Shown one piece after another: positions 1 to 64,000 of a stretch of DNA of 64,000 bases. Made by a program: the position numbers and the translations under genes. The number at the start of each line of letters is the position of its first letter. Position 1 is the first letter of the stretch. Under the pieces are notes generated by a model. It was given only the letters and a program-made list of their open reading frames with translations, was not told where the DNA came from and ran no database searches. The stretch is from the NCBI GenBank assembly GCA_965178125.1, contig OZ237736.1:1-64000 (forward strand). The letters run 5' to 3'. The stretch is from Bilabrum cf. latius (lineage: Eukaryota).

Positions 1-1405
1 CGCAGGATTTCAGCATGAAAATCTTCAAGGCCCAATATTGGCGCTGCGCGTCAAAAGCGGAACCTGAGGAACATTTGGCCAATGTTGTGGCCCTAGGCCG
101 TCCCAACGCAATTTGAACGGTCTTCATATCTCCTGTGGTTGCCGAGATCGTATCCCGCAGGATTTCAGCATGAAAATCTTCAAGGCCCAATATTGGCGCC
201 GCGCGTCAAAAGCGGAACCTGAGGAACATTTGGCCAATGATGTGGCTCTAGGCCGTCCCAACGCAATTTGAACGGTCTTCATATCTCCTGTGGTTGCCGA
301 GATCGTATCCCGCAGGATTTCAGCATGAAAATCTTCAAGGCCCAATATTGGCGCCGCGCGTCAAAAGCGGAACCTGAGGAACATTTGGCCAATGATGTGG
401 CCCTAGGCCGTCCCAACGCAATTTGAACGGTCTTCATATCTCCTGTGGTTGCCGAGATCGTATCCCGCAGGATTTCAGCATGAAAATCTTCAAGGCCCAA
501 TATTGGCGCCGCGCGTCAAAAGCGGAACCTGAGGAACATTTGGCCAATGATGTGGCTCTAGGCCGTCCCAACGCAATTTGAACGGTCTTCATATCTCCTG
601 TGGTTGCCGAGATCGTATCCCGCAGGATTTCAGCATGAAAATCTTCAAGGCCCAATATTGGCGCCGCGCGTCAAAAGCGGAACCTGAGGAACATTTGGCC
701 AATGATGTGGCCCTAGGCCGTCCCAACGCAATTTGAACGGTCTTCATATCTCCTGTGGTTGCCGAGATCGTATCCCGCAGGATTTCAGCATGAAAATCTT
801 CAAGGCCCAATATTGGCGCCGCGCGTCAAAAGCGGAACCTGAGGAACATTTGGCCAATGTTGTGGCCCTAGGCCGTCCCAACGCAATTTGAACGGTCTTC
901 ATATCTCCTGTGGTTGCCGAGATCGTATCCCGCAGGATTTCAGCATGAAAATCTTCAAGGCCCAATATTGGCGCCGCGCGTCAAAAGCGGAACCTGAGGA
1001 ACATTTGGCCAATGTTGTGGCCCTAGGCCGTCCCAACGCAATTTGAACGGTCTTCATATCTCCTGTGGTTGCCGAGATCGTATCCCGCAGGATTTCAGCA
1101 TGAAAATCTTCAAGGCCCAATATTGGCGCCGCGCGTCAAAAGCGGAACCTGAGGAACATTTGGCCAATGTTGTGGCCCTAGGCCGTCCCAACGCAATTTG
1201 AACGGTCTTCATATCTCCTGTGGTTGCCGAGATCGTATCCCGCAGGATTTCAGCATGAAAATCTTCAAGGCCCAATATTGGCGCCGCGCGTCAAAAGCGG
1301 AACCTGAGGAACATTTGGCCAATGATGTGGCCCTAGGCCGTCCCAACGCAATTTGAACGGTCTTCATATCTCCTGTGGTTGCCGAGATCGTATCCCGCAG
1401 GATTT
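1..1405. repeat. 155-bp tandem satellite, subfamily A (~9 copies; cut by window start)
   Basis: Exact 155-bp periodicity; 1-1466 matches 11461-12926 including SNP order. Confidence 0.98.
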
Positions 1406-1466
1406 TGTCAAAAAGTGAAGATGAAAATATTTTTCCCCGACCCTGTCCCTGACTTTATAATAGATA
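1406..1466 (+). repeat. Conserved ~61-bp cassette 3' terminus (...GAAGATGAAAATATTTTTCCCCGACCCTGTCCCTGACTTTATAATAGATA); also at ~2840-2901, ~6011-6070, 7978-8038, 10419-10479, 12866-12926, 15170-15230
   Basis: Present at the end of all seven arrays, always joined as TAGATA|CCCTAA. Confidence 0.95.
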
Positions 1467-1788
1467 CCCTAACCCTAACCCTAACCCTAACCCTAACCCT
1501 AACCCTAACCCTAACCCTAACCCTAACCCTAACCCTAACCCTAACCCTAACCCTAACCCTAACCCTAACCCTAACCCTAACCCTAACCCTAACCCTAACC
1601 CTAACCCTAACCCTAACCCTAACCCTAACCCTAACCCTAACCCTAACCCTAACCCTAACCCTAACCCTAACCCTAACCCTAACCCTAACCCTAACCCTAA
1701 CCCTAACCCTAACCCTAACCCTAACCCTAACCCTAACCCTAACCCTAACCCTAACCCTAACCCTAACCCTAACCCTACCCTACCCTAA
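1467..1788. repeat. Internal telomeric tract (CCCTAA)n, ~54 units, with two CCCTA variants at the right end
   Basis: Direct reading. Confidence 0.99.
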
Positions 1789-2839
1789 CGCGCGTCAAAA
1801 ACGGAACCTGGGGAACATTTGCCCCATGTTGTGGCCCTAGGCCGTCCCAATGCAATTTGAACGGTCTTCATATCTCCTGTAGTTGCCGAGATCGTATCCC
1901 GCAGGATTTCAGCATGAAAATCTTCAAGGCCCAATATTGGCGCCGCGCGTCAAAAACGGAACCTGGGGAACATTTGCCCCATGTTGTGGCCCTAGGCCGT
2001 CCCAATGCAATTTGAACGGTCTTCATATCTCCTGTAGTTGCCGAGATCGTATCCCGCAGGATTTCAGCATGAAAATCTTCAAGGCCCAATATTGGCGCCG
2101 CGCGTCAAAAACGGAACCTGGGGAACATTTGCCCCATGTTGTGGCCCTAGGCCGTCCCAATGCAATTTGAACGGTCTTCATATCTCCTGTAGTTGCCGAG
2201 ATCGTATCCCGCAGGATTTCAGCATGAAAATCTTCAAGGCCCAATATTGGCGCCGCGCGTCAAAAACGGAACCTGGGGAACATTTGCCCCATGTTGTGGC
2301 CCTAGGCCGTCCCAATGCAATTTGAACGGTCTTCATATCTCCTGTAGTTGCCGAGATCGTATCCCGCAGGATTTCAGCATGAAAATCTTCAAGGCCCAAT
2401 ATTGGCGCCGCGCGTCAAAAACGGAACCTGGGGAACATTTGCCCCATGTTGTGGCCCTAGGCCGTCCCAATGCAATTTGAACGGTCTTCATATCTCCTGT
2501 AGTTGCCGAGATCGTATCCCGCAGGATTTCAGCATGAAAATCTTCAAGGCCCAATATTGGCGCCGCGCGTCAAAAACGGAACCTGGGGAACATTTGCCCC
2601 ATGTTGTGGCCCTAGGCCGTCCCAATGCAATTTGAACGGTCTTCATATCTCCTGTAGTTGCCGAGATCGTATCCCGCAGGATTTCAGCATGAAAATCTTC
2701 AAGGCCCAATATTGGCGCCGCGCGTCAAAAACGGAACCTGGGGAACATTTGCCCCATGTTGTGGCCCTAGGCCGTCCCAATGCAATTTGAACGGTCTTCA
2801 TATCTCCTGTAGTTGCCGAGATCGTATCCCGCAGGATTT
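1789..2839. repeat. 155-bp satellite, subfamily B (~6.8 copies), starts mid-monomer
   Basis: Diagnostic variants acggaacctggggaacatttgccccatgtt / cccaatgc / ctgtagttg. Confidence 0.97.
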
Positions 2840-2901
2840 TGTCAAAATTCGAAGATGAAAATATTTTTTCCCCGACCCTGTCCCTGACTTTATATTAGAT
2901 A

Positions 2902-3277
2902 CCCTAACCCTAACCCTAACCCTAACCCTAACCCTAACCCTAACCCTAACCCTAACCCTAACCCTAACCCTAACCCTAACCCTAACCCTAACCCTAACCC
3001 TAACCCTAACCCTAACCCTAACCCTAACCCTAACCCTAACCCTAACCCTAACCCTAACCCTAACCCTAACCCTAACCCTAACCCTAACCCTAACCCTAAC
3101 CCTAACCCTAACCCTAACCCTAACCCTAACCCTAACCCTAACCCTAACCCTAACCCTAACCCTAACCCTAACCCTAACCCTAACCCTAACCCTAACCCTA
3201 ACCCTAACCCTAACCCTAACCCTAACCCTAACCCTAACCCTAACCCCCTAAACCCAAACCTAAAACCCAAACCAAAC
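2902..3277. repeat. Telomeric tract, 57 perfect units (2902-3243) then degenerate C/A repeats to 3277
   Basis: Direct reading. Confidence 0.98.
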
Positions 3278-3316
3278 AATGGAGCTGGGACGGCCTCTGT
3301 ACGTGCACGCGGAGGC

Positions 3317-4372
3317 ATGGAGGCTGTATTCATAGAGGTGTTCGACATGGCAGTCAAGGACTCTGCCGGGGCTGCAGCAGGAGATCAAGGTGGCTCTTCG
3401 GGAGCCGCTGCTACCTCGCCGAGTGGGGCATCCCGTGCTCGGAAGGGCAAACGGAGTGCCATGGACGACGACGACGATGAGGACGAGGACAACCCCGACA
3501 ACAATGTGAAGGGCCAGAGGGCCTACACGGCCCGGAAAGCACGGGGTGAGCCGGATACAGACGGCTCAGAGTCCAGCGACTCATCGACCGAGCGACTGAA
3601 CAACGATCTTCTCAGAGCCAAGCGAGAGGCGGAGGCCGAGAGAAAGGCCAAGGCAAAGGCCAAGGCAAAGGCCAGGACCAAGGCCGCGGGCAAGTCGAAG
3701 GGCAAGTCGAAGGGCAAGTCGAAGGGCAAGGCGAAGGGCAAGGGTGCACAACCGGCAGAGTCAAAGGGCAAGAAGGCGGCTGAGGCTGAGCCGCGGGCAT
3801 AGAGGCAGCCCGAGCGACCGGCAGTCGTCCAACCAGGCAATGGCAGAGGAGCACGCCGCGCCGTTGAACAGGAGAAAAGGGGAGCAAGTGGCGCAAGGAG
3901 TGGAGCAGCAGCATCACTGCCTCGTCAGGACTCTGACGAAGATGAAGAGGACATCGGTGGTCGGTACCGCGCAGACGCAGCTGGAGAGCAGGACGAGGAC
4001 GACGCTCCAATGGGGTTTGAGCAGCAGGACGAGGAGGATGAGGAGCAGCTGGTTGAGGAAGAAGAAAACGACGGCCAGAACCAGCAAGACGACTCTGACA
4101 ACAACAGTGGAATGGAGGACACCGCCTTCACCGACTAGCAGCGGCACCTGGTGGACCGCATCCTTGCTGCCTGCGATGACAGCGCGATGGGCGTCAGCCG
4201 GACTCTCAAAGACATGCGCGAGGACGTGGAGGCAACAATTGAAGAGAGGGACCGCGAGTTGGAAATGTTCGCAAACCTGATGACGGCCCTCGAGAAGACG
4301 GCGAAAGGAGATCTCAATGCGGCAGACGTCGACGCTGTGGAAGCGCTCCTAGCAGCTTTCGGTGACGAGTGA
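3317..4372 (+). CDS. Element-borne ORF (351 aa from first Met; frame open back to the telomere junction, so probably 5'-truncated); Lys-rich GKSK repeats, acidic tracts, helical C-terminus
   Basis: ORFs 3317-3802 and 4151-4372 share one frame, broken only by TAG at 3800 and 4136; ends TGA. Confidence 0.7.
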
Positions 4373-4624
4373 GAGGCAGGCAGGGGGACGGCAATTGAGG
4401 TCAGTGGCAGCTGGGCCAGCTTGTGAGAGGAGTTTGCCAAAGTGTCTGCCATTGACCCATTCGGACGCAGCATTAGGAGCCGGGAGGCATTCTGTTGAGT
4501 CTTGACGTGTCAACCAGTTAATACCTTAGATCAAAGCAATCCACACAGCAAATACAACTGTCATGTACACCATACCCATTCTACAATTGACAGATAAACC
4601 ATGCATATTGAATAAACATGCAAA

Positions 4625-6010
4625 TCTTCATACACCCATATCGGCGCCGCGCGGCCAGAACGGAACCTGGGGAACATTTGGCCCATGTTGTGCTCCCAGG
4701 CCGTCCCGATGCAGTTTGAACGGTCTTCATATCACCTGTAGTTGCCGAGATCGTAGCACGTCGTTTTTCGGTGTGAAATTCTTCATACACCCATATCGGC
4801 GCCGCGCGGCCAGAACGGAACCTGGGGAACATTTGGCCCATGTTGTGCCCCCAGGCCGTCCCGATGCAGTTTGAACGGTCTTCATATCACCTGTAGTTGC
4901 CGAGATCGTAGCACGTCGTTTTTCGGTGTGAAATTCTTCATACACCCATATCGGCGCCGCGCGGCCAGAACGGAACCTGGGGAACATTTGGCCCATGTTG
5001 TGCCCCCAGGCCGTCCCGATGCAGTTTGAACGGTCTTCATATCACCTGTAGTTGCCGAGATCGTAGCACGTCGTTTTTCGGTGTGAAATTCTTCATACAC
5101 CCATATCGGCGCCGCGCGGCCAGAACGGAACCTGGGGAACATTTGGCCCATGTTGTGCCCCCAGGCCGTCCCGATGCAGTTTGAACGGTCTTCATATCAC
5201 CTGTAGTTGCCGAGATCGTAGCACGTCGTTTTTCGGTGTGAAATTCTTCATACACCCATATCGGCGCCGCGCGGCCAGAACGGAACCTGGGGAACATTTG
5301 GCCCATGTTGTGCCCCCAGGCCGTCCCGATGCAGTTTGAACGGTCTTCATATCACCTGTAGTTGCCGAGATCGTAGCACGTCGTTTTTCGGTGTGAAATT
5401 CTTCATACACCCATATCGGCGCCGCGCGGCCAGAACGGAACCTGGGGAACATTTGGCCCATGTTGTGCCCCCAGGCCGTCCCGATGCAGTTTGAACGGTC
5501 TTCATATCACCTGTAGTTGCCGAGATCGTAGCACGTCGTTTTTCGGTGTGAAATTCTTCATACACCCATATCGGCGCCGCGCGGCCAGAACGGAACCTGG
5601 GGAACATTTGGCCCATGTTGTGCCCCCAGGCCGTCCCGATGCAGTTTGAACGGTCTTCATATCACCTGTAGTTGCCGAGATCGTAGCACGTCGTTTTTCG
5701 GTGTGAAATTCTTCATACACCCATATCGGCGCCGCGCGGCCAGAACGGAACCTGGGGAACATTTGGCCCATGTTGTGCCCCCAGGCCGTCCCGATGCAGT
5801 TTGAACGGTCTTCATATCACCTGTAGTTGCCGAGATCGTAGCACGTCGTTTTTCGGTGTGAAATTCTTCATACACCCATATCGGCGCCGCGCGGCCAGAA
5901 CGGAACCTGGGGAACATTTGGCCCATGTTGTGCCCCCAGGCCGTCCCGATGCAGTTTGAACGGTCTTCATATCACCTGTAGTTACCGAGATCGTAGCACG
6001 TCGTTTTTCG
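4625..6010. repeat. 155-bp satellite, divergent subfamily C (~9 copies)
   Basis: Same length and shared blocks (ggaacctg.ggaacatttg, ggccgtccc, tttgaacggtcttcatatc, gttgccgagatcgta) with a different middle segment. Confidence 0.97.
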
Positions 6011-6070
6011 ACAAATATTGAAGATGAAAATATTTTTTCCCCGACCCTGTCCCTGACTTTATATTAGATA

Positions 6071-6196
6071 CCCTAACCCTAACCCTAACCCTAACCCTAA
6101 CCCTAACCCTAACCCTAACCCTAACCCTAACCCTAACCCTAACCCTAACCCTAACCCTAACCCTAACCCTAACCCTAACCCTAACCCTAACCCTAA
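6071..6196. repeat. Telomeric tract, 21 units
   Basis: Direct reading. Confidence 0.99.
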
Positions 6197-6290
6197 CTTG
6201 AAACCGCCCTGGGTAGGTTTTGAAACCGCCCTGGGTAGGTTTTGAAACCGCCCTGGGTAGGTTTTGAAACCTCCCCCGAGTAGGTTTCAA
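6197..6290. repeat. 22-bp repeat (TTGAAACCGCCCTGGGTAGGTT) x3 plus one variant forming a TTGAAACCT...AGGTTTCAA hairpin; cassette leader
   Basis: Period 22 (GAAACC at 6200, 6222, 6244, 6266); repeated at 8483, 10930, 13383. Confidence 0.93.
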
Positions 6291-8038
6291 TACGCCATAC
6301 TTGCACTGAATGAAGTACAATGAATCTGAGGAACATTTGGCCAATGTTGTGGCCCTAGGCCGTCCCAACGCAATTTGAACGGTCTTCATATCTCCTGTGG
6401 TTGCCGAGATCGTATCCCGCAGGATTTCAGCATGAAAATCTTCAAGGCCCAATATTGGCGCCGTGCGTCAAAAGCGGAACCTGAGGAACATTTGGCCAAT
6501 GTTGTGGCCCTAGGCCGTCCCAACGCAATTTTAACGGTCTTCATATCTCCTGTGGTTGCCGAGATCGTATCCCGCAGGATTTCAGCATGAAAATCTTCAA
6601 GGCCCAATATTGGCGCCGCGCGTCAAAAGCGGAACCTGAGGAACATTTGGCCAATGATGTGGCCCTAGGCCGTCCCAACGCAATTTGAACGGTCTTCATA
6701 TCTCCTGTGGTTGCCGAGATCGTATCCCGCAGGATTTCAGCATGAAAATCTTCAAGGCCCAATATTGGCGCTGCGCGTCAAAAGCGGAACCTGAGGAACA
6801 TTTGGCCAATGTTGTGGCCCTAGGCCGTCCCAACGCAATTTGAACGGTCTTCATATCTCCTGTGGTTGCCGAGATCGTATCCCGCAGGATTTCAGCATGA
6901 AAATCTTCAAGGCCCAATATTGGCGCCGCGCGTCAAAAGCGGAACCTGAGGAACATTTGGCCAATGATGTGGCCCTAGGCCGTCCCAACGCAATTTGAAC
7001 GGTCTTCATATCTCCTGTGGTTGCCGAGATCGTATCCCGCAGGATTTCAGCATGAAAATCTTCAAGGCCCAATATTGGCGCCGCGCGTCAAAAGCGGAAC
7101 CTGAGGAACATTTGGCCAATGATGTGGCTCTAGGCCGTCCCAACGCAATTTGAACGGTCTTCATATCTCCTGTGGTTGCCGAGATCGTATCCCGCAGGAT
7201 TTCAGCATGAAAATCTTCAAGGCCCAATATTGGCGCCGCGCGTCAAAAGCGGAACCTGAGGAACATTTGGCCAATGATGTGGCCCTAGGCCGTCCCAACG
7301 CAATTTGAACGGTCTTCATATCTCCTGTGGTTGCCGAGATCGTATCCCGCAGGATTTCAGCATGAAAATCTTCAAGGCCCAATATTGGCGCCGCGCGTCA
7401 AAAGCGGAACCTGAGGAACATTTGGCCAATGTTGTGGCCCTAGGCCGTCCCAACGCAATTTGAACGGTCTTCATATCTCCTGTGGTTGCCGAGATCGTAT
7501 CCCGCAGGATTTCAGCATGAAAATCTTCAAGGCCCAATATTGGCGCCGCGCGTCAAAAGCGGAACCTGAGGAACATTTGGCCAATGTTGTGGCCCTAGGC
7601 CGTCCCAACGCAATTTGAACGGTCTTCATATCTCCTGTGGTTGCCGAGATCGTATCCCGCAGGATTTCAGCATGAAAATCTTCAAGGCCCAATATTGGCG
7701 CCGCGCGTCAAAAGCGGAACCTGAGGAACATTTGGCCAATGTTGTGGCCCTAGGCCGTCCCAACGCAATTTGAACGGTCTTCATATCTCCTGTGGTTGCC
7801 GAGATCGTATCCCGCAGGATTTCAGCATGAAAATCTTCAAGGCCCAATATTGGCGCCGCGCGTCAAAAGCGGAACCTGAGGAACATTTGGCCAATGATGT
7901 GGCCCTAGGCCGTCCCAACGCAATTTGAACGGTCTTCATATCTCCTGTGGTTGCCGAGATCGTATCCCGCAGGATTTTGTCAAAAAGTGAAGATGAAAAT
8001 ATTTTTCCCCGACCCTGTCCCTGACTTTATAATAGATA
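6197..8038 (+). mobile_element. Type-A cassette: 129-bp leader + ~10.6 x 155 bp + terminus
   Basis: Near-identical copies at 8483-10479, 10930-12926, 13383-15230. Confidence 0.6.
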
Positions 8039-8482
8039 CCCTAACCCTAACCCTAACCCTAACCCTAACCCTAACCCTAACCCTAACCCTAACCCTAACC
8101 CTAACCCTAACCCTAACCCTAACCCTAACCCTAACCCTAACCCTAACCCTAACCCTAACCCTAACCCTAACCCTAACCCTAACCCTAACCCTAACCCTAA
8201 CCCTAACCCTAACCCTAACCCTAACCCTAACCCTAACCCTAACCCTAACCCTAACCCTAACCCTAACCCTAACCCTAACCCTAACCCTAACCCTAACCCT
8301 AACCCTAACCCTAACCCTAACCCTAACCCTAACCCTAACCCTAACCCTAACCCTAACCCTAACCCTAACCCTAACCCTAACCCTAACCCTAACCCTAACC
8401 CTAACCCTAACCCTAACCCTAACCCTAACCCTAACCCTAACCCTAACCCTAACCCTAACCCTAACCCTAACCCTAACCCTAA
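8039..8482. repeat. Telomeric tract, 74 units
   Basis: Direct reading. Confidence 0.99.
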
Positions 8483-10479
8483 CTTGAAACCGCCCTGGGT
8501 AGGTTTTGAAACCGCCCTGGGTAGGTTTTGAAACCGCCCTGGGTAGGTTTTGAAACCTCCCCCGAGTAGGTTTCAATACGCCATACTTGCACTGAATGAA
8601 GTACAATGAATCTGAGGAACATTTGGCCAATGTTGTGGCCCTAGGCCGTCCCAACGCAATTTGAACGGTCTTCATATCTCCTGTGGTTGCCGAGATCGTA
8701 TCCCGCAGGATTTCAGCATGAAAATCTTCAAGGCCCAATATTGGCGCCGTGCGTCAAAAGCGGAACCTGAGGAACATTTGGCCAATGTTGTGGCCCTAGG
8801 CCGTCCCAATGCAATTTTAACGGTCTTCATATCTCCTGTGGTTGCCGAGATCGTATCCCGCAGGATTTCAGCATGAAAATCTTCAAGGCCCAATATTGGC
8901 GCCGCGCGTCAAAAGCGGAACCTGAGGAACATTTGGCCAATGATGTGGCCCTAGGCCGTCCCAACGCAATTTGAACGGTCTTCATATCTCCTGTGGTTGC
9001 CGAGATCGTATCCCGCAGGATTTCAGCATGAAAATCTTCAAGGCCCAATATTGGCGCTGCGCGTCAAAAGCGGAACCTGAGGAACATTTGGCCAATGTTG
9101 TGGCCCTAGGCCGTCCCAACGCAATTTGAACGGTCTTCATATCTCCTGTGGTTGCCGAGATCGTATCCCGCAGGATTTCAGCATGAAAATCTTCAAGGCC
9201 CAATATTGGCGCCGCGCGTCAAAAGCGGAACCTGAGGAACATTTGGCCAATGATGTGGCTCTAGGCCGTCCCAACGCAATTTGAACGGTCTTCATATCTC
9301 CTGTGGTTGCCGAGATCGTATCCCGCAGGATTTCAGCATGAAAATCTTCAAGGCCCAATATTGGCGCCGCGCGTCAAAAGCGGAACCTGAGGAACATTTG
9401 GCCAATGATGTGGCCCTAGGCCGTCCCAACGCAATTTGAACGGTCTTCATATCTCCTGTGGTTGCCGAGATCGTATCCCGCAGGATTTCAGCATGAAAAT
9501 CTTCAAGGCCCAATATTGGCGCCGCGCGTCAAAAGCGGAACCTGAGGAACATTTGGCCAATGATGTGGCTCTAGGCCGTCCCAACGCAATTTGAACGGTC
9601 TTCATATCTCCTGTGGTTGCCGAGATCGTATCCCGCAGGATTTCAGCATGAAAATCTTCAAGGCCCAATATTGGCGCCGCGCGTCAAAAGCGGAACCTGA
9701 GGAACATTTGGCCAATGATGTGGCCCTAGGCCGTCCCAACGCAATTTGAACGGTCTTCATATCTCCTGTGGTTGCCGAGATCGTATCCCGCAGGATTTCA
9801 GCATGAAAATCTTCAAGGCCCAATATTGGCGCCGCGCGTCAAAAGCGGAACCTGAGGAACATTTGGCCAATGTTGTGGCCCTAGGCCGTCCCAACGCAAT
9901 TTGAACGGTCTTCATATCTCCTGTGGTTGCCGAGATCGTATCCCGCAGGATTTCAGCATGAAAATCTTCAAGGCCCAATATTGGCGCCGCGCGTCAAAAG
10001 CGGAACCTGAGGAACATTTGGCCAATGTTGTGGCCCTAGGCCGTCCCAACGCAATTTGAACGGTCTTCATATCTCCTGTGGTTGCCGAGATCGTATCCCG
10101 CAGGATTTCAGCATGAAAATCTTCAAGGCCCAATATTGGCGCCGCGCGTCAAAAGCGGAACCTGAGGAACATTTGGCCAATGTTGTGGCCCTAGGCCGTC
10201 CCAACGCAATTTGAACGGTCTTCATATCTCCTGTGGTTGCCGAGATCGTATCCCGCAGGATTTCAGCATGAAAATCTTCAAGGCCCAATATTGGCGCCGC
10301 GCGTCAAAAGCGGAACCTGAGGAACATTTGGCCAATGATGTGGCCCTAGGCCGTCCCAACGCAATTTGAACGGTCTTCATATCTCCTGTGGTTGCCGAGA
10401 TCGTATCCCGCAGGATTTTGTCAAAAAGTGAAGATGAAAATATTTTTCCCCGACCCTGTCCCTGACTTTATAATAGATA
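8483..10479 (+). mobile_element. Type-A cassette (~11.6 monomers)
   Basis: Leader + array + terminus. Confidence 0.6.
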
Positions 10480-10929
10480 CCCTAACCCTAACCCTAACCC
10501 TAACCCTAACCCTAACCCTAACCCTAACCCTAACCCTAACCCTAACCCTAACCCTAACCCTAACCCTAACCCTAACCCTAACCCTAACCCTAACCCTAAC
10601 CCTAACCCTAACCCTAACCCTAACCCTAACCCTAACCCTAACCCTAACCCTAACCCTAACCCTAACCCTAACCCTAACCCTAACCCTAACCCTAACCCTA
10701 ACCCTAACCCTAACCCTAACCCTAACCCTAACCCTAACCCTAACCCTAACCCTAACCCTAACCCTAACCCTAACCCTAACCCTAACCCTAACCCTAACCC
10801 TAACCCTAACCCTAACCCTAACCCTAACCCTAACCCTAACCCTAACCCTAACCCTAACCCTAACCCTAACCCTAACCCTAACCCTAACCCTAACCCTAAC
10901 CCTAACCCTAACCCTAACCCTAACCCTAA
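10480..10929. repeat. Telomeric tract, 75 units
   Basis: Direct reading. Confidence 0.99.
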
Positions 10930-12926
10930 CTTGAAACCGCCCTGGGTAGGTTTTGAAACCGCCCTGGGTAGGTTTTGAAACCGCCCTGGGTAGGTTTTGA
11001 AACCTCCCCCGAGTAGGTTTCAATACGCCATACTTGCACTGAATGAAGTACAATGAATCTGAGGAACATTTGGCCAATGTTGTGGCCCTAGGCCGTCCCA
11101 ACGCAATTTGAACGGTCTTCATATCTCCTGTGGTTGCCGAGATCGTATCCCGCAGGATTTCAGCATGAAAATCTTCAAGGCCCAATATTGGCGCCGTGCG
11201 TCAAAAGCGGAACCTGAGGAACATTTGGCCAATGTTGTGGCCCTAGGCCGTCCCAATGCAATTTTAACGGTCTTCATATCTCCTGTGGTTGCCGAGATCG
11301 TATCCCGCAGGATTTCAGCATGAAAATCTTCAAGGCCCAATATTGGCGCCGCGCGTCAAAAGCGGAACCTGAGGAACATTTGGCCAATGATGTGGCCCTA
11401 GGCCGTCCCAACGCAATTTGAACGGTCTTCATATCTCCTGTGGTTGCCGAGATCGTATCCCGCAGGATTTCAGCATGAAAATCTTCAAGGCCCAATATTG
11501 GCGCTGCGCGTCAAAAGCGGAACCTGAGGAACATTTGGCCAATGTTGTGGCCCTAGGCCGTCCCAACGCAATTTGAACGGTCTTCATATCTCCTGTGGTT
11601 GCCGAGATCGTATCCCGCAGGATTTCAGCATGAAAATCTTCAAGGCCCAATATTGGCGCCGCGCGTCAAAAGCGGAACCTGAGGAACATTTGGCCAATGA
11701 TGTGGCTCTAGGCCGTCCCAACGCAATTTGAACGGTCTTCATATCTCCTGTGGTTGCCGAGATCGTATCCCGCAGGATTTCAGCATGAAAATCTTCAAGG
11801 CCCAATATTGGCGCCGCGCGTCAAAAGCGGAACCTGAGGAACATTTGGCCAATGATGTGGCCCTAGGCCGTCCCAACGCAATTTGAACGGTCTTCATATC
11901 TCCTGTGGTTGCCGAGATCGTATCCCGCAGGATTTCAGCATGAAAATCTTCAAGGCCCAATATTGGCGCCGCGCGTCAAAAGCGGAACCTGAGGAACATT
12001 TGGCCAATGATGTGGCTCTAGGCCGTCCCAACGCAATTTGAACGGTCTTCATATCTCCTGTGGTTGCCGAGATCGTATCCCGCAGGATTTCAGCATGAAA
12101 ATCTTCAAGGCCCAATATTGGCGCCGCGCGTCAAAAGCGGAACCTGAGGAACATTTGGCCAATGATGTGGCCCTAGGCCGTCCCAACGCAATTTGAACGG
12201 TCTTCATATCTCCTGTGGTTGCCGAGATCGTATCCCGCAGGATTTCAGCATGAAAATCTTCAAGGCCCAATATTGGCGCCGCGCGTCAAAAGCGGAACCT
12301 GAGGAACATTTGGCCAATGTTGTGGCCCTAGGCCGTCCCAACGCAATTTGAACGGTCTTCATATCTCCTGTGGTTGCCGAGATCGTATCCCGCAGGATTT
12401 CAGCATGAAAATCTTCAAGGCCCAATATTGGCGCCGCGCGTCAAAAGCGGAACCTGAGGAACATTTGGCCAATGTTGTGGCCCTAGGCCGTCCCAACGCA
12501 ATTTGAACGGTCTTCATATCTCCTGTGGTTGCCGAGATCGTATCCCGCAGGATTTCAGCATGAAAATCTTCAAGGCCCAATATTGGCGCCGCGCGTCAAA
12601 AGCGGAACCTGAGGAACATTTGGCCAATGTTGTGGCCCTAGGCCGTCCCAACGCAATTTGAACGGTCTTCATATCTCCTGTGGTTGCCGAGATCGTATCC
12701 CGCAGGATTTCAGCATGAAAATCTTCAAGGCCCAATATTGGCGCCGCGCGTCAAAAGCGGAACCTGAGGAACATTTGGCCAATGATGTGGCCCTAGGCCG
12801 TCCCAACGCAATTTGAACGGTCTTCATATCTCCTGTGGTTGCCGAGATCGTATCCCGCAGGATTTTGTCAAAAAGTGAAGATGAAAATATTTTTCCCCGA
12901 CCCTGTCCCTGACTTTATAATAGATA
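10930..12926 (+). mobile_element. Type-A cassette (~11.6 monomers)
   Basis: Leader + array + terminus. Confidence 0.6.
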
Positions 12927-13382
12927 CCCTAACCCTAACCCTAACCCTAACCCTAACCCTAACCCTAACCCTAACCCTAACCCTAACCCTAACCCTAACC
13001 CTAACCCTAACCCTAACCCTAACCCTAACCCTAACCCTAACCCTAACCCTAACCCTAACCCTAACCCTAACCCTAACCCTAACCCTAACCCTAACCCTAA
13101 CCCTAACCCTAACCCTAACCCTAACCCTAACCCTAACCCTAACCCTAACCCTAACCCTAACCCTAACCCTAACCCTAACCCTAACCCTAACCCTAACCCT
13201 AACCCTAACCCTAACCCTAACCCTAACCCTAACCCTAACCCTAACCCTAACCCTAACCCTAACCCTAACCCTAACCCTAACCCTAACCCTAACCCTAACC
13301 CTAACCCTAACCCTAACCCTAACCCTAACCCTAACCCTAACCCTAACCCTAACCCTAACCCTAACCCTAACCCTAACCCTAA
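12927..13382. repeat. Telomeric tract, 76 units
   Basis: Direct reading. Confidence 0.99.
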
Positions 13383-15230
13383 CTTGAAACCGCCCTGGGT
13401 AGGTTTTGAAACCGCCCTGGGTAGGTTTTGAAACCGCCCTGGGTAGGTTTTGAAACCTCCCCCGAGTAGGTTTCAATACGCCATACTTGCACTGAATGAA
13501 GTACAATGAATCTGAGGAACATTTGGCCAATGTTGTGGCCCTAGGCCGTCCCAACGCAATTTGAACGGTCTTCATATCTCCTGTGGTTGCCGAGATCGTA
13601 TCCCGCAGGATTTCAGCATGAAAATCTTCAAGGCCCAATATTGGCGCCGTGCGTCAAAAGCGGAACCTGAGGAACATTTGGCCAATGTTGTGGCCCTAGG
13701 CCGTCCCAACGCAATTTTAACGGTCTTCATATCTCCTGTGGTTGCCGAGATCGTATCCCGCAGGATTTCAGCATGAAAATCTTCAAGGCCCAATATTGGC
13801 GCCGCGCGTCAAAAGCGGAACCTGAGGAACATTTGGCCAATGATGTGGCCCTAGGCCGTCCCAACGCAATTTGAACGGTCTTCATATCTCCTGTGGTTGC
13901 CGAGATCGTATCCCGCAGGATTTCAGCATGAAAATCTTCAAGGCCCAATATTGGCGCTGCGCGTCAAAAGCGGAACCTGAGGAACATTTGGCCAATGTTG
14001 TGGCCCTAGGCCGTCCCAACGCAATTTGAACGGTCTTCATATCTCCTGTGGTTGCCGAGATCGTATCCCGCAGGATTTCAGCATGAAAATCTTCAAGGCC
14101 CAATATTGGCGCCGCGCGTCAAAAGCGGAACCTGAGGAACATTTGGCCAATGATGTGGCCCTAGGCCGTCCCAACGCAATTTGAACGGTCTTCATATCTC
14201 CTGTGGTTGCCGAGATCGTATCCCGCAGGATTTCAGCATGAAAATCTTCAAGGCCCAATATTGGCGCCGCGCGTCAAAAGCGGAACCTGAGGAACATTTG
14301 GCCAATGATGTGGCTCTAGGCCGTCCCAACGCAATTTGAACGGTCTTCATATCTCCTGTGGTTGCCGAGATCGTATCCCGCAGGATTTCAGCATGAAAAT
14401 CTTCAAGGCCCAATATTGGCGCCGCGCGTCAAAAGCGGAACCTGAGGAACATTTGGCCAATGATGTGGCCCTAGGCCGTCCCAACGCAATTTGAACGGTC
14501 TTCATATCTCCTGTGGTTGCCGAGATCGTATCCCGCAGGATTTCAGCATGAAAATCTTCAAGGCCCAATATTGGCGCCGCGCGTCAAAAGCGGAACCTGA
14601 GGAACATTTGGCCAATGTTGTGGCCCTAGGCCGTCCCAACGCAATTTGAACGGTCTTCATATCTCCTGTGGTTGCCGAGATCGTATCCCGCAGGATTTCA
14701 GCATGAAAATCTTCAAGGCCCAATATTGGCGCCGCGCGTCAAAAGCGGAACCTGAGGAACATTTGGCCAATGTTGTGGTTGTGGCCCTAGGCCGTCCCAA
14801 CGCAATTTGAACGGTCTTCATATCTCCTGTGGTTGCCGAGATCGTATCCCGCAGGATTTCAGCATGAAAATCTTCAAGGCCCAATATTGGCGCCGCGCGT
14901 CAAAAGCGGAACCTGAGGAACATTTGGCCAATGTTGTGGCCCTAGGCCGTCCCAACGCAATTTGAACGGTCTTCATATCTCCTGTGGTTGCCGAGATCGT
15001 ATCCCGCAGGATTTCAGCATGAAAATCTTCAAGGCCCAATATTGGCGCCGCGCGTCAAAAGCGGAACCTGAGGAACATTTGGCCAATGATGTGGCCCTAG
15101 GCCGTCCCAACGCAATTTGAACGGTCTTCATATCTCCTGTGGTTGCCGAGATCGTATCCCGCAGGATTTTGTCAAAAAGTGAAGATGAAAATATTTTTCC
15201 CCGACCCTGTCCCTGACTTTATAATAGATA
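13383..15230 (+). mobile_element. Type-A cassette (~10.6 monomers; 6-bp GTTGTG duplication near 14775)
   Basis: Leader + array + terminus. Confidence 0.6.
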
Positions 15231-16310
15231 CCCTAACCCTAACCCTAACCCTAACCCTAACCCTAACCCTAACCCTAACCCTAACCCTAACCCTAACCCT
15301 AACCCTAACCCTAACCCTAACCCTAACCCTAACCCTAACCCTAACCCTAACCCTAACCCTAACCCTAACCCTAACCCTAACCCTAACCCTAACCCTAACC
15401 CTAACCCTAACCCTAACCCTAACCCTAACCCTAACCCTAACCCTAACCCTAACCCTAACCCTTACCCTAACCCTAACCCTAACCCTAACCCTAACCCTAA
15501 CCCTAACCCTAACCCTAACCCTAACCCTAACCCTAACCCTAACCCTAACCCTAACCCTAACCCTAACCCTAACCCTAACCCTAACCCTAACCCTAACCCT
15601 AACCCTAACCCTAACCCTAACCCTAACCCTAACCCTAACCCTAACCCTAACCCTAACCCTAACCCTAACCCTAACCCTAACCCTAACCCTAACCCTAACC
15701 CTAACCCTAACCCTAACCCTAACCCTAACCCTAACCCTAACCCTAACCCTAACCCTAACCCTAACCCTAACCCTAACCCTAACCCTAACCCTAACCCTAA
15801 CCCTAACCCTAACCCTAACCCTAACCCTAACCCTAACCCTAACCCTAACCCTAACCCTAACCCTAACCCTAACCCTAACCCTAACCCTAACCCTAACCCT
15901 AACCCTAACCCTAACCCTAACCCTAACCCTAACCCTAACCCTAACCCTAACCCTAACCCTAACCCTAACCCTAACCCTAACCCTAACCCTAACCCTAACC
16001 CTAACCCTAACCCTAACCCTAACCCTAACCCTAACCCTAACCCTAACCCTAACCCTAACCCTAACCCTAACCCTAACCCTAACCCTAACCCTAACCCTAA
16101 CCCTAACCCTAACCCTAACCCTAACCCTAACCCTAACCCTAACCCTAACCCTAACCCTAACCCTAACCCTAACCCTAACCCTAACCCTAACCCTAACCCT
16201 AACCCTAACCCTAACCCTAACCCTAACCCTAACCCTAACCCTAACCCTAACCCTAACCCTAACCCTAACCCTAACCCTAAACCTAACCCTAACCCTAACC
16301 CTAACCCTAA
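15231..16310. repeat. Innermost telomeric tract, ~180 units (two variant hexamers)
   Basis: Direct reading; abuts unique sequence. Confidence 0.99.
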
Positions 16311-16314
16311 ACCC

Positions 16315-16526
16315 AAGCAGGTTGGGTGTGCGGGCGGTGGATGGGGCCGTGGTGCCTGTGGTGTGGCAAGCAGGTTGGGTGTGCGGGCGGTGGATGGGGC
16401 CATGGTGCCTGTGGTGTGGCAAGCAGGTTGGGTGTGCGGGCGGTGGATGGGGCCATGGTGCCTGTGGTGTGGCAAGCAGGTTGGGTGTGCGGGCGGTGGA
16501 TGGGGCCATGGTGCCTGTGGTGGGGC
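16315..16526. repeat. 53-bp G/T-rich subtelomeric minisatellite x4
   Basis: Unit AAGCAGGTTGGGTGTGCGGGCGGTGGATGGGGCC(A/G)TGGTGCCTGTGGTGTGGC. Confidence 0.95.
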
Positions 16527-16928
16527 AAGGCCCTAACTTACAGCCCTAGTGCAGTGGATGGTGCATGTATATCCGCGGGCCTGGTCGGGAGGAGCATGGT
16601 CAGGGCGGATCGGACCGTGAGATGGTAGAGGGGGTACCGACGGTCAGTGCTGTTGCCGCAGAAGTAAGCGAGAAGATGGTCTAGCCTAGTTTAACTGCCC
16701 TGAGAGCGTCTAATTATTGGTCTCCGGCATTGGATTAGTATTGTCTGGGCCGTAGGCAAAAAATGAATCGACTAAATCGGGTTTTAGGGAGATACATTTC
16801 GCAACAATAAATAATTCAGACCGATATTTTGAAGAAGAAGATATCATGATTGTCCTGAGTCTTCTGGAGTCCTAACCCTAGAATCTGGACTCTCTTCAGA
16901 TATAATTAGGGCAGGTTGCGAGTGTCGA

Positions 16929-19900
16929 ATGTCATCTAGAAGCCTTGGCAGCCATTCGGGTGCTGCTGGTCCTGACAGTGATGCGGATTCCTCAGATATG
17001 CTCGAGGTGCCGTATCTGCCTTCCTTCGTTGACTTGCTGAATGAGGCCACACCAACCATCCGCGACCTTTCGGGCACTTGGGTGCTGGACAGAAGGCCAG
17101 CTGAAAATGACGTTGAACCCAACACACTTGCTTTACCGAAAGGCAGGATGGTTCTGTCGCAGGCAGGACCTGCCTCCGACGTAGAGTCTCCGGCTGCACA
17201 TTTCCAGCTCGAGGATGCACCGAAAGGCCTCGAGTACGATAGGGATGCCATGGATACTGTATTTTCTGCTCTTGGTGTTGGGATGGTGATCCGTGCCGTT
17301 CTGTATCGGACTGACATGAAGCAGCACCTGGTGCATACCCGGACAGAGCTAAGCATGCACGAACTCTCGGTCAACGTGAAGAGAAAGCTTCTTTTGGATG
17401 GACAGTGGCGGCCTACAGAAGATAACGACGGATCTCGATAGCGTTGTTGGAGTGGTAAAGCTGGAGAGGTGATCACTGAAACTGTTCTGCCAGCTGGGCG
17501 CGGGACAATGTTTGACCAGCGCGTTTTAGTGCGAAGGGACTTGCTTCGCCATGATATAGCAGTCGTTCTATCGCGTAGGATTGTGGCATGTGCAACTTCA
17601 TTTCTTCGTCGCTTAGAGACTGATGAGGAACGTCAAGCAGCCGAGGAGGCAGAGCAGTATGCGCGAGCCATGACTGCTCATGCCCTCACTGGAGTGGGGT
17701 AGGCTACGCAGAGATAGAGGGGCGGGAAAGCCAGTAGAAATAGCAAGGTTGGCGCTGGTCCCGGCCGGAATGCTGTTGTTTCGCAGCAAAAGTCTCCTGA
17801 AGAGCTGCAGGACGAGATCACTCGGGCCAGCACAGAGGCTCAGCTGCAAGCTGTGTGTCCACAGTCCACGTCGAGCTACTGCGGGTCTTGGGCAAACGTG
17901 CCTTCCCATGCTCAGTCTGACAATATCGATGGTCTGCTCGCAGCACTCGGCGTGCCCTGGCTGGCCCGCGGCATGGCCGCCTCGGTGGTGATCACCTCCA
18001 CCATGGACCACCGGCGAGGAGCCACTGAGTGCGAGGACCAGGACACGCTCGCGGGGAGGGCCGTGGGCCTACCAGGTGCCGTGCCGGCATGTTTTGATCA
18101 TGGGGAGTGTGCGGCATCGGAGTCTCAGCTCGGTCAAGAAGACACTGCTGGCCCAGCAGCTGAAGCGACACAGGTCGAGGCGGGCGGAGAGGAGGATAGC
18201 AACGAATCAGCTGCAACTGCTGCCAGTGCCGGTGCTGCCACTGGGTCAAGCCCTCAGCCGCGCGTGACTGCCGCCTCTGTAACCGATGGCCCCTCATAGC
18301 AAGGCAGTGTCGGACCAGGTGTGATCGTCACCACGGATGCCAGCAGCTTCGGTTCAGGCACCTCTGCCGTGGTGCTGGACGGCGTGGCAAGGCTCAAGAC
18401 AGGGGATGACGGCAAGTCTACCGTAAGTCGGGCCTGGATTGGGCGCAAAGGGGGTGGTGGGCCTCGTTGGGCACAGGTCAGACCATCGGAGGAAGCCTCG
18501 GCTCAAACAGGGTAGCAGTGGGTCTACGACTGCGCCAGTCCCGAGTGCGATGCCCAGCTGAGTGCCTTGCAGGAGGGGGAGATCTTGATCGAAGTGGTGC
18601 TGCCTGATGACAAGGGGGTCACCATTGACAGGAGGACTCCCTTCTGGGACAATAGACCAGCCATGCTTGACCAGGCCTAGAATGCACGAGCAAGAAATGC
18701 GCTCTGCGAACATCACCCACACGGCCCGTTCCTCGGATTCTTCTCCACGACCACGCTGATCCAGTACCCTGACTCTGGCGAGACCAGGGACCGCGTTCTG
18801 GCCGGGGCTATCGCAGGATCTGCATGGTCAGGCGGGCGCGTTGATGCGTCAGCAGGCGTGTTGCAACGGCCTCAGGTTGTGTCTCCAGACTCCTCCACGA
18901 CCGGTTGGCAGCGGTGCAAGGTGACTGTGGCTCGGCGAGTGAGCGAGTGCACCGACCTGGCAGCAGAGCGGAAGAAGCGACATGAGGCCTGTATCGCGGC
19001 AGAGACAAGCCTACGATTGGCCCAAGAGTAGCTGGAAGAACTAAGAAAGCGAGACTCTGCTGCTCCAGCCTTGGATGAATCGCCTGATGTCGACGGGGCG
19101 GACGAAGATTCTAGAGAAGAAGGGATCGAGCCGAGCAAAGGTGGCAGTGCCACTGCGGGCCAGCTTGGGCTGCAGACTGCATTCCAAGAGGTGGCCCCTC
19201 ATGCTGATGTGAGCGGCCTGTGGGCGATCGACCTCGGGCGCAGCAGGTCACCACAGGCCTTGCTGGAGTCGATTCGTCGGTGTTTTGCCAGTGCTGAGCA
19301 GTTCAGAAAATCCGCTGTATCGGATCCCCCAAGAGGCATGGGTCCTGGGGAGGCTCAGGAGTACCTGGCAGATCTAAGGAAGCTCTCATGCAGCGCTGGG
19401 CCTGGGGTTGACGCGACCCATGCTTCCTAGACTGTATGGTCTGCACTACCAGTTGCTGCCGACCTAGTGCTCGCGGCAGGAGGTCCAGAGGCTCTCCGCA
19501 TGGACAGGGCCGAGGCCTCGGGCGCTCGGTTGCACATCAACGCATCCAGATTCCGCCTCGAGTGCAGGATGGCCAAGTCCACGGTGTTGACTCCGGGCGC
19601 GTCAGGGACTACCTTTGCGTCTATCCCTCCTGTTGCCTTGTTCCTGGACGGTCGCTGGAGATCCGTGCAGGTGAGCAAGCATGCGGGCAGGACCGGTAAG
19701 ATGTGGGTTAGGGCACGCACCGTGTACAAGAAAGCTAGTTTTGGCGACCACGGGCCTGCCAGTGGCGCTGGTGGACCCGATCCGGAGCCAGCCCGTCGTA
19801 CCTCTGTAGGGTCGCAGGCATCTGATATATCGAGCAGCGAGCGAGACACTTAGGACGTGGTGGTTGAGGTGCTACTGCCGATTGCTCCGACGCTGACTCC

Positions 19901-20825
19901 GGCAGTACTCCGGTCCTCTATTCCAACAGATGCGCCGAGTGGCAGTTGCGTGTACCGGGCATCCTCCGGGGTGAAGTTCGCGTCCGCTGGCTTCGCTAGG
20001 CTTGACATGAGCCCCCCTGTTGGCATTGGGCTGCCGGCTCAAGAAGGTGCGGGTCCGAGCGGGCAGGGCGACGAGGCAGCCAGTCTGGCAGCGTGGCCAC
20101 AACACCCAGATGACTACACAACTGCTCCAGCCCTACTTGTGTCACACTTACGCATCCGGACGCCGCCAAGTAGCCACCCACAACGATCTCGAACGTGGAT
20201 GCAGCAGACGTTGCAGCTGGTGCGGGCGATGTAGGTAGATTCGGACTCTGCGCCTCGCCGGGTTATGTATGACCTGCTCGACTCGACTTAGCGGGTCTGG
20301 GTCCGTGACGAGTCTGAAGAGCAGCGCAGGGCGGGGGAGAGCGCCTGGGTGCAGCAGGAGCGGGAGTGGGAGCAGCAGAGGCAGCAGGCCATCCGCTAGA
20401 TGGAAGAGGAGAGAGAAAAGGAAAGAGAAGAGCTGTTGCAGCACAGGGCCGAGCCATAGGTTTTGACTCAGCCAAAGGGAGCTGCATCTGAATCTACCAG
20501 CGATGCTGACGTCGATGTGGGGTGGTGCGGCACAGACCTGGTGGTGCGATGCGCGATCCTACTGCTGTGCCTGGCCTGGTCTGCAGCAGTGCTTTGGCGG
20601 CTGCAATCGGCACCGCACTCACCAGCAGACAACCACTCTGATGTATCAGCGTGGTCCGCGTGGGGAGTGGGTTCTGCTGGAGGTTTGGTCGCGTGGGGGC
20701 TTGCAGAGGGCGTGTGGCCCACCTGCAGACGACGGTGCGCAGCCCACGCTGCCGAAATCGCGCAACAGAGAAGGCAAAATGGCAATGGATCGAACGCAGC
20801 AGCGGACAGAGGTTCGATTCAATGA
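16929..20825 (+). CDS. ~1298-aa protein with three lipocalin/FABP-like GxW modules, a coiled coil and two C-terminal TM segments (TAG=Gln)
   Basis: Eight listed ORFs in one frame separated only by ~13 TAGs; motifs DLSGTWVLD, YCGSW..SDNIDGLLAALGVPWLAR, DVSGLWAIDLGRS; ends TGA. Confidence 0.8.
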
Positions 20826-21133
20826 AGGGGTTCCTTCGAGACCATCCCAAGTTTATTCGCCATGTGGAGGGTGTCGCCATCGCGCTAGCTTGTTCGATCC
20901 GAGCTCGCACTGGAGCGGTACAACCACGACATTTGTGCCAGAAGTTACAGTTTTTATTTATGGTTAAACAAACAATGGCATTCATATTTGGTCGCCACTT
21001 TTTTGTGCTACAGTTTTCCGGTTTGATGACTGCCTCCGAAGTAAAAAAAAAACTAAAAACGCAACCGCATTTTGCCTCTCTGCATCCAAGAAGCCCGAAA
21101 GCGAGCAAAGCCGCTGTAAATCATTCTGGTCCA

Positions 21134-21820
21134 ATGCTGGCACCTAGGGAGAAACTCTGGAGCGTCGATCCTACAGTGCTGGAAGAGGCACTAAAGCTGC
21201 TAGATTTAAAATCGGACGATGTATTTATGGACCTTGGTTGTGGGAACGGGAAAACTGTGGTAGTGGCCCACACGACTTACAAATGTCGCTGTATTGGAGT
21301 TGAAGTGCACGAGCCTAGGGCCAAGGAAGCCGCAGCGCTAGTTGAAACTGCCTGTCCGTCCGGCGAAGCCGTAATTCTCACGCAGAATGCCCTCGAGGTG
21401 GACTTGCAGAAGGCCAACAAAATATACCTGTATTTAATAGAGCGAGGATTGCGAGCAGTTGCTGCTCGGCTGGAAGAGACGGCACGCACTTGCCAAACGG
21501 AATGGCCGCGTGAAGTCCTCGTCGCCACTGTACTCTACAGAATCCCGCTGCCGCACTGGAAGCCAGAGACGGTGAAGTGGATCGAAACAGAGCGTAGAAT
21601 AGCGGGAGATGGAAAGGAGACGAGTATGAAAATGAAAACCCCCATATTTTTGTACAAAATCCCGAACGAGAAAGAACGAGAGGCAGAAGTCTTGGTAGCA
21701 AGCGACGCATCCAGTTCCAAACCTCTGCCTCATGATGCTGAGTAGAGTCAAGCCGCGGCCGGAGGCTGTGGCGAAGGCATGGCTGGCCCATCCGGGTCGA
21801 GTCCAGGCGCTTCGAAGTGA
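21134..21820 (+). CDS. Class I SAM-dependent methyltransferase (DOT1/FAM173-like)
   Basis: DDVFMDLGCGNGK motif I, CIGVE motif II; TAG at 21743 read through to TGA 21818. Confidence 0.85.
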
Positions 21821-21956
21821 TGCGGCGCCCACCAGGCGCTTGTTTTGGCTGGTCCGATAAGGAAGTCCACAGCTCGAAACTGGCCTGCAACGCATATAAT
21901 ACACGCAGGAAAGATTGGCTCTGCCAAGGCTAGACTTAGGCATTGAGCCGCGAGCC

Positions 21957-23206
21957 TCACGCCGTTCGGGGCGCTCCCCTGTATGACGCACGGGCAGCGT
22001 GCTGCATGCTGCGAATGGAAGCCTCCACCTGGTGGTTGGGGGCGGTGGTGTTTGGTGTCAGCGGCTGGTTCATGAGCGTGTCCATGAACCACTTGACTGC
22101 CAGGGTTTGGGAGCCCAGCTTGGAGGCGAAGGCTGGCCCGTCCACCCCGAACCAATCCCAGCAAGCCTTGGGGTTGGTCAGTGGGTTGCCCTGTGCCTGA
22201 GGGAACAGCACAACAATGTTATTCGCATCGGCCCATGGCAAGTATCCGCCGTGCACCACATACTGCTGCCCGATCAGTGAGCTGTCCATCTCGCATCCAT
22301 GAAAAGCCACGTGCAGGGCGCACTTGATGTGCCCGCCCGAGCACGCCTTTGGCACATACACAAACCCATCATCTCCCAGACCAAGGGTGTACGCAACCAC
22401 AGAGCCACCGACGAAAGCAGCCTGAGAGAATGTCACCAGCTCTCCTTCCGGCTTATACTAGACGCCCGTTGAGTTCGTCGGAGGGGTTAGAGCGTTGCCC
22501 GACAGGTGCTGCAGGGCTGCTCCCGCGGCATCAAAACCGCAGTCATTGATATAAGGTTCTCCGAGAAAATCGCACAAGCTTCCGTAGCTCTGCGTGATCT
22601 GCGAGTGCTCGCCGTCTACATTGAACACCTCCTTCAACTGCTTGGATGGATCCCTCAAGAACGGCTGGTAAAACTGGCCCGCCTTCTGCACGACGCCAGT
22701 CTCAACAACAGTGTCATTGAGAGCAGACATGATCCAAATGCGGTCATTGGCAATGTTGCTGAGATCGTCAATGAATCCACTGATCGCAGTGGCCTCCGCA
22801 ATATGTTGCAAGAAGCCGACATCAATAAACTGCGAATGAGGACCACCGCGAAGGAGTCATTGTGGGATATAGTCTTTGAGTAGAATTCGCGCGTTGATGC
22901 AAGGAAAGGCGCCAGGCTCACCTCTGGGTTAGTCATGCAAGACGTCACCGCAATCCCTACCAGGTCTTCAGAGCACCAGTAAGGGCCTCCAGCAAGAAGA
23001 CCCGCACCGCGGAAAGTTTTGGAAAAAGCGACGTGCATCTAACCGGCCATGTAGGCACCACTGCTAATCCCAGAAACATCAACCTTGGACGAATCGATTG
23101 CGACGGTGGGTAGGCTCCCTGGTGCAGCTGCTACGGACCATCCGAGCAAACCGATAGCAAAAAATTTCAGATACTACGTTTGAACAAGTCGGGTAACTGA
23201 TAACAT
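21957..23206 (-). CDS. Secreted PHB depolymerase-family serine esterase; intron 22830-22921
   Basis: Signal peptide; VSGISSGAYMAG[TAG=Q]MHVAFS, AGGPYWC, LHVAFHGC, NNIVVLFPQA, NPKACWDW. Confidence 0.92.
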
Positions 23207-23354
23207 TTGCTCAAGCGGTGTGGAAGGGCTCGAAGTCTTCCACGGTGAGAGTCCCATCATCACGCATCGTACATCTGCTCGATTTCAGAACTAGCTCGTT
23301 ACAATATAATATATCAGACGACTTGCGAGGAGGACCAAATCTCCAAAAGAAGGC

Positions 23355-23648
23355 ATGGCGTCCAACGTAGCAGCTACGAAGGCGAGCCGCGCTCTAGTAA
23401 AGAATGCACACCCGCATTTGAAGAAGGTGTGGAAGAGCTACACGTACACTAGGGGCCTGGAGACCAGGCAGCTGTCCCCGTTTGAGGTGGACCTCACCGG
23501 TTCGCTCATCCAGGGTATCAGGGACAACTTTGTGTTCCGTGTAGTTGACAACATGTGGTTCTGGGCGCCTCCAACCATCTTTACAGTTGGATCCTACATG
23601 TACATCAGCAGGTTGCGGGCAGACTACCTGCTGGGCCACCGCGATTGA
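23355..23648 (+). CDS. QCR8: Cytochrome b-c1 complex subunit 8-like
   Basis: LSPFE...N...R...N...WAPP followed by a TM segment; 97 aa; TGA stop. Confidence 0.75.
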   Translation: MASNVAATKASRALVKNAHPHLKKVWKSYTYTRGLETRQLSPFEVDLTGSLIQGIRDNFVFRVVDNMWFWAPPTIFTVGSYMYISRLRADYLLGHRD

Positions 23649-23801
23649 TGCTTGATTGTGTGATGGACGATACAGTGTATAGTTTGACACGTACTTCCAA
23701 GACATTCCAATATAACGTAGGGCCAGCATTTATTGCTGCTGGCCCAGAACGAATCATCCTAAGTCACGCACATTTCTTCGCCACGCCACATCATGGCAGC
23801 T

Positions 23802-24968
23802 TCACTTGCCAACCGCGTCCGTCTTTGCCAGGTCGATTCGCGACAATATAGCGTCTACTCGCGACTGTAGCTCCTCAGTACCGCGCCAGCCACTTTGTTT
23901 CGACCTCGATCCCGCGGAGCCTTTCCCAGCTCCTGTGCCGAGACTTGCAATTTCGCGGACGGCCTTGCCAGTCTCTGCTGCTCTGGATGAAGAGCTCGCT
24001 ACCGCAGGCTCGGGTGCTGATGCGTCAACAGCACCTACTGCTGAGCGACCCGGCAAAGTGCTTCGGAGTACATGCTATCTGAGCATCGCTTCAGCTCTGA
24101 ATTCGGCCAGGTCGGCAAGGAGGGCCGCCGCAAGTGGTGCAGACTTGCGGCCAGCCGCACGACTGCTCGCAGACCCGCTACTCCCCGACAATTTACGGTG
24201 CCCAGCAGATGGGAGCGGGAGTGTGGGTTCGCAGTTAGCCATGCATCGTACTGATCGCAGCTCGAATGGCTTGCCGCGTACTACCACACCAACGTGAGAC
24301 CATTGCAGCTCTCCCCAGTCCAAGCCGTCAAAAACAGTTTCTGTTTCAGCTTGTGGAAGCGGGATGCCGAAAACAATACTCTACGCACAGTTGAGCCTTG
24401 CGGGATTCTTCACGAGGCTCATCCGGTAGGTGTCATATCCGTCGCCGGCACCACTCGACGGTGCAGAAGACGCCGCCTTCTTTTTTGAAGCTCCCAAGGA
24501 CCCCTCTCTCTCTATCTAAAACCTCTATGACTCAGTCTCAAGGAACATGGTCACAGATTTTAAGCGGTACGATGTCCACTGCAACGCAAGCGAAATGGTG
24601 AATCGTACTCAAGTGGTCAAGTCGAGCAGCAGCATGTGCGAAATAGTGAACTGAAGGACACAACTCACAGATTTCAGCGACGGGGACCCATCAGCAACCC
24701 TCTCAAGAGAATACTTAAATGCGGGCTCCAGGGAGAGGTCAGTCACGAGTGGAACATCAATCCCAGTCGATGCTCGCCTACCTCCTCCCGACAATTTTCT
24801 CTGTTTCGCACGCGGAATCTATTTCGGCTGCCTACCCCCACGCTTCCGCTTCCTTCCTCTTCTGCGAGCTGAGACAACAGACCCATCGCTTTCAAGGTGG
24901 ACCGAACCAGTCGGCGTCATACGAGCTACACACACTTCTGCTCACCTTGAACCGCCACCAGATCTCAT
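23802..24968 (-). CDS. Hypothetical protein with a basic NLS-like N-terminus; two predicted introns
   Basis: ORFs 23802-24056 and 24075-24323 join through TAG; GTGAG..CAG introns give MRSGGGSSSQKRKRKR...; start inferred. Confidence 0.5.
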
Positions 24969-25088
24969 TGCGTTTCTCGAACGAAAAACTAAAACTTTGA
25001 TTAAAGTAAAACCTATTCGGCGGATGGAAGATTTCTGTAAGTCAAGTTGCCGCTTTGAAGCTCGCAACGACGGATCAGTGCATGCTGT

Positions 25089-25122
25089 ACAGTGCAATGC
25101 ATCTTTAGATGCATTGCACTGT
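25089..25122. promoter_or_regulatory. Perfect 16-bp inverted repeat in a divergent intergenic region
   Basis: ACAGTGCAATGCATCT-TT-AGATGCATTGCACTGT; regulatory role inferred from position only. Confidence 0.4.
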
Positions 25123-25193
25123 GCATCCACAGAGCAGGTTGTCCTCTTGCGTAGATCTAGATCGTCGGCTCAGAATTCACCTTGCAACTTGTA

Positions 25194-28048
25194 ATGATGA
25201 ATAAGTGGATAGTATTTGGTATGCTTCTTGCATCTGGCGGAAGCATGCTCGTTTCGGGTATGCTCGATTTGCCAAGGCCGGTGGAGCTAGCAGTCGTTGC
25301 CTCAAGTAAGTTGCCTTGGTCATTTACGACTCCATTCCAAATATCATGCACTCAAGTTGCATATTTGGAAAGCTCTTCGTGGTTCTCGCAGCTTTGTGGA
25401 TCGGTCTGTCTAGCATGCTGCTTCTGTGCTCTATGGCATTGCCGAGATTCCTCCGTTTTGTCCCGCCGTCCATTGGGATATATATTGTGCGCATGGCATC
25501 CTACCAGTCGGTTCTGGTGGATTAGATGAATAACGCCGTGAAGGATGGCGTCATTCCACGCAATTTAGCCTCTGAAGATATTGCTCTGTCACACCCGCAT
25601 TGGAGGCGTGAGCTGGAGGTATTGCGCGTCGATTCCAATCAAGGCTAGTATGCCCTGCGCCGACCAGATGTAGCGTCATCAAAGGGAGATAGGCTGCGAC
25701 TTGCTATACTGCTATCTTCTGGCTTGTTTCAGGCCTATCGTGGACGGCCATCTGGAGCAATTGCCAGCGCAGCTGCAGCCGTAGGAGCTTCGCTCGGGTG
25801 GGGGGCAGTGGCATTAAGTTTGGAGTAGAGGCGTCAGCAATGGGTAGAAATATCATGTAAGGCATTCATAATGGCACGCCCAGAGTACCTCCAGAGCATG
25901 TGCGACTTCCTTGCGCTACCGGCCTTCTGCACTTCTCCCCCTCTTGCCTCTCGTCCTCATCCTGTTGCAGTGCTTGTTGCCGCAGGGGTATTCGGAATCG
26001 CGCTAGCGTGCGCAGCATCGTTCATGGCAATACGAAGAGAGGTGCTGGAGGCGTTTGTGGCAGACGCAGGCCACCTGTCAGCACGGGAGCGCATGCAGCT
26101 CGGTGTGGGTGCATTCGAATCAGCCGACGAGCCGCGGGGCTCAGACGAGTCGTCGGCAAACTAGGAACCACAGGCGAAGACAAGGGCGGCGGTTCTTCGT
26201 AACCGACGCCGTCATCGCAGCCGGTCCAGGAGGGCAGGATCTCGAGGCGTGGGTGCCGCTGACACGGTCGGGGTGGACTCTGTGGCGACGGTTGCACGCG
26301 GCACGGCTCTCCTCGCGATGGGTGCCCGGGGTCTCTCGCAGGTCGAGGGAACCGCCCACAGCATTGGCGATGACGTGGTTGCGACTGCGGTATCTGGCCG
26401 ACTGCATGCTGCGACTCTGGGATTTGCCGCGGTCCAGCAGAATCGGTGCGACCTGCTGCACGAGGGTGATGGAGATGGGCAGGACGGCGACAGGGCGGGC
26501 CTCGGCCCCGGGGACAAGAGCGAGGCAGGGTCCTACAGCGGGTCCATGAGGGAGGGGTCGGGCGTTGACGTGCGGTGGGTGGACTGCGGACAGCGCCTTG
26601 GCAGCGACCCGGATGCTCTCGCGGCGCAGTGGAGGCTGCTGTGCCGGGATCTGGTCGCATCAGCGGTGGTGCATCCGCTGGTGGAGACGTGCGAGCTAAT
26701 CGCCCACGAGTGCAGAAGGACCCGCAGAGCGATCAAGGATGTCCGGGCGGAGGTACCGCACGTGTCGTTGCACTTCCTGCTGTGCGATTAGAGTGCGCCC
26801 GCGACGATTGAGGACAGCAGCAGCCAGCACGCTGGGCGAACTCCGGGGCAGCTGGGTACCTACTTCACCAAGAAAGCCTTGCCTGCCTTGATGAAGCTGT
26901 TCGAGGACAAGAGAAGGTTCTATGCTCCGGACGAAGACGGCCGATTACTCGCTGTTGGAGGCGGAATGACGGTGCCTGCAGTCGGCCGCGCTGTATTGGG
27001 GCAGCTGTCGCAGCCCGGGAGCAGCGGAGTGGCATCCCTGTGGGACATGCGGAAGACACTCCTTGGATTGTGCGTTCCACCCACAGCCAAAATGTTCCCA
27101 GGTTATTGCGTGCGAAGGCTGAGGGAGCTGGTACAAGAGAGGCGGCTGTCTTAGTACGTGGGGGACGGGGGCGGCTCTCACCGCGGCAAGGGCTGGAGCG
27201 ACGACCTGCCCACGGATGCCGAGCTCTGCCTTAACACGATATTTGGCGTGCTGGACCAGTTCTTTGCATCCAAAGCGGAAGAGAAAGAGCTCAGCGTCGG
27301 GATACCGCGCGGCAAGCAAGGCAGGCTCTTCACTGACGCGTTCGTGGTGACCCCTCAGTCGCTCGACACCGAGACCCTAGGCGACAGGCAGCTGCCCCTC
27401 ATCGAGGTGAGGCACTCTCGCCCACTGGACATTGCGATTCGATTCAATGGACGCGTTTTTCTACTGGCAGATCCAGCGGCGGGGTCCCGGACTGGTGCTG
27501 GACCCGGCGGGCGCCGATCGGAGCGGGAGATGCTGTTCAGGGCGATGGGTGTTTTCTTCGGCCTGGTGCAGTCTGCACTGCGGCTGGGACAGGCGAGCCG
27601 CGGGCATGGACGCCCTTTGCGACTGGATGGTCTGCGATCAGGTGGACTCGCTGGGGGGGACGAGGCAGGGCTCGGCCTGTCGGGTGTGCGCGGCCGGGCA
27701 GGCAGACGGGCCACGAGCAGGCCCAGGCGGCGGGCGTCTCGGGGCCGCTCCGGAGCGCAGCGGGGCTTCTTAGGAGGCAAAGGGGTGGCCGATACAGCGA
27801 GGCACGGCGCGACTGTGCGTGTGTCCGAGCTTCCCATGCAGCACGGGGTCCGCTGCGCGGTGGATTTTGACAGAGACCTTGAGTTCTTGCGATTGGCATT
27901 CGGGTGCCTCGTCGATGTAGCGGAAGGCATATCGAGCGGTAGCAGCCGCTCTGGCGCAGCTTTGAAGCAGTCGCGGTCCAGCGGCGGCGTAAGAGCACCC
28001 ATAGGGGGGCTCGAGGGTGGGTTTGAGGACGACTGGGAGGTGTTCTGA
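25194..28048 (+). CDS. TMEM209: TMEM209/PNET1-like nuclear envelope protein; intron 25306-25391
   Basis: N-terminal TMs; YCVRRLREL...LS[Q]YVGDGGG..GKGWSDDLPTDAELCL..F..LD; single frame broken only by TAGs; TGA stop. Confidence 0.75.
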
Positions 28049-28188
28049 TGGCAGGGACTCTGTGGGCTTGTGGTTGCACCAGCACCTGCGTCTGCACTTG
28101 ACCGTTGGCTCTGCTCGATCGGTAGTATATTCAGTACAACAAGTAAGATCCACACAGTGCTTGCCGCAGTCCGTTCATTTTGCGGATA

Positions 28189-29367
28189 TTACACCATTTC
28201 CTGCTCTGGCACCGGGCTGCCGCCGTTCGAGCGCCGCAGTGCCAGACCCTTCCTGCTCTGGACAGCCGCTCCTGGCGTGCCAGCTTCTCCAGCGCTGCTG
28301 TCGTCCTTTGCAACGGCACCACCAGGAGACGTCCAACAGCCTCGCTTGCTATTCGCTTGCACGTACACCCCCAGTGATACCAGGCCAAGCCCGGCGATAT
28401 GGCTCAGCGAAATGGCCTTGGGGAATAGCAGGAACGACAGGGCAATCGTGACTGCCTTGCGAGTTGATGTGACAAAGACAGTCATCGCACTATCCGTCAG
28501 ACTTATGAGTGCAAGTATGAAGTAGTATCCGACCCAATTCGTAGCTGCATACGCAACTATGGCCCCCACGATGAGTGAGACTCGGCGAAGGTCCCACTCA
28601 GGCTACCAGCGCGCTGCCTCCGCACTTTGCGTGTCATCAGCCTCGGCATGGCGGCCCCCCACAGTCGACATACTTGAACTCTGCTACCAGGACACAATAG
28701 TTTGGACCCCTATCAAGCACGTGGAGAAGACCAGGCTCCAAGCTTGCGAGTAAGTCGACGCCTCGAGATGGGTGGCTCGGTACTCGGTGAGCAAACTCTC
28801 CTGCAGATTCCCTAAAAATGCATCGCAGACCAATGCCGTGCTAATAATGGCGAATCCGTACGGAGAGCTCGTCCCAGCAGTGGAATCTGCCCAAGCATAG
28901 AGGCCCAGCCCGCCAATTAAGCACACCGCTGCAAGGTATCTACCGAATGGAAACTGTTTTCGGTATAGTATGGCTCCCACCAGCATAACAGGTATAACCT
29001 TCGATGATTTGCATACAATCTAGGCCGGGTACGACAAGTATAGTAACGCTAAATTGCTAAACTGTGCGGATAACAGATTTAGAGCTCCAACCGCAGCGTG
29101 CTTCGACAACGGCGCCCTCCTCTTGTTGAACCCACCCAAAAATAAAGACCCTACGACAGTCACAAGAGGGATAGACATAGCGAGTATAGCAGGCTGCCTG
29201 AACTGCATTTCGTTGATGACAAATTCCTGTGCAACCGAAGCCGTGAGATACATCACGTATATGCCAGCTGCCGCAAATAAAACTCTAAGGTTTGGTGGAA
29301 CCCAGTCAAGCGTTACGCCAGCCACCGAAAATTCGTCGGGTCTGGCGGCATGAGGAGCATTTGCCAT
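28189..29367 (-). CDS. UAA-family nucleotide-sugar/PAPS transporter (SLC35B-like)
   Basis: YLSYPA[TAG=Q]IVCKSSKVIPVM, DAFLGNLQE, TSTRKAVTIALSFLLFPK; ends EQEMV-TAA. Confidence 0.93.
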
Positions 29368-29604
29368 CAGGATAGTAGTGCGCGGCGAGTGGATAATGCA
29401 AGTGTCTATTGCCCAATCATCACATCATGATGCACGCCGCGACTGCCACTGGCAGTGTCAGCTGTCCGTCTCACTGCCAGAGCTGCCTTCTGAGTCTTCA
29501 TCGTGCTGGTCATCCGAGGCATCATCATCGTCCTCGTCGCTCGATGCGCATGATCCAGAGTCGGAGTCGTGCTCGGACCCTGGCAGGAAAGGGACCCCGG
29601 GAGC
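29259..29604. repeat. Direct repeat copy 1 (paralog at 33913-34219)
   Basis: Shared atatgccagctgccgcaaataaa ... ggaaagggaccccgggagc with indels. Confidence 0.93.
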
Positions 29605-30377
29605 GCCGCCAGACCGCAGGCCGGCGACGTAGATCTACCTGCCGCCCACTGCGGCAGCGAGGCGTGAGCACCCTGCCTGCATACCGCTCCGTGGTAGGCA
29701 GCTTCATCCTTGCTGCGAGCGCACGGGTACCTATGTCCCATACCATTACCAAATTGTCGCCGAAAGCGAGCACGATGAGCTCCTCCGCCACCACTGGCAG
29801 CGGACAGGTCGCCAGAAACCGTTGGCACCGCTCCGCAGATGCACCCATTAGCAATACCATCACGAGAACGCAGGCTTCCGACCTTGTTCTAGTCCGCAGT
29901 ACCCCATAAGATTGCTTTGTCAGCAGACACAGAGAGCGCCCTTATGCCGCTCGGACTCACGCTGCACTGGGGCGGAACCATGGCCCTTTAAGGTTGCGAG
30001 TGCGCCAGTGCCAGACGTAGACCCTTAGCTCAAGTTTGATATGCACACTTTCATGGTACCGCCGGCCGTACCCACCTATAGCTCCCGGGCGGTGGTTGGA
30101 GCTGCTTATGAGATACAGGCGCAGGTTGCAGCAGATCCGCTGTGTCCAAGCGGTTCACGGCGATTCTACTCCAAGGGGAAAGCCTCTACAGCTGATCCTT
30201 ACTTTTGTGCCAACACTTATACCGAACCATCGTAGCTAACAGCCACGGCACCAGCACGGGAGCCCCTTGCGATTTGCCTGGCAGGATTCGAAGGAGTTGT
30301 CCATCAGAGTTTGGCGCTGGCCGACGCTCCCTCACATTATTCGATCCCGACACATTTAAATCTTGAACAGTTGCCAT
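29458..30377 (-). pseudogene. Unresolved or chimeric coding-like region: WD-like fragment ending in a duplicated acidic tail
   Basis: LIVLAFGDNLVMVWDIGT fragment; frames do not join cleanly even with TAG=Gln. Confidence 0.25.
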
Positions 30378-30825
30378 CTTGTACGACCGGAGTCCAATAA
30401 AAAATATGCAAACGCGGCGCTAGAGCGTCAGTCTACCGCGACGACGACTCGCGACTCGGAGTCGCGAAGCATCAAAGGTACACGCAACAAAATGTGACTT
30501 CCCGGCTCCGCACCTGTACGCTTTCTCCTTGTGAAGGCAACAGTCTGGGGGCCTGTGGGGGACCACACTGATGGCGAAGAATGGGAACTCGGCGGCATAG
30601 GCTGAGAACGGGGGGCCTTTGGCCTGAAAGGGTCGGGGGTCTTGTAGTCCTTTGTTTTAGGGCTCCTCTGGATCTAGGTGATCACTGATCACCCAAACCC
30701 CCTCGGGGGCGACGGTGCATCTGGGTGCTTACGGAATCTTTACCCAACAATGTATTTCTGTATTTCTGTATTTCCGGCTTGCTTGTTCGGGTCAGTTTTT
30801 CGCTTCCCGCGAAGCGAAACGGGCT

Positions 30826-33764
30826 ATGAGAGGACTTCTGGGGGCTATATGCGCCACTCTCGCGCTTGAATCTGCGGCTATGCCATACAATCCGGTACCA
30901 GACCCGACCTCAATTGTGGTGCACGGCCATGCGCGATTCACGATTCTGTCCGACTCCTTGGTCCGGATCGAGGCTTCGAACCACACGAAGTCTGGCGCGT
31001 TGCAGTTTGACAACAGGGCCACACTTGCGGTAGTCAATCGGCAGACTGCAGTTCCGCGGTTCTCCGTGACACAAGAGAACGTGACGGCAATAAGGATTAG
31101 TTTGGGCTCAATGAGCATCGTCCACAACGCTGTGTATGAACCGCCGACCCAAGAATGCCAAAACCAATCGACGTGGATGCAAGACACTGACTAGAAGGGT
31201 GGGTCACGAAGCCCGTTGTTTCCCAACGGGACTGCCGTGAACGACGCAGGAGACTGCTGCAGGGTGTGCGCAGGGGATCCTCACTGCACGGCATGGGTAT
31301 TTGCCACCGATGCAAAGTCGACCAACTGCTACGCAATGTCAGAAGTCCAGGGCACCAAACCGGCTGCCAACCACATATTTGGCCGCCCCAAGCGCTCAAT
31401 CTTGACCCCGAGCAATCTTGAAATTTCCACAGCCGGCGGCTTCAGGTGGACGCCGGGAACTCAGGACGACGCCAACCTGAATGGCACTGCAGTTGATTTC
31501 TTTTGCGCGAACCAAGTGGATATTCAGGACTGCATTACTTCACTATGGGCTCGCATCACCCCGGGACTACTCTCAAAGTCTGGCTGGACGTTTCTTGACG
31601 ATTCTGCCACTCCCCGATTCGAGACCGAGGGCGGGTCGCAGTCTGGGTGGCACGAAGAAACGTTCATCGATGAGTCCGACTGGTACTTTGCCGCATACGA
31701 CGCATCGCTGACGGGAGAGCAGGTACCCGACTACCGGCGCTCGCTTGCTGCCTTCGCAGAAGTCTCAGGCAGGCCAGCCATGCCCACTCGTGGCGCGCTG
31801 CTGCCCGCCTACTCCCACTACTACCCATACGGAGAGAACCTGATCGGAAATTAGACGCTTGCGGAGTATCGGGCCCGCGAAATGCCCCTCGGAGTGCTGG
31901 TGTCCGACCTGTTCTGGCACGAAGTGACCGTGCCAGAGCCTTGCTAGGGCTACGGAGGCTACGTCTGGAACTCATCGCTGTGGCCTGACCCGAACGGATA
32001 CCTCGAGAAGTTACACGGGGGCGATTCAGAGTACGGGGCTCCGCTCGAATTCACGGTCAACGTGCATCCCCAGGATGGGGTCGATGTGTGTCAAGGGGAG
32101 AGCTACTACCAGATCGGCAAGGCGGTGGGCTTCGACACGTCGAGCAACAAAACCATTCCGTGCGATATTGCAAATGAGACCTTCAGCGATGCCCTGTACG
32201 AATATGTCACATCCAGCCCTTCCCACACCAACATCGACTTTTTGTGGACAGACTATGGCGGCTGCGGGCACAAGACAGAGCTTCCCAAGAGCCATTTCTT
32301 GCTGTGGAACAATATCGATTTCGCCAGGAGAAACACGGCCATGTTCGAAGGGACTAGGCGGCCCATGGTGCTGTCCCGGTACGGTGGGCTAGGCGATTAG
32401 CGCCGCCCCGTGGGTTTTAGCGGGGACACGCACCAGTGCTACGAGGTGCTGCAGTGGCAGGTGGGGGCCACGCCCATGGCCAGCAATGCCCTCTTCCCGT
32501 ACTGGTCCAGTGGTGAGGTACAAAGTGGTTTCAAGTGCCCCTCCGAGTTGCAAGGCCTGGGTTCTGAGTCTACCCCGCTCCCTCTTGCCACCGGCGTGAT
32601 TGTTTCTTGCTTGCTAGCATCGGTAGTCACTCATGTGCTATTTCTGTTTCTACCGCAGATATTGGGGGTTTCAAGCCTGCTGGCACTGGCCCGGGGTGTA
32701 CTGGAAGCTGGCAGGGTGGGAACACGACCCAGGGGGAACTGTACCTTCGTTGGCTGCAGTTCGGGGCGTTCAATCCAGTCTTCAGGACGCACTGTACCAT
32801 GTGCATCGACCGGGACAAGTATGCGCCTTGCACGTACTGCGAACGGCACATCTGGAAATGGCCTGACCTGTACGGCGCCATGAGGGACGCCTTTGTGGTG
32901 CGGGGCATGCTGGTACCCTTCCTCTACTCTGAGAGCTTCCGCACCTTCTCGACCGGGACAGGCACATTCCACAGCATGTACGTGGACTACCCCAATGACA
33001 CACACGCATATGACTATGCCCTTTCCCAGTATATGATGGGGACATCCGTCATTGTGGCGCCTGCGGTGGTTCCTCTCGAGGCCGGCGAAGCAACCACCTC
33101 GGTGAAGGTCTGGCTGCCCGAGGCCCACTCGGAGTGGGTGTCTTTCGACGGCTCCAGGACAGAGGCCGGTGGCAGTGTGATCAGCGTGGACGCGGGGCTC
33201 GACGATGTTCCTTCCTATGCCCGTGGGGGCACCCTTCTGCCCCTGCAGAGCCCCGACAGCGCGATGGATGGAGCGAATGCCACCGCCCCGGCGATCCTGC
33301 TATGGACCATGTGGCTGCATGCGAGCAGAAGCCCCGCAGAGTCAAGGTTTGAGCTGTTCGAGGATGACGGCGTGTCCACCGCATACCAATCCGTGACGGA
33401 AGTGAATGCATCCAGTGTGAGCGTGGTTACCACGTCAGCAGCCGCCGTATCGCCAGACGAGCTGACGATCCACATCAGCAGTTCCCAGGGAACCTTCGCT
33501 GGTGCGCCAACCGAGCGGAAGCACTGGTACTCGGTGCGCGGCTTCGGGCAGAGCAGCGGGGGCAAGCTGCCCGCCTCGGTCACCGTGGACGGGAAGGACG
33601 TGCCCTCCATCGATGGAGCGAGCAGTGCAGATTTCGGGTATTTCCTGGTCAATGCCGCGATGGCTACCAACGCCACCCTTTCGAATCCTGAGGGCACGCT
33701 TGTGGTCAGAGCTGGAGGGCCTGTGTCGGTATCCCAGATGCATTCCATGGTAGTGCGCCTGTGA
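30826..33764 (+). CDS. Secreted GH31 alpha-glycosidase with an inserted PAN/apple domain; intron 32513-32658
   Basis: Signal peptide; ARFTILSDSLVRIE; PLGVLVSDLFWH; LWPDP; DFLWTD nucleophile; GFSGDT acid/base; spliced YWSSDIGGF; ELYLRWLQFGAFNPVFRTH; 4 TAGs. Confidence 0.93.
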
Positions 33765-33912
33765 GGCACTGTCTGCGGGGTAGACTTAGTGTGATGTCTG
33801 CCATCGGAGTTTGCAAATTGGCCGATGCAGAGCAATGGCGCTTGCACAAGCAGTGGCTTGTGAAAAAAATACTGGCTTGCTGTTGTCGTGAGATTCATTC
33901 CGTAAGTTTTGG

Positions 33913-34219
33913 ATATGCCAGCTGCCGCAAATAAAACTCTAAGGTTTGGTGGAACCCAGTCAAGCGTTACGCCAGCCACCGAAAATTCGTCGGGTCTAGC
34001 GGCATGAGGAGCATTTGCCATAGTAGTGCGTGGCGACTGGACACAGTGTCTCTTGCCCCAATCATCACATGCTGTCCGTCTCACTGCCAGAGCTGCCTTC
34101 TGAGTCTTCATCGTGCTGGTCATCCGAGTCATCATCATTGTCGTCCTCGTCGCTCGATGCACATGATCCAGAGTCGGAGTCGTGCTTGGATCCACTGGCA
34201 GGAAAGGGACCCCGGGAGC
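33913..34219. repeat. Direct repeat copy 2 (includes a truncated copy of the transporter's first ~36 codons)
   Basis: MANAPHAARPDEFSVAGVTLDWVPPNLRVLFAAAGI encoded twice. Confidence 0.93.
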
Positions 34220-36959
34220 TCTCGACCGCTCGCGGACCCAGGCCCATGTGCCATCGCAGCCGACAAACCTCCGTCGCCAGGGCCTCCTCCCGTAAACGCC
34301 CTGCTGCGACCTCCTCTGCGAGCAGCAGTGAAGCAGTCGCTCGCCTGCTATCGCCCTTGCCGGACGCCACCTGAGACAGTGCTCCCAGCAGCCGGTAGTT
34401 CAGCGCAGCCAGCGACTCTGCCTCGTCTGCACTGGGTATTTGCATTGCTGCGTGCTCTCGGGCAGCCGGACCGGCCCAACGGAGCTGGGCGCGATTCGCA
34501 TAGGCTGGGACAGGGACAGGGAGGGCGAAGGGGGGTGCACCTTCGCCCCGCACTCGCGAGAGACCGAAGTCCGCGGATTGCTGGGAGAGTTTAGCCTGCA
34601 GCTGAGCGACTTGCTCTCGCAGCGACTTGGCCTCAAGCCGCCGCCGGAGCACTTCGGCATGCAGCTCCGGACTGCTCGTCTGACTCTGGCCCGCTGGCCC
34701 ATCTGCACCTGCCCCGACCTGATGACGCAACAGGCCGACAGCCCGTCGGCCGACTCCCTCGACGGCTGCTTGCTGCGCCTTAGCCATGGCAAGGCCTCTG
34801 TGGTCCGCAGCTCTACGCAGCTGAGACATGGCACCTGCGAGATCGTGCCGTCGACGCGCACCCATCAACACGCGGACCATCTGCTTGCAAGCGATGCGCG
34901 ATCGGAAGGCTCGGAATGCTGCTGTCTCCTGTGAGAGCGCAAATGCCAGTCGCTGGGCCACTTCCTGGGCCCGACGGCTGTCTTCGTCAGCCACCTCGGC
35001 TTCTGCCTCAGCAGTAGCCACAAGTTGATGCATGCGCCACTCATCGGCGCGAGGCGCATCACTCCCCGATCTAGTGTCATGGCCAGCTGTCCTGACGCTC
35101 GTTCTAACGGCATCTGCTGCCGACTGAATCGCCATGAGCTGGTCTTCAGCTGAACGGATGCGCCCTGCAAGTTCAGCCTTGGGGGCGTCGACCGAACGAT
35201 GAGGGCGTGGGCTGGCAGGCCGTGAATCGTGTGCACGCTATCTAGCGACTGGCCATGCCGCCGCAACCGGCTCTGCTGTACGCGGCGCCTGGGCTGTACT
35301 TGCTATATGGTTTGTACCTGGCCTATGGGTTGGCGCGTCATAACCATTTTTGACAGCAGACCTTGCAGTTTCTGTACGTAGCTTGTCGCTATCGCCGTGG
35401 TCAGAGCCTCGATGCGGGGCATGGTCCGCAGAGGTGTGAGGAACTCTCGGTGGGCCAATGCTTCCAGTGTACGGCTGCACGGCGTTGCTGTTCACATCTG
35501 CCCTCCCAGCTACGGTTCGGGCATCAGCGGGTGCTGGAGCTGGGACACCATAGCTCGCTTGTCCTCCATCCCCCAATGCCCCCTTGGTATCGTGGACGCG
35601 AGTGGCCGGCTCCAAGTCACCGTCCTATGCGCCGTGGTGAGCGAACGGAGCCCGTGCAACTTGTACTGTTGAGTCGGACTGCGCCACTGGCGGTGCCCTC
35701 GTTGACTACTCCGTCCGTAGGTTCGTGTTGGTTGCATTCTAGTCCCCCAAGCGAACCTTCGCCACATGCTACTTTGCTTGCTCCCGCACAGGGGCTCCGA
35801 ACGAATCTTGGGCTGTCAAAGAGTAAGCGAGCGCGTGGCTTCCGCTTTGTGCTTGCGCCACAGAGCCTACTGGCTGGGTCTGATCTGCACGAACCTGATG
35901 GACGTCCACTCGGCCAGAGCTGCCACCTGCAATCTGCCCGATGGCCCGGTCCTCACTGCCACCAGAGGCACCCGAGGCCCGGTGTTCGATGGCCCGGTCC
36001 TCACTGCCACCAGAGGCACCCGAGGCCCGGTGTTCGATGGCCCGGTCCTCACTGCTACCAGAGGCACCCGAGGCCCGGTGTTCGATGGCCCGGTCCTCAC
36101 TGCTACCAGAGGCACCCGAGGCCCGGTGTTCGATGGCCCGGTCCTCACTGCCACCAGAGGCACCCGAGGCCCGGTGTTCGATGGCCCGGTCCTCACTGCT
36201 ACCAGAGGCACCCGAGGCCCGGTGTTCGATGGCCCGGTCCTCACTGCCACCAGAGGCACCCGAGGCCCGGTGTTCGATGGCCCGGTCCTCACTGCCACCA
36301 GAGGCACCCGAGGCCCGGTGTTCGATGGCCCGGTCCTCACTGCTACCAGAGGCACCCGAGGCCCGGTGTTCGATGGCCCGGTCCTCACTGCTACCAGAGG
36401 CACCCGAGGCCCGGTGTTCGATGGCCCGGTCCTCACTGCTACCAGAGGCACCTGGGACCCGCTTCCCCTTTGATCCAGGCGCTTGCCTGCTTGTCAGAGG
36501 TGCGCCTTGCTCGCGCAGCCCTCGGGTTTCCTTCCCGGATGCTCCAATGTACGAGACGCTGACCGGAGTGCCGCCGGACTGCCGTCTCGCACGAGCCTGC
36601 CTGAGCCTCTCGGCGCGATCGGGCTTTCCGGCCCTGCTGCTGCTCTAATCAGATGAAAGGTTTGGGGTAGCGCTACAGGCCGCTACATCTCGTGGTCGAG
36701 CGCCAGAAACAGATGACGTCGCTTGTGGCTGCCTTGCAAGCTGGGAGTCACCCGCAAAGTAGAACAAATATGTTGTTCGGTCGTAGCCAAACCGAATGGC
36801 ATCTGCAGATCTGCGATTATTGGAACGAACAGTGAGAGCTGTACTCGTACAGATGCGGCTAAATAGCTGTACGATGGTGGAGCGACAAGAGCATCCATGC
36901 ACCTTACTGTAGCTTGTGCCGACTATCCAAAACTCTATCACTGTTGACAAACGTACCAT
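34065..36959 (-). CDS. Low-complexity/coiled-coil hypothetical protein with an acidic tail (start uncertain, 36898 or 36959)
   Basis: One frame from 36959 to TGA at 34065, broken only by TAGs. Confidence 0.65.
35940..36452. repeat. 48-bp coding minisatellite x~10.7 (ASG[S/G]SEDRAIEHRASG on the minus strand)
   Basis: GATGGCCC recurs every 48 bp from 35940 to 36420. Confidence 0.97.
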
Positions 36960-37434
36960 TCATGCTTCCTAAATCGACTAATTCAGCATTCGAATCCGAA
37001 TGGAGCTCAATTCTAGCATGGTTAGTTGAGATTGACCTTGACGACGGCAAGCACTGCGCGAGGGGCGTTGAGGGGAATCAGATCGTTCAGTACGGGAGCC
37101 AATGCTACCAAGTATATGCAGGCAAGACATAGTGCTTACTATGTCATTCTATTCACCGCGACCGATGGACACTGGCGATGATTCTAGCTCGAAGACAACG
37201 TCCGGCCCTTGCAAGACGGCAATAACAGCGTCAGCCATCGGTGGAAATATTACAATTAATACAATTTATTCTAATCAATATTGAGTCACGAGCATTATTC
37301 CGGTAGGATGCTATGCGTTTCGCAAGCACTGTTTCAAACGGCCAAAGCTGCAGAGCAGTGCAATGCATCAAAGATGCACTGCATTGCATACAGCTTCATC
37401 CTGGACAGGAATCATTTTCAGTCCATTGTCGCTG

Positions 37435-38874
37435 ATGCAGCACCCTTCAGTACGGTCTGGCACAAGTGGTCTCAAAATTTCATCAAGTGGTAGTGCGGGG
37501 CTAGACAAAGCGATCGGTGGAGGTGTTCCTTTGGGCTCACTGTTTGCGATTGTCGTCGATGGCTCATTGGGCTGGCAACTCGCTGAACCAGTGGTTAGAA
37601 GCATGATCACACAATCATCAGCCACTGGATAGCATGTCACAGTGGTTGGCGACGTAGATTGCTTGCGAAGATTGCGAGATAACTTGCCAATGCCGACTGC
37701 ATTAGATGTTGAGGACAGCTCAAAACCTTACCAAGAGCCCAAGCTTCGTGTCGCGTGGCAGTACAGCTAGTACATAAGCAAGGGGAGAGTGTCAGCTGGA
37801 ATTCAGGCTTCCCGACGCGGTGGGGCAGTTCCAATGGATCTCGGCCGTGCGTGGGGCTGCTCCGCGGGATCAGCGAGCGGTGCGGAGGAGCAGACCGATG
37901 AGCAGCTGCTATCCGCCATTCAATGGTTGAGTGTGAGCAAATTAGTCTCAATGTCTCTCTGTGAGTAGCCTGTTTATGTTGCTTCACGGCAGAAGGGTGG
38001 AGGAGTAGCGGAGGTAGCTCGCTCGCACAGTAGACTCTGTCTGCTGTGCCACCAGGCGGTTCAGGCGGTAAAGGAGCGCGTGGCGCAGTCCTAGAAGGAA
38101 CCCGGAATCCCATCAAGGGTAGTGATTTTGGTAAATCCGCCCGGACGATCCGCTGGGGTTGGCGGTGCATCTCTCGAGTCCTCTGCTTGGGTCCCGTGGC
38201 TAGCCGCCCGAGCTCGTCGCGCTACGTCTGGCTCGGCGGTCTCTGTAATTATCGTGTTGTGCAGTCGTGCGGATGGTGTTAGTCGGGGCATGGACCGGGC
38301 AATCGCCAGGTCTTGCCAGTGTGCACACACAGTCACATCGATCTCCCACAAGCGCGACCCCGCTACAGGGAGCATTGGCAGCTGGCTTGTGCCGTGCGGG
38401 GAAGGACCGGAGTGGAGACTGCATGGTAAGACTGGCAGTGGAGCCGACAAGAAGCCTTCGTCGAGTCGATCCTCCGGAGAAGCGTCCGATGCCGCAGCGA
38501 AGGCCGTGTCGCGAGCAGCAGCGGCGGCAGTGTCTGCCCTCTCTGAGGTCTCGAGCACTGCCCAGGCTGCAGGCTCCGGGCCTGCGAAAGATTCATCGCG
38601 CTCCAACCCAAAGCTTCGAGCGTCTGATGGTTTGCTGTTAGTTTGGCGATCACACTGGGGGTACACGGCTAGGCCAACCCACGGCGGGGACAGCGTGGCT
38701 AGTGGTCGGGCCTGGGAGGTGTGGGTCTCTAAGCGTCGCTTGCGTATCGAGAGGCTCCGGCTTGGCGTATCCGAGGAGGAACCCAAGCGAGACAGCTCAA
38801 AGCCTGCTGCGGAGACGACCGACCCGGCTGCAATAAGTCGCAGCATTGCCCACGGGGCGTCGCAAGAGTTTTAA
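37435..38874 (+). CDS. ELP4: Elongator complex subunit 4
   Basis: HPSVRSG..SSGSAGLDKAIGGGVPLGSL, LRVAWQY, KRRLRIERL, C-terminal QEF-TAA. Confidence 0.82.
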
Positions 38875-39274
38875 GCACATCATTTTCACTCGTCATACAA
38901 TCCTAAAACAAACAAAGTGTACGCGACGAGCACGCCGGGATGGTGATCTTGTAGATACAGGTGTCTGCCTGCACCCAGAACCCGTCCAGCTGCTTCTACA
39001 ACCGGGATTCCCTGCAACCCTTCCCCTCGGACCCAGCCGAGGCCCACGGAACTCGAGGAGAGCATGCTGCTCTACCCCAGCAGCGAGGACGACCCACGAG
39101 ACTACCTTCCCCCCGAATCGGCTCTCTTGGCCAGCTGGTTCACGGTGAGCGCGCTGCACACGAGCTGCACGGGGGAGGGGCGGTGTTTTCGCGGTCCGGT
39201 GCCAAGATCCCACCTACCCCCTCTGACAGGGTGGCGGCCATACCCAGCCGAGGATCGACTCTCGGAAACACGAT

Positions 39275-42200
39275 TCACCCGATTGCACAGGACGGAAGCA
39301 CAGAGAATAATCCAGCACTTTCCTCCACAACAATAGAGTCTACATCTACGGGCTCGTCTCGATCTATCCTCCTCGGGAACAGGTCCTGGATGCGGGCGTC
39401 CTTCACGTCACGGCGCACGTAAAACAGTAGGTAGCCGTGCCTTGTCTGCACTTCGTCGGGGGGCATAGTGTGCACCTTGGAGTCGTTATGTGCTGCCCAC
39501 TGCCCATCATCACCGCGCACATATGCCACATAATGACCACCGCCCATAACCCCGAAGTGGTTTACGATACCCTGCAGGTCGTACAGGCAGTCGCTGCGAC
39601 GAAGGAGCGTCGGGACCTCGGGCTCCTCCACATCGATACCATCAGTACTTGCAACGTGAGGCTTGTCCGAGGACACGCTTGCCCCAGACCGAGCCGGTTG
39701 CACCCCAGCCATTCTGCCTCCCAGTCGGCGCCACTCCTCAAGTTGCGGGGGCGGGGCCTCCAATTGATCACGAGGCATAAAGGGATCAAGGTGCAGCCCA
39801 TCGAGCTGGAAGGTGACAAGGTTCTCCAGTTTCCTGTTGCCAAACTGGCTGTGCTTAAATCTCTTTAGCTGGATCACTAGCACTGGAGGCACTCGCCACA
39901 CCTCGAGGCGCTTCGTATGCCTGCGAAGCTCCACATTGTCGTGCACCCGGCTGCAGCGAGGGCAGAACTGCTCATCGTCGAGCTGCTCGGGCCTACTGAA
40001 ACTGTCAAAGCAGCGCGCAATCGAAAGCGGCTAGTCCCTTTCTCGAATGTGCCGTTGCACGGTAGGGTGGACATCCATGCGCTAAGCAGCCGCTGCGTCC
40101 AGAGCCCTGTTCCGCAGCAACGGGCTCCAGTCAACAGTAAGCACCTCATTGTCCAGGATGAAACAGCCTCCGGTCGCATTAAGCGCGCGAGCAGGCTCGC
40201 TCGATTCAACTGTATCTGGCATGGCAATAGCAGCGCAAATCTGGGATCGTAACTCCGCGTCGCGTACCTCTCTCAGCACCTTGCGCGGGCGGCTCACTTC
40301 AACCAGTCCGGATGCCGACACACGCTCGGTACCTTCCGCGACAGGAGCACTACCGGGGTCTTCCGCCGCCCCCTCCGAAATGCGGCAGTCCTTCACGATG
40401 TATTGCGGCACGTTCAATTTCATTGACCACCGCCCGAGGGTTTTGCCGTGCCACGGATGCAAAACCTCGCACTCAGATCGGTGCTCGTGCCACGCGAGCT
40501 TGCGACCGAGCTCACTAAAACCAGTCTCTCGCCTGATGCAGAAGCCCCACGTGTTCACAATATCAACGGGAGTCATCGAATCGGTGCCAATCGCCTCGTC
40601 CCAGTCGACCGATACAGTCTCAGAACGCAGCAACACCCATCCATCCGGGCGCTCAGACGTATCGCTACTCGACGTTTGCTAACCACTTGGCGGGACAGAC
40701 CCAAGTTGTCCATGTGCTGGCGATCCAGATTCGTGGTCCGAGCCATAGTCAGGTGCACTTGCCTCTTCGGATTGCTCCTTTGGAACCCAGTGCTGTTCGA
40801 CAGTCTAAACCATCACCTGTGCATGCAGACAAGCATTTGGCGGCTCCTCCCGCCGGCTCCGTCTGACGTAACGAGAGGTTGCAAACCACACATAACGGTA
40901 CAAGTCCGCAGCTGAGAGTCTTTCCCTTGGAATCCGAGTAGACAGCGGTAGGTCGCACGGGGTGTACGCGCTTTCGTTCAAGAACCACCGCCGGATCGGT
41001 TCCATTCTGCGGAACTGCAGCCACACCTGCGTTGGTCGCTGCGGGACGACATCGACAAACCTCGACGCGACTCCCTTGACAACTCGCCGGGTCTAGGCAG
41101 TCAGGAGCTCAAAGGTGCCATCCGCGTGCCTTGCCCTCACGATGCACTCGATTTGCTGGGCCACGCCTTGGGAGACTTGCAGCGTTGCCAAGACCCTCGC
41201 ATTCCTCTCCACGTGAACCTTGAGCTCTCCCAGCCCAGAGGATTGCGCCGCTGAGACATCCTGCTTGCTCTACACTTGCCAACACGCAAGAGTTCGGCCC
41301 TCTGGATGCCTACTCAACGGCTCTGAATCAGATATGGCTCGGGTTGACACCACCGACTAAAACACGGCTGGGGTAATGACCATTTCGTCGAGCGATAAAC
41401 GAGGCAGCTGGACCTTGCTGCCGATTTCATCGCCAGCTCCAGACTTCGTTGCCACAGGCACGTAGTTGCCGTTCGCAATGGCAGACTTAAGGTCCCCAAA
41501 CGTTCCATGCAAGGGAACATTAACAGATACCTCGACCGGGGTCGCTCCATGCAGCATACCTCCGCTGGATTCCCACCACCGAAGATTCGGCACGCTCCCA
41601 TCGGACTCATCAGCCCCTGCGCCCGATGACGGCTGGGCCTGCGCGAGCGCGCCTTGCCAGAATACCTAGATTCGTATTGGGCGCTTGCTAGGCTCTGGTA
41701 GAGGAAGGGATAGAGCTGTGAACACTTCGTACGTGCATCGCTCATTCCCACAACGACAACAGCGCAACGTAGACCGAAACTGCCCCGTAAAGAGGGATGT
41801 GAGCACGGACTTTTCTCGCTGCAGGTGATTGCACCACCACTCGTTCGCAACAACGTCATCTGGGCGACCGTTACTGTCAGGCTGCTCAATGTAAGGCTTC
41901 TTCTAGTTGCGGTTTAGTTCCTCGGCCAATGTTGACATCATCGCATCAAGCAGTTCCATTGCATCCTGTTGCCGAGTAGTGCCGAAATCTGCTCGGACAC
42001 GCGTCAGTACTGCTCTGAGCTGCCTCGGAGTGATTGATGTACTAGAGCGAGCCCATATCTCAGCACAGAGCGAAGCAAATGCGACCGACATGCGCCCTCC
42101 CTGTCCGAACGGGGCTTCCAAGTTCAAGTCCCACGCGTACTCACCCGAGAGAAAGTAGTCTCTCAAGAGGCGGATATGGGAGAGGCACTGCACCGCTGCA

Positions 42201-45104
42201 TTTGCATAGCAAGTGTTCCCTTGGTTGTACAAGCCAACGCGGCCATCGCCCACCTGCAAAGGCTACCATTTCGAAGACCCGGGCACGGCCACTGGTTGTG
42301 GCGCTGCACCAGGATCGTGCGATGCAGGCTTTGGCCCGCTTGTTCCTGGTACTCCACTCGAGGAGCCAGCCTTTTCATCATCCCAACCCCCGAGCGGCCA
42401 TCCTCCTTCGAGGTTCTTTCGCTCTAGCAACACCTCGAACACATCAGGAACCTGCAGCTGGTGCATGTACACGGGGCTAGGGTGCTCGCCAGCACTGACG
42501 CGCAACTGCTTCATCGGGCGCCATTTGCCTCCTGCTGTCGATACCTATGCCTAGTCAACCAAAGCAGCGCACGGCGATGATTGGTCAACCTCTGTCCTCC
42601 ACCACAGCCTCGCGTCAAGGCTTGCCCTGTTCAGCCCGCCAGACGTAACAGAGCGAGCAGAAGATACTGGATCTGCGAGGGCCATCAAGTCGGCGGAGGA
42701 GGCCAGCTTGGAAGCTCGGACAAAATGCCCGCCTGGAATCGCCTGACCGTCCTTCCCGACTATCCTGACGCAGACGAAAGGAGGATGGAACTCTAGCTCA
42801 GATGAAATGGGGTCGGCAGCCCCTCTCTGAGGTGCACTTGCGGTCGAACTAGTAGCCACAGCATCAGATGGGACAACTAACTTGGGTACCACTCCCCTGC
42901 CCAAAGTAGTGTCTGCTCCATACCAACTAGAAAGAGCACTCCAAGCACGACGAGGCAGCATTACCACGTCCTTGCCAGCCTCCAATCCATGCTGCATCAG
43001 CACTGACTTAGGGACACGAAGAAGTCCCGCGTTCTCAATAGGCCCTGGTGCCTCAACAATCACAGCACTACTGGCTTGTCGCTACATCATTGCGGATTGA
43101 GCTGCATCGCCATCGCTGGATTCGTCCTGACCGCTGGCGCCCATGCTGAAATCGACGTAAGCTGCCCAAGATTTCCACCACGCCGGGTTGACAGCAAACC
43201 ACTCGTCTCCTGGCTAGCCACAGCTATACTCGCTGAATCGCTTGAAGCAGGCCTCCAAGCAGGTTCGTTGCTATTGAGTCGTGGCTGGAATCACACCAGC
43301 GTCAACACACACGGCAGTCCCAACAGCAATGGCTACATCAAGCGCCTGTGGCCACTTGCGACAGAGAGAGTGCACGCTGCTTGCCTTCCAAGCCTTTCCG
43401 GGTGACTCTTCCACGAGATCACACACGTGTTTCAGTACAGCTGATTTTTCTCGGGGCCACTTCGATTCCGCCTCCGAAACACGCACGGGGAAGCACCAAC
43501 CCATGGGGAGATCGACCGCTCCTGACCTCCTGCACTCTCTTAGCATCCAAGTTGCGAAGATGAACTCCTGCAGTCGAGTCCACGACACCTCCTCCGGTGG
43601 GCGGGACCCCGCAGTAGTGCCTTGAACGATGCGCAATGTGGCCTCGACGTGCACCTGCATCGAGTCTCCCATGCACAGGGCAAGTAGGGACAGGAGAGAC
43701 TTCTCAGAGGCGGCGGTTCCACCAGCGGGATCACAGGCGGACACGACCAACCGGATTAGCTGTGCGGGCAGGCTTCCGGCCGGTTGAGCACCGCGGGAGC
43801 TTGCCAGCTTCTGTGAAAGTGGCGACGAAGCCAGGGAAGATCTTTTTTGGCCACTAGTTGGGCAGATGCATTGCTTCTTCTCTGCACCGAACTGTCCCAC
43901 GATAGCGGCTACAGTGGCGGGGTCTAGCATCCCCGTTGCGCTCTTGCGCCGTGCCTGCTGAATGCGATGCTTAATCCCATGCAGCTGCATGGCAGGCAGA
44001 CCTGCTTCATTGGCAGCATCGAGCGCAGACCCTTCATCCTCAAGCGAGAGCTGCCTTAGCCCCCCGAGCACGGGGTTGGGCAGCAGGCACTCGATCAGGT
44101 GGTCGACCCAGCCGAGCAGTGGGGACCTTCGGAGCCGGTGTGACTCGGAAGTCACCTCGTGCTAGGGCTGCCCGGGGAAGCTGGGAGCCCCTGGCGTGCC
44201 CTGAGGAGGGAACTTTGCATCTGCAAGAGGTGGTACTGTGGACTGGGGCGCGACGGCACGCGACTGGTCATCAGGCCCGACGTGCTCCGGGGACAGTCCG
44301 CCCCTGTCTTTTGCTGCCCAGGCTGCTGTTGCCGCGTACGATTCCGTTGAGGCATCTGCACTTCGGTGAGGCCGCAATGGAGCGGCTGCCCACTCCCGGA
44401 AAGTTGCATAATCCAACGTACCGTTCTTTTGAATGCCGAGCCACGCGAACACCTCAGCCACAGCAGCGGCATTCGCATCGCTTTCATGGGCCGATATTGA
44501 CGACGTGCCATACTTTGCGTACATTCGCACACATTCGAGATCGGCAAAACTTGCTTTTCTGGACTGGAGGCCTCCAGAAGACACAGAGCCAGACCCAAGA
44601 GCTGCGGCTGTAATTGCCAGAAACGTAAACTGCAGCCGAAGCTCCAAATTACCGCGCATGAGGATTGCGCACGCGCACACGAAGTCTTCAAGATGTAAGT
44701 CCTAGCCTCCAAGAGTTGCGCTAAGAAAAGCTCGTTTGCCTAATTCAGCCGGCTGCAAAACGTAATTGAGATCAATAGGTTGCTAGACAGTGTTCATTTG
44801 CCGGCGCTACCGCGATCAAGTTGCGCAAGCATATGCCTCACAAACATTGGATATTCCGATAGAACCTCTTGCTACCAAGTTGGGTACCGCATTGCTGACA
44901 ATCCGTGTGGGCCCTCGCACAACCGGCGAAAGCATTCTTGGTACCGTGCTAGCAGATCAGGCCCAAGCATGGATTGAGCTTCCTCAAAGCTGCGATATAG
45001 ATTGAATAGGGCGACACTATCAAATGGCAAGGCGCACGCAGCCAGATTCGTGGGCACTATTTGCCAGGGCCGTACCTCAGTAGTTTGCTCGGAGTTGTGC
45101 CCAT
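39275..45104 (-). CDS. USP32: USP32-like deubiquitinase (EF-hand N-terminus, DUSP, split USP domain, C-terminal CaaX-like CAIG); two 5' introns
   Basis: MGTTPSKLLSFEEA..., DUSP WFAVNPAWWKSW/PGPIENAGL, Cys box GLYNQGNTCY, QQDAMEL, His box NHFGVMGGGHY; fragments join via TAG. Confidence 0.88.
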
Positions 45105-45382
45105 GTTGCCTAGCCAATTATGAAGGTCAGGTATTCCAAAGAGTCGGATAAAGAAATTTAATCTGTATTGTAGCGTATACGCCAGATCCTATGCTAGTGC
45201 GATCTTCAAATAGGAGCAATTGAAGCAGATAAGATTGATTTCGGAAAGGAGCAAATCCCGTCAGAAGAGAAGGAGAACGAATATTCGAAAGCAAGGAGCA
45301 ATGGTACTGGCAAGCATGAAGGGCATCGGGCGAAGGTAGGCCCCATCTGGCATGCTGTCCTCCAGCACTAATGCACGAGGCA

Positions 45383-48205
45383 TCACCCTTTCTTTCGCTT
45401 TGACTTCTTCTTCGATTTACGTTTCTGCTGCTGTCCTGGGCTCGTGCCCACTCCACCCGCAGCACCACCCAATAACAGTAGTGATGAGGTTTGCTCAGTG
45501 TCTTTGATGGCTCGCCCAGATTCCCTCAAAATTGCTACTGGCTGCGAGCCGCTGGGCCGACTTGCATCCTACTATCGAAGCTAGGTCTATCCCGCGGTGC
45601 CATATCCAGCTTCCCAGCGGCTGGTAGGCCGAGCAGGCATGGCTAGAATGCTACCTGCTGCCGATGCCCTAGGCGAGTTGCTTGCGAAGCCCAGTCCGGG
45701 CGGCGGCCTGCCATGCGCCACACCTGCGCTTATACCGGTGGGGGGCAGGCCGAGACCTGGCGGTGGACCCCTAGCGGCGATAGGGCCCGGCCTCGCGCGT
45801 GGCTGCGTCGCTTGATCACCTGCCGCAGCCAGGCGTGTCACCATGGCTTGGGTGCTTCCAGTCCTTGCCTGCGCAGCCGGCACAAATGGTCGTGCGTGCA
45901 CCGAAATCCCTGGAGTGGAACTGACTACTTGCCCCGAAGCTGCGCTTCCAGCAGCCGCCCTGCTGGCAGCACCCCCCGTGGCACTTGTTGCAGCCGCCCT
46001 GCTGGCAGCACCCCCCGTGGCACTTGTTGCAGCCGCCCTGCTGGCAGCACCCCCAGTGGCACGTACAATCCCATTTGCCTGCTCAGCTGTGCCCGAGCTC
46101 CCGCTTGCCCCCTTACCGGTAGATCCAGGGTCAGCCACTGCCGTGCTATTGCTTGCAGCCGCTGCCTCGCGGGTCCGCAGGAGACGCTTGGCATGCTCCA
46201 GGTGCGCCTGCCGCGCGCTTTCAGCCTGCGCACACGCGATGAAAGCAGCATACGCCGCTCGGTGGACGGCAGCATCCGTTGATATCTTGGCCAAGCTCCT
46301 CAACAGCAGCATGGCTGCCTTGGCTCCCAGCTGCCGCTTCATGTCAAAGAGCAAATGGTCAACGGCTTGGGATGAAGAGCTACCGCGCCGCACCTCTCTA
46401 GAGGACTGGGTAGTCGCAAGTGACGAAGCCGGCTCAGCTTCCGACCAAGGGCCACGGGCAGGTTCAACGCCAGCTACCTCAAGGATTAGCCGATGAAAGC
46501 GCCGCCTGGCTGAGGCAGCGTCCAACTCGCTGTCCAGAGTGCCGGCCTTGGCTGCTGCCTGGCAAGGCAGACCAACTCGCATCCACAGCTCCTGCTGCAG
46601 TGCTTCCTGCTCCCGCCTTGGCACGCTCGCGTGCCCAGACGCAGCGCCACCCTTTTGCGTGCTCTTACCCTTACCCTTTGCCCCCTTTCTACTCTTCCTC
46701 CCTTTCCTGCCCTTGCTTTTCCTGTCCGGCACAGGGTCTGCCATCAAGGCCTGCATCAGCCCGTTTCCACCACCCGGCGCACTGCGACCAAGGGAAGGCC
46801 ACGGGAGCATGCTCTCGGGGGCCACGGGTGGGGCATCAGGCGGTAGCAGCGGACTCGTACTGGCATTATCGCTATATCCAGGGGCAGCTCCAGGCGCTGC
46901 CGCAGCCAAGTCAGGCAATCGCCCCGCGTCACTCTCCCAGATCGCCCGTGCGACGTCTGTGGCGTCCTCAACCGCACTGCGCACACTGCTGTCCCCAACA
47001 CGACCCGTCCCATGCTCAGACAGACTGGCAGACGCTGCCGCTGGTGCTGCTACAGTCCCCGCAGATGACCCCCTGCTCCCGGGCTTCCGCCCTCCTTCTG
47101 CCGAGCGTCGCGCAATGGATCCATCAGTGCCAAGCTGGATCGCCCGTCCTGTGTGCGGCGTGAACAGCACGCTGGGAGCTCCTGCACGACGATGTCCGCG
47201 GTCCCCGCCAGCGCGTCGGTACCCGTGCGCTTCGCCTTCGCCATGGGCAGCAAACGCGATGCGAGGCGGAGGGGCGCCGTGCACCTCGTGCGCGTGTGCC
47301 TCCAGCTGGTAGGACGTGGCAAAGGCTGCGTGCGGGTCTTCCCTGCACCCTGGATGACCACACCGGTAGTGAACATCGGCCTAGTGCCGCATCAGCGTGC
47401 GATGATTCGAAAAATAGCGCCGGTCCGGGTCGTGCTCGCTCCCAGACGCCACCCCAGCTGCGTGCGCCGCGGCCAGACAGACACGGCAGGCGACGTGCTC
47501 GCGCTCCAGGTGTGCGAACAGTTCATCACTGTGCATGAAACCCAATCGGCAGAGCCCACAATATGGGTGAGGGGGGATTGGGGCCACCCCATCCAGCTCG
47601 GGGTCGCCTCTGACGTTGTGGTCGGCCAGGCTGTCTCGGGTGTATGTCCGCTGCTCACACAGCAGCTGCTAGCGACCAGCCAAGCACACATCGCACCAAT
47701 ATCGACCATGGACTTTGCGCAAGTGAGATCGAAGCTAGTCGAGTGCGGATTGCGCACTCGCGCGCTTGCTATGTCTTCGGCCATCCCCCGCCCCGCGCCG
47801 TCCTCCGGCGGGTTCCGACAGGACATGGCGCCTACATATGGGACACACAACACCAATCTCCCCATTAACTGATGCACGCAATTCTGCTGATGACACCAGT
47901 ATCCGTATTCTAGAGTACTCGGCTCGCGGCCTGCCCGACGACGACAGCACCAGCAATGCCTTGTCACACTCAAGCAACGAGCTTGCAACTGCCGAACGAA
48001 ACGGGTTTGGCGATTCATGGTGCTTGCTATCTGTTTGGACTAACGCTATGGAGGCTATGGGATTTTTGCAGACCGGACAACCGGGAAATGCACTCGAGCT
48101 CTGCAGCCTCACGAGGCACCTCCAGCACACGTCATTGTGACCGCATTCAAGGAGAGCAATCGAGTCTTGCGGCTCGCAGCACAAAATGCACTCTGCATGT
48201 TCCAT
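45383..48205 (-). CDS. ZNF598: ZNF598/Hel2 ribosome-quality-control RING E3 ligase
   Basis: RING CILC..CGHNDVCWRC..CPVC, C2H2 fingers, GD..HPYCGLC..DELFAHLEREHVAC; TAG read-through to a Lys-rich end and TGA at 45383. Confidence 0.87.
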
Positions 48206-49014
48206 CAGCAAGCAGTCAGATTTGCTGCTTATCCTAGAAGCCTCCTCCTGGACGATGCAAAGTTGTGGTTCTGGCGACCACAGTATTGGCAGTGCACTGC
48301 ATCTCCAAAAAAGAAAAAACACGATTTGCTATCCACATTCGCGACAGCCCCGTCCATCGTATGATTCACGGCACCTCTTAAACGTGGGTACGCATGGCAT
48401 CTGCAAGTGCAAAGGCTGCGGTGGACAGGCCAGACATTCAAAAGGCGCTGCAAAGTGCAGTGAGCCAATCGCTTGCAAAGCTGCGGTAGCAAGAGATCGG
48501 TTCGCCTCCCACTGCAGGGGCAGCAATACACAATGGACTACCGATAGATGTAGAGGCTCGCTCCAGTGGAACGACCGGCTTAGGCCGGGCGAGCGCGCCG
48601 GCGGTTCGATAGCAGCGCGCTATCGTTGTTGCTGAGCCAGGCGCCACGATACTTTGGGGGGCAAGACTCATTTGGGGAACCTCAACGTACCAATTGGGTA
48701 GGTACTACTCGTATGCAGAAGCTCGAACGGCATTAGATGCTGCTTTGCTGCATGCAACGGCACAGCATGCCAGCATTGCCAGCAGGGAGGCTGGCGAAAC
48801 CTCCGATCGCCGAGCTGCCGCGGGACCATCACATCCATTCGGAGGCGTGTTTGCCATTCGAATACCAACCCCGGTGGTTGCAATCGACTTAAACGTGAAA
48901 TGAACTCAGACTAAAGTTGACTGTGTGTGGATCAGAGAAAACGTGTGCGACTGCTTTTCACACCATTAGACCTCTTGAGCTGACCCAAACTGTTTGTAGG
49001 ATTCATGGCTGCCT

Positions 49015-50766
<1,752 letters not shown>

Positions 50767-50924
50767 TTAGGTTGAATGCTAGCCGTTCGTGCCTTCGATC
50801 CGTTATCCAATTTGGTAAGGAATCTGGTTTAATGCGTTCGCAGGAATCTGCATTTTAGCTGTTGCGTGTAAATCCAATTTGCAGTAAACCACGTAAAAGC
50901 CGCGCAGGCGGTTACAGAAACAAG

Positions 50925-52848
50925 TTACATGCCTTCAGAACTATACCAGTGCGACCTTACATGTGCACTGGGTGGCTATGGAGGAGTAGCGCTGCTTGCA
51001 GCCCCAGTCAGCACCCTGCTCGATGCTGGTCCAGCAACCTCTCGATACCCTCCAATCGAGCCAGAGAGAAGGTTCTATCGCCCTGTTACACGTGATATCA
51101 CCCCAGAAGAGCCTGCTATGCTGGACTCCGCCTGGTCTGGACGAGTTCCCGACGGCCCAGTGGAGTCTGGCAACGCTGCAGCTGGCTTCAGCCTGCGCTC
51201 CTTCATGACAAGGATGCTGACCAGTTTTGAACCCTTAACACTGCGTGCCGTGGTCTTCTCGTACCTCTACACAACCCTGACGCGGCTGTTGGGTCCCTCT
51301 AGGGTGATTGACTCGAGCACTAGCAGAGCCCCGGTGTCTGCGTCCCACGCTCGCACCACAACGGTGCGGTCGTCCTCCTCGCGCGCTTCCACGACTGCTT
51401 TGCCAGTTTGACCAGCAGTAGATCCACGACGGGCCCCTTGCATTCCTGGCGACCCGTGCGTCTGCTCGATGCGAGTGCTGGCACCCGCACCCCTCCTAAC
51501 CACGGCCAGTCCGCGGCTGTCGCCGCTGGCAGCAGTGGAGCCTGCAACAATTGGCTGCACGCCCCCTCCGCTGCTTGTCACAATTTGATCGCTCACACCC
51601 GGAGGAAGGGCGGCAGCGGGTTTAGATGAGGATGGGAGCCTGCGCCCTGCGCCTGCAGCTGCAGAGCTGGCCCAGCCTCCACTGGGTGCCTGGCCGTCCT
51701 CTCCTCGCGATGCGTGCCCGTGGCCCCGTGAATGCCTCTCGCTGTCCTGATCCTCCCGGCGACCCGCCTCGTGGCTCTCCTGGCCCTGCTGGCCCTAGAG
51801 CACGACGGCGCACCGACCGTGGGACACTGGCTGCAGCTGAAGCAGCTGGGCCTGCCGCTGCCAGTCGGGCTGCACGTCCGCTGCTGTGCCGATCTCGCGG
51901 GCTGCTGGGCCGTGGCCGCGACTGTGCCCTGATGATGCCTCCCGTGGGGCTCGGCTGTGCCCGGTCGGCACCGGCGCGAGCCCGCCCGCCTGCGTTGCGA
52001 GCGCTTCAGCCGCACCCCCTCTGGCACCTCCGCCTTGTGCATGCCTCGCCACGAACAGGCCAGGGGCCTCTCCCCCGGCGGTAAGCGCGGCCCCGCGGAT
52101 CCCACGTAGACTCCGTCCCGCCGGGCCCGGGTCAGTCGCACGCACCGGCACAGGTCCTGCGGCTGGAGCTGGCGCTGCCTGCGACTGGCTCCCAGAGGCA
52201 GGGGGCCCGCCTGCCCCCGGCCTCTGCAGCGACCCCCGCCGCACCGGATCACCCACGAAGGTCCGGTCTACCCAGCAGCCCCCTGAGGCAGCCGCCTTGC
52301 TGTCAGAGTCCACGTGCCCCGCGCGATGCTCGCCTGTAGGAGGCAGCACGGAGACCCATGAAACTGCGAGCAAGACGGGAAGGAAGAAAGGAGCGAATGG
52401 AATGCAAGGATGGCCGAAACTGGATTCTGGCCACTGTGGCGCGCATTCTAATGCGGTGCACCCACTCACAATCACTCCGGACGTAGCGAACTTCCGGCTC
52501 GCCCTGGCTACCCTCGGCTCCTGCAACCGGTCCTTTCGACCCGAATGCGTGGAAGGACGCCCACCCCTCCCAGCTGCCCTCCATGGCAGGCAGGGCTCGG
52601 AACCTGAGCCTAAGGGGCCCGCACTCAGTCACCTTTTCGGATAATACTCGCCGCCCATCTCCTTGCACTACATCTGGCCCCATACTCGTGTTGTACGGTG
52701 CGGCATCACCGCCCTCCAACAGCTTTGGCCGAGCGTTCCGGTGTCGGGCGTCGGCGCCAGCCTGCTGCCAGCTGCGGGCGGACCCCTCATCGTGGAGGTC
52801 TACCCCGCTTTCCGCGCTAGTCGAGCGTACCATTGTGGTCGTACCCAT
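50925..52848 (-). CDS. Hypothetical protein, possible beta-barrel (EGSWEGW) with low-complexity insert; exon structure uncertain
   Basis: ORFs 51795-52526 and 51267-51596 join via TAG and end in TAA at 50925; probable intron near 52370-52470. Confidence 0.45.
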
Positions 52849-52986
52849 TCGCAATGTCTGAGGTCTTGCTGCGAATTCCCATCCAACGCCTTGCGATGTT
52901 TCTCGATCAAGTGGAGGCGGCGATCGAACTGATTGGCTCCCTCCGGCAGTAGCTTGCTGCGGTGTTCATGCGAATTCAAGACAGCC

Positions 52987-53376
52987 TTACCGCAGAATAC
53001 ATGCGATTTTAAGCTAGATTTTAGAGCGTGCGCGTCTCAGACCGACTCGATCTGTGGCCACGTGGCTCCTCACATCATCTTGGCTCGCCGCCTCCATTCG
53101 GTTGGCCAGCTCGTGATAGTTTGTGAATGCATACGAGGAGAGCGCACTAATCGATTGGATATCAACAGAGGATCCATCTCGGACGCCACAATCATGCAAA
53201 CGCTTGCTGTCTGGTAGCCTAAAGCCGCCAGAGAGAAGTGCAAACCGTCCAAGCGCTTGGATGCCATACTTAGCCTAAATTCTTGCTTTCAGTCTAGCAA
53301 CGAGGTCGTATGCTTGGCAAACATACTCCTCTGCGGCTGTTTCACTAGATCCTGGGTGCCTTACAATTACCCGCAT
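52987..53376 (-). CDS. Ubiquitin-like domain protein (may splice into the downstream gene)
   Basis: MRVIVR..VARLKARI[TAG=Q]AKYGI..GFRLPDSKRLHDCGVRDGSSVDI; ends TAA or uses a GTAAG donor. Confidence 0.7.
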
Positions 53377-53521
53377 CTTACACGAAAGGGGAATACTGCC
53401 GCGTGATCCAAGATTGATTCGGTTGCTAATGCTGAAGATGAAGATACTCCGGGCGACGCGACGCCGTGGTGACCAGACCATCACCGCCGGGTGCCTGTAT
53501 ACCACTCTAATCACGATCGAT

Positions 53522-54664
53522 TTACACTGAACCTGTTGGGGCGCACTTTGCCTGGCCTGAATCGAGATGAGCCCTTCCGCGGTACACGGTCGTTGGTGGC
53601 AATACGCGAAGCAGGCAGTCCGCCGTCACGCTCAGGTAGTGCTTGCCGGGAGCGGGTTCGATCACGCTGGCCCCACGCAAGGTCACGGCGGCCCCCAAGT
53701 CCAAGGCTCTGCCCGCCTCAGCCACTGCATCCCTCTGCATCCACGCGACCATGGACTGCCCGCTACCGTCCACGAGCGTGCACACGGTGCCGTGGGGGCC
53801 GTGATGCATGGCAGCCACTGCGCACACCAACACGCCGAACCGTCTTCCGTGAGCTCCTCTAGGCCGCTTTGCAGTGCGAATCACGTCTCTAAGCATCTGC
53901 ACGCCGCTTCCACCCGGTCTTCCGCCGGCAGCATCGAGCGGGGTACCTGGCGAAGGCCCCCGCCGCAGCAAGCCCCACTCTCCACCACTCACGCCCTCCA
54001 TTGATTCGAGCCACGCACCAGACCGATAGAGAGGCGAGAGCAATCTGTGCGAGTGGCCTGCCAGTGGGGGTGGGGTGTCCGCGCAGTGGTCTCGCCCAGG
54101 CGTCGTGCTCGACAGGAGTGCTGCCTCCGCCTGGGGCAATGAGGCTTTCTCTGGCGAGATTGATTTCGGACTATGCATCAGTGAATTTGCACGTGTTGCC
54201 GGGCCGTCAGTCTTCGAGCTGCCTCCCCTGTTCATGGGTCTAGGAGGAGATGCCTCCTGCTGATGCTCTCCAATGCGCGACGGAGCCTCTGCGGAGCTAA
54301 CTATGATTCGCGCAGGACTTTCTGTCCTGCGTTTCTTCTTTTGCTGCTACGACTCTGCCGGACGACGTGCGAGTGGCACATCTCCTGAAGTGCTAGAGCT
54401 AGGGGCGACGCCAGATTTGGAAGATGCTGCTGATCCCTACGTGTACTTGAATCGTGCAGATTCTTGCGGACGTGCACGTTTCAATGGAAGCACATTGATC
54501 GGTTCGGGCTCTACACCTGCCTACATGTCCTCCTTGATGACTTGCAAGGGCTTGCGGACTCCCGTTGGCTTTGAATCGCCTGCCAAATTATTCGAGGCGG
54601 ACCACGAGAGACTCTGCGAGTCCATCGACAGGCTTTCAACGTCCGGAATATCTAAATCATCCAT
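53522..54664 (-). CDS. HROB: HROB/MCM8IP-like OB-fold protein (DUF4539)
   Basis: TLVDGSG.SM.AWM.R..V..G..LDLGAAVTLRGASV..P...HYLSVT..C+LR+; frame extends through TAGs to ATG 54664; TAA stop. Confidence 0.75.
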
Positions 54665-54806
54665 ATTTTCACACTATGTACCAATTGACGTCCGAAATCT
54701 GCCCTCTTAAGACGATGCACGATGTTGTGAGCAGCTGCTGCTTCGGAAACTCCGAGCCAGCCAAATAACCAAAGGCTTGTAGATCGCTCAAACGGGCTTC
54801 ACAATA

Positions 54807-57644
54807 TCAATCGACCCCATATTTTCTCAACCACAGCCTTGCGGCCGCCCGCTCTTTTTCGTTTTCTGCCATCTCTCGCTCCAGCTCTCGCTTGCGTTCA
54901 CGAGCCTGACGAGTCCTGCCTGCGCCGCTCCCAAAACGGCTCAACTCATCTCGGACGGCATCATGCTTCTAGTTCAGCTACAAGAGCCGTTTTTCGACAT
55001 CTGCAGAAACCAGTGAGGACCTGCTAGCCTGCTACGCTGTGGTTGCGAACGGCGCGGCTTCCTCTCGGGCTGCAGCAGCACGCTCCTGCTTGAGCTGCTT
55101 CTATCGCTCGCTTTCGCGCTGCTGCGCAGCCCCTTGCATTCGTTGCAAGAAATCGGCCGTGGCGGACTGACCGCTTGTTGCTTGCCTGCTATCGCTGCCA
55201 TGCTCCTGCCTGGGCTGTGAAGAGCTGACCGGGAGGCTAGGAGGGGCATGCGCTGCCTGTTCAGCCACCCTCTGGCGTTCTTGCCGAATCGACTCCAGCA
55301 TATCGCGCCTGGAAGGAGACATTGGCACACCTTGATCCGTATTTGGCGGCAGGCTCGGCCTCGTCGCCTGCGCCTGCAGGTATCGCGCCCTGGCGGCCAG
55401 GAGCGGGTCCTCCGCGCCTGAGCCTTGGCCTTGGCCCGCACGTGCACCGGTACCCGCGGTGGGGTCTGGACCGTGAAATTGCCTGGGGCTCGCTCTCGGG
55501 GGAGAGGCTGGCTCGAAGTAGGCCCCTGGGGACTGCGAGGCGCGGGGCATGGGGGGCGCTCTGAACTGCTGGTGCTCCGGCATCGGCGGGGGCTGGACGG
55601 ACCCTGAGTTCTGGTTCGGCTGCAGCTGTGGAGGAGGGTATGAGCCGATCGGCAGCACGCCAGTGCTTCTAGACAGCTGTGAGTAGTCTACCTGCTGCTG
55701 GCCGTGTGCCTTACTTGCAAAGAGAGGTGCTTCGTCAGCGGCGTCCGCTACAGGCCGCGGCCCGAGGCCTGGTTGCTCCTGGTCGTATGACAAGCGTCCC
55801 AGCGGGGCCTGCTCCAGACTTGCCGTGCCAGCATGTTGCCCCGTCGGCGCGCTGCCCTGCTACTGGTCATTACCAAACCCGCCGCTGCCGTTTTGGCGGG
55901 AGGGAGGTCCACCCGGGCTGCCGCCAGAGCTCCCAAGCAGCGACCCAACCGCGTCCTGCTGAGCTCTGTGCCCGGAAAAGTGACGCGGGGGCGGAGAGGG
56001 GGGGCGAGCCGCGCTCTCGCTGTGATGATGCGCAGAGACGCGCTCTGTGCCCTGAAGGGCGTCCCCGGGGTGGTGGCCGGGAAATCTCTGCATCTGGCTC
56101 GTGCTCGCGCTCTAGTTGATGGAGAAGCGCCCATCGCTGCGGGTGGACAGTGTTTCATTACCACCCGAGGGTCCCCTTATCGCGGTGGCATGCTTGGCTC
56201 GCGCTGCCTCGGCTTCCGCCTGCCGCGCTGCTGCCTCAGCAGACCTCAGCTTCCGCTTGGCCACCTGCAGTTGGTCCTTGAGGTCATCCAGGGAGGCCTC
56301 CAGGCGAGCCACAGTCTGCTCGGAGCGCTCGGCCCGTTTCTCCGCAGCCGCCAGCTCCCGTTTGGCCTGGGTGGATCTGCCGACCTCTTCCTGCAGCTCG
56401 AGGCGCAGGGCGGCAAGCTCGCTCTTGTGCTGTCGGTCTTGGTAGTCCGCCTGCCGGGCCTGCTCCGCCCGAGCAGCGCCAGACACACTAGGCTGTCCCT
56501 ACCCCTACCCATGTCCCTCGCCGACCATAGTGCCGCGGTGGCTGCCAAGCACAGGCTGTCCCGCATGGCCTGTCCCTGCCTCTACCCGCAGCGGCGGCCC
56601 ACCCTCTTCGTTGACTCCTTCTAATGCTTCGCCCTACCGTGCTGCTGCTGCTGCTGCTGCCTGTCCCTCTCCCTGTCCCTCTCCCTCTCCCTCTCCCTGC
56701 CCTCGCGCCTCCCCTGCAGCCTGGGCCCGCTCCTCTGCGTCTGCCAGCATGTCCCGCAGCTGCCGGGCCTCCTCCCGTGCCCGCTCCAGATCAACGCGAA
56801 GGCTGCCTTCAGCCCCCCTCGCATCATCCCCGTCCTCTCCCCCTGCCTGCACCTGCGCCCGCGCCCGCGCCAGCTGCTCCTTGAGTTCGGTCACCTGCTG
56901 CCTGCCGCGGTCTGCCTCCCGAGAGAAGTCCTCGGCCCTCCGCTCTGCAAGCCTCAGCCGGTCCCGCAAGTGCTCCTCCTCCAGCCGACGAATGCTGCGC
57001 TCACGGTGCACCTCATCAAGCGCCGACTACGATTTGATCTTCAGGGACTCGATGCTTGCGAGCATGGACTGCCGCTCGGCATGCAGGTCCTCGACGCGCC
57101 GGGCTAGCACATCCGCTTCTTCCGCTGGGACCACTGGGCGCGGCGGGCGGTGAGACATCACGTCCGGACTCTGTATTGCTCTCGACCCAACCATATACAG
57201 CGACGCATCTGCATCGCCTGGACTAGCAAGTAGCGACTCCTCATTATTGGGACGCTCGCGCCTGCCACGCTTTCGTGCCCGCCCGGTCTCACGATCAGAT
57301 TCATCGGCTGATTCCAAGCCTGAGTCTCTAGAGTAGCCGCTTCCGCTCGAAGAGCGAGATCGCGATCGCTCCGACCTTCGTCTGCGCGACGCAGCACGAG
57401 TCCGACTACTAGATCGCTTGTGGCGTGCCGGGAAGTTATTGTCTCCACTTGCCGGGATTACAGGCAAGCCAGCAGACTGACCAGCCATCGTATTGTCAGT
57501 TCCATTGTGAGGCAGCCCCTACTATCGAGGATAGCCCTCGAGGTTGACAACCGTTGGCCTTTCGACGCTGTCTGAGACGTGGCTTCTTGTATCGTCACTG
57601 TCGTCGCGATCGAGGCAATGCCAGTCGATAAACTGGCTCATCAT
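54807..57644 (-). CDS. Coiled-coil protein with an MPHOSPH9/enkurin-like C-terminal helical domain
   Basis: Five listed ORFs in one frame joined by TAGs; C-terminus APFAT..VEKRLLQLNQKHD..ELSRF..GRTRQARERKRELE..ARLWLRKY-TGA. Confidence 0.7.
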
Positions 57645-57840
57645 CTATACTATTTATAAGAAAAATGCGTGCTCTACGACGTTGAAGAGCTGTGTCATGC
57701 GCAAACACACCAAATTCGAGGTTGGCGAACCTGCCGAGGAAGGTTCCGAAGCTGAACCTGGTCTATTTCATGTATTACCTACTTGGGGCTTGAAACCTGG
57801 CATGAACTAGTAAGCGTTTTTATCATCAGTCACCGTTCAG

Positions 57841-58184
57841 ATGGCTTCTAGTACAGCTTCAAGGCTTGTTCTTGCTGGGATAGCATTGGTTGGCGGCTCA
57901 GTTCTGCTGTACGCTTTCGCCGATACTGCCTTGGAGCGTATAATCGACGCTAGACGGGTGAGAATTGCATCAACTCTCAATCATATGCGTGCGCTTGCCT
58001 TGGAATCGCTTGGATATACGTTTGATGCGGGTTACGCCGGATTGCACCGCAGGCACATCTCCGAGGAAAGATAAATGAGATCAGAGGCAAGCACGGCCTC
58101 GCTCCAATCGACGATTAGGATTCCGTGCCAAAAATGACTGCTGCAGCAGCTGAATCGCCGACATAGGGCGACGGTAGGAACTGA
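57841..58184 (+). CDS. Small single-TM protein (82 aa); intron 57958-58052
   Basis: Hydrophobic N-terminus, phase-0 GTGAG..CCGCAG intron, two TAGs, TGA stop. Confidence 0.55.
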
Positions 58185-58985
58185 TTGCTGGTTCAGCACT
58201 GCTCTCGTACTACTGAGAAGCTGCGTGAATCGCACAGGAAATGCAAACTACCTGGACTGGGGTACATCGTGGAGTGATACGGGTAGAGCAGAGTTTGAGC
58301 AGCGGTGCAAGTGCCACTCAGTGAGGTCGGCCCAGCCTAGGCCAGTTCGCGTCAAAGGGGCCTACAGCATCCGAGGCATTGCATGATGGTCCATCAACTA
58401 TTCCTCAAAGCCAGACATCGCATCAAACTCAAAATGTATACTTCAGTCTGCTCTGAAACGAATATCATCTGCTGCCGTGACTGGCCGCTTGTTTCAAGTC
58501 AGCGAGCAAGTACTTGACTCCTCGCCGGCTAGCAGCGGGGCATTCCTTCCCGAGGCACCGCCACCGTCCGGCCCACAAAGGGCTTCTGCCCTACCAACAA
58601 GTATGGGGGCGTTATTTCAGAGTATGGATGGCTTCGTTTCCCTATACGTGCGGCAAGGATCCCCCCCTTGAATGGAACGCGCGCAGTGGGCTCCGCTTTC
58701 CCGCTCGCCGCGGAGCCGTATCGAGGTCCCATGCACTGCGCGTGATGACGCAATCAACAATACTTGTAGTGGGTGGCCAGAATAACACGACATGACAACA
58801 ACACGGATAGTGGCAGAACCATCGTGGTCAATGTGGGGCCAGGCGTCTCGAACCCGGAGCAAATTCACCACTTGCGACACCAGACATCCGAGTGTCGAAT
58901 AATCGCGTTAGGTGGGAGACTAAACGGGCAGATTGTAAGGTTTGTCCTATCGATTTTTCTTTTGTAGCGAAGAGCACATACCACC

Positions 58986-60674
58986 ATGGCCAGTGAACGA
59001 CTAGGTAAGCCTCCATTCAATGCAATTCAAAGGATCGGTGAAGGAGCCTACGCTACAGTTTGGAGCGCCTCTTGGCGCGGTAAAATTGTTGCCGTAAAAG
59101 AGTTAAAACACGATGTGGCCAGTACGCTCGATGATGCCGTCGCCCTTCCCGAAATTCGGCACCTACGTGCGATGGGCGGGGGTAGCGATGACATGGTTCG
59201 GCTCCTGCAGGTCGCACGCCTCGATGGAACTGTATTCATCATAATGGAGCTATGTGACTCGTCTCTATTGGATGTACTTCAAGCAATGGGCGAGAGAGGC
59301 CAGCGTCCCAGCGAAGAAAACGTTCGGTGGGTGATGGCTCGGCTTTTACGAGCTCTAGCGTTCATGCATTCTCGCGGGGTTTTGCACAGAGATATAAAGT
59401 CAGACAACATTCTGTTGCAGACAGGGGATTCCAGTGGAGGTCTGACAGGAAAGACAGCGGTTGGGAGCAAGCTGGCGGACTTCGGACAGGCAACGTCAAC
59501 GGCCGCGGTCCCGAAGGGAAAAGGCCTCACTCCGTATGTCGGGACACGATGGTATCGTGCGCCTGAGCTGTTGCTTGCGCCCCACGTCCGAGCTGGCAGC
59601 CGGTCTGCATTTTCGTACGGCCCTGGCATCGACGTGTGGAGCGCAGGCTGCGTCATGGCGGAGCTGCTGGCGGGCCGCACGCTCTTCCAGGGAACAAGTG
59701 CCTTGGACCAGCTGAATCGATATGCACACGTACTTGGACCCCCTTCTGAGTCCTGGCCTGCGTCCAGTCGCCTAGCAGAGGCATGCGGCCTGGCGCTGCC
59801 CAGGATCAAGGGGGTGGGGCTGGCGGCGGTGCTGAGCAAGGCAGGGGTGCGTGTGTCTGCCCAAGCAGCAGCTGCATGCGAGGCACTTCTCACTTGGGAC
59901 CCAGCGAGGAGGCCCAGCGCTACAGATGCCCTCCGTCTGGGTTTCTTCAGGGGTGGTGCAGGCGACCCGCTGGTGCTGTGGCCGCGGTCCCAGTCTGCGG
60001 CCGAGTCGGCGGCTGCTACTCGGGCGGCCCGCGCGCTGCAAGCCAGGCTGGTGGCTGCTGCGGGGGCTGCGGGGGCTGCGGGGGCTGCTGGCAGCAAGGC
60101 AATGGGGGGGTCTGGGAGCACCGCTGCAGCTGGGGCACCCTCGTCCTCATCCGAGGGAACAGCGGGGGCAGCTACTAGTGGTCGGCCGCGAGCGGATTCC
60201 CTCAACTCGGCCGACTCGCTGGAATCAGAGGCCGACGCAAATATGTAGAGGTCAACCAGTGGTAAACACGCAGCTAGTGCTGGAGTTGGGAGTGAAGATG
60301 CAGGTGCAAAGCTCGGGCTGGTGGGCACTGCGGGTGACAGTGGCGCAGGGACGATGCCCTCGACTGCTGCACCTGGTCGCAGGTCGAGCGGGCTAGGCCT
60401 GGCCCTGGCACCATCGGCCTCCATTGCCAGCGGGAAAGGCTCCACACCAGCTGCACCGGGGACTACGAGCCAGAGAAGCCCTGCAGCGGGTATTGCTGAC
60501 AGTGGCGTAGCCGTGGGTGCGAGGGGAAAGAGGTCTGGTTTGGGGCTTGGACTTGGACTTGGGGCTGGTGTGGGCGGGCGATCGGCTGCAGATCAGCCCG
60601 AGCAGGATGATTATGTGCCTTCCTTCGTGTCTGGGGAGAAAAGCGGCGGGAAGCGATCTGGATTACTCGGGTGA
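58986..60674 (+). CDS. CMGC Ser/Thr kinase, MAK/ICK (RCK)-like
   Basis: GEGAYA, VAVK, HRDIKSDN, DFG, TPYVGTRWYRAPE; TAG at 60246 read through to TGA. Confidence 0.93.
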
Positions 60675-60816
60675 GTTGCTGGACAGGCACTGTCGGGAAA
60701 CCGGAATAAACAGCAAACAGAGGCAACACCACCAGGCTTGAACACCACGCGAAACTGCGTGCTACCGCAAGGGCACTGTATATTATTGCACAGTACTTCC
60801 GGGATTAAATTCTGAT

Positions 60817-63800
60817 ATGTACAGCGTTACATCGCGCGGGCAGGGTAGACTGTTTGGACGATTGGCCAGCATGGCCGGGTTGCATTTTCGTCGTGTTCGT
60901 CTGTACAGTCATGCATCAATGGAGACATCCAAAAGCACACCCGTGCAAAACTTGCGTCTTTTCAATGGTATTTATCACACTGGCGACCCAGTGTCCTCTA
61001 GATTAGACGGTGCCGACCGTGGTGGACTACGAAGACCGCTCCACAATGAACACGGCTCACCTGTTGCGACTGATAGGCAAAGGCTCCTTCGGAAATAGCT
61101 CTCGCTTGAGCTTGAAAGTGCCGAGAAGGCAGCCATGAAACTTGCCGGGGTCCAGGCGGAAGTCATGGATAGAGGACACGGCTCCGGTTTGCATCGTGTC
61201 CGAAGGCAGTTGGTCAAATGGTTTCCAGGGCTCACACGCCGAATCGAGGCACTCACCGCAGAAATGGTTGGGCCGCGGGCCTCTCCTGCCCGTCGGGCGT
61301 AGGGCGCTCACCTCTTGCTGGTGAGCAGCGAGCGCCTATCTGCTATCGCTCTGCACGAGGTAGTGAACGCTCTCCTGGCGCAGGGGGGCGCCGTGTCTGC
61401 CACAACGCTGTGCGCCGACATTGGCGAGCGGGTGCAGCTGGAGGCCCAGCTGGGTCGCGTGCGACGGGTTGACAAGCGAGCATGGGACGCTGCCAAGCGC
61501 CGCCTGTCTGGACAGCTGTCAGCACGGGCCGTGCAGCAGGTGCGGCGGGCGCTCATGCAGTCTGCAGCTGCCGACGAGTGGCCCAAGCAGCTGCGGGTGT
61601 AGGTGGGCGCTGCCCTGCTGCAGTGCGTGATGCAATCCTGTCGCGTGGGGATCCATAGGACGGGCGTGACTGCCGCAGTGCGGTCGCAGCTGCTGCACGT
61701 GTCGCCTACCGTGCGCCCGTGGACGAATGAGCAGGGAGCCTCGAGGGTGAGGGCGGTACTGGGGCTGCTGGACGAGTGCGCTGGCATCGGGCTGGGCGTC
61801 AGTGAGGGGGAAGAGCGAGCTGCGGATGCCGCCGCGCACAGCTTGATTGGGCAGCACCGGTCAGAGGGCCTGGGTGACGACGACACTGGAGATGGGCGGA
61901 CCGTAGCCATCGGGCACTCCCCCTCACTGGCAGTGGTGAAGGCCCTATTCTCTGAGCCCCTGTGCTCTGCAGAGGCCTCCAATGGCTCGAGCGCAAGTGA
62001 TTCCCCCGAGCCCGAGCAACAGCGGCAACAGGAGGCTGCTGCGGGCGGCAGAACAAAGAAGAGGCAGCGCTCGGCCGCGAAAGGGGTCCGCGGAATTGCG
62101 CTCACTGCATCGGAGGAAGACTTTGTGAGCACATCGTTGGCTGGCCTCAGATCTCTGCTGCGGAGGCCCCAGGGCCAGGTGGATGTGCCTAGGCTGTCAG
62201 AAGCAGACCCATCGGGTGGTGCAGGCGATGCCGAGCCTGGCGACGGCAAAGGCAACGGCAGCGGTGGGGCGATGCATGCGGTCGCGGGTGGTCACGAGTA
62301 GGAGGAGGAAGAAGACGAGGATGCTGTCATGTTTCCGGCACTCTTGCATACCTATCGGTTAGCCCCTGCACGCGGCACCACCACGATGCAGGAGGATATG
62401 ACGGCGGGGGAGGCCGGTCGGCTGAGCGCGGGCAAGCTTGTGGTGCAAGGTATCGTGCGGGCCAACCCGGCCCTCTTGGCCGCATTGCAAGGGGCAGAAG
62501 TAGAGGGCGCCAACCCAAAGCAGTTCCCCATGGTGGTCCCTCCGCGTCCCTGGGCTGGGGTGAGGGAGGGCGGGTACCTGCGCCTCAAAGTGCCCATCGT
62601 GCGCCCCAAGCTCGGCAGCAGGTCCTCGCTGGGAGTGGCAGAGATGGCCGACATGCCGCAGGTGTATGATGCGCTTAACGTGCTGGGCGCGCAGGCCTGG
62701 CGGGTGAATCCATTCGTGCATGAAACCATGCGCAGAGCCTGGGAAGGAGGCGGCGGGCTGGCGGACCTGCCTCCGAGGGCAGACCTTGAGCTGCCTGAGC
62801 CACCCTCTCCACCTTGTGGCGATTCGGATGCTTCGGAAGATGTCGCCGAGGCATTCAAGGCAGCCAACCAGAAGTGGAGGAGGCAGCTAGGCAGGGTCAA
62901 GAGGTGGAATAGCAACCGGCACAGCCTCCGCTGCGACCTCACTCTCAAACTCGCGCAGGCCAAGGCGATGGAGTCGGACGCGTTTTGGTTCCCCTACAAC
63001 ATGGACTTCAGGGGTCGCGTGTATCCAGTGCCGCCGCATCTCAACCACATGGGCTCCGACATTTGCCGCGGACTGGTCCAGTTCGCGAGACCCAAGCAGC
63101 TCGGGGACCGGGGCCTCTACTGGCTCAAGGTGCAGCTCAGCAACCTCATGGGCAACGACAAAGCACCGCTGGACGAGCGGGCGCAGTACGCAGAGGACAA
63201 CCTGGCCAGCGCCATGGACTCCGCGGATCGCCCATTGGATGGGAATGGCTGGTGGCTCGAGGCCGACAGCCCATGGCAGGCCCTTGCAGCGTGCCAAGAG
63301 CTGACTCAAGCGATGCGCCTACACGATCCGACGCAACACAGCTGCCCGCTCCCGGTCCACTAGGACGGCTCCTGCAACGGCTTGCAGCATTACGCCGCGC
63401 TTGGGAGAGACTACGACGGCGCTGTTGCTGTCAACTTGGTCGACGCGGATCGACCGCAGGACGTGTACTCACGGGTGCTCGATCTCGTTATTAAGCGCAT
63501 TGAGAAAGATTCCCATGCTGCCGCTAGTGCTGCCGATAGAACGGCCATGGCGAGGTCCGGTCAAGGTGGCTTTGCTGCTCCAGTGGCAGATGCAGTTGCA
63601 GTGTATGAAGAAGCCAACCGGATCGAGTCGAGTGGCAGCATTAAGCAGGCTTAGAAAGTCCGCAGTGGCATCATCGATGAGTCGACCAACCCAATGCAGC
63701 TCGGAAGCTCAGATTAGCAATGGAAATTCGACAGGGCATGTGCCAAGTTTGTTCGAGGACGTGTCGTCCGGAAAACCATCAAATAGACTGTCATGACCAG

Positions 63801-64000
63801 CGTATATGGTGTGACGTTCATTGGAGCTCGGGAGCAGATTCGCAATAGGCTAAGAGAAATGGACTGGTCTTCATACGGAGACGTGGATACAACTGATAAA
63901 CTTGTCTCCGATTCCAGCGCTTATCTGGCTAGAATAACTTTGGAGTGTTTAGGAGAAATGTTCAGCGCAGCAGATTCTATCAAAGACTGGTTGACTACAA
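60817..64000 (+). CDS. POLRMT: Nucleus-encoded mitochondrial T7-like RNA polymerase (runs off window; start 60817 or 60871)
   Basis: [22 protein letters not shown][TAG][21 protein letters not shown][TAG][10 protein letters not shown]. Confidence 0.97.

Follow-up and report, generated by a model that had tools for sequence, protein, structure and literature searches.

The window, i.e., the whole 64-kb stretch of DNA that was analyzed, opens with a long array of repeats and continues from 16.8 to 64 kb with nuclear genes that have few introns. Among these are the genes for the mitochondrial phage-type RNA polymerase (POLRMT), a USP deubiquitinase, a protein kinase, an SLC35B transporter, a GH31 glycosidase, and beta-tubulin. 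The open reading frames (ORFs) listed here are cut at TAA or TGA:

1-16529: subtelomeric array (Tandem Repeats Finder and reading of the sequence)
16833-20825, plus strand: ORF without a Pfam family, 1,330 codons, 13 in-frame TAG, TGA end
20642-21820, plus strand: DOT1-like methyltransferase ORF, 1 TAG (Pfam PF08123, E 4.6e-08)
21957-23284, minus strand: extracellular short-chain PHA/PHB depolymerase (type 2 catalytic domain), two exon ORFs
25310-28048, plus strand: 912-codon ORF with a weak CytochromB561_N match, 6 TAG
28189-29424, minus strand: SLC35B-type nucleotide-sugar/UAA transporter, 3 TAG (Pfam PF08449, E 2e-43)
30682-33764, plus strand: GH31 glycosidase with a PAN domain, two exon ORFs in differing frames, 4 TAG
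34065-36959, minus strand: repeat protein, coding repeat of 48 bp x 10.7 (Tandem Repeats Finder for the repeat), 6 TAG
37285-38874, plus strand: ELP4/PAXNEB homologue, 4 TAG, TAA end (Pfam PF05625, E 2.7e-13)
39275-44815, minus strand: USP-type deubiquitinase (DUSP and UCH), 19 TAG, TGA end (Pfam PF00443, E 1.4e-56)
45383-48667, minus strand: ZNF598-like RING protein, 9 TAG
49015-50076, minus strand: beta-tubulin exon, 353 codons, no TAG (Pfam PF00091/PF03953)
53119-53382, minus strand: ubiquitin-like domain, TAG at 53275-53277 (Pfam PF00240, E 8e-05, below the cut-off)
53522-54706, minus strand: HROB OB-fold protein, 4 TAG, TAA end (Pfam PF15072, E 7.9e-08)
54807-57653, minus strand: coiled-coil, low-complexity protein, 13 TAG
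58749-60674, plus strand: Ser/Thr protein kinase, 3 TAG in the ORF (Pfam PF00069, E 2.7e-49)
60742-63999, plus strand: POLRMT, 8 TAG (Pfam PF00940, E 1.3e-87)

In the array, 155-bp satellite blocks are interleaved with (CCCTAA)n blocks and with short 22-bp and 53-bp repeats (Tandem Repeats Finder). The array marks a eukaryotic chromosome end, and it was left out of the coding evidence. The telomere repeats are of the TTAGGG type, the GC content of the window is about 59%, and a search with Rfam found no rRNA gene within the 64 kb. The two depolymerase ORFs match NCBIfam NF050059 (E 5e-66 and 9e-22), and the USP deubiquitinase occupies a single frame of 1,846 codons. In-frame TAG codons lie at 31192, 31852, 31945, and 32398 in the GH31 gene, and at 61096, 61300, 61600, 62299, 63361, 63652, 63715, and 63784 in the POLRMT gene, which is incomplete because the window end cuts it. 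In the ZNF598-like ORF, four of the nine TAGs are packed into seven codons (45571-45591). The TAG-bearing ORFs cover complete domain architectures, and no frameshift is required in any single-exon gene.

The sequence-only reading of this DNA had held that nearly every gene is broken by in-frame TAG, and this is borne out: TAG occurs in 16 of the 18 ORF segments that have family or homology support, 98 times in total, the two segments without it being the beta-tubulin exon and GH31 exon 2. A few of the 98 precede the first Met and could belong to UTRs, as with two of the three in the kinase ORF. When ORFs of at least 150 aa are collected, treating TAG as a stop yields 115 ORFs (26,789 aa), and reading through it yields 173 (48,955 aa). 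Across 15 ORFs comprising 12,030 codons, the in-frame counts are 93 TAG, 0 TAA, and 0 TGA, the two zeros arising partly by construction since ORFs are cut at TAA and TGA. The two other frames of the same stretches contain 52 and 47 TAA, 94 and 110 TAG, and 170 and 271 TGA. The in-frame rate of TAG, 0.77%, equals its off-frame rate, and with TAA and TGA together at about 2% off frame, stretches free of both, the longest of 1,846 codons, cannot be due to chance. TAG makes up about 16% of the glutamine codons in the window ORFs, and about one third in a POLRMT gene from a second species (see below). It is a regular minor glutamine codon, present at conserved and variable sites alike.

This second gene comes from a search for relatives, in which POLRMT gave one locus among metagenome contigs, L001. 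A USP search of the metagenome contigs and a POLRMT search of prokaryote genome contigs each returned no relative. L001 carries a POLRMT orthologue with 67% amino-acid identity over 963 aligned codons, and has a GC content of 50% versus 59% for the window. Nucleotide identity between the two POLRMT genes is 0.70, 0.81, and 0.34 at the first, second, and third codon positions, the third positions being saturated, which means that purifying selection extends through and beyond the TAG codons. TAG thus lies in frame and is subject to coding constraint. The L001 gene has 20 in-frame TAGs, only one of which is common to both genes. At sites where just one of the genes has TAG, the other species has CAA or CAG in 12 of 20 cases, where about 5% would be expected (P = 1.6e-11), and in conserved neighborhoods 10 of 11 such sites are opposite glutamine codons. 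One conserved L001 site faces AAG (Lys) in the window. The code is common to both species, and between them TAG drifts to and from CAA and CAG.

Homologues indicate which residue TAG stands for. The sequence-only reading had singled out six places, all of which do hold in-frame TAGs: 63361 and 63784 in POLRMT, 29020-29022 (minus) in the SLC35B gene, 23039-23041 (minus) in the depolymerase gene, 53275-53277 (minus) in the ubiquitin-like ORF, and the pair at 56501 and 56507 in the coiled-coil gene. The first three genes strongly support its view that TAG sits at glutamine positions. In POLRMT, the columns of 63361 and 63784 have Q in 99 and 118 of 120 homologues, and the L001 gene's own TAG columns have Q in 119, 111, and 78 of 120. 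The SLC35B codon is opposite Q113 of human SLC35B1 in an alignment to PDB 9grz/9gry; a word-based homologue search for this protein produced only one match. The depolymerase codon comes directly after the GISSG lipase box and is opposite Q in PDB 2d80. (That entry is the solved PHB depolymerase of Penicillium.) The remaining two examples say less. The ubiquitin-like TAG is indeed in frame, but its proposed equivalence to a ubiquitin glutamine is weak, as FAT10, the best solved match, has E there. The two TAGs of the GHGxGxGQ repeat (x being TAG) are also in frame, but in so G/Q-rich a stretch they are uninformative as to residue.

Many TAG columns are uninformative about the residue. When log-odds are summed across the 29 TAG columns (of 38) that are at least half occupied, they reach +13.2 for Q, the sole residue with a positive value; A follows at -22.9, H is at -27.5, E is at -29.0, and L falls outside the six best residues, which puts it under -29. 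Restricting the sum to the 14 columns that are at least 90% occupied gives +16.3 for Q, with H next at -17.1. In the USP alignment of 26 homologues, Q is the commonest residue at 0 of 19 TAG columns, all of which are variable or gapped. The residue encoded by TAG is very likely glutamine. Tiny introns containing TAG can be set aside, since the alignments are colinear and TAG fills a conserved glutamine column.

The earlier proposal that only TAG has changed meaning is upheld by the L001 POLRMT, which uses CAA 25 times, CAG 18 times, and TAG 20 times, without a single TAA (P of about 3e-8 if TAA tracked the share of CAA). TAA is not a sense codon. The L001 gene ends in TGA directly after the conserved C-terminal ...STYFFS, and in the window TGA closes 13 of 17 ORF segments and TAA the other 4, with TGA closing the acidic tail of beta-tubulin. 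Every one of these 17 ends was set by cutting at TAA or TGA, and among them there is no gene that is seen to need TAG as a stop. The absence of TAA beside 20 TAGs, together with the TGA end, implies that TAA and TGA are both still stops, termination here being read from DNA. A code of the NCBI table 6 type, in which both UAR codons become glutamine, does not fit, as TAA is missing in frame while TAG is common.

It is improbable, but somewhat less so than the other alternatives, that TAG is a sense codon without being a clean glutamine codon: it might encode another residue such as Glu, His, or Lys, be ambiguous, or act as a stop depending on context. (Precedents for context-dependent stop/sense codons exist in Condylostoma, karyorelicts, and Blastocrithidia.) At certain TAG sites, relatives do have E, H, or K: at GH31 site 573, H is found in 101 of 150 homologues and Q in 21, and site 422 is opposite E in a 69% identical protein fragment, P0149. 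Furthermore, with ORFs cut only at TAA and TGA, a true TAG terminator would be masked. Nevertheless, the summed log-odds separate Q from E and H by their sign, and the conserved one-sided sites face glutamine codons in all instances but one. As for a positional stop, the L001 gene has a TAG six codons ahead of its conserved end, and that end and the TGA still come after it. Closeness to the mRNA end is thus not enough for TAG to be a stop there.

Less probable still is a standard code in which TAG is repaired in the mRNA by U-to-C editing to CAG. The DNA pattern would look identical, with TAG where glutamine is needed, and no RNA run is on record among the sequencing runs containing words of the window. 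Editing would however have to act site-specifically on about 0.8% of all codons of nuclear genes (93 of 12,030), and no nuclear editing system of this kind is known. It would also have to accommodate TAG sites that turn over freely between two species, as is expected of a plain synonymous codon but not of sites that depend on editing factors.

There is only a very slight chance that the TAGs are artefacts, that is, systematic C-to-T miscalls at CAG or an assembly fault. TAG is one transition away from CAG, and the window comes from one assembly, but L001 belongs to a separate metagenome assembly from another species with 50% GC, and it has the same pattern at mostly different sites. TAG is also found opposite CAA and not CAG alone, and beta-tubulin retains CAG at all 15 of its 15 glutamines. 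At least half of the 31-letter words sampled from 54800-63999 are present in 8 run rows under four study codes, those of three further studies containing 52-93% of them; these figures are word shares only, and four run rows with shares of 0.06-0.07 were left out. Decaying subtelomeric pseudogenes with nonsense mutations can be dismissed with similar ease: the genes do adjoin a subtelomeric repeat array, a common pseudogene setting, but as the sequence-only reading had argued, catalytic motifs are intact, there are no frameshifts, and only one stop codon of the three is in frame. The ORFs reach 1,846 codons and include essential genes of single-copy type (POLRMT, ELP4), and the codon-position bias of the POLRMT pair extends over its full length.

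The window is thus very probably the end of a nuclear chromosome in a protist that translates UAG as glutamine. The predicted decoder of UAG is a tRNA-Gln whose anticodon, CUA, would pair with UAG and not with UAA. CUA has been argued to be the sole anticodon able to read UAG while ignoring UAA (PMC5304391). The release factor, eRF1, would no longer recognize UAG but would still recognize UAA and UGA. ARAGORN and Rfam detected no tRNA gene of any type in the window or in L001, and the window does not contain the eRF1 gene.

Nuclear code changes are described as rare and those splitting UAG from UAA as rarer, confined to a handful of lineages (PMC5304391; PMC11687900). The earlier example of the rare UAG-only glutamine code, Iotanema, is joined by three ciliates: Hartmannula sinica and Trochilia petrani, both phyllopharyngeans, and Protocruzia tuzeti (McGowan et al., 2024, PMC11687900). 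The window is a further case of this known code type, found in Iotanema and some ciliates: at the DNA level, in-frame UAG, its alignment with glutamine, and UAA and UGA as the apparent stops all seem to be in place. In the fornicate Iotanema spirale, nuclear UAG is glutamine and UAA stays a stop (Panek et al., 2017, PMC5304391), as here, and a tRNA-Gln(CUA) is predicted in both. Iotanema however belongs to Metamonada and is reported to have UAA as its dominant stop (PMC5304391), unlike the window with its 13 TGA ends of 17. The window also encodes a mitochondrial RNA polymerase, which rules out the Iotanema lineage as its source. In the ciliates, the same change is described as having repeated independent origins, with TAG widely used as sense, and the UAG-only species are said to strongly prefer UAA as a stop (PMC11687900), whereas the window is GC-rich, ends its ORFs mainly with TGA, and has TTAGGG-type telomeres. 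The POLRMT tree, which includes no ciliate rows, places the window beside a stramenopile.

Other codes are more distant. UAR is glutamine in many ciliates, some ulvophytes, diplomonads, oxymonads, and the aphelid Amoeboaphelidium protococcarum (PMC5304391; PMC11687900). There too glutamine captures a stop codon, mutated tRNA-Gln genes being the probable route to both kinds of code, but both UAA and UAG are sense, while in the window TAA is out of the frames. An aphelid origin was considered and rejected, TAA not being sense and opisthokont placement failing an AU test (see below). In the uncultured rhizarian exLh and in MAGs of phyllopharyngean ciliates (PMC5304391; PMC11687900), UAG is split from UAA as in the window, but the residue is Leu instead of Gln. 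Finally, phages and some giant-virus MAGs are reported to use TAG as glutamine, in the so-called code 15 (PMC9523058; PMC13524828). The codon meaning is the same, but those genomes are viral, whereas the window, with its telomere repeats, tubulin, and POLRMT, belongs to the nuclear chromosome of a cell.

As to the lineage, a single-gene POLRMT tree with 24 named rows, none from a ciliate, joins the window and L001 to a Cafeteria clade as its sister group (SH-aLRT 94), and ochrophyte rows lie close by. A fungal and holozoan placement is rejected (AU p = 0.0014), for an opisthokont group chosen after the tree was viewed. The best named match of POLRMT is Cafeteria roenbergensis and that of USP is an oomycete, while the Protein Atlas places beta-tubulin in generic tubulin clusters only, which are uninformative on taxonomy. 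The DNA most likely comes from a heterotrophic stramenopile that has bicosoecids such as Cafeteria among its relatives. In the literature searched, with subscription journals and supplements outside its scope, there is no report of nuclear stop-codon reassignment in stramenopiles. With somewhat less than even confidence, we propose that this is the first nuclear code change in Stramenopiles, an independent origin of UAG as glutamine in a clade of at least two bicosoecid-related species that mainly use UGA as a stop, in contrast to the UAG-only lineages described so far.

One more independent origin, in another supergroup and in a GC-rich genome most of whose genes end in UGA, would provide data on the evolution of codon capture and eRF1 specificity, and the two species allow codons to be compared site by site. 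If the proposal is true, eRF1 must separate UAG from both UAA and UGA. Standard gene callers will break up every gene of this organism and its relatives, leaving its proteins missing or partial in databases; the 287-aa P0149, 69% identical to the GH31 gene, may be one such shredded fragment. Protists of this kind would also suggest themselves as candidate hosts of the giant viruses whose genomes are best read with TAG as glutamine (PMC13524828).

When the standard three stops are applied to the whole window, 115 ORFs of at least 150 aa are obtained, amounting to 26,789 aa; when TAG is read through, there are 173 ORFs and 48,955 aa. The longest single frames then reach 1,846, 1,330, 1,094, 1,086 (ending at the window edge), 964, and 948 codons, and family matches identify the long TAG-containing frames as real genes. 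The genes recognized are as follows.

60742-63999, plus strand: POLRMT, the mitochondrial phage-type RNA polymerase (PF00940, E 1.3e-87)
39275-44815, minus strand: USP deubiquitinase (PF00443, E 1.4e-56)
21957-23284, minus strand: type-2 short-chain PHA depolymerase, two exons (NCBIfam NF050059, E 5e-66)
49015-50076, minus strand: beta-tubulin, one exon
Protein kinase (E 2.7e-49)
SLC35B-type transporter (PF08449, E 2e-43)
GH31 glycosidase, two exons
ELP4/PAXNEB
ZNF598-like RING protein
HROB OB-fold protein
DOT1-like methyltransferase

TAG is found in 16 of the 18 ORF segments (98 in total), and is missing from the beta-tubulin exon and from GH31 exon 2. The sequence-only reading had proposed that in-frame TAG means glutamine, and an in-frame TAG is indeed present at all six of the sites it named: POLRMT 63361 and 63784, SLC35B 29020, depolymerase 23039, a ubiquitin-like gene at 53275, and a G/Q-rich repeat near 56500. 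Across 15 ORFs (12,030 codons), 93 TAG are in frame with 0 TAA and 0 TGA, these zeros being a consequence of cutting the ORFs at those two codons. The other two frames of the same ORFs hold 94 and 110 TAG, 52 and 47 TAA, and 170 and 271 TGA. TAG is equally frequent in and out of frame, so selection does not act against it within genes. TAA/TGA-free frames of this length cannot occur by chance. The base 3' of the in-frame TAG is C in 34 cases, A in 26, G in 23, and T in 10, so there is no fixed context. The PHA depolymerase is a bacterial-type extracellular enzyme lying inside a protist nuclear genome and carrying TAG codons. Its gene is split across two frames, presumably by an intron, and may have been acquired by an old transfer and later have taken on the host code.

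Judged from the alignments, a conserved column that contains TAG is a glutamine column. At the two POLRMT motif sites, Q is present in 99/120 and 118/120 homologues. The SLC35B site lies opposite Q113 of human SLC35B1, a residue mutated in a deposited structure (9gry, “Q113F”), and the depolymerase TAG, which comes right after the GISSG lipase box, lies opposite a Q of the solved Penicillium enzyme (2d80). Other sites point less plainly to glutamine. At GH31 residue 573, H is found in 101 of 150 homologues and Q in 21; in FAT10, the best match of known structure, an E stands opposite the ubiquitin-like site; Q is the commonest residue at 0 of the 19 USP TAG sites; and TAG in the G/Q-rich repeat carries no information either way. 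In the closest fragment to the GH31 protein (P0149, 69% identical), site 391 is Q and site 422 is E. This database fragment is 287 aa long and matches GH31 residues 263-545; it may derive from a third relative in which standard-code gene calling has truncated the genes. Log-odds were summed over the TAG columns of the POLRMT, GH31, and USP alignments having an occupancy of at least half (29 of 38 columns), including the TAG sites of the second species described below. Glutamine scores +13.2 and all other residues are negative, the nearest being A (-22.9), S (-23.1), D (-26.7), H (-27.5), and E (-29.0). In the 14 columns with an occupancy of at least 90%, glutamine reaches +16.3 and the next residue, H, is at -17.1.

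Metagenome contigs were scanned with the C-terminal half of POLRMT, and this yielded a single locus, L001 (5,879 bp, 50% GC, best segment 73% identical). It carries a full-length POLRMT orthologue from a second species, whose single frame of 1,216 codons includes 20 in-frame TAG. The two proteins are 67% identical over 963 aligned codons; at the first, second, and third codon positions, nucleotide identity is 0.70, 0.81, and 0.34, and of the 648 residues that are identical, 417 are encoded by different codons. Synonymous sites have thus reached saturation, while the protein is conserved along the whole gene, past every TAG. A single TAG, that of the motif B site, is common to both species. Opposite the one-sided TAG sites, CAA or CAG is found in 12/20 (about 5% expected; P = 1.6e-11), and among those with five or more identical residues out of six neighbors, a Gln codon is opposite in 10 of 11, with AAG in the other. 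At four TAG sites of L001, Q is the residue in 119/120, 111/120, 78/120, and 118/120 homologues. This exchange among TAG, CAG, and CAA has the pattern of synonymous codon drift. On the minus strand of L001 (~4400-5879), opposite to POLRMT, a CXC (tesmin/TSO1-like) cysteine-rich gene also has in-frame TAG, and thus the code change there probably reaches beyond POLRMT. With glutamine the sole residue of positive log-odds and Gln codons opposite in L001, the reading of TAG as glutamine is supported with high confidence, and TAG is very probably a regular glutamine sense codon.

RNA editing of TAG to CAG, in place of a code change, predicts the same DNA pattern, but it would need site-specific action at ~0.8% of all nuclear codons, and TAG sites turn over freely between species, making it unlikely. 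A pseudogene reading of either POLRMT copy is ruled out by the protein constraint at saturated synonymous sites, and an error peculiar to one assembly by the same TAG pattern in L001. The comparisons show that TAG stands for glutamine in two species. The decoder would be a tRNA-Gln with anticodon CUA, which has been argued to be the only anticodon that reads UAG while ignoring UAA (PMC5304391), and eRF1 would have lost UAG recognition and kept that of UAA and UGA. No tRNA genes or other Rfam families are found in the 64-kb window, and genes for tRNA-Gln(CUA) and eRF1 are in neither the window nor L001.

Glutamine codons in L001 POLRMT are CAA (25), CAG (18), and TAG (20), with 0 TAA; if TAA also meant glutamine, and A and G were preferred in the same proportion as in CAA and CAG, 0 TAA among 20 would have a probability of ~3e-8. 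This gene terminates in TGA right behind the conserved C-terminal ...STYFFS, and a TAG lies six codons upstream, so in this gene TAG appears to be read even near the end of the message. Segments in the window are closed by TGA in 13 cases and TAA in four, two of the TGA being exon-ORF ends within introns, and TGA closes the acidic tail of beta-tubulin. It follows that UAG means Gln in this code and that UAA and UGA are stops, UGA being the commoner here. All 15 glutamines of the beta-tubulin exon are CAG (CAA 0, TAG 0), which suggests, from this single gene, that TAG is a minor codon which genes with high expression avoid. At 45571-45591 (minus strand), near the ZNF598-like C-terminus, four TAG occur within seven codons, followed by a Lys-rich tail. 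If glutamine, they form a short Q-rich patch; this is the only place where TAG may be a true stop.

Among the named POLRMT matches, Cafeteria roenbergensis ranks first (E 6e-92), followed by a fungus (1e-72), and the best named USP matches are a EukProt entry and an oomycete. A maximum-likelihood POLRMT tree was built from 46 rows (24 named) and 859 columns. In it the window and L001 are sisters (100), and the pair is the sister group of a clade of Cafeteria and two unnamed proteins (SH-aLRT 94). Ochrophyte rows lie close by, and fungi and holozoans lie beyond a branch of 98. Constraining the pair to the opisthokont group, defined after the tree had been viewed, lowers the log-likelihood by 91 units (AU p = 0.0014). 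Because of this position and the rejection of an opisthokont placement, the organism is most likely, on one gene, a heterotrophic stramenopile related to bicosoecids. An aphelid, from the fungus-related group with UAR = Gln, is rejected by the same tree and AU test. Sequencing runs under four organism codes and four study codes, none of them recorded as RNA, contain 52-100% of the 31-letter words sampled from 54800-63999. Sequence nearly identical to the window's thus occurs in all four studies, and the organism may accompany other cultures or samples.

The first 16.5 kb of the window are a repeat array in which 155-bp satellite blocks alternate with (CCCTAA)n blocks of 128 to 1,081 bp, with short 22-bp and 53-bp repeats also present (1-16529). 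This is a eukaryotic chromosome end with TTAGGG-type telomere repeats. Its higher-order unit consists of ~1.4-1.8 kb of satellite, a (CCCTAA)n block, and a 22-bp x4 repeat, and is repeated with a period of ~2.44 kb (the telomere-type blocks begin at 8038, 10479, and 12926); interstitial blocks this long and regular are unusual. A 53-bp x4.1 repeat (16314-16529) immediately precedes the first gene, and from 16.8 kb onward the DNA is gene-dense, with ~56-62% GC. A ~300-bp segment is present in two copies 4.6 kb apart (29259-29580 and 33913-34193, 92-99% identity), spanning the SLC35B 5' end and sequence resembling the 3' end of a repeat-protein gene. The N-terminal peptide of SLC35B is also contained in the minus-strand ORF at 32627-34399.

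UAG-only glutamine has been described in the fornicate Iotanema spirale (PMC5304391) and in the ciliates Protocruzia tuzeti, Hartmannula sinica, and Trochilia petrani (PMC11687900). The same two sources report UAG = Leu with UAA as a stop in a rhizarian and other ciliates, and UAR = Gln in many ciliates, ulvophytes, diplomonads, oxymonads, and Amoeboaphelidium. Iotanema, Protocruzia, Hartmannula, and Trochilia share the code found here, but the present organism differs in lineage and genome style, being GC-rich and intron-poor with TTAGGG telomeres. Its preferred stop is TGA, whereas UAA is described as the dominant stop in Iotanema and the preferred one in the UAG-only ciliates (PMC5304391, PMC11687900). 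In the mostly open-access full texts searched, no report of nuclear stop-codon reassignment was found in any stramenopile. The kind of code is thus known and the lineage appears to be new, with the change reaching at least two species. Although not a new principle, this is a publishable addition to the short list, and a good system for the uncoupling of UAG from UAA.

Follow-up and report, generated by a model that had tools for sequence, protein, structure and literature searches.

The window analyzed here, a stretch of 64,000 nucleotides, has a GC content of 58%, introns with a GTGAGT donor, and TTAGGG-type repeats. Several of its genes can be recognized by their protein domains. An SLC35B-like nucleotide-sugar transporter gene with three in-frame TAG codons (28189-29367, minus strand; Pfam PF08449, UAA transporter/SLC35B, E 9e-45) is convergent with a TMEM209-like gene (25346-28048, plus strand; PF09786, CytochromB561_N/TMEM209, E 2e-6), which also contains in-frame TAG and whose TGA stop lies 140 bp from the TAA of the transporter. 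ELP4 (PAXNEB; 37363-38874, plus strand; PF05625, E 2e-14) has four in-frame TAG codons, and an HROB-like gene occupies 53522-54664 on the minus strand (PF15072 OB-fold domain, E 8e-8). These four gene names had been proposed in the initial annotation, and the Pfam matches support all of them. A ubiquitin-specific protease gene (39275-44797, minus strand) ends in TGA and matches the full PF00443 profile (1-254 of 254); its stop-to-stop ORF holds 19 TAG codons, several of them spanned by that match. The coding sequence of a mitochondrial-type (T7-like) RNA polymerase (60817-63999, plus strand; PF00940, PF14700) is open at the window end and carries eight in-frame TAG codons.

Other genes complete the picture. 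The beta-tubulin gene (49015-50751, minus strand; PF00091, PF03953), with exons read by eye and its ATG and GTGAGT donor confirmed, has three 5′ introns and a TGA stop after EEGDEE; CAG occurs 15 times in the large last exon, and CAA and TAG do not occur there. A long unnamed gene without a Pfam match, unk1 (16929-20825, plus strand), has 13 in-frame TAG codons and a TGA stop, and its 1330 codons are open only with TAG as a sense codon. A second long unnamed gene, the coiled-coil-like unk4 (54807-57644, minus strand), also stops at TGA, with 13 TAG codons in its stop-to-stop ORF. The last exon of unk3, an unnamed gene likewise without a Pfam match, covers 50925-52360 on the minus strand. Nine additional ORFs, located at 2.9-4.4 kb and at 21.4-30.4 kb, gave no Pfam match.

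TAG is abundant inside these genes, and TAA and TGA are absent. Counted from first ATG to stop, the 11,646 codons of 16 coding segments (about 14 genes) include 90 TAG, 0 TAA and 0 TGA, as against 46 and 48 TAA in the two off-frames of the same codons. This bears out the earlier observation that long reading frames in this DNA lack in-frame TAA. UAG is a frequent sense codon, making up about 16% of glutamine codons. Counting over stop-to-stop ORFs raises the number of in-frame TAG codons to 97. Between 16.6 and 64 kb, the standard code leaves one ORF of at least 500 amino acids; reading TAG as sense raises the number to 12, totalling 11,240 amino acids. If TGA is set to sense, the frames merely merge indiscriminately. 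Codes without dedicated stops, of the Condylostoma or Blastocrithidia type, were considered and rejected, as neither TGA nor TAA is ever in frame.

Because these ORFs were delimited by TAA and TGA, three extra tests were run that do not depend on such delimiting. When TAA was set to sense as well, the four longest ORFs were still 1846, 1330, 1094 and 1086 amino acids long. Within stretches matched by Pfam (3,415 codons) there were 26 TAG and no TAA. Ratios for pairs of A- and G-ending codons ranged from 0.21 to 1.17 which, applied to 90 TAG, predicts 19 to 34 TAA if TAA were sense. The Poisson probability of observing none when at least 19 are expected is 6e-9.

Conserved positions identify the amino acid as glutamine. 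In the RNA polymerase, the TAG codons at 63361-63363 and 63784-63786 fall in two invariant motifs (the latter in K-Q-TVMT) and correspond to glutamine in the yeast and human enzymes, and among 120 aligned homologues their columns are glutamine in 96 and 119, respectively. A third TAG, at 61096-61098, falls in a column that is glutamine in 91 of 102 homologues. The other five of the eight, in columns that are variable or gapped, are uninformative; at one of them the homologues mostly have tyrosine (55, against 3 glutamines) and at another mostly lysine (67, against 14). The transporter provides a further case, as its TAG at 29020-29022 stands opposite Q113 of human SLC35B1, in the YPTQV motif; a structure of the human Q113F mutant has been deposited.

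A syntenic metagenome contig from a diverged relative (L001) repeats the pattern, with 13 in-frame TAG and 0 TAA in 1,107 codons, and these counts indicate that this related species has the same code. The two TAG codons of the protease gene that could be compared, at 40082-40084 and 40031-40033, are both glutamine in the L001 orthologue, and the TAG at 37768-37770 in ELP4 is common to both sequences. Overall, 5 of 16 ungapped pairs in which TAG is aligned are glutamine or TAG, while the other 11 are different residues and lie in fast-evolving stretches.

The ends of genes tell us which codons terminate. Our sample consists of 15 gene ends in one 47-kb stretch, of which 11 are TGA and 4 are TAA. 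The four TAA codons lie where the initial annotation placed them: 28189-28191 (minus strand; SLC35B-like, after EQEMV), 38872-38874 (plus strand; ELP4, after GASQEF), 50925-50927 (minus strand; unk3, after YSSEGM) and 53522-53524 (minus strand; HROB-like, after APTGSV). Two of these are anchored by homologues. The ELP4 family was said usually to end in (D/E)F, and among HMMER matches 11 of 31 end in [DE]F and one more in EW, the rest being mostly fragments. The L001 orthologue ends in AELF followed by TGA, in the same alignment column as the TAA of the window. In the HROB-like protein the PF15072 match covers profile positions 21-84 of 85 and stops 23 residues before the TAA; a protein from another assembly (P0159), 95% identical to it, terminates at the same TGSV. 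PDB sequence searches with ELP4 and HROB returned chance-level matches only.

Homologue anchoring is available only for ELP4 and HROB, and the TAA ends of SLC35B and unk3 are plausible. In SLC35B the final aligned helix lies 47 residues upstream of the TAA, and GC falls from 0.70 to 0.45 past the stop. The codon-usage score is still +0.08 there, a weak measure (about 0.1 bit per codon) by which coding sequence is barely distinct from downstream sequence over 40 codons. A word-index search with the transporter found two distant proteins only, uninformative on the C-terminus. The unk3 end is the weakest among the four: its codon-usage score runs from +0.09 to +0.21 in frame to about 51100 and is negative beyond the TAA, and an upstream exon is seemingly in a different frame. 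GC falls past three of the four TAA codons; past the HROB TAA there is no drop within the first 75 bases downstream.

Zero in-frame TAA, together with TAA at gene ends and TAG at conserved glutamines, means that UAG and UAA have been uncoupled, as the initial annotation proposed. We read the window as nuclear DNA of a GC-rich protist in whose cytoplasmic translation UAG encodes glutamine and UAA and UGA are the sole terminators (NCBI table 15), with a probability of roughly 0.88.

There are several other ways to account for these data. UAG could have a dual meaning and also terminate some genes, in which case TAA and TGA would not be the sole terminators. A DOT1-like gene has a TAG 24 codons before its TGA, unk3 has one 16 codons before its TAA, and either could terminate. 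However, TGA or TAA accounts for all 15 gene ends, TAG coincides with none of the homology-defined C-termini examined, and the ends of 14 genes show no depletion of TAG (last 25 codons: 2 observed, 2.7 expected; last 50 codons: 3 observed, 5.5 expected). We therefore consider a dual meaning improbable.

Alternatively, UAA and UAG could both encode glutamine (NCBI table 6), with TAA simply rare. GC3 is 0.63 in the coding sequence, so A-ending codons are under-used in this GC-rich genome, and reading through the four TAA codons leaves frames open for 24 to 278 codons. The longest of these extensions starts at 28189 and enters TMEM209 antisense for 278 codons before a TGA, just as the initial annotation had warned. 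The 19 to 34 in-frame TAA predicted for such a genome are nevertheless missing. In L001, CAA exceeds CAG (22 to 14) among glutamine codons, and TAA is still absent where TAG occurs 13 times. Candidate sense TAA codons are all at ORF ends and occur nowhere else, and the ELP4 TAA stands opposite the stop of its orthologue, directly after the terminal [DE]F of the family. Taken together, these results make a glutamine UAA very improbable, more so than a dual meaning.

Least probable of all is a standard code with TAG codons edited in RNA (U-to-C, TAG to CAG) or reflecting pseudogenes or assembly error. Among the sequencing runs listed for the stretch, 13 share part of its words (six of them at least half), and none is an RNA run. 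Even so, 90 TAG without a single TAA or TGA across 16 segments is a pattern unlike decay or error, an independent contig has the same pattern with one TAG position shared, editing would leave the absence of TAA unexplained since TAA is editable to CAA, and nuclear editing of such kind and scale is not known.

If UAG is glutamine and UAA a stop, published logic for such codes suggests what machinery would be needed. A tRNA-Gln(CUA), which probably arose from tRNA-Gln(CUG), would decode UAG and would be unable to pair with UAA, and a tRNA with anticodon UUA should be lacking. The release factor eRF1 would have lost efficient recognition of UAG and kept that of UAA and UGA. The initial annotation proposed an eRF1 and a tRNA of this kind, and the same mechanism has been argued for other such codes (Panek et al. 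2017, PMC5304391; McGowan et al. 2024, PMC11687900). The window itself contains no tRNA genes by ARAGORN or Rfam and no eRF1 gene.

The initial annotation implied that the uncoupling of UAG from UAA is new, which overstates the case. The same code, NCBI table 15, has appeared in the literature since 2017 and is known from Iotanema spirale, Protocruzia tuzeti and two phyllopharyngean ciliates, so it is not new in kind (PMC5304391, PMC11687900); the lineage, however, seems new for it. I. spirale (Metamonada, Fornicata) reads UAG as glutamine and stops at UAA and UGA, and it resembles the window both in codon assignments and in the mechanism put forward, a tRNA-Gln(CUA) unable to read UAA with weakened recognition of UAG by eRF1; the eRF1 of I. 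spirale carries T32G in its GTS motif (Panek et al. 2017, PMC5304391). Its main stop is UAA (PMC5304391), in contrast to TGA in the window (11 of 15). I. spirale is also unrelated. The RNA polymerase encoded in the window is of the mitochondrial type, and the window groups with stramenopiles.

Ciliates in which only UAG encodes glutamine, again under table 15, are Hartmannula sinica, Trochilia petrani and Protocruzia tuzeti (McGowan et al. 2024, PMC11687900). Like the window, they keep UAA as a stop and use UAG across gene bodies as they do the synonymous glutamine codons, and in the passages of that paper on this code no dual meaning is indicated (PMC11687900). They differ in that 93.5-100% of their aligned gene ends are at UAA (PMC11687900), whereas the window mostly uses TGA. 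The window is further unlike these ciliates in its 58% GC, its spliceosomal introns with a GTGAGT donor and its TTAGGG-type repeats. Ciliate macronuclear genomes are AT-rich.

Two other groups of codes share part of this arrangement. UAA and UAG both encode glutamine (table 6) in many ciliates, hexamitin diplomonads, some ulvophycean green algae, Streblomastix and Amoeboaphelidium, as compiled in sections of PMC5304391 and PMC11687900. There, too, UAG is glutamine, and the tRNA that reads it probably stems from tRNA-Gln. In the window, in contrast to those systems, UAA does not occur within coding sequence and terminates genes. UAG and UAA are also uncoupled, with UAA as a stop, in the rhizarian exLh and three TARA phyllopharyngean ciliates (UAG is leucine) and in Scotinosphaera (UAG is serine), according to the corresponding parts of the same two papers (PMC5304391, PMC11687900). 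The conserved columns in the window, by contrast, are glutamine rather than leucine or serine.

As to the organism, the mitochondrial RNA polymerase groups with Cafeteria among the stramenopiles. Giant viruses are known to infect relatives of Cafeteria. A connection with such viruses by way of a kinase domain was sought in a scan of viral contigs and rejected, as only kinases 21-28% identical were found. We suggest, tentatively and at somewhat less than even odds, that this is the first stramenopile with a changed nuclear code, from a heterotrophic, Bigyra-like lineage close to the bicosoecids, and that at least two diverged species (those of the window and of L001) share the change. UAG as glutamine with UAA as a stop would then have arisen independently once more, in a GC-rich genome with TGA as the main stop. 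Literature searches for a nuclear code change in a stramenopile or bicosoecid gave unrelated papers only, judged by titles and the opening lines of abstracts.

Split meanings of UAG and UAA show that the termination and decoding machinery of eukaryotes can discriminate between the two codons, and only a handful of cases are known. A new, unrelated, GC-rich lineage with a sequenced chromosome would be another independent origin, and it would help to test which changes in eRF1 are recurrent and whether tRNA-Gln(CUG) is always the source of tRNA-Gln(CUA). There is also a practical consequence. Gene callers that assume the standard code fragment the genes of this organism (ELP4 of the relative is split into pieces of 91 and 133 residues in public protein sets), so annotation requires table 15. 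Finally, if the placement is correct, this stramenopile lineage would be a candidate natural host for giant viruses that read TAG as glutamine, and knowing it may aid in finding the hosts of giant viruses with this code.

The uncoupling of UAG and UAA in the window is well supported, both by TAG at conserved glutamine positions and by TAA at gene ends. The initial annotation had claimed that TAG is a sense codon while TAA still terminates between 28189 and 53524, and its observation holds: 16 coding segments taken from first ATG to stop (11,646 codons) contain 90 TAG, 0 TAA and 0 TGA in frame, and four genes end in TAA. It was also correct that UAA and UAG change together in most reassignments.

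The window comes from the nucleus of a cellular eukaryote and is neither viral nor organellar DNA. From 16 kb onward, GC content is about 58%. Read with the standard code, the 16.6-64 kb region has one ORF of at least 500 codons; with TAG as sense it has 12 (11,240 aa summed), the longest being 1846, 1330, 1094 and 1086 aa. Pfam bore out the gene names first proposed, an SLC35B-type UAA transporter, TMEM209 (CytochromB561_N), ELP4 (PAXNEB) and HROB, and further identified a glycoside hydrolase family 31 (GH31) protein with a PAN domain, a DUSP-UCH ubiquitin protease, a RING protein (ZNF598-like), beta-tubulin, a protein kinase, a DOT1-like methyltransferase and a mitochondrial-type T7-like RNA polymerase. 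One scan of viral contigs turned up no close relative of the protein kinase. The beta-tubulin gene (49015-50751, minus strand) has three short 5′ introns within its first ~100 codons, with a GTGAGT donor. The GH31 glycosidase gene (30682-33764, plus strand; PAN domain N-terminal) occupies two overlapping frames, 30682-32883 and 32568-33764, which points to an intron near 32.5-32.6 kb.

Several other features of this region were seen. A segmental duplication of ~320 bp (29259-29580 and 33913-34193, 92-99% identity) contains the first 36 SLC35B codons and a copied 3′ end of unk2, an unnamed long gene (34065-36959), so that the SLC35B-unk2 junction is present twice, ~4.6 kb apart, with the GH31 gene in between. 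The unk2 protein, for which no Pfam match was found, carries a 16-residue unit, ASGASG[S/G]SEDRAIEHR, repeated in tandem ~11 times at 35700-36400 (minus strand). Two neighbouring ORFs at 21957-23284 (minus strand) resemble a single intron-split secreted esterase whose gene end is TGA. Pfam gave no match for them at E <= 0.01, and the esterase name is our own reading by eye of a G-x-S-x-G elbow (GISSGAYMA) and a CWDWF motif.

Positions 1-16529, at the left end, are non-genic and look subtelomeric, with interleaved telomere repeats. Here 155-bp satellite arrays alternate with (ACCCTA)n blocks, seven in all, whose sequence is complementary to telomere repeats of the TTAGGG type. The block at 15230-16310 is the largest, with ~180 copies, and is followed by a 53-bp repeat at 16314-16529. 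Between two telomere-repeat blocks, an open frame at 3300-4372 (plus strand) encodes an acidic, lysine-rich protein-like sequence and ends in TGA; no Pfam match was found for it, and it may be a subtelomeric gene.

Alignments to conserved proteins indicate that TAG encodes glutamine in the window. The TAG at 29020-29022 lies opposite Q113 of human SLC35B1, in the YPTQV motif; a mutant structure for Q113 has been deposited. In the RNA polymerase, the TAG codons at 63361-63363 and 63784-63786 are opposite the glutamines of [13 protein letters not shown] and KQTVMT, respectively, in the yeast and human mitochondrial enzymes. When aligned using MAFFT with all 120 homologues from the homologue search, three conserved TAG columns of this protein held Q in 91/102, 96/120 and 119/120 sequences. 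The remaining five TAG fall in gapped or variable columns and are uninformative, including one column that is mostly Y (55 vs 3 with Q) and one mostly K (67 vs 14 with Q). Among 566 glutamine-type codons in the ATG-to-stop set, TAG accounts for 90, CAG for 346 and CAA for 130. The large beta-tubulin exon uses CAG for all 15 glutamines. This suggests that highly expressed genes avoid the reassigned TAG and, with CAA missing there too, that TAG is one of the non-preferred synonyms.

TAA does not act as a sense codon in the window. It occurs 46 and 48 times in the two off-frames of the 16 coding segments. Since TAA and TGA had been used to define the ORFs, the prediction under a sense TAA was worked out as a further test. 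The ratio of A-ending to G-ending codon partners ranges from 0.21 to 1.17 (CAA/CAG, 0.38), and from 90 TAG a sense TAA would be expected 19 to 34 times in frame; the Poisson probability of zero occurrences is <= 6e-9. The 3,415 Pfam-matched codons, picked independently of ORF ends except for lying in these ORFs, include 26 TAG and 0 TAA. Adding TAA as sense leaves the four longest ORFs at the same length. TAA could be sense only at the four 3′ ends and at three sites immediately before start codons, a distribution unlike that of ordinary sense codons.

Of 15 gene ends accounted for, 11 use TGA and four TAA, and TAG is needed at none. ELP4 is the strongest case for TAA termination. A full HMMER search against 1.84 billion representatives returned 31 ELP4 matches, of which 11 have a [DE]F end and one an EW end, most others being fragments. 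The window protein ends in ...GASQEF, with TAA immediately after. The other three ends are anchored less firmly. In HROB, TAA comes 23 residues past the end of the OB-fold domain, and the end residue is identical in a 95% identical protein from another assembly. In SLC35B, TAA lies 47 residues past the last aligned transmembrane helix, GC drops from 0.70 before the stop to 0.45 after it, and read-through would stay open for 278 codons, passing antisense into the coding region of TMEM209 as originally claimed. For the gene ending at 50925 (minus strand), the codon-usage score is positive in frame down to TAA and negative past it. This end is the weakest of the four, as the gene is unnamed and its upstream exon is apparently in another frame.

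Two of the ELP4 matches, 91 and 133 residues long, are fragments encoded on a single 5.4-kb metagenome contig, L001 (1-5366), from a diverged relative. Gene order is as in the window: unk2 (minus), ELP4 (plus) and the ubiquitin-specific protease gene (minus; 39275-44797 in the window). The contig has 52% GC; compared with the window proteins, its ELP4 is 42% identical and its protease C-terminus 61%. L001 uses the same code: ELP4 is open for 527 codons only with 8 TAG read through, and 1,107 codons contain 13 in-frame TAG and 0 TAA, with CAA (22) exceeding CAG (14). The gene is fragmentary in public protein sets, evidently as a result of standard-code gene calling that took TAG as a stop. Its ELP4 ends in ...AELF followed by TGA, in the same alignment column as the window TAA. 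One ELP4 TAG position is common to both (WQY[S/E]-TAG-Y), and both window TAG in the aligned part of the protease are opposite Q in L001. Across three gene pairs, the residue aligned with TAG is Q or TAG in only 5/16 ungapped cases and a different residue, within fast-evolving stretches, in the remainder, which makes the pairwise comparison modest evidence for TAG as glutamine.

There is a small probability that TAG has a dual meaning and also terminates near mRNA ends, but it is not depleted there: the last 25 codons of genes contain 2 (2.7 expected) and the last 50 contain 3 (5.5 expected). A plausible machinery for TAG as glutamine with TAA as a stop would combine a tRNA-Gln(CUA) that pairs with UAG and not with UAA, absence of a tRNA with anticodon UUA, and an eRF1 that no longer recognises UAG. 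Passages of Panek et al. 2017 (PMC5304391) and McGowan et al. 2024 (PMC11687900) argue for the same machinery. Neither a tRNA gene nor an eRF1 gene was found in the 64-kb window.

In a quick single-gene tree, the RNA polymerase clustered with that of Cafeteria roenbergensis and with two unnamed sequences (SH-aLRT 95); this group belongs to a clade of 14 sequences (support 100) that adjoins ochrophyte stramenopiles. Best identity was only ~50%, and unusual composition was flagged for both the window and Cafeteria, making placement near Cafeteria tentative. Among literature titles and abstract starts, none was found to describe a change of the nuclear code in a stramenopile or bicosoecid.

Uncoupled codes are already in print. 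Passages of the two papers describe UAG=Gln with a UAA stop in Iotanema spirale (PMC5304391) and in Protocruzia tuzeti, Hartmannula sinica and Trochilia petrani (PMC11687900, which equates this code with NCBI table 15), as well as UAG=Leu in one rhizarian and some ciliates and UAG=Ser in Scotinosphaera (both papers). The kind of code is thus known. Compared with Iotanema, the table 15 ciliates and the UAG=Leu and UAG=Ser lineages, the window organism has a mitochondrial RNA polymerase, GC-rich DNA, introns and mostly TGA stops. It looks different from all of these, and is a further case of an already known type of code.
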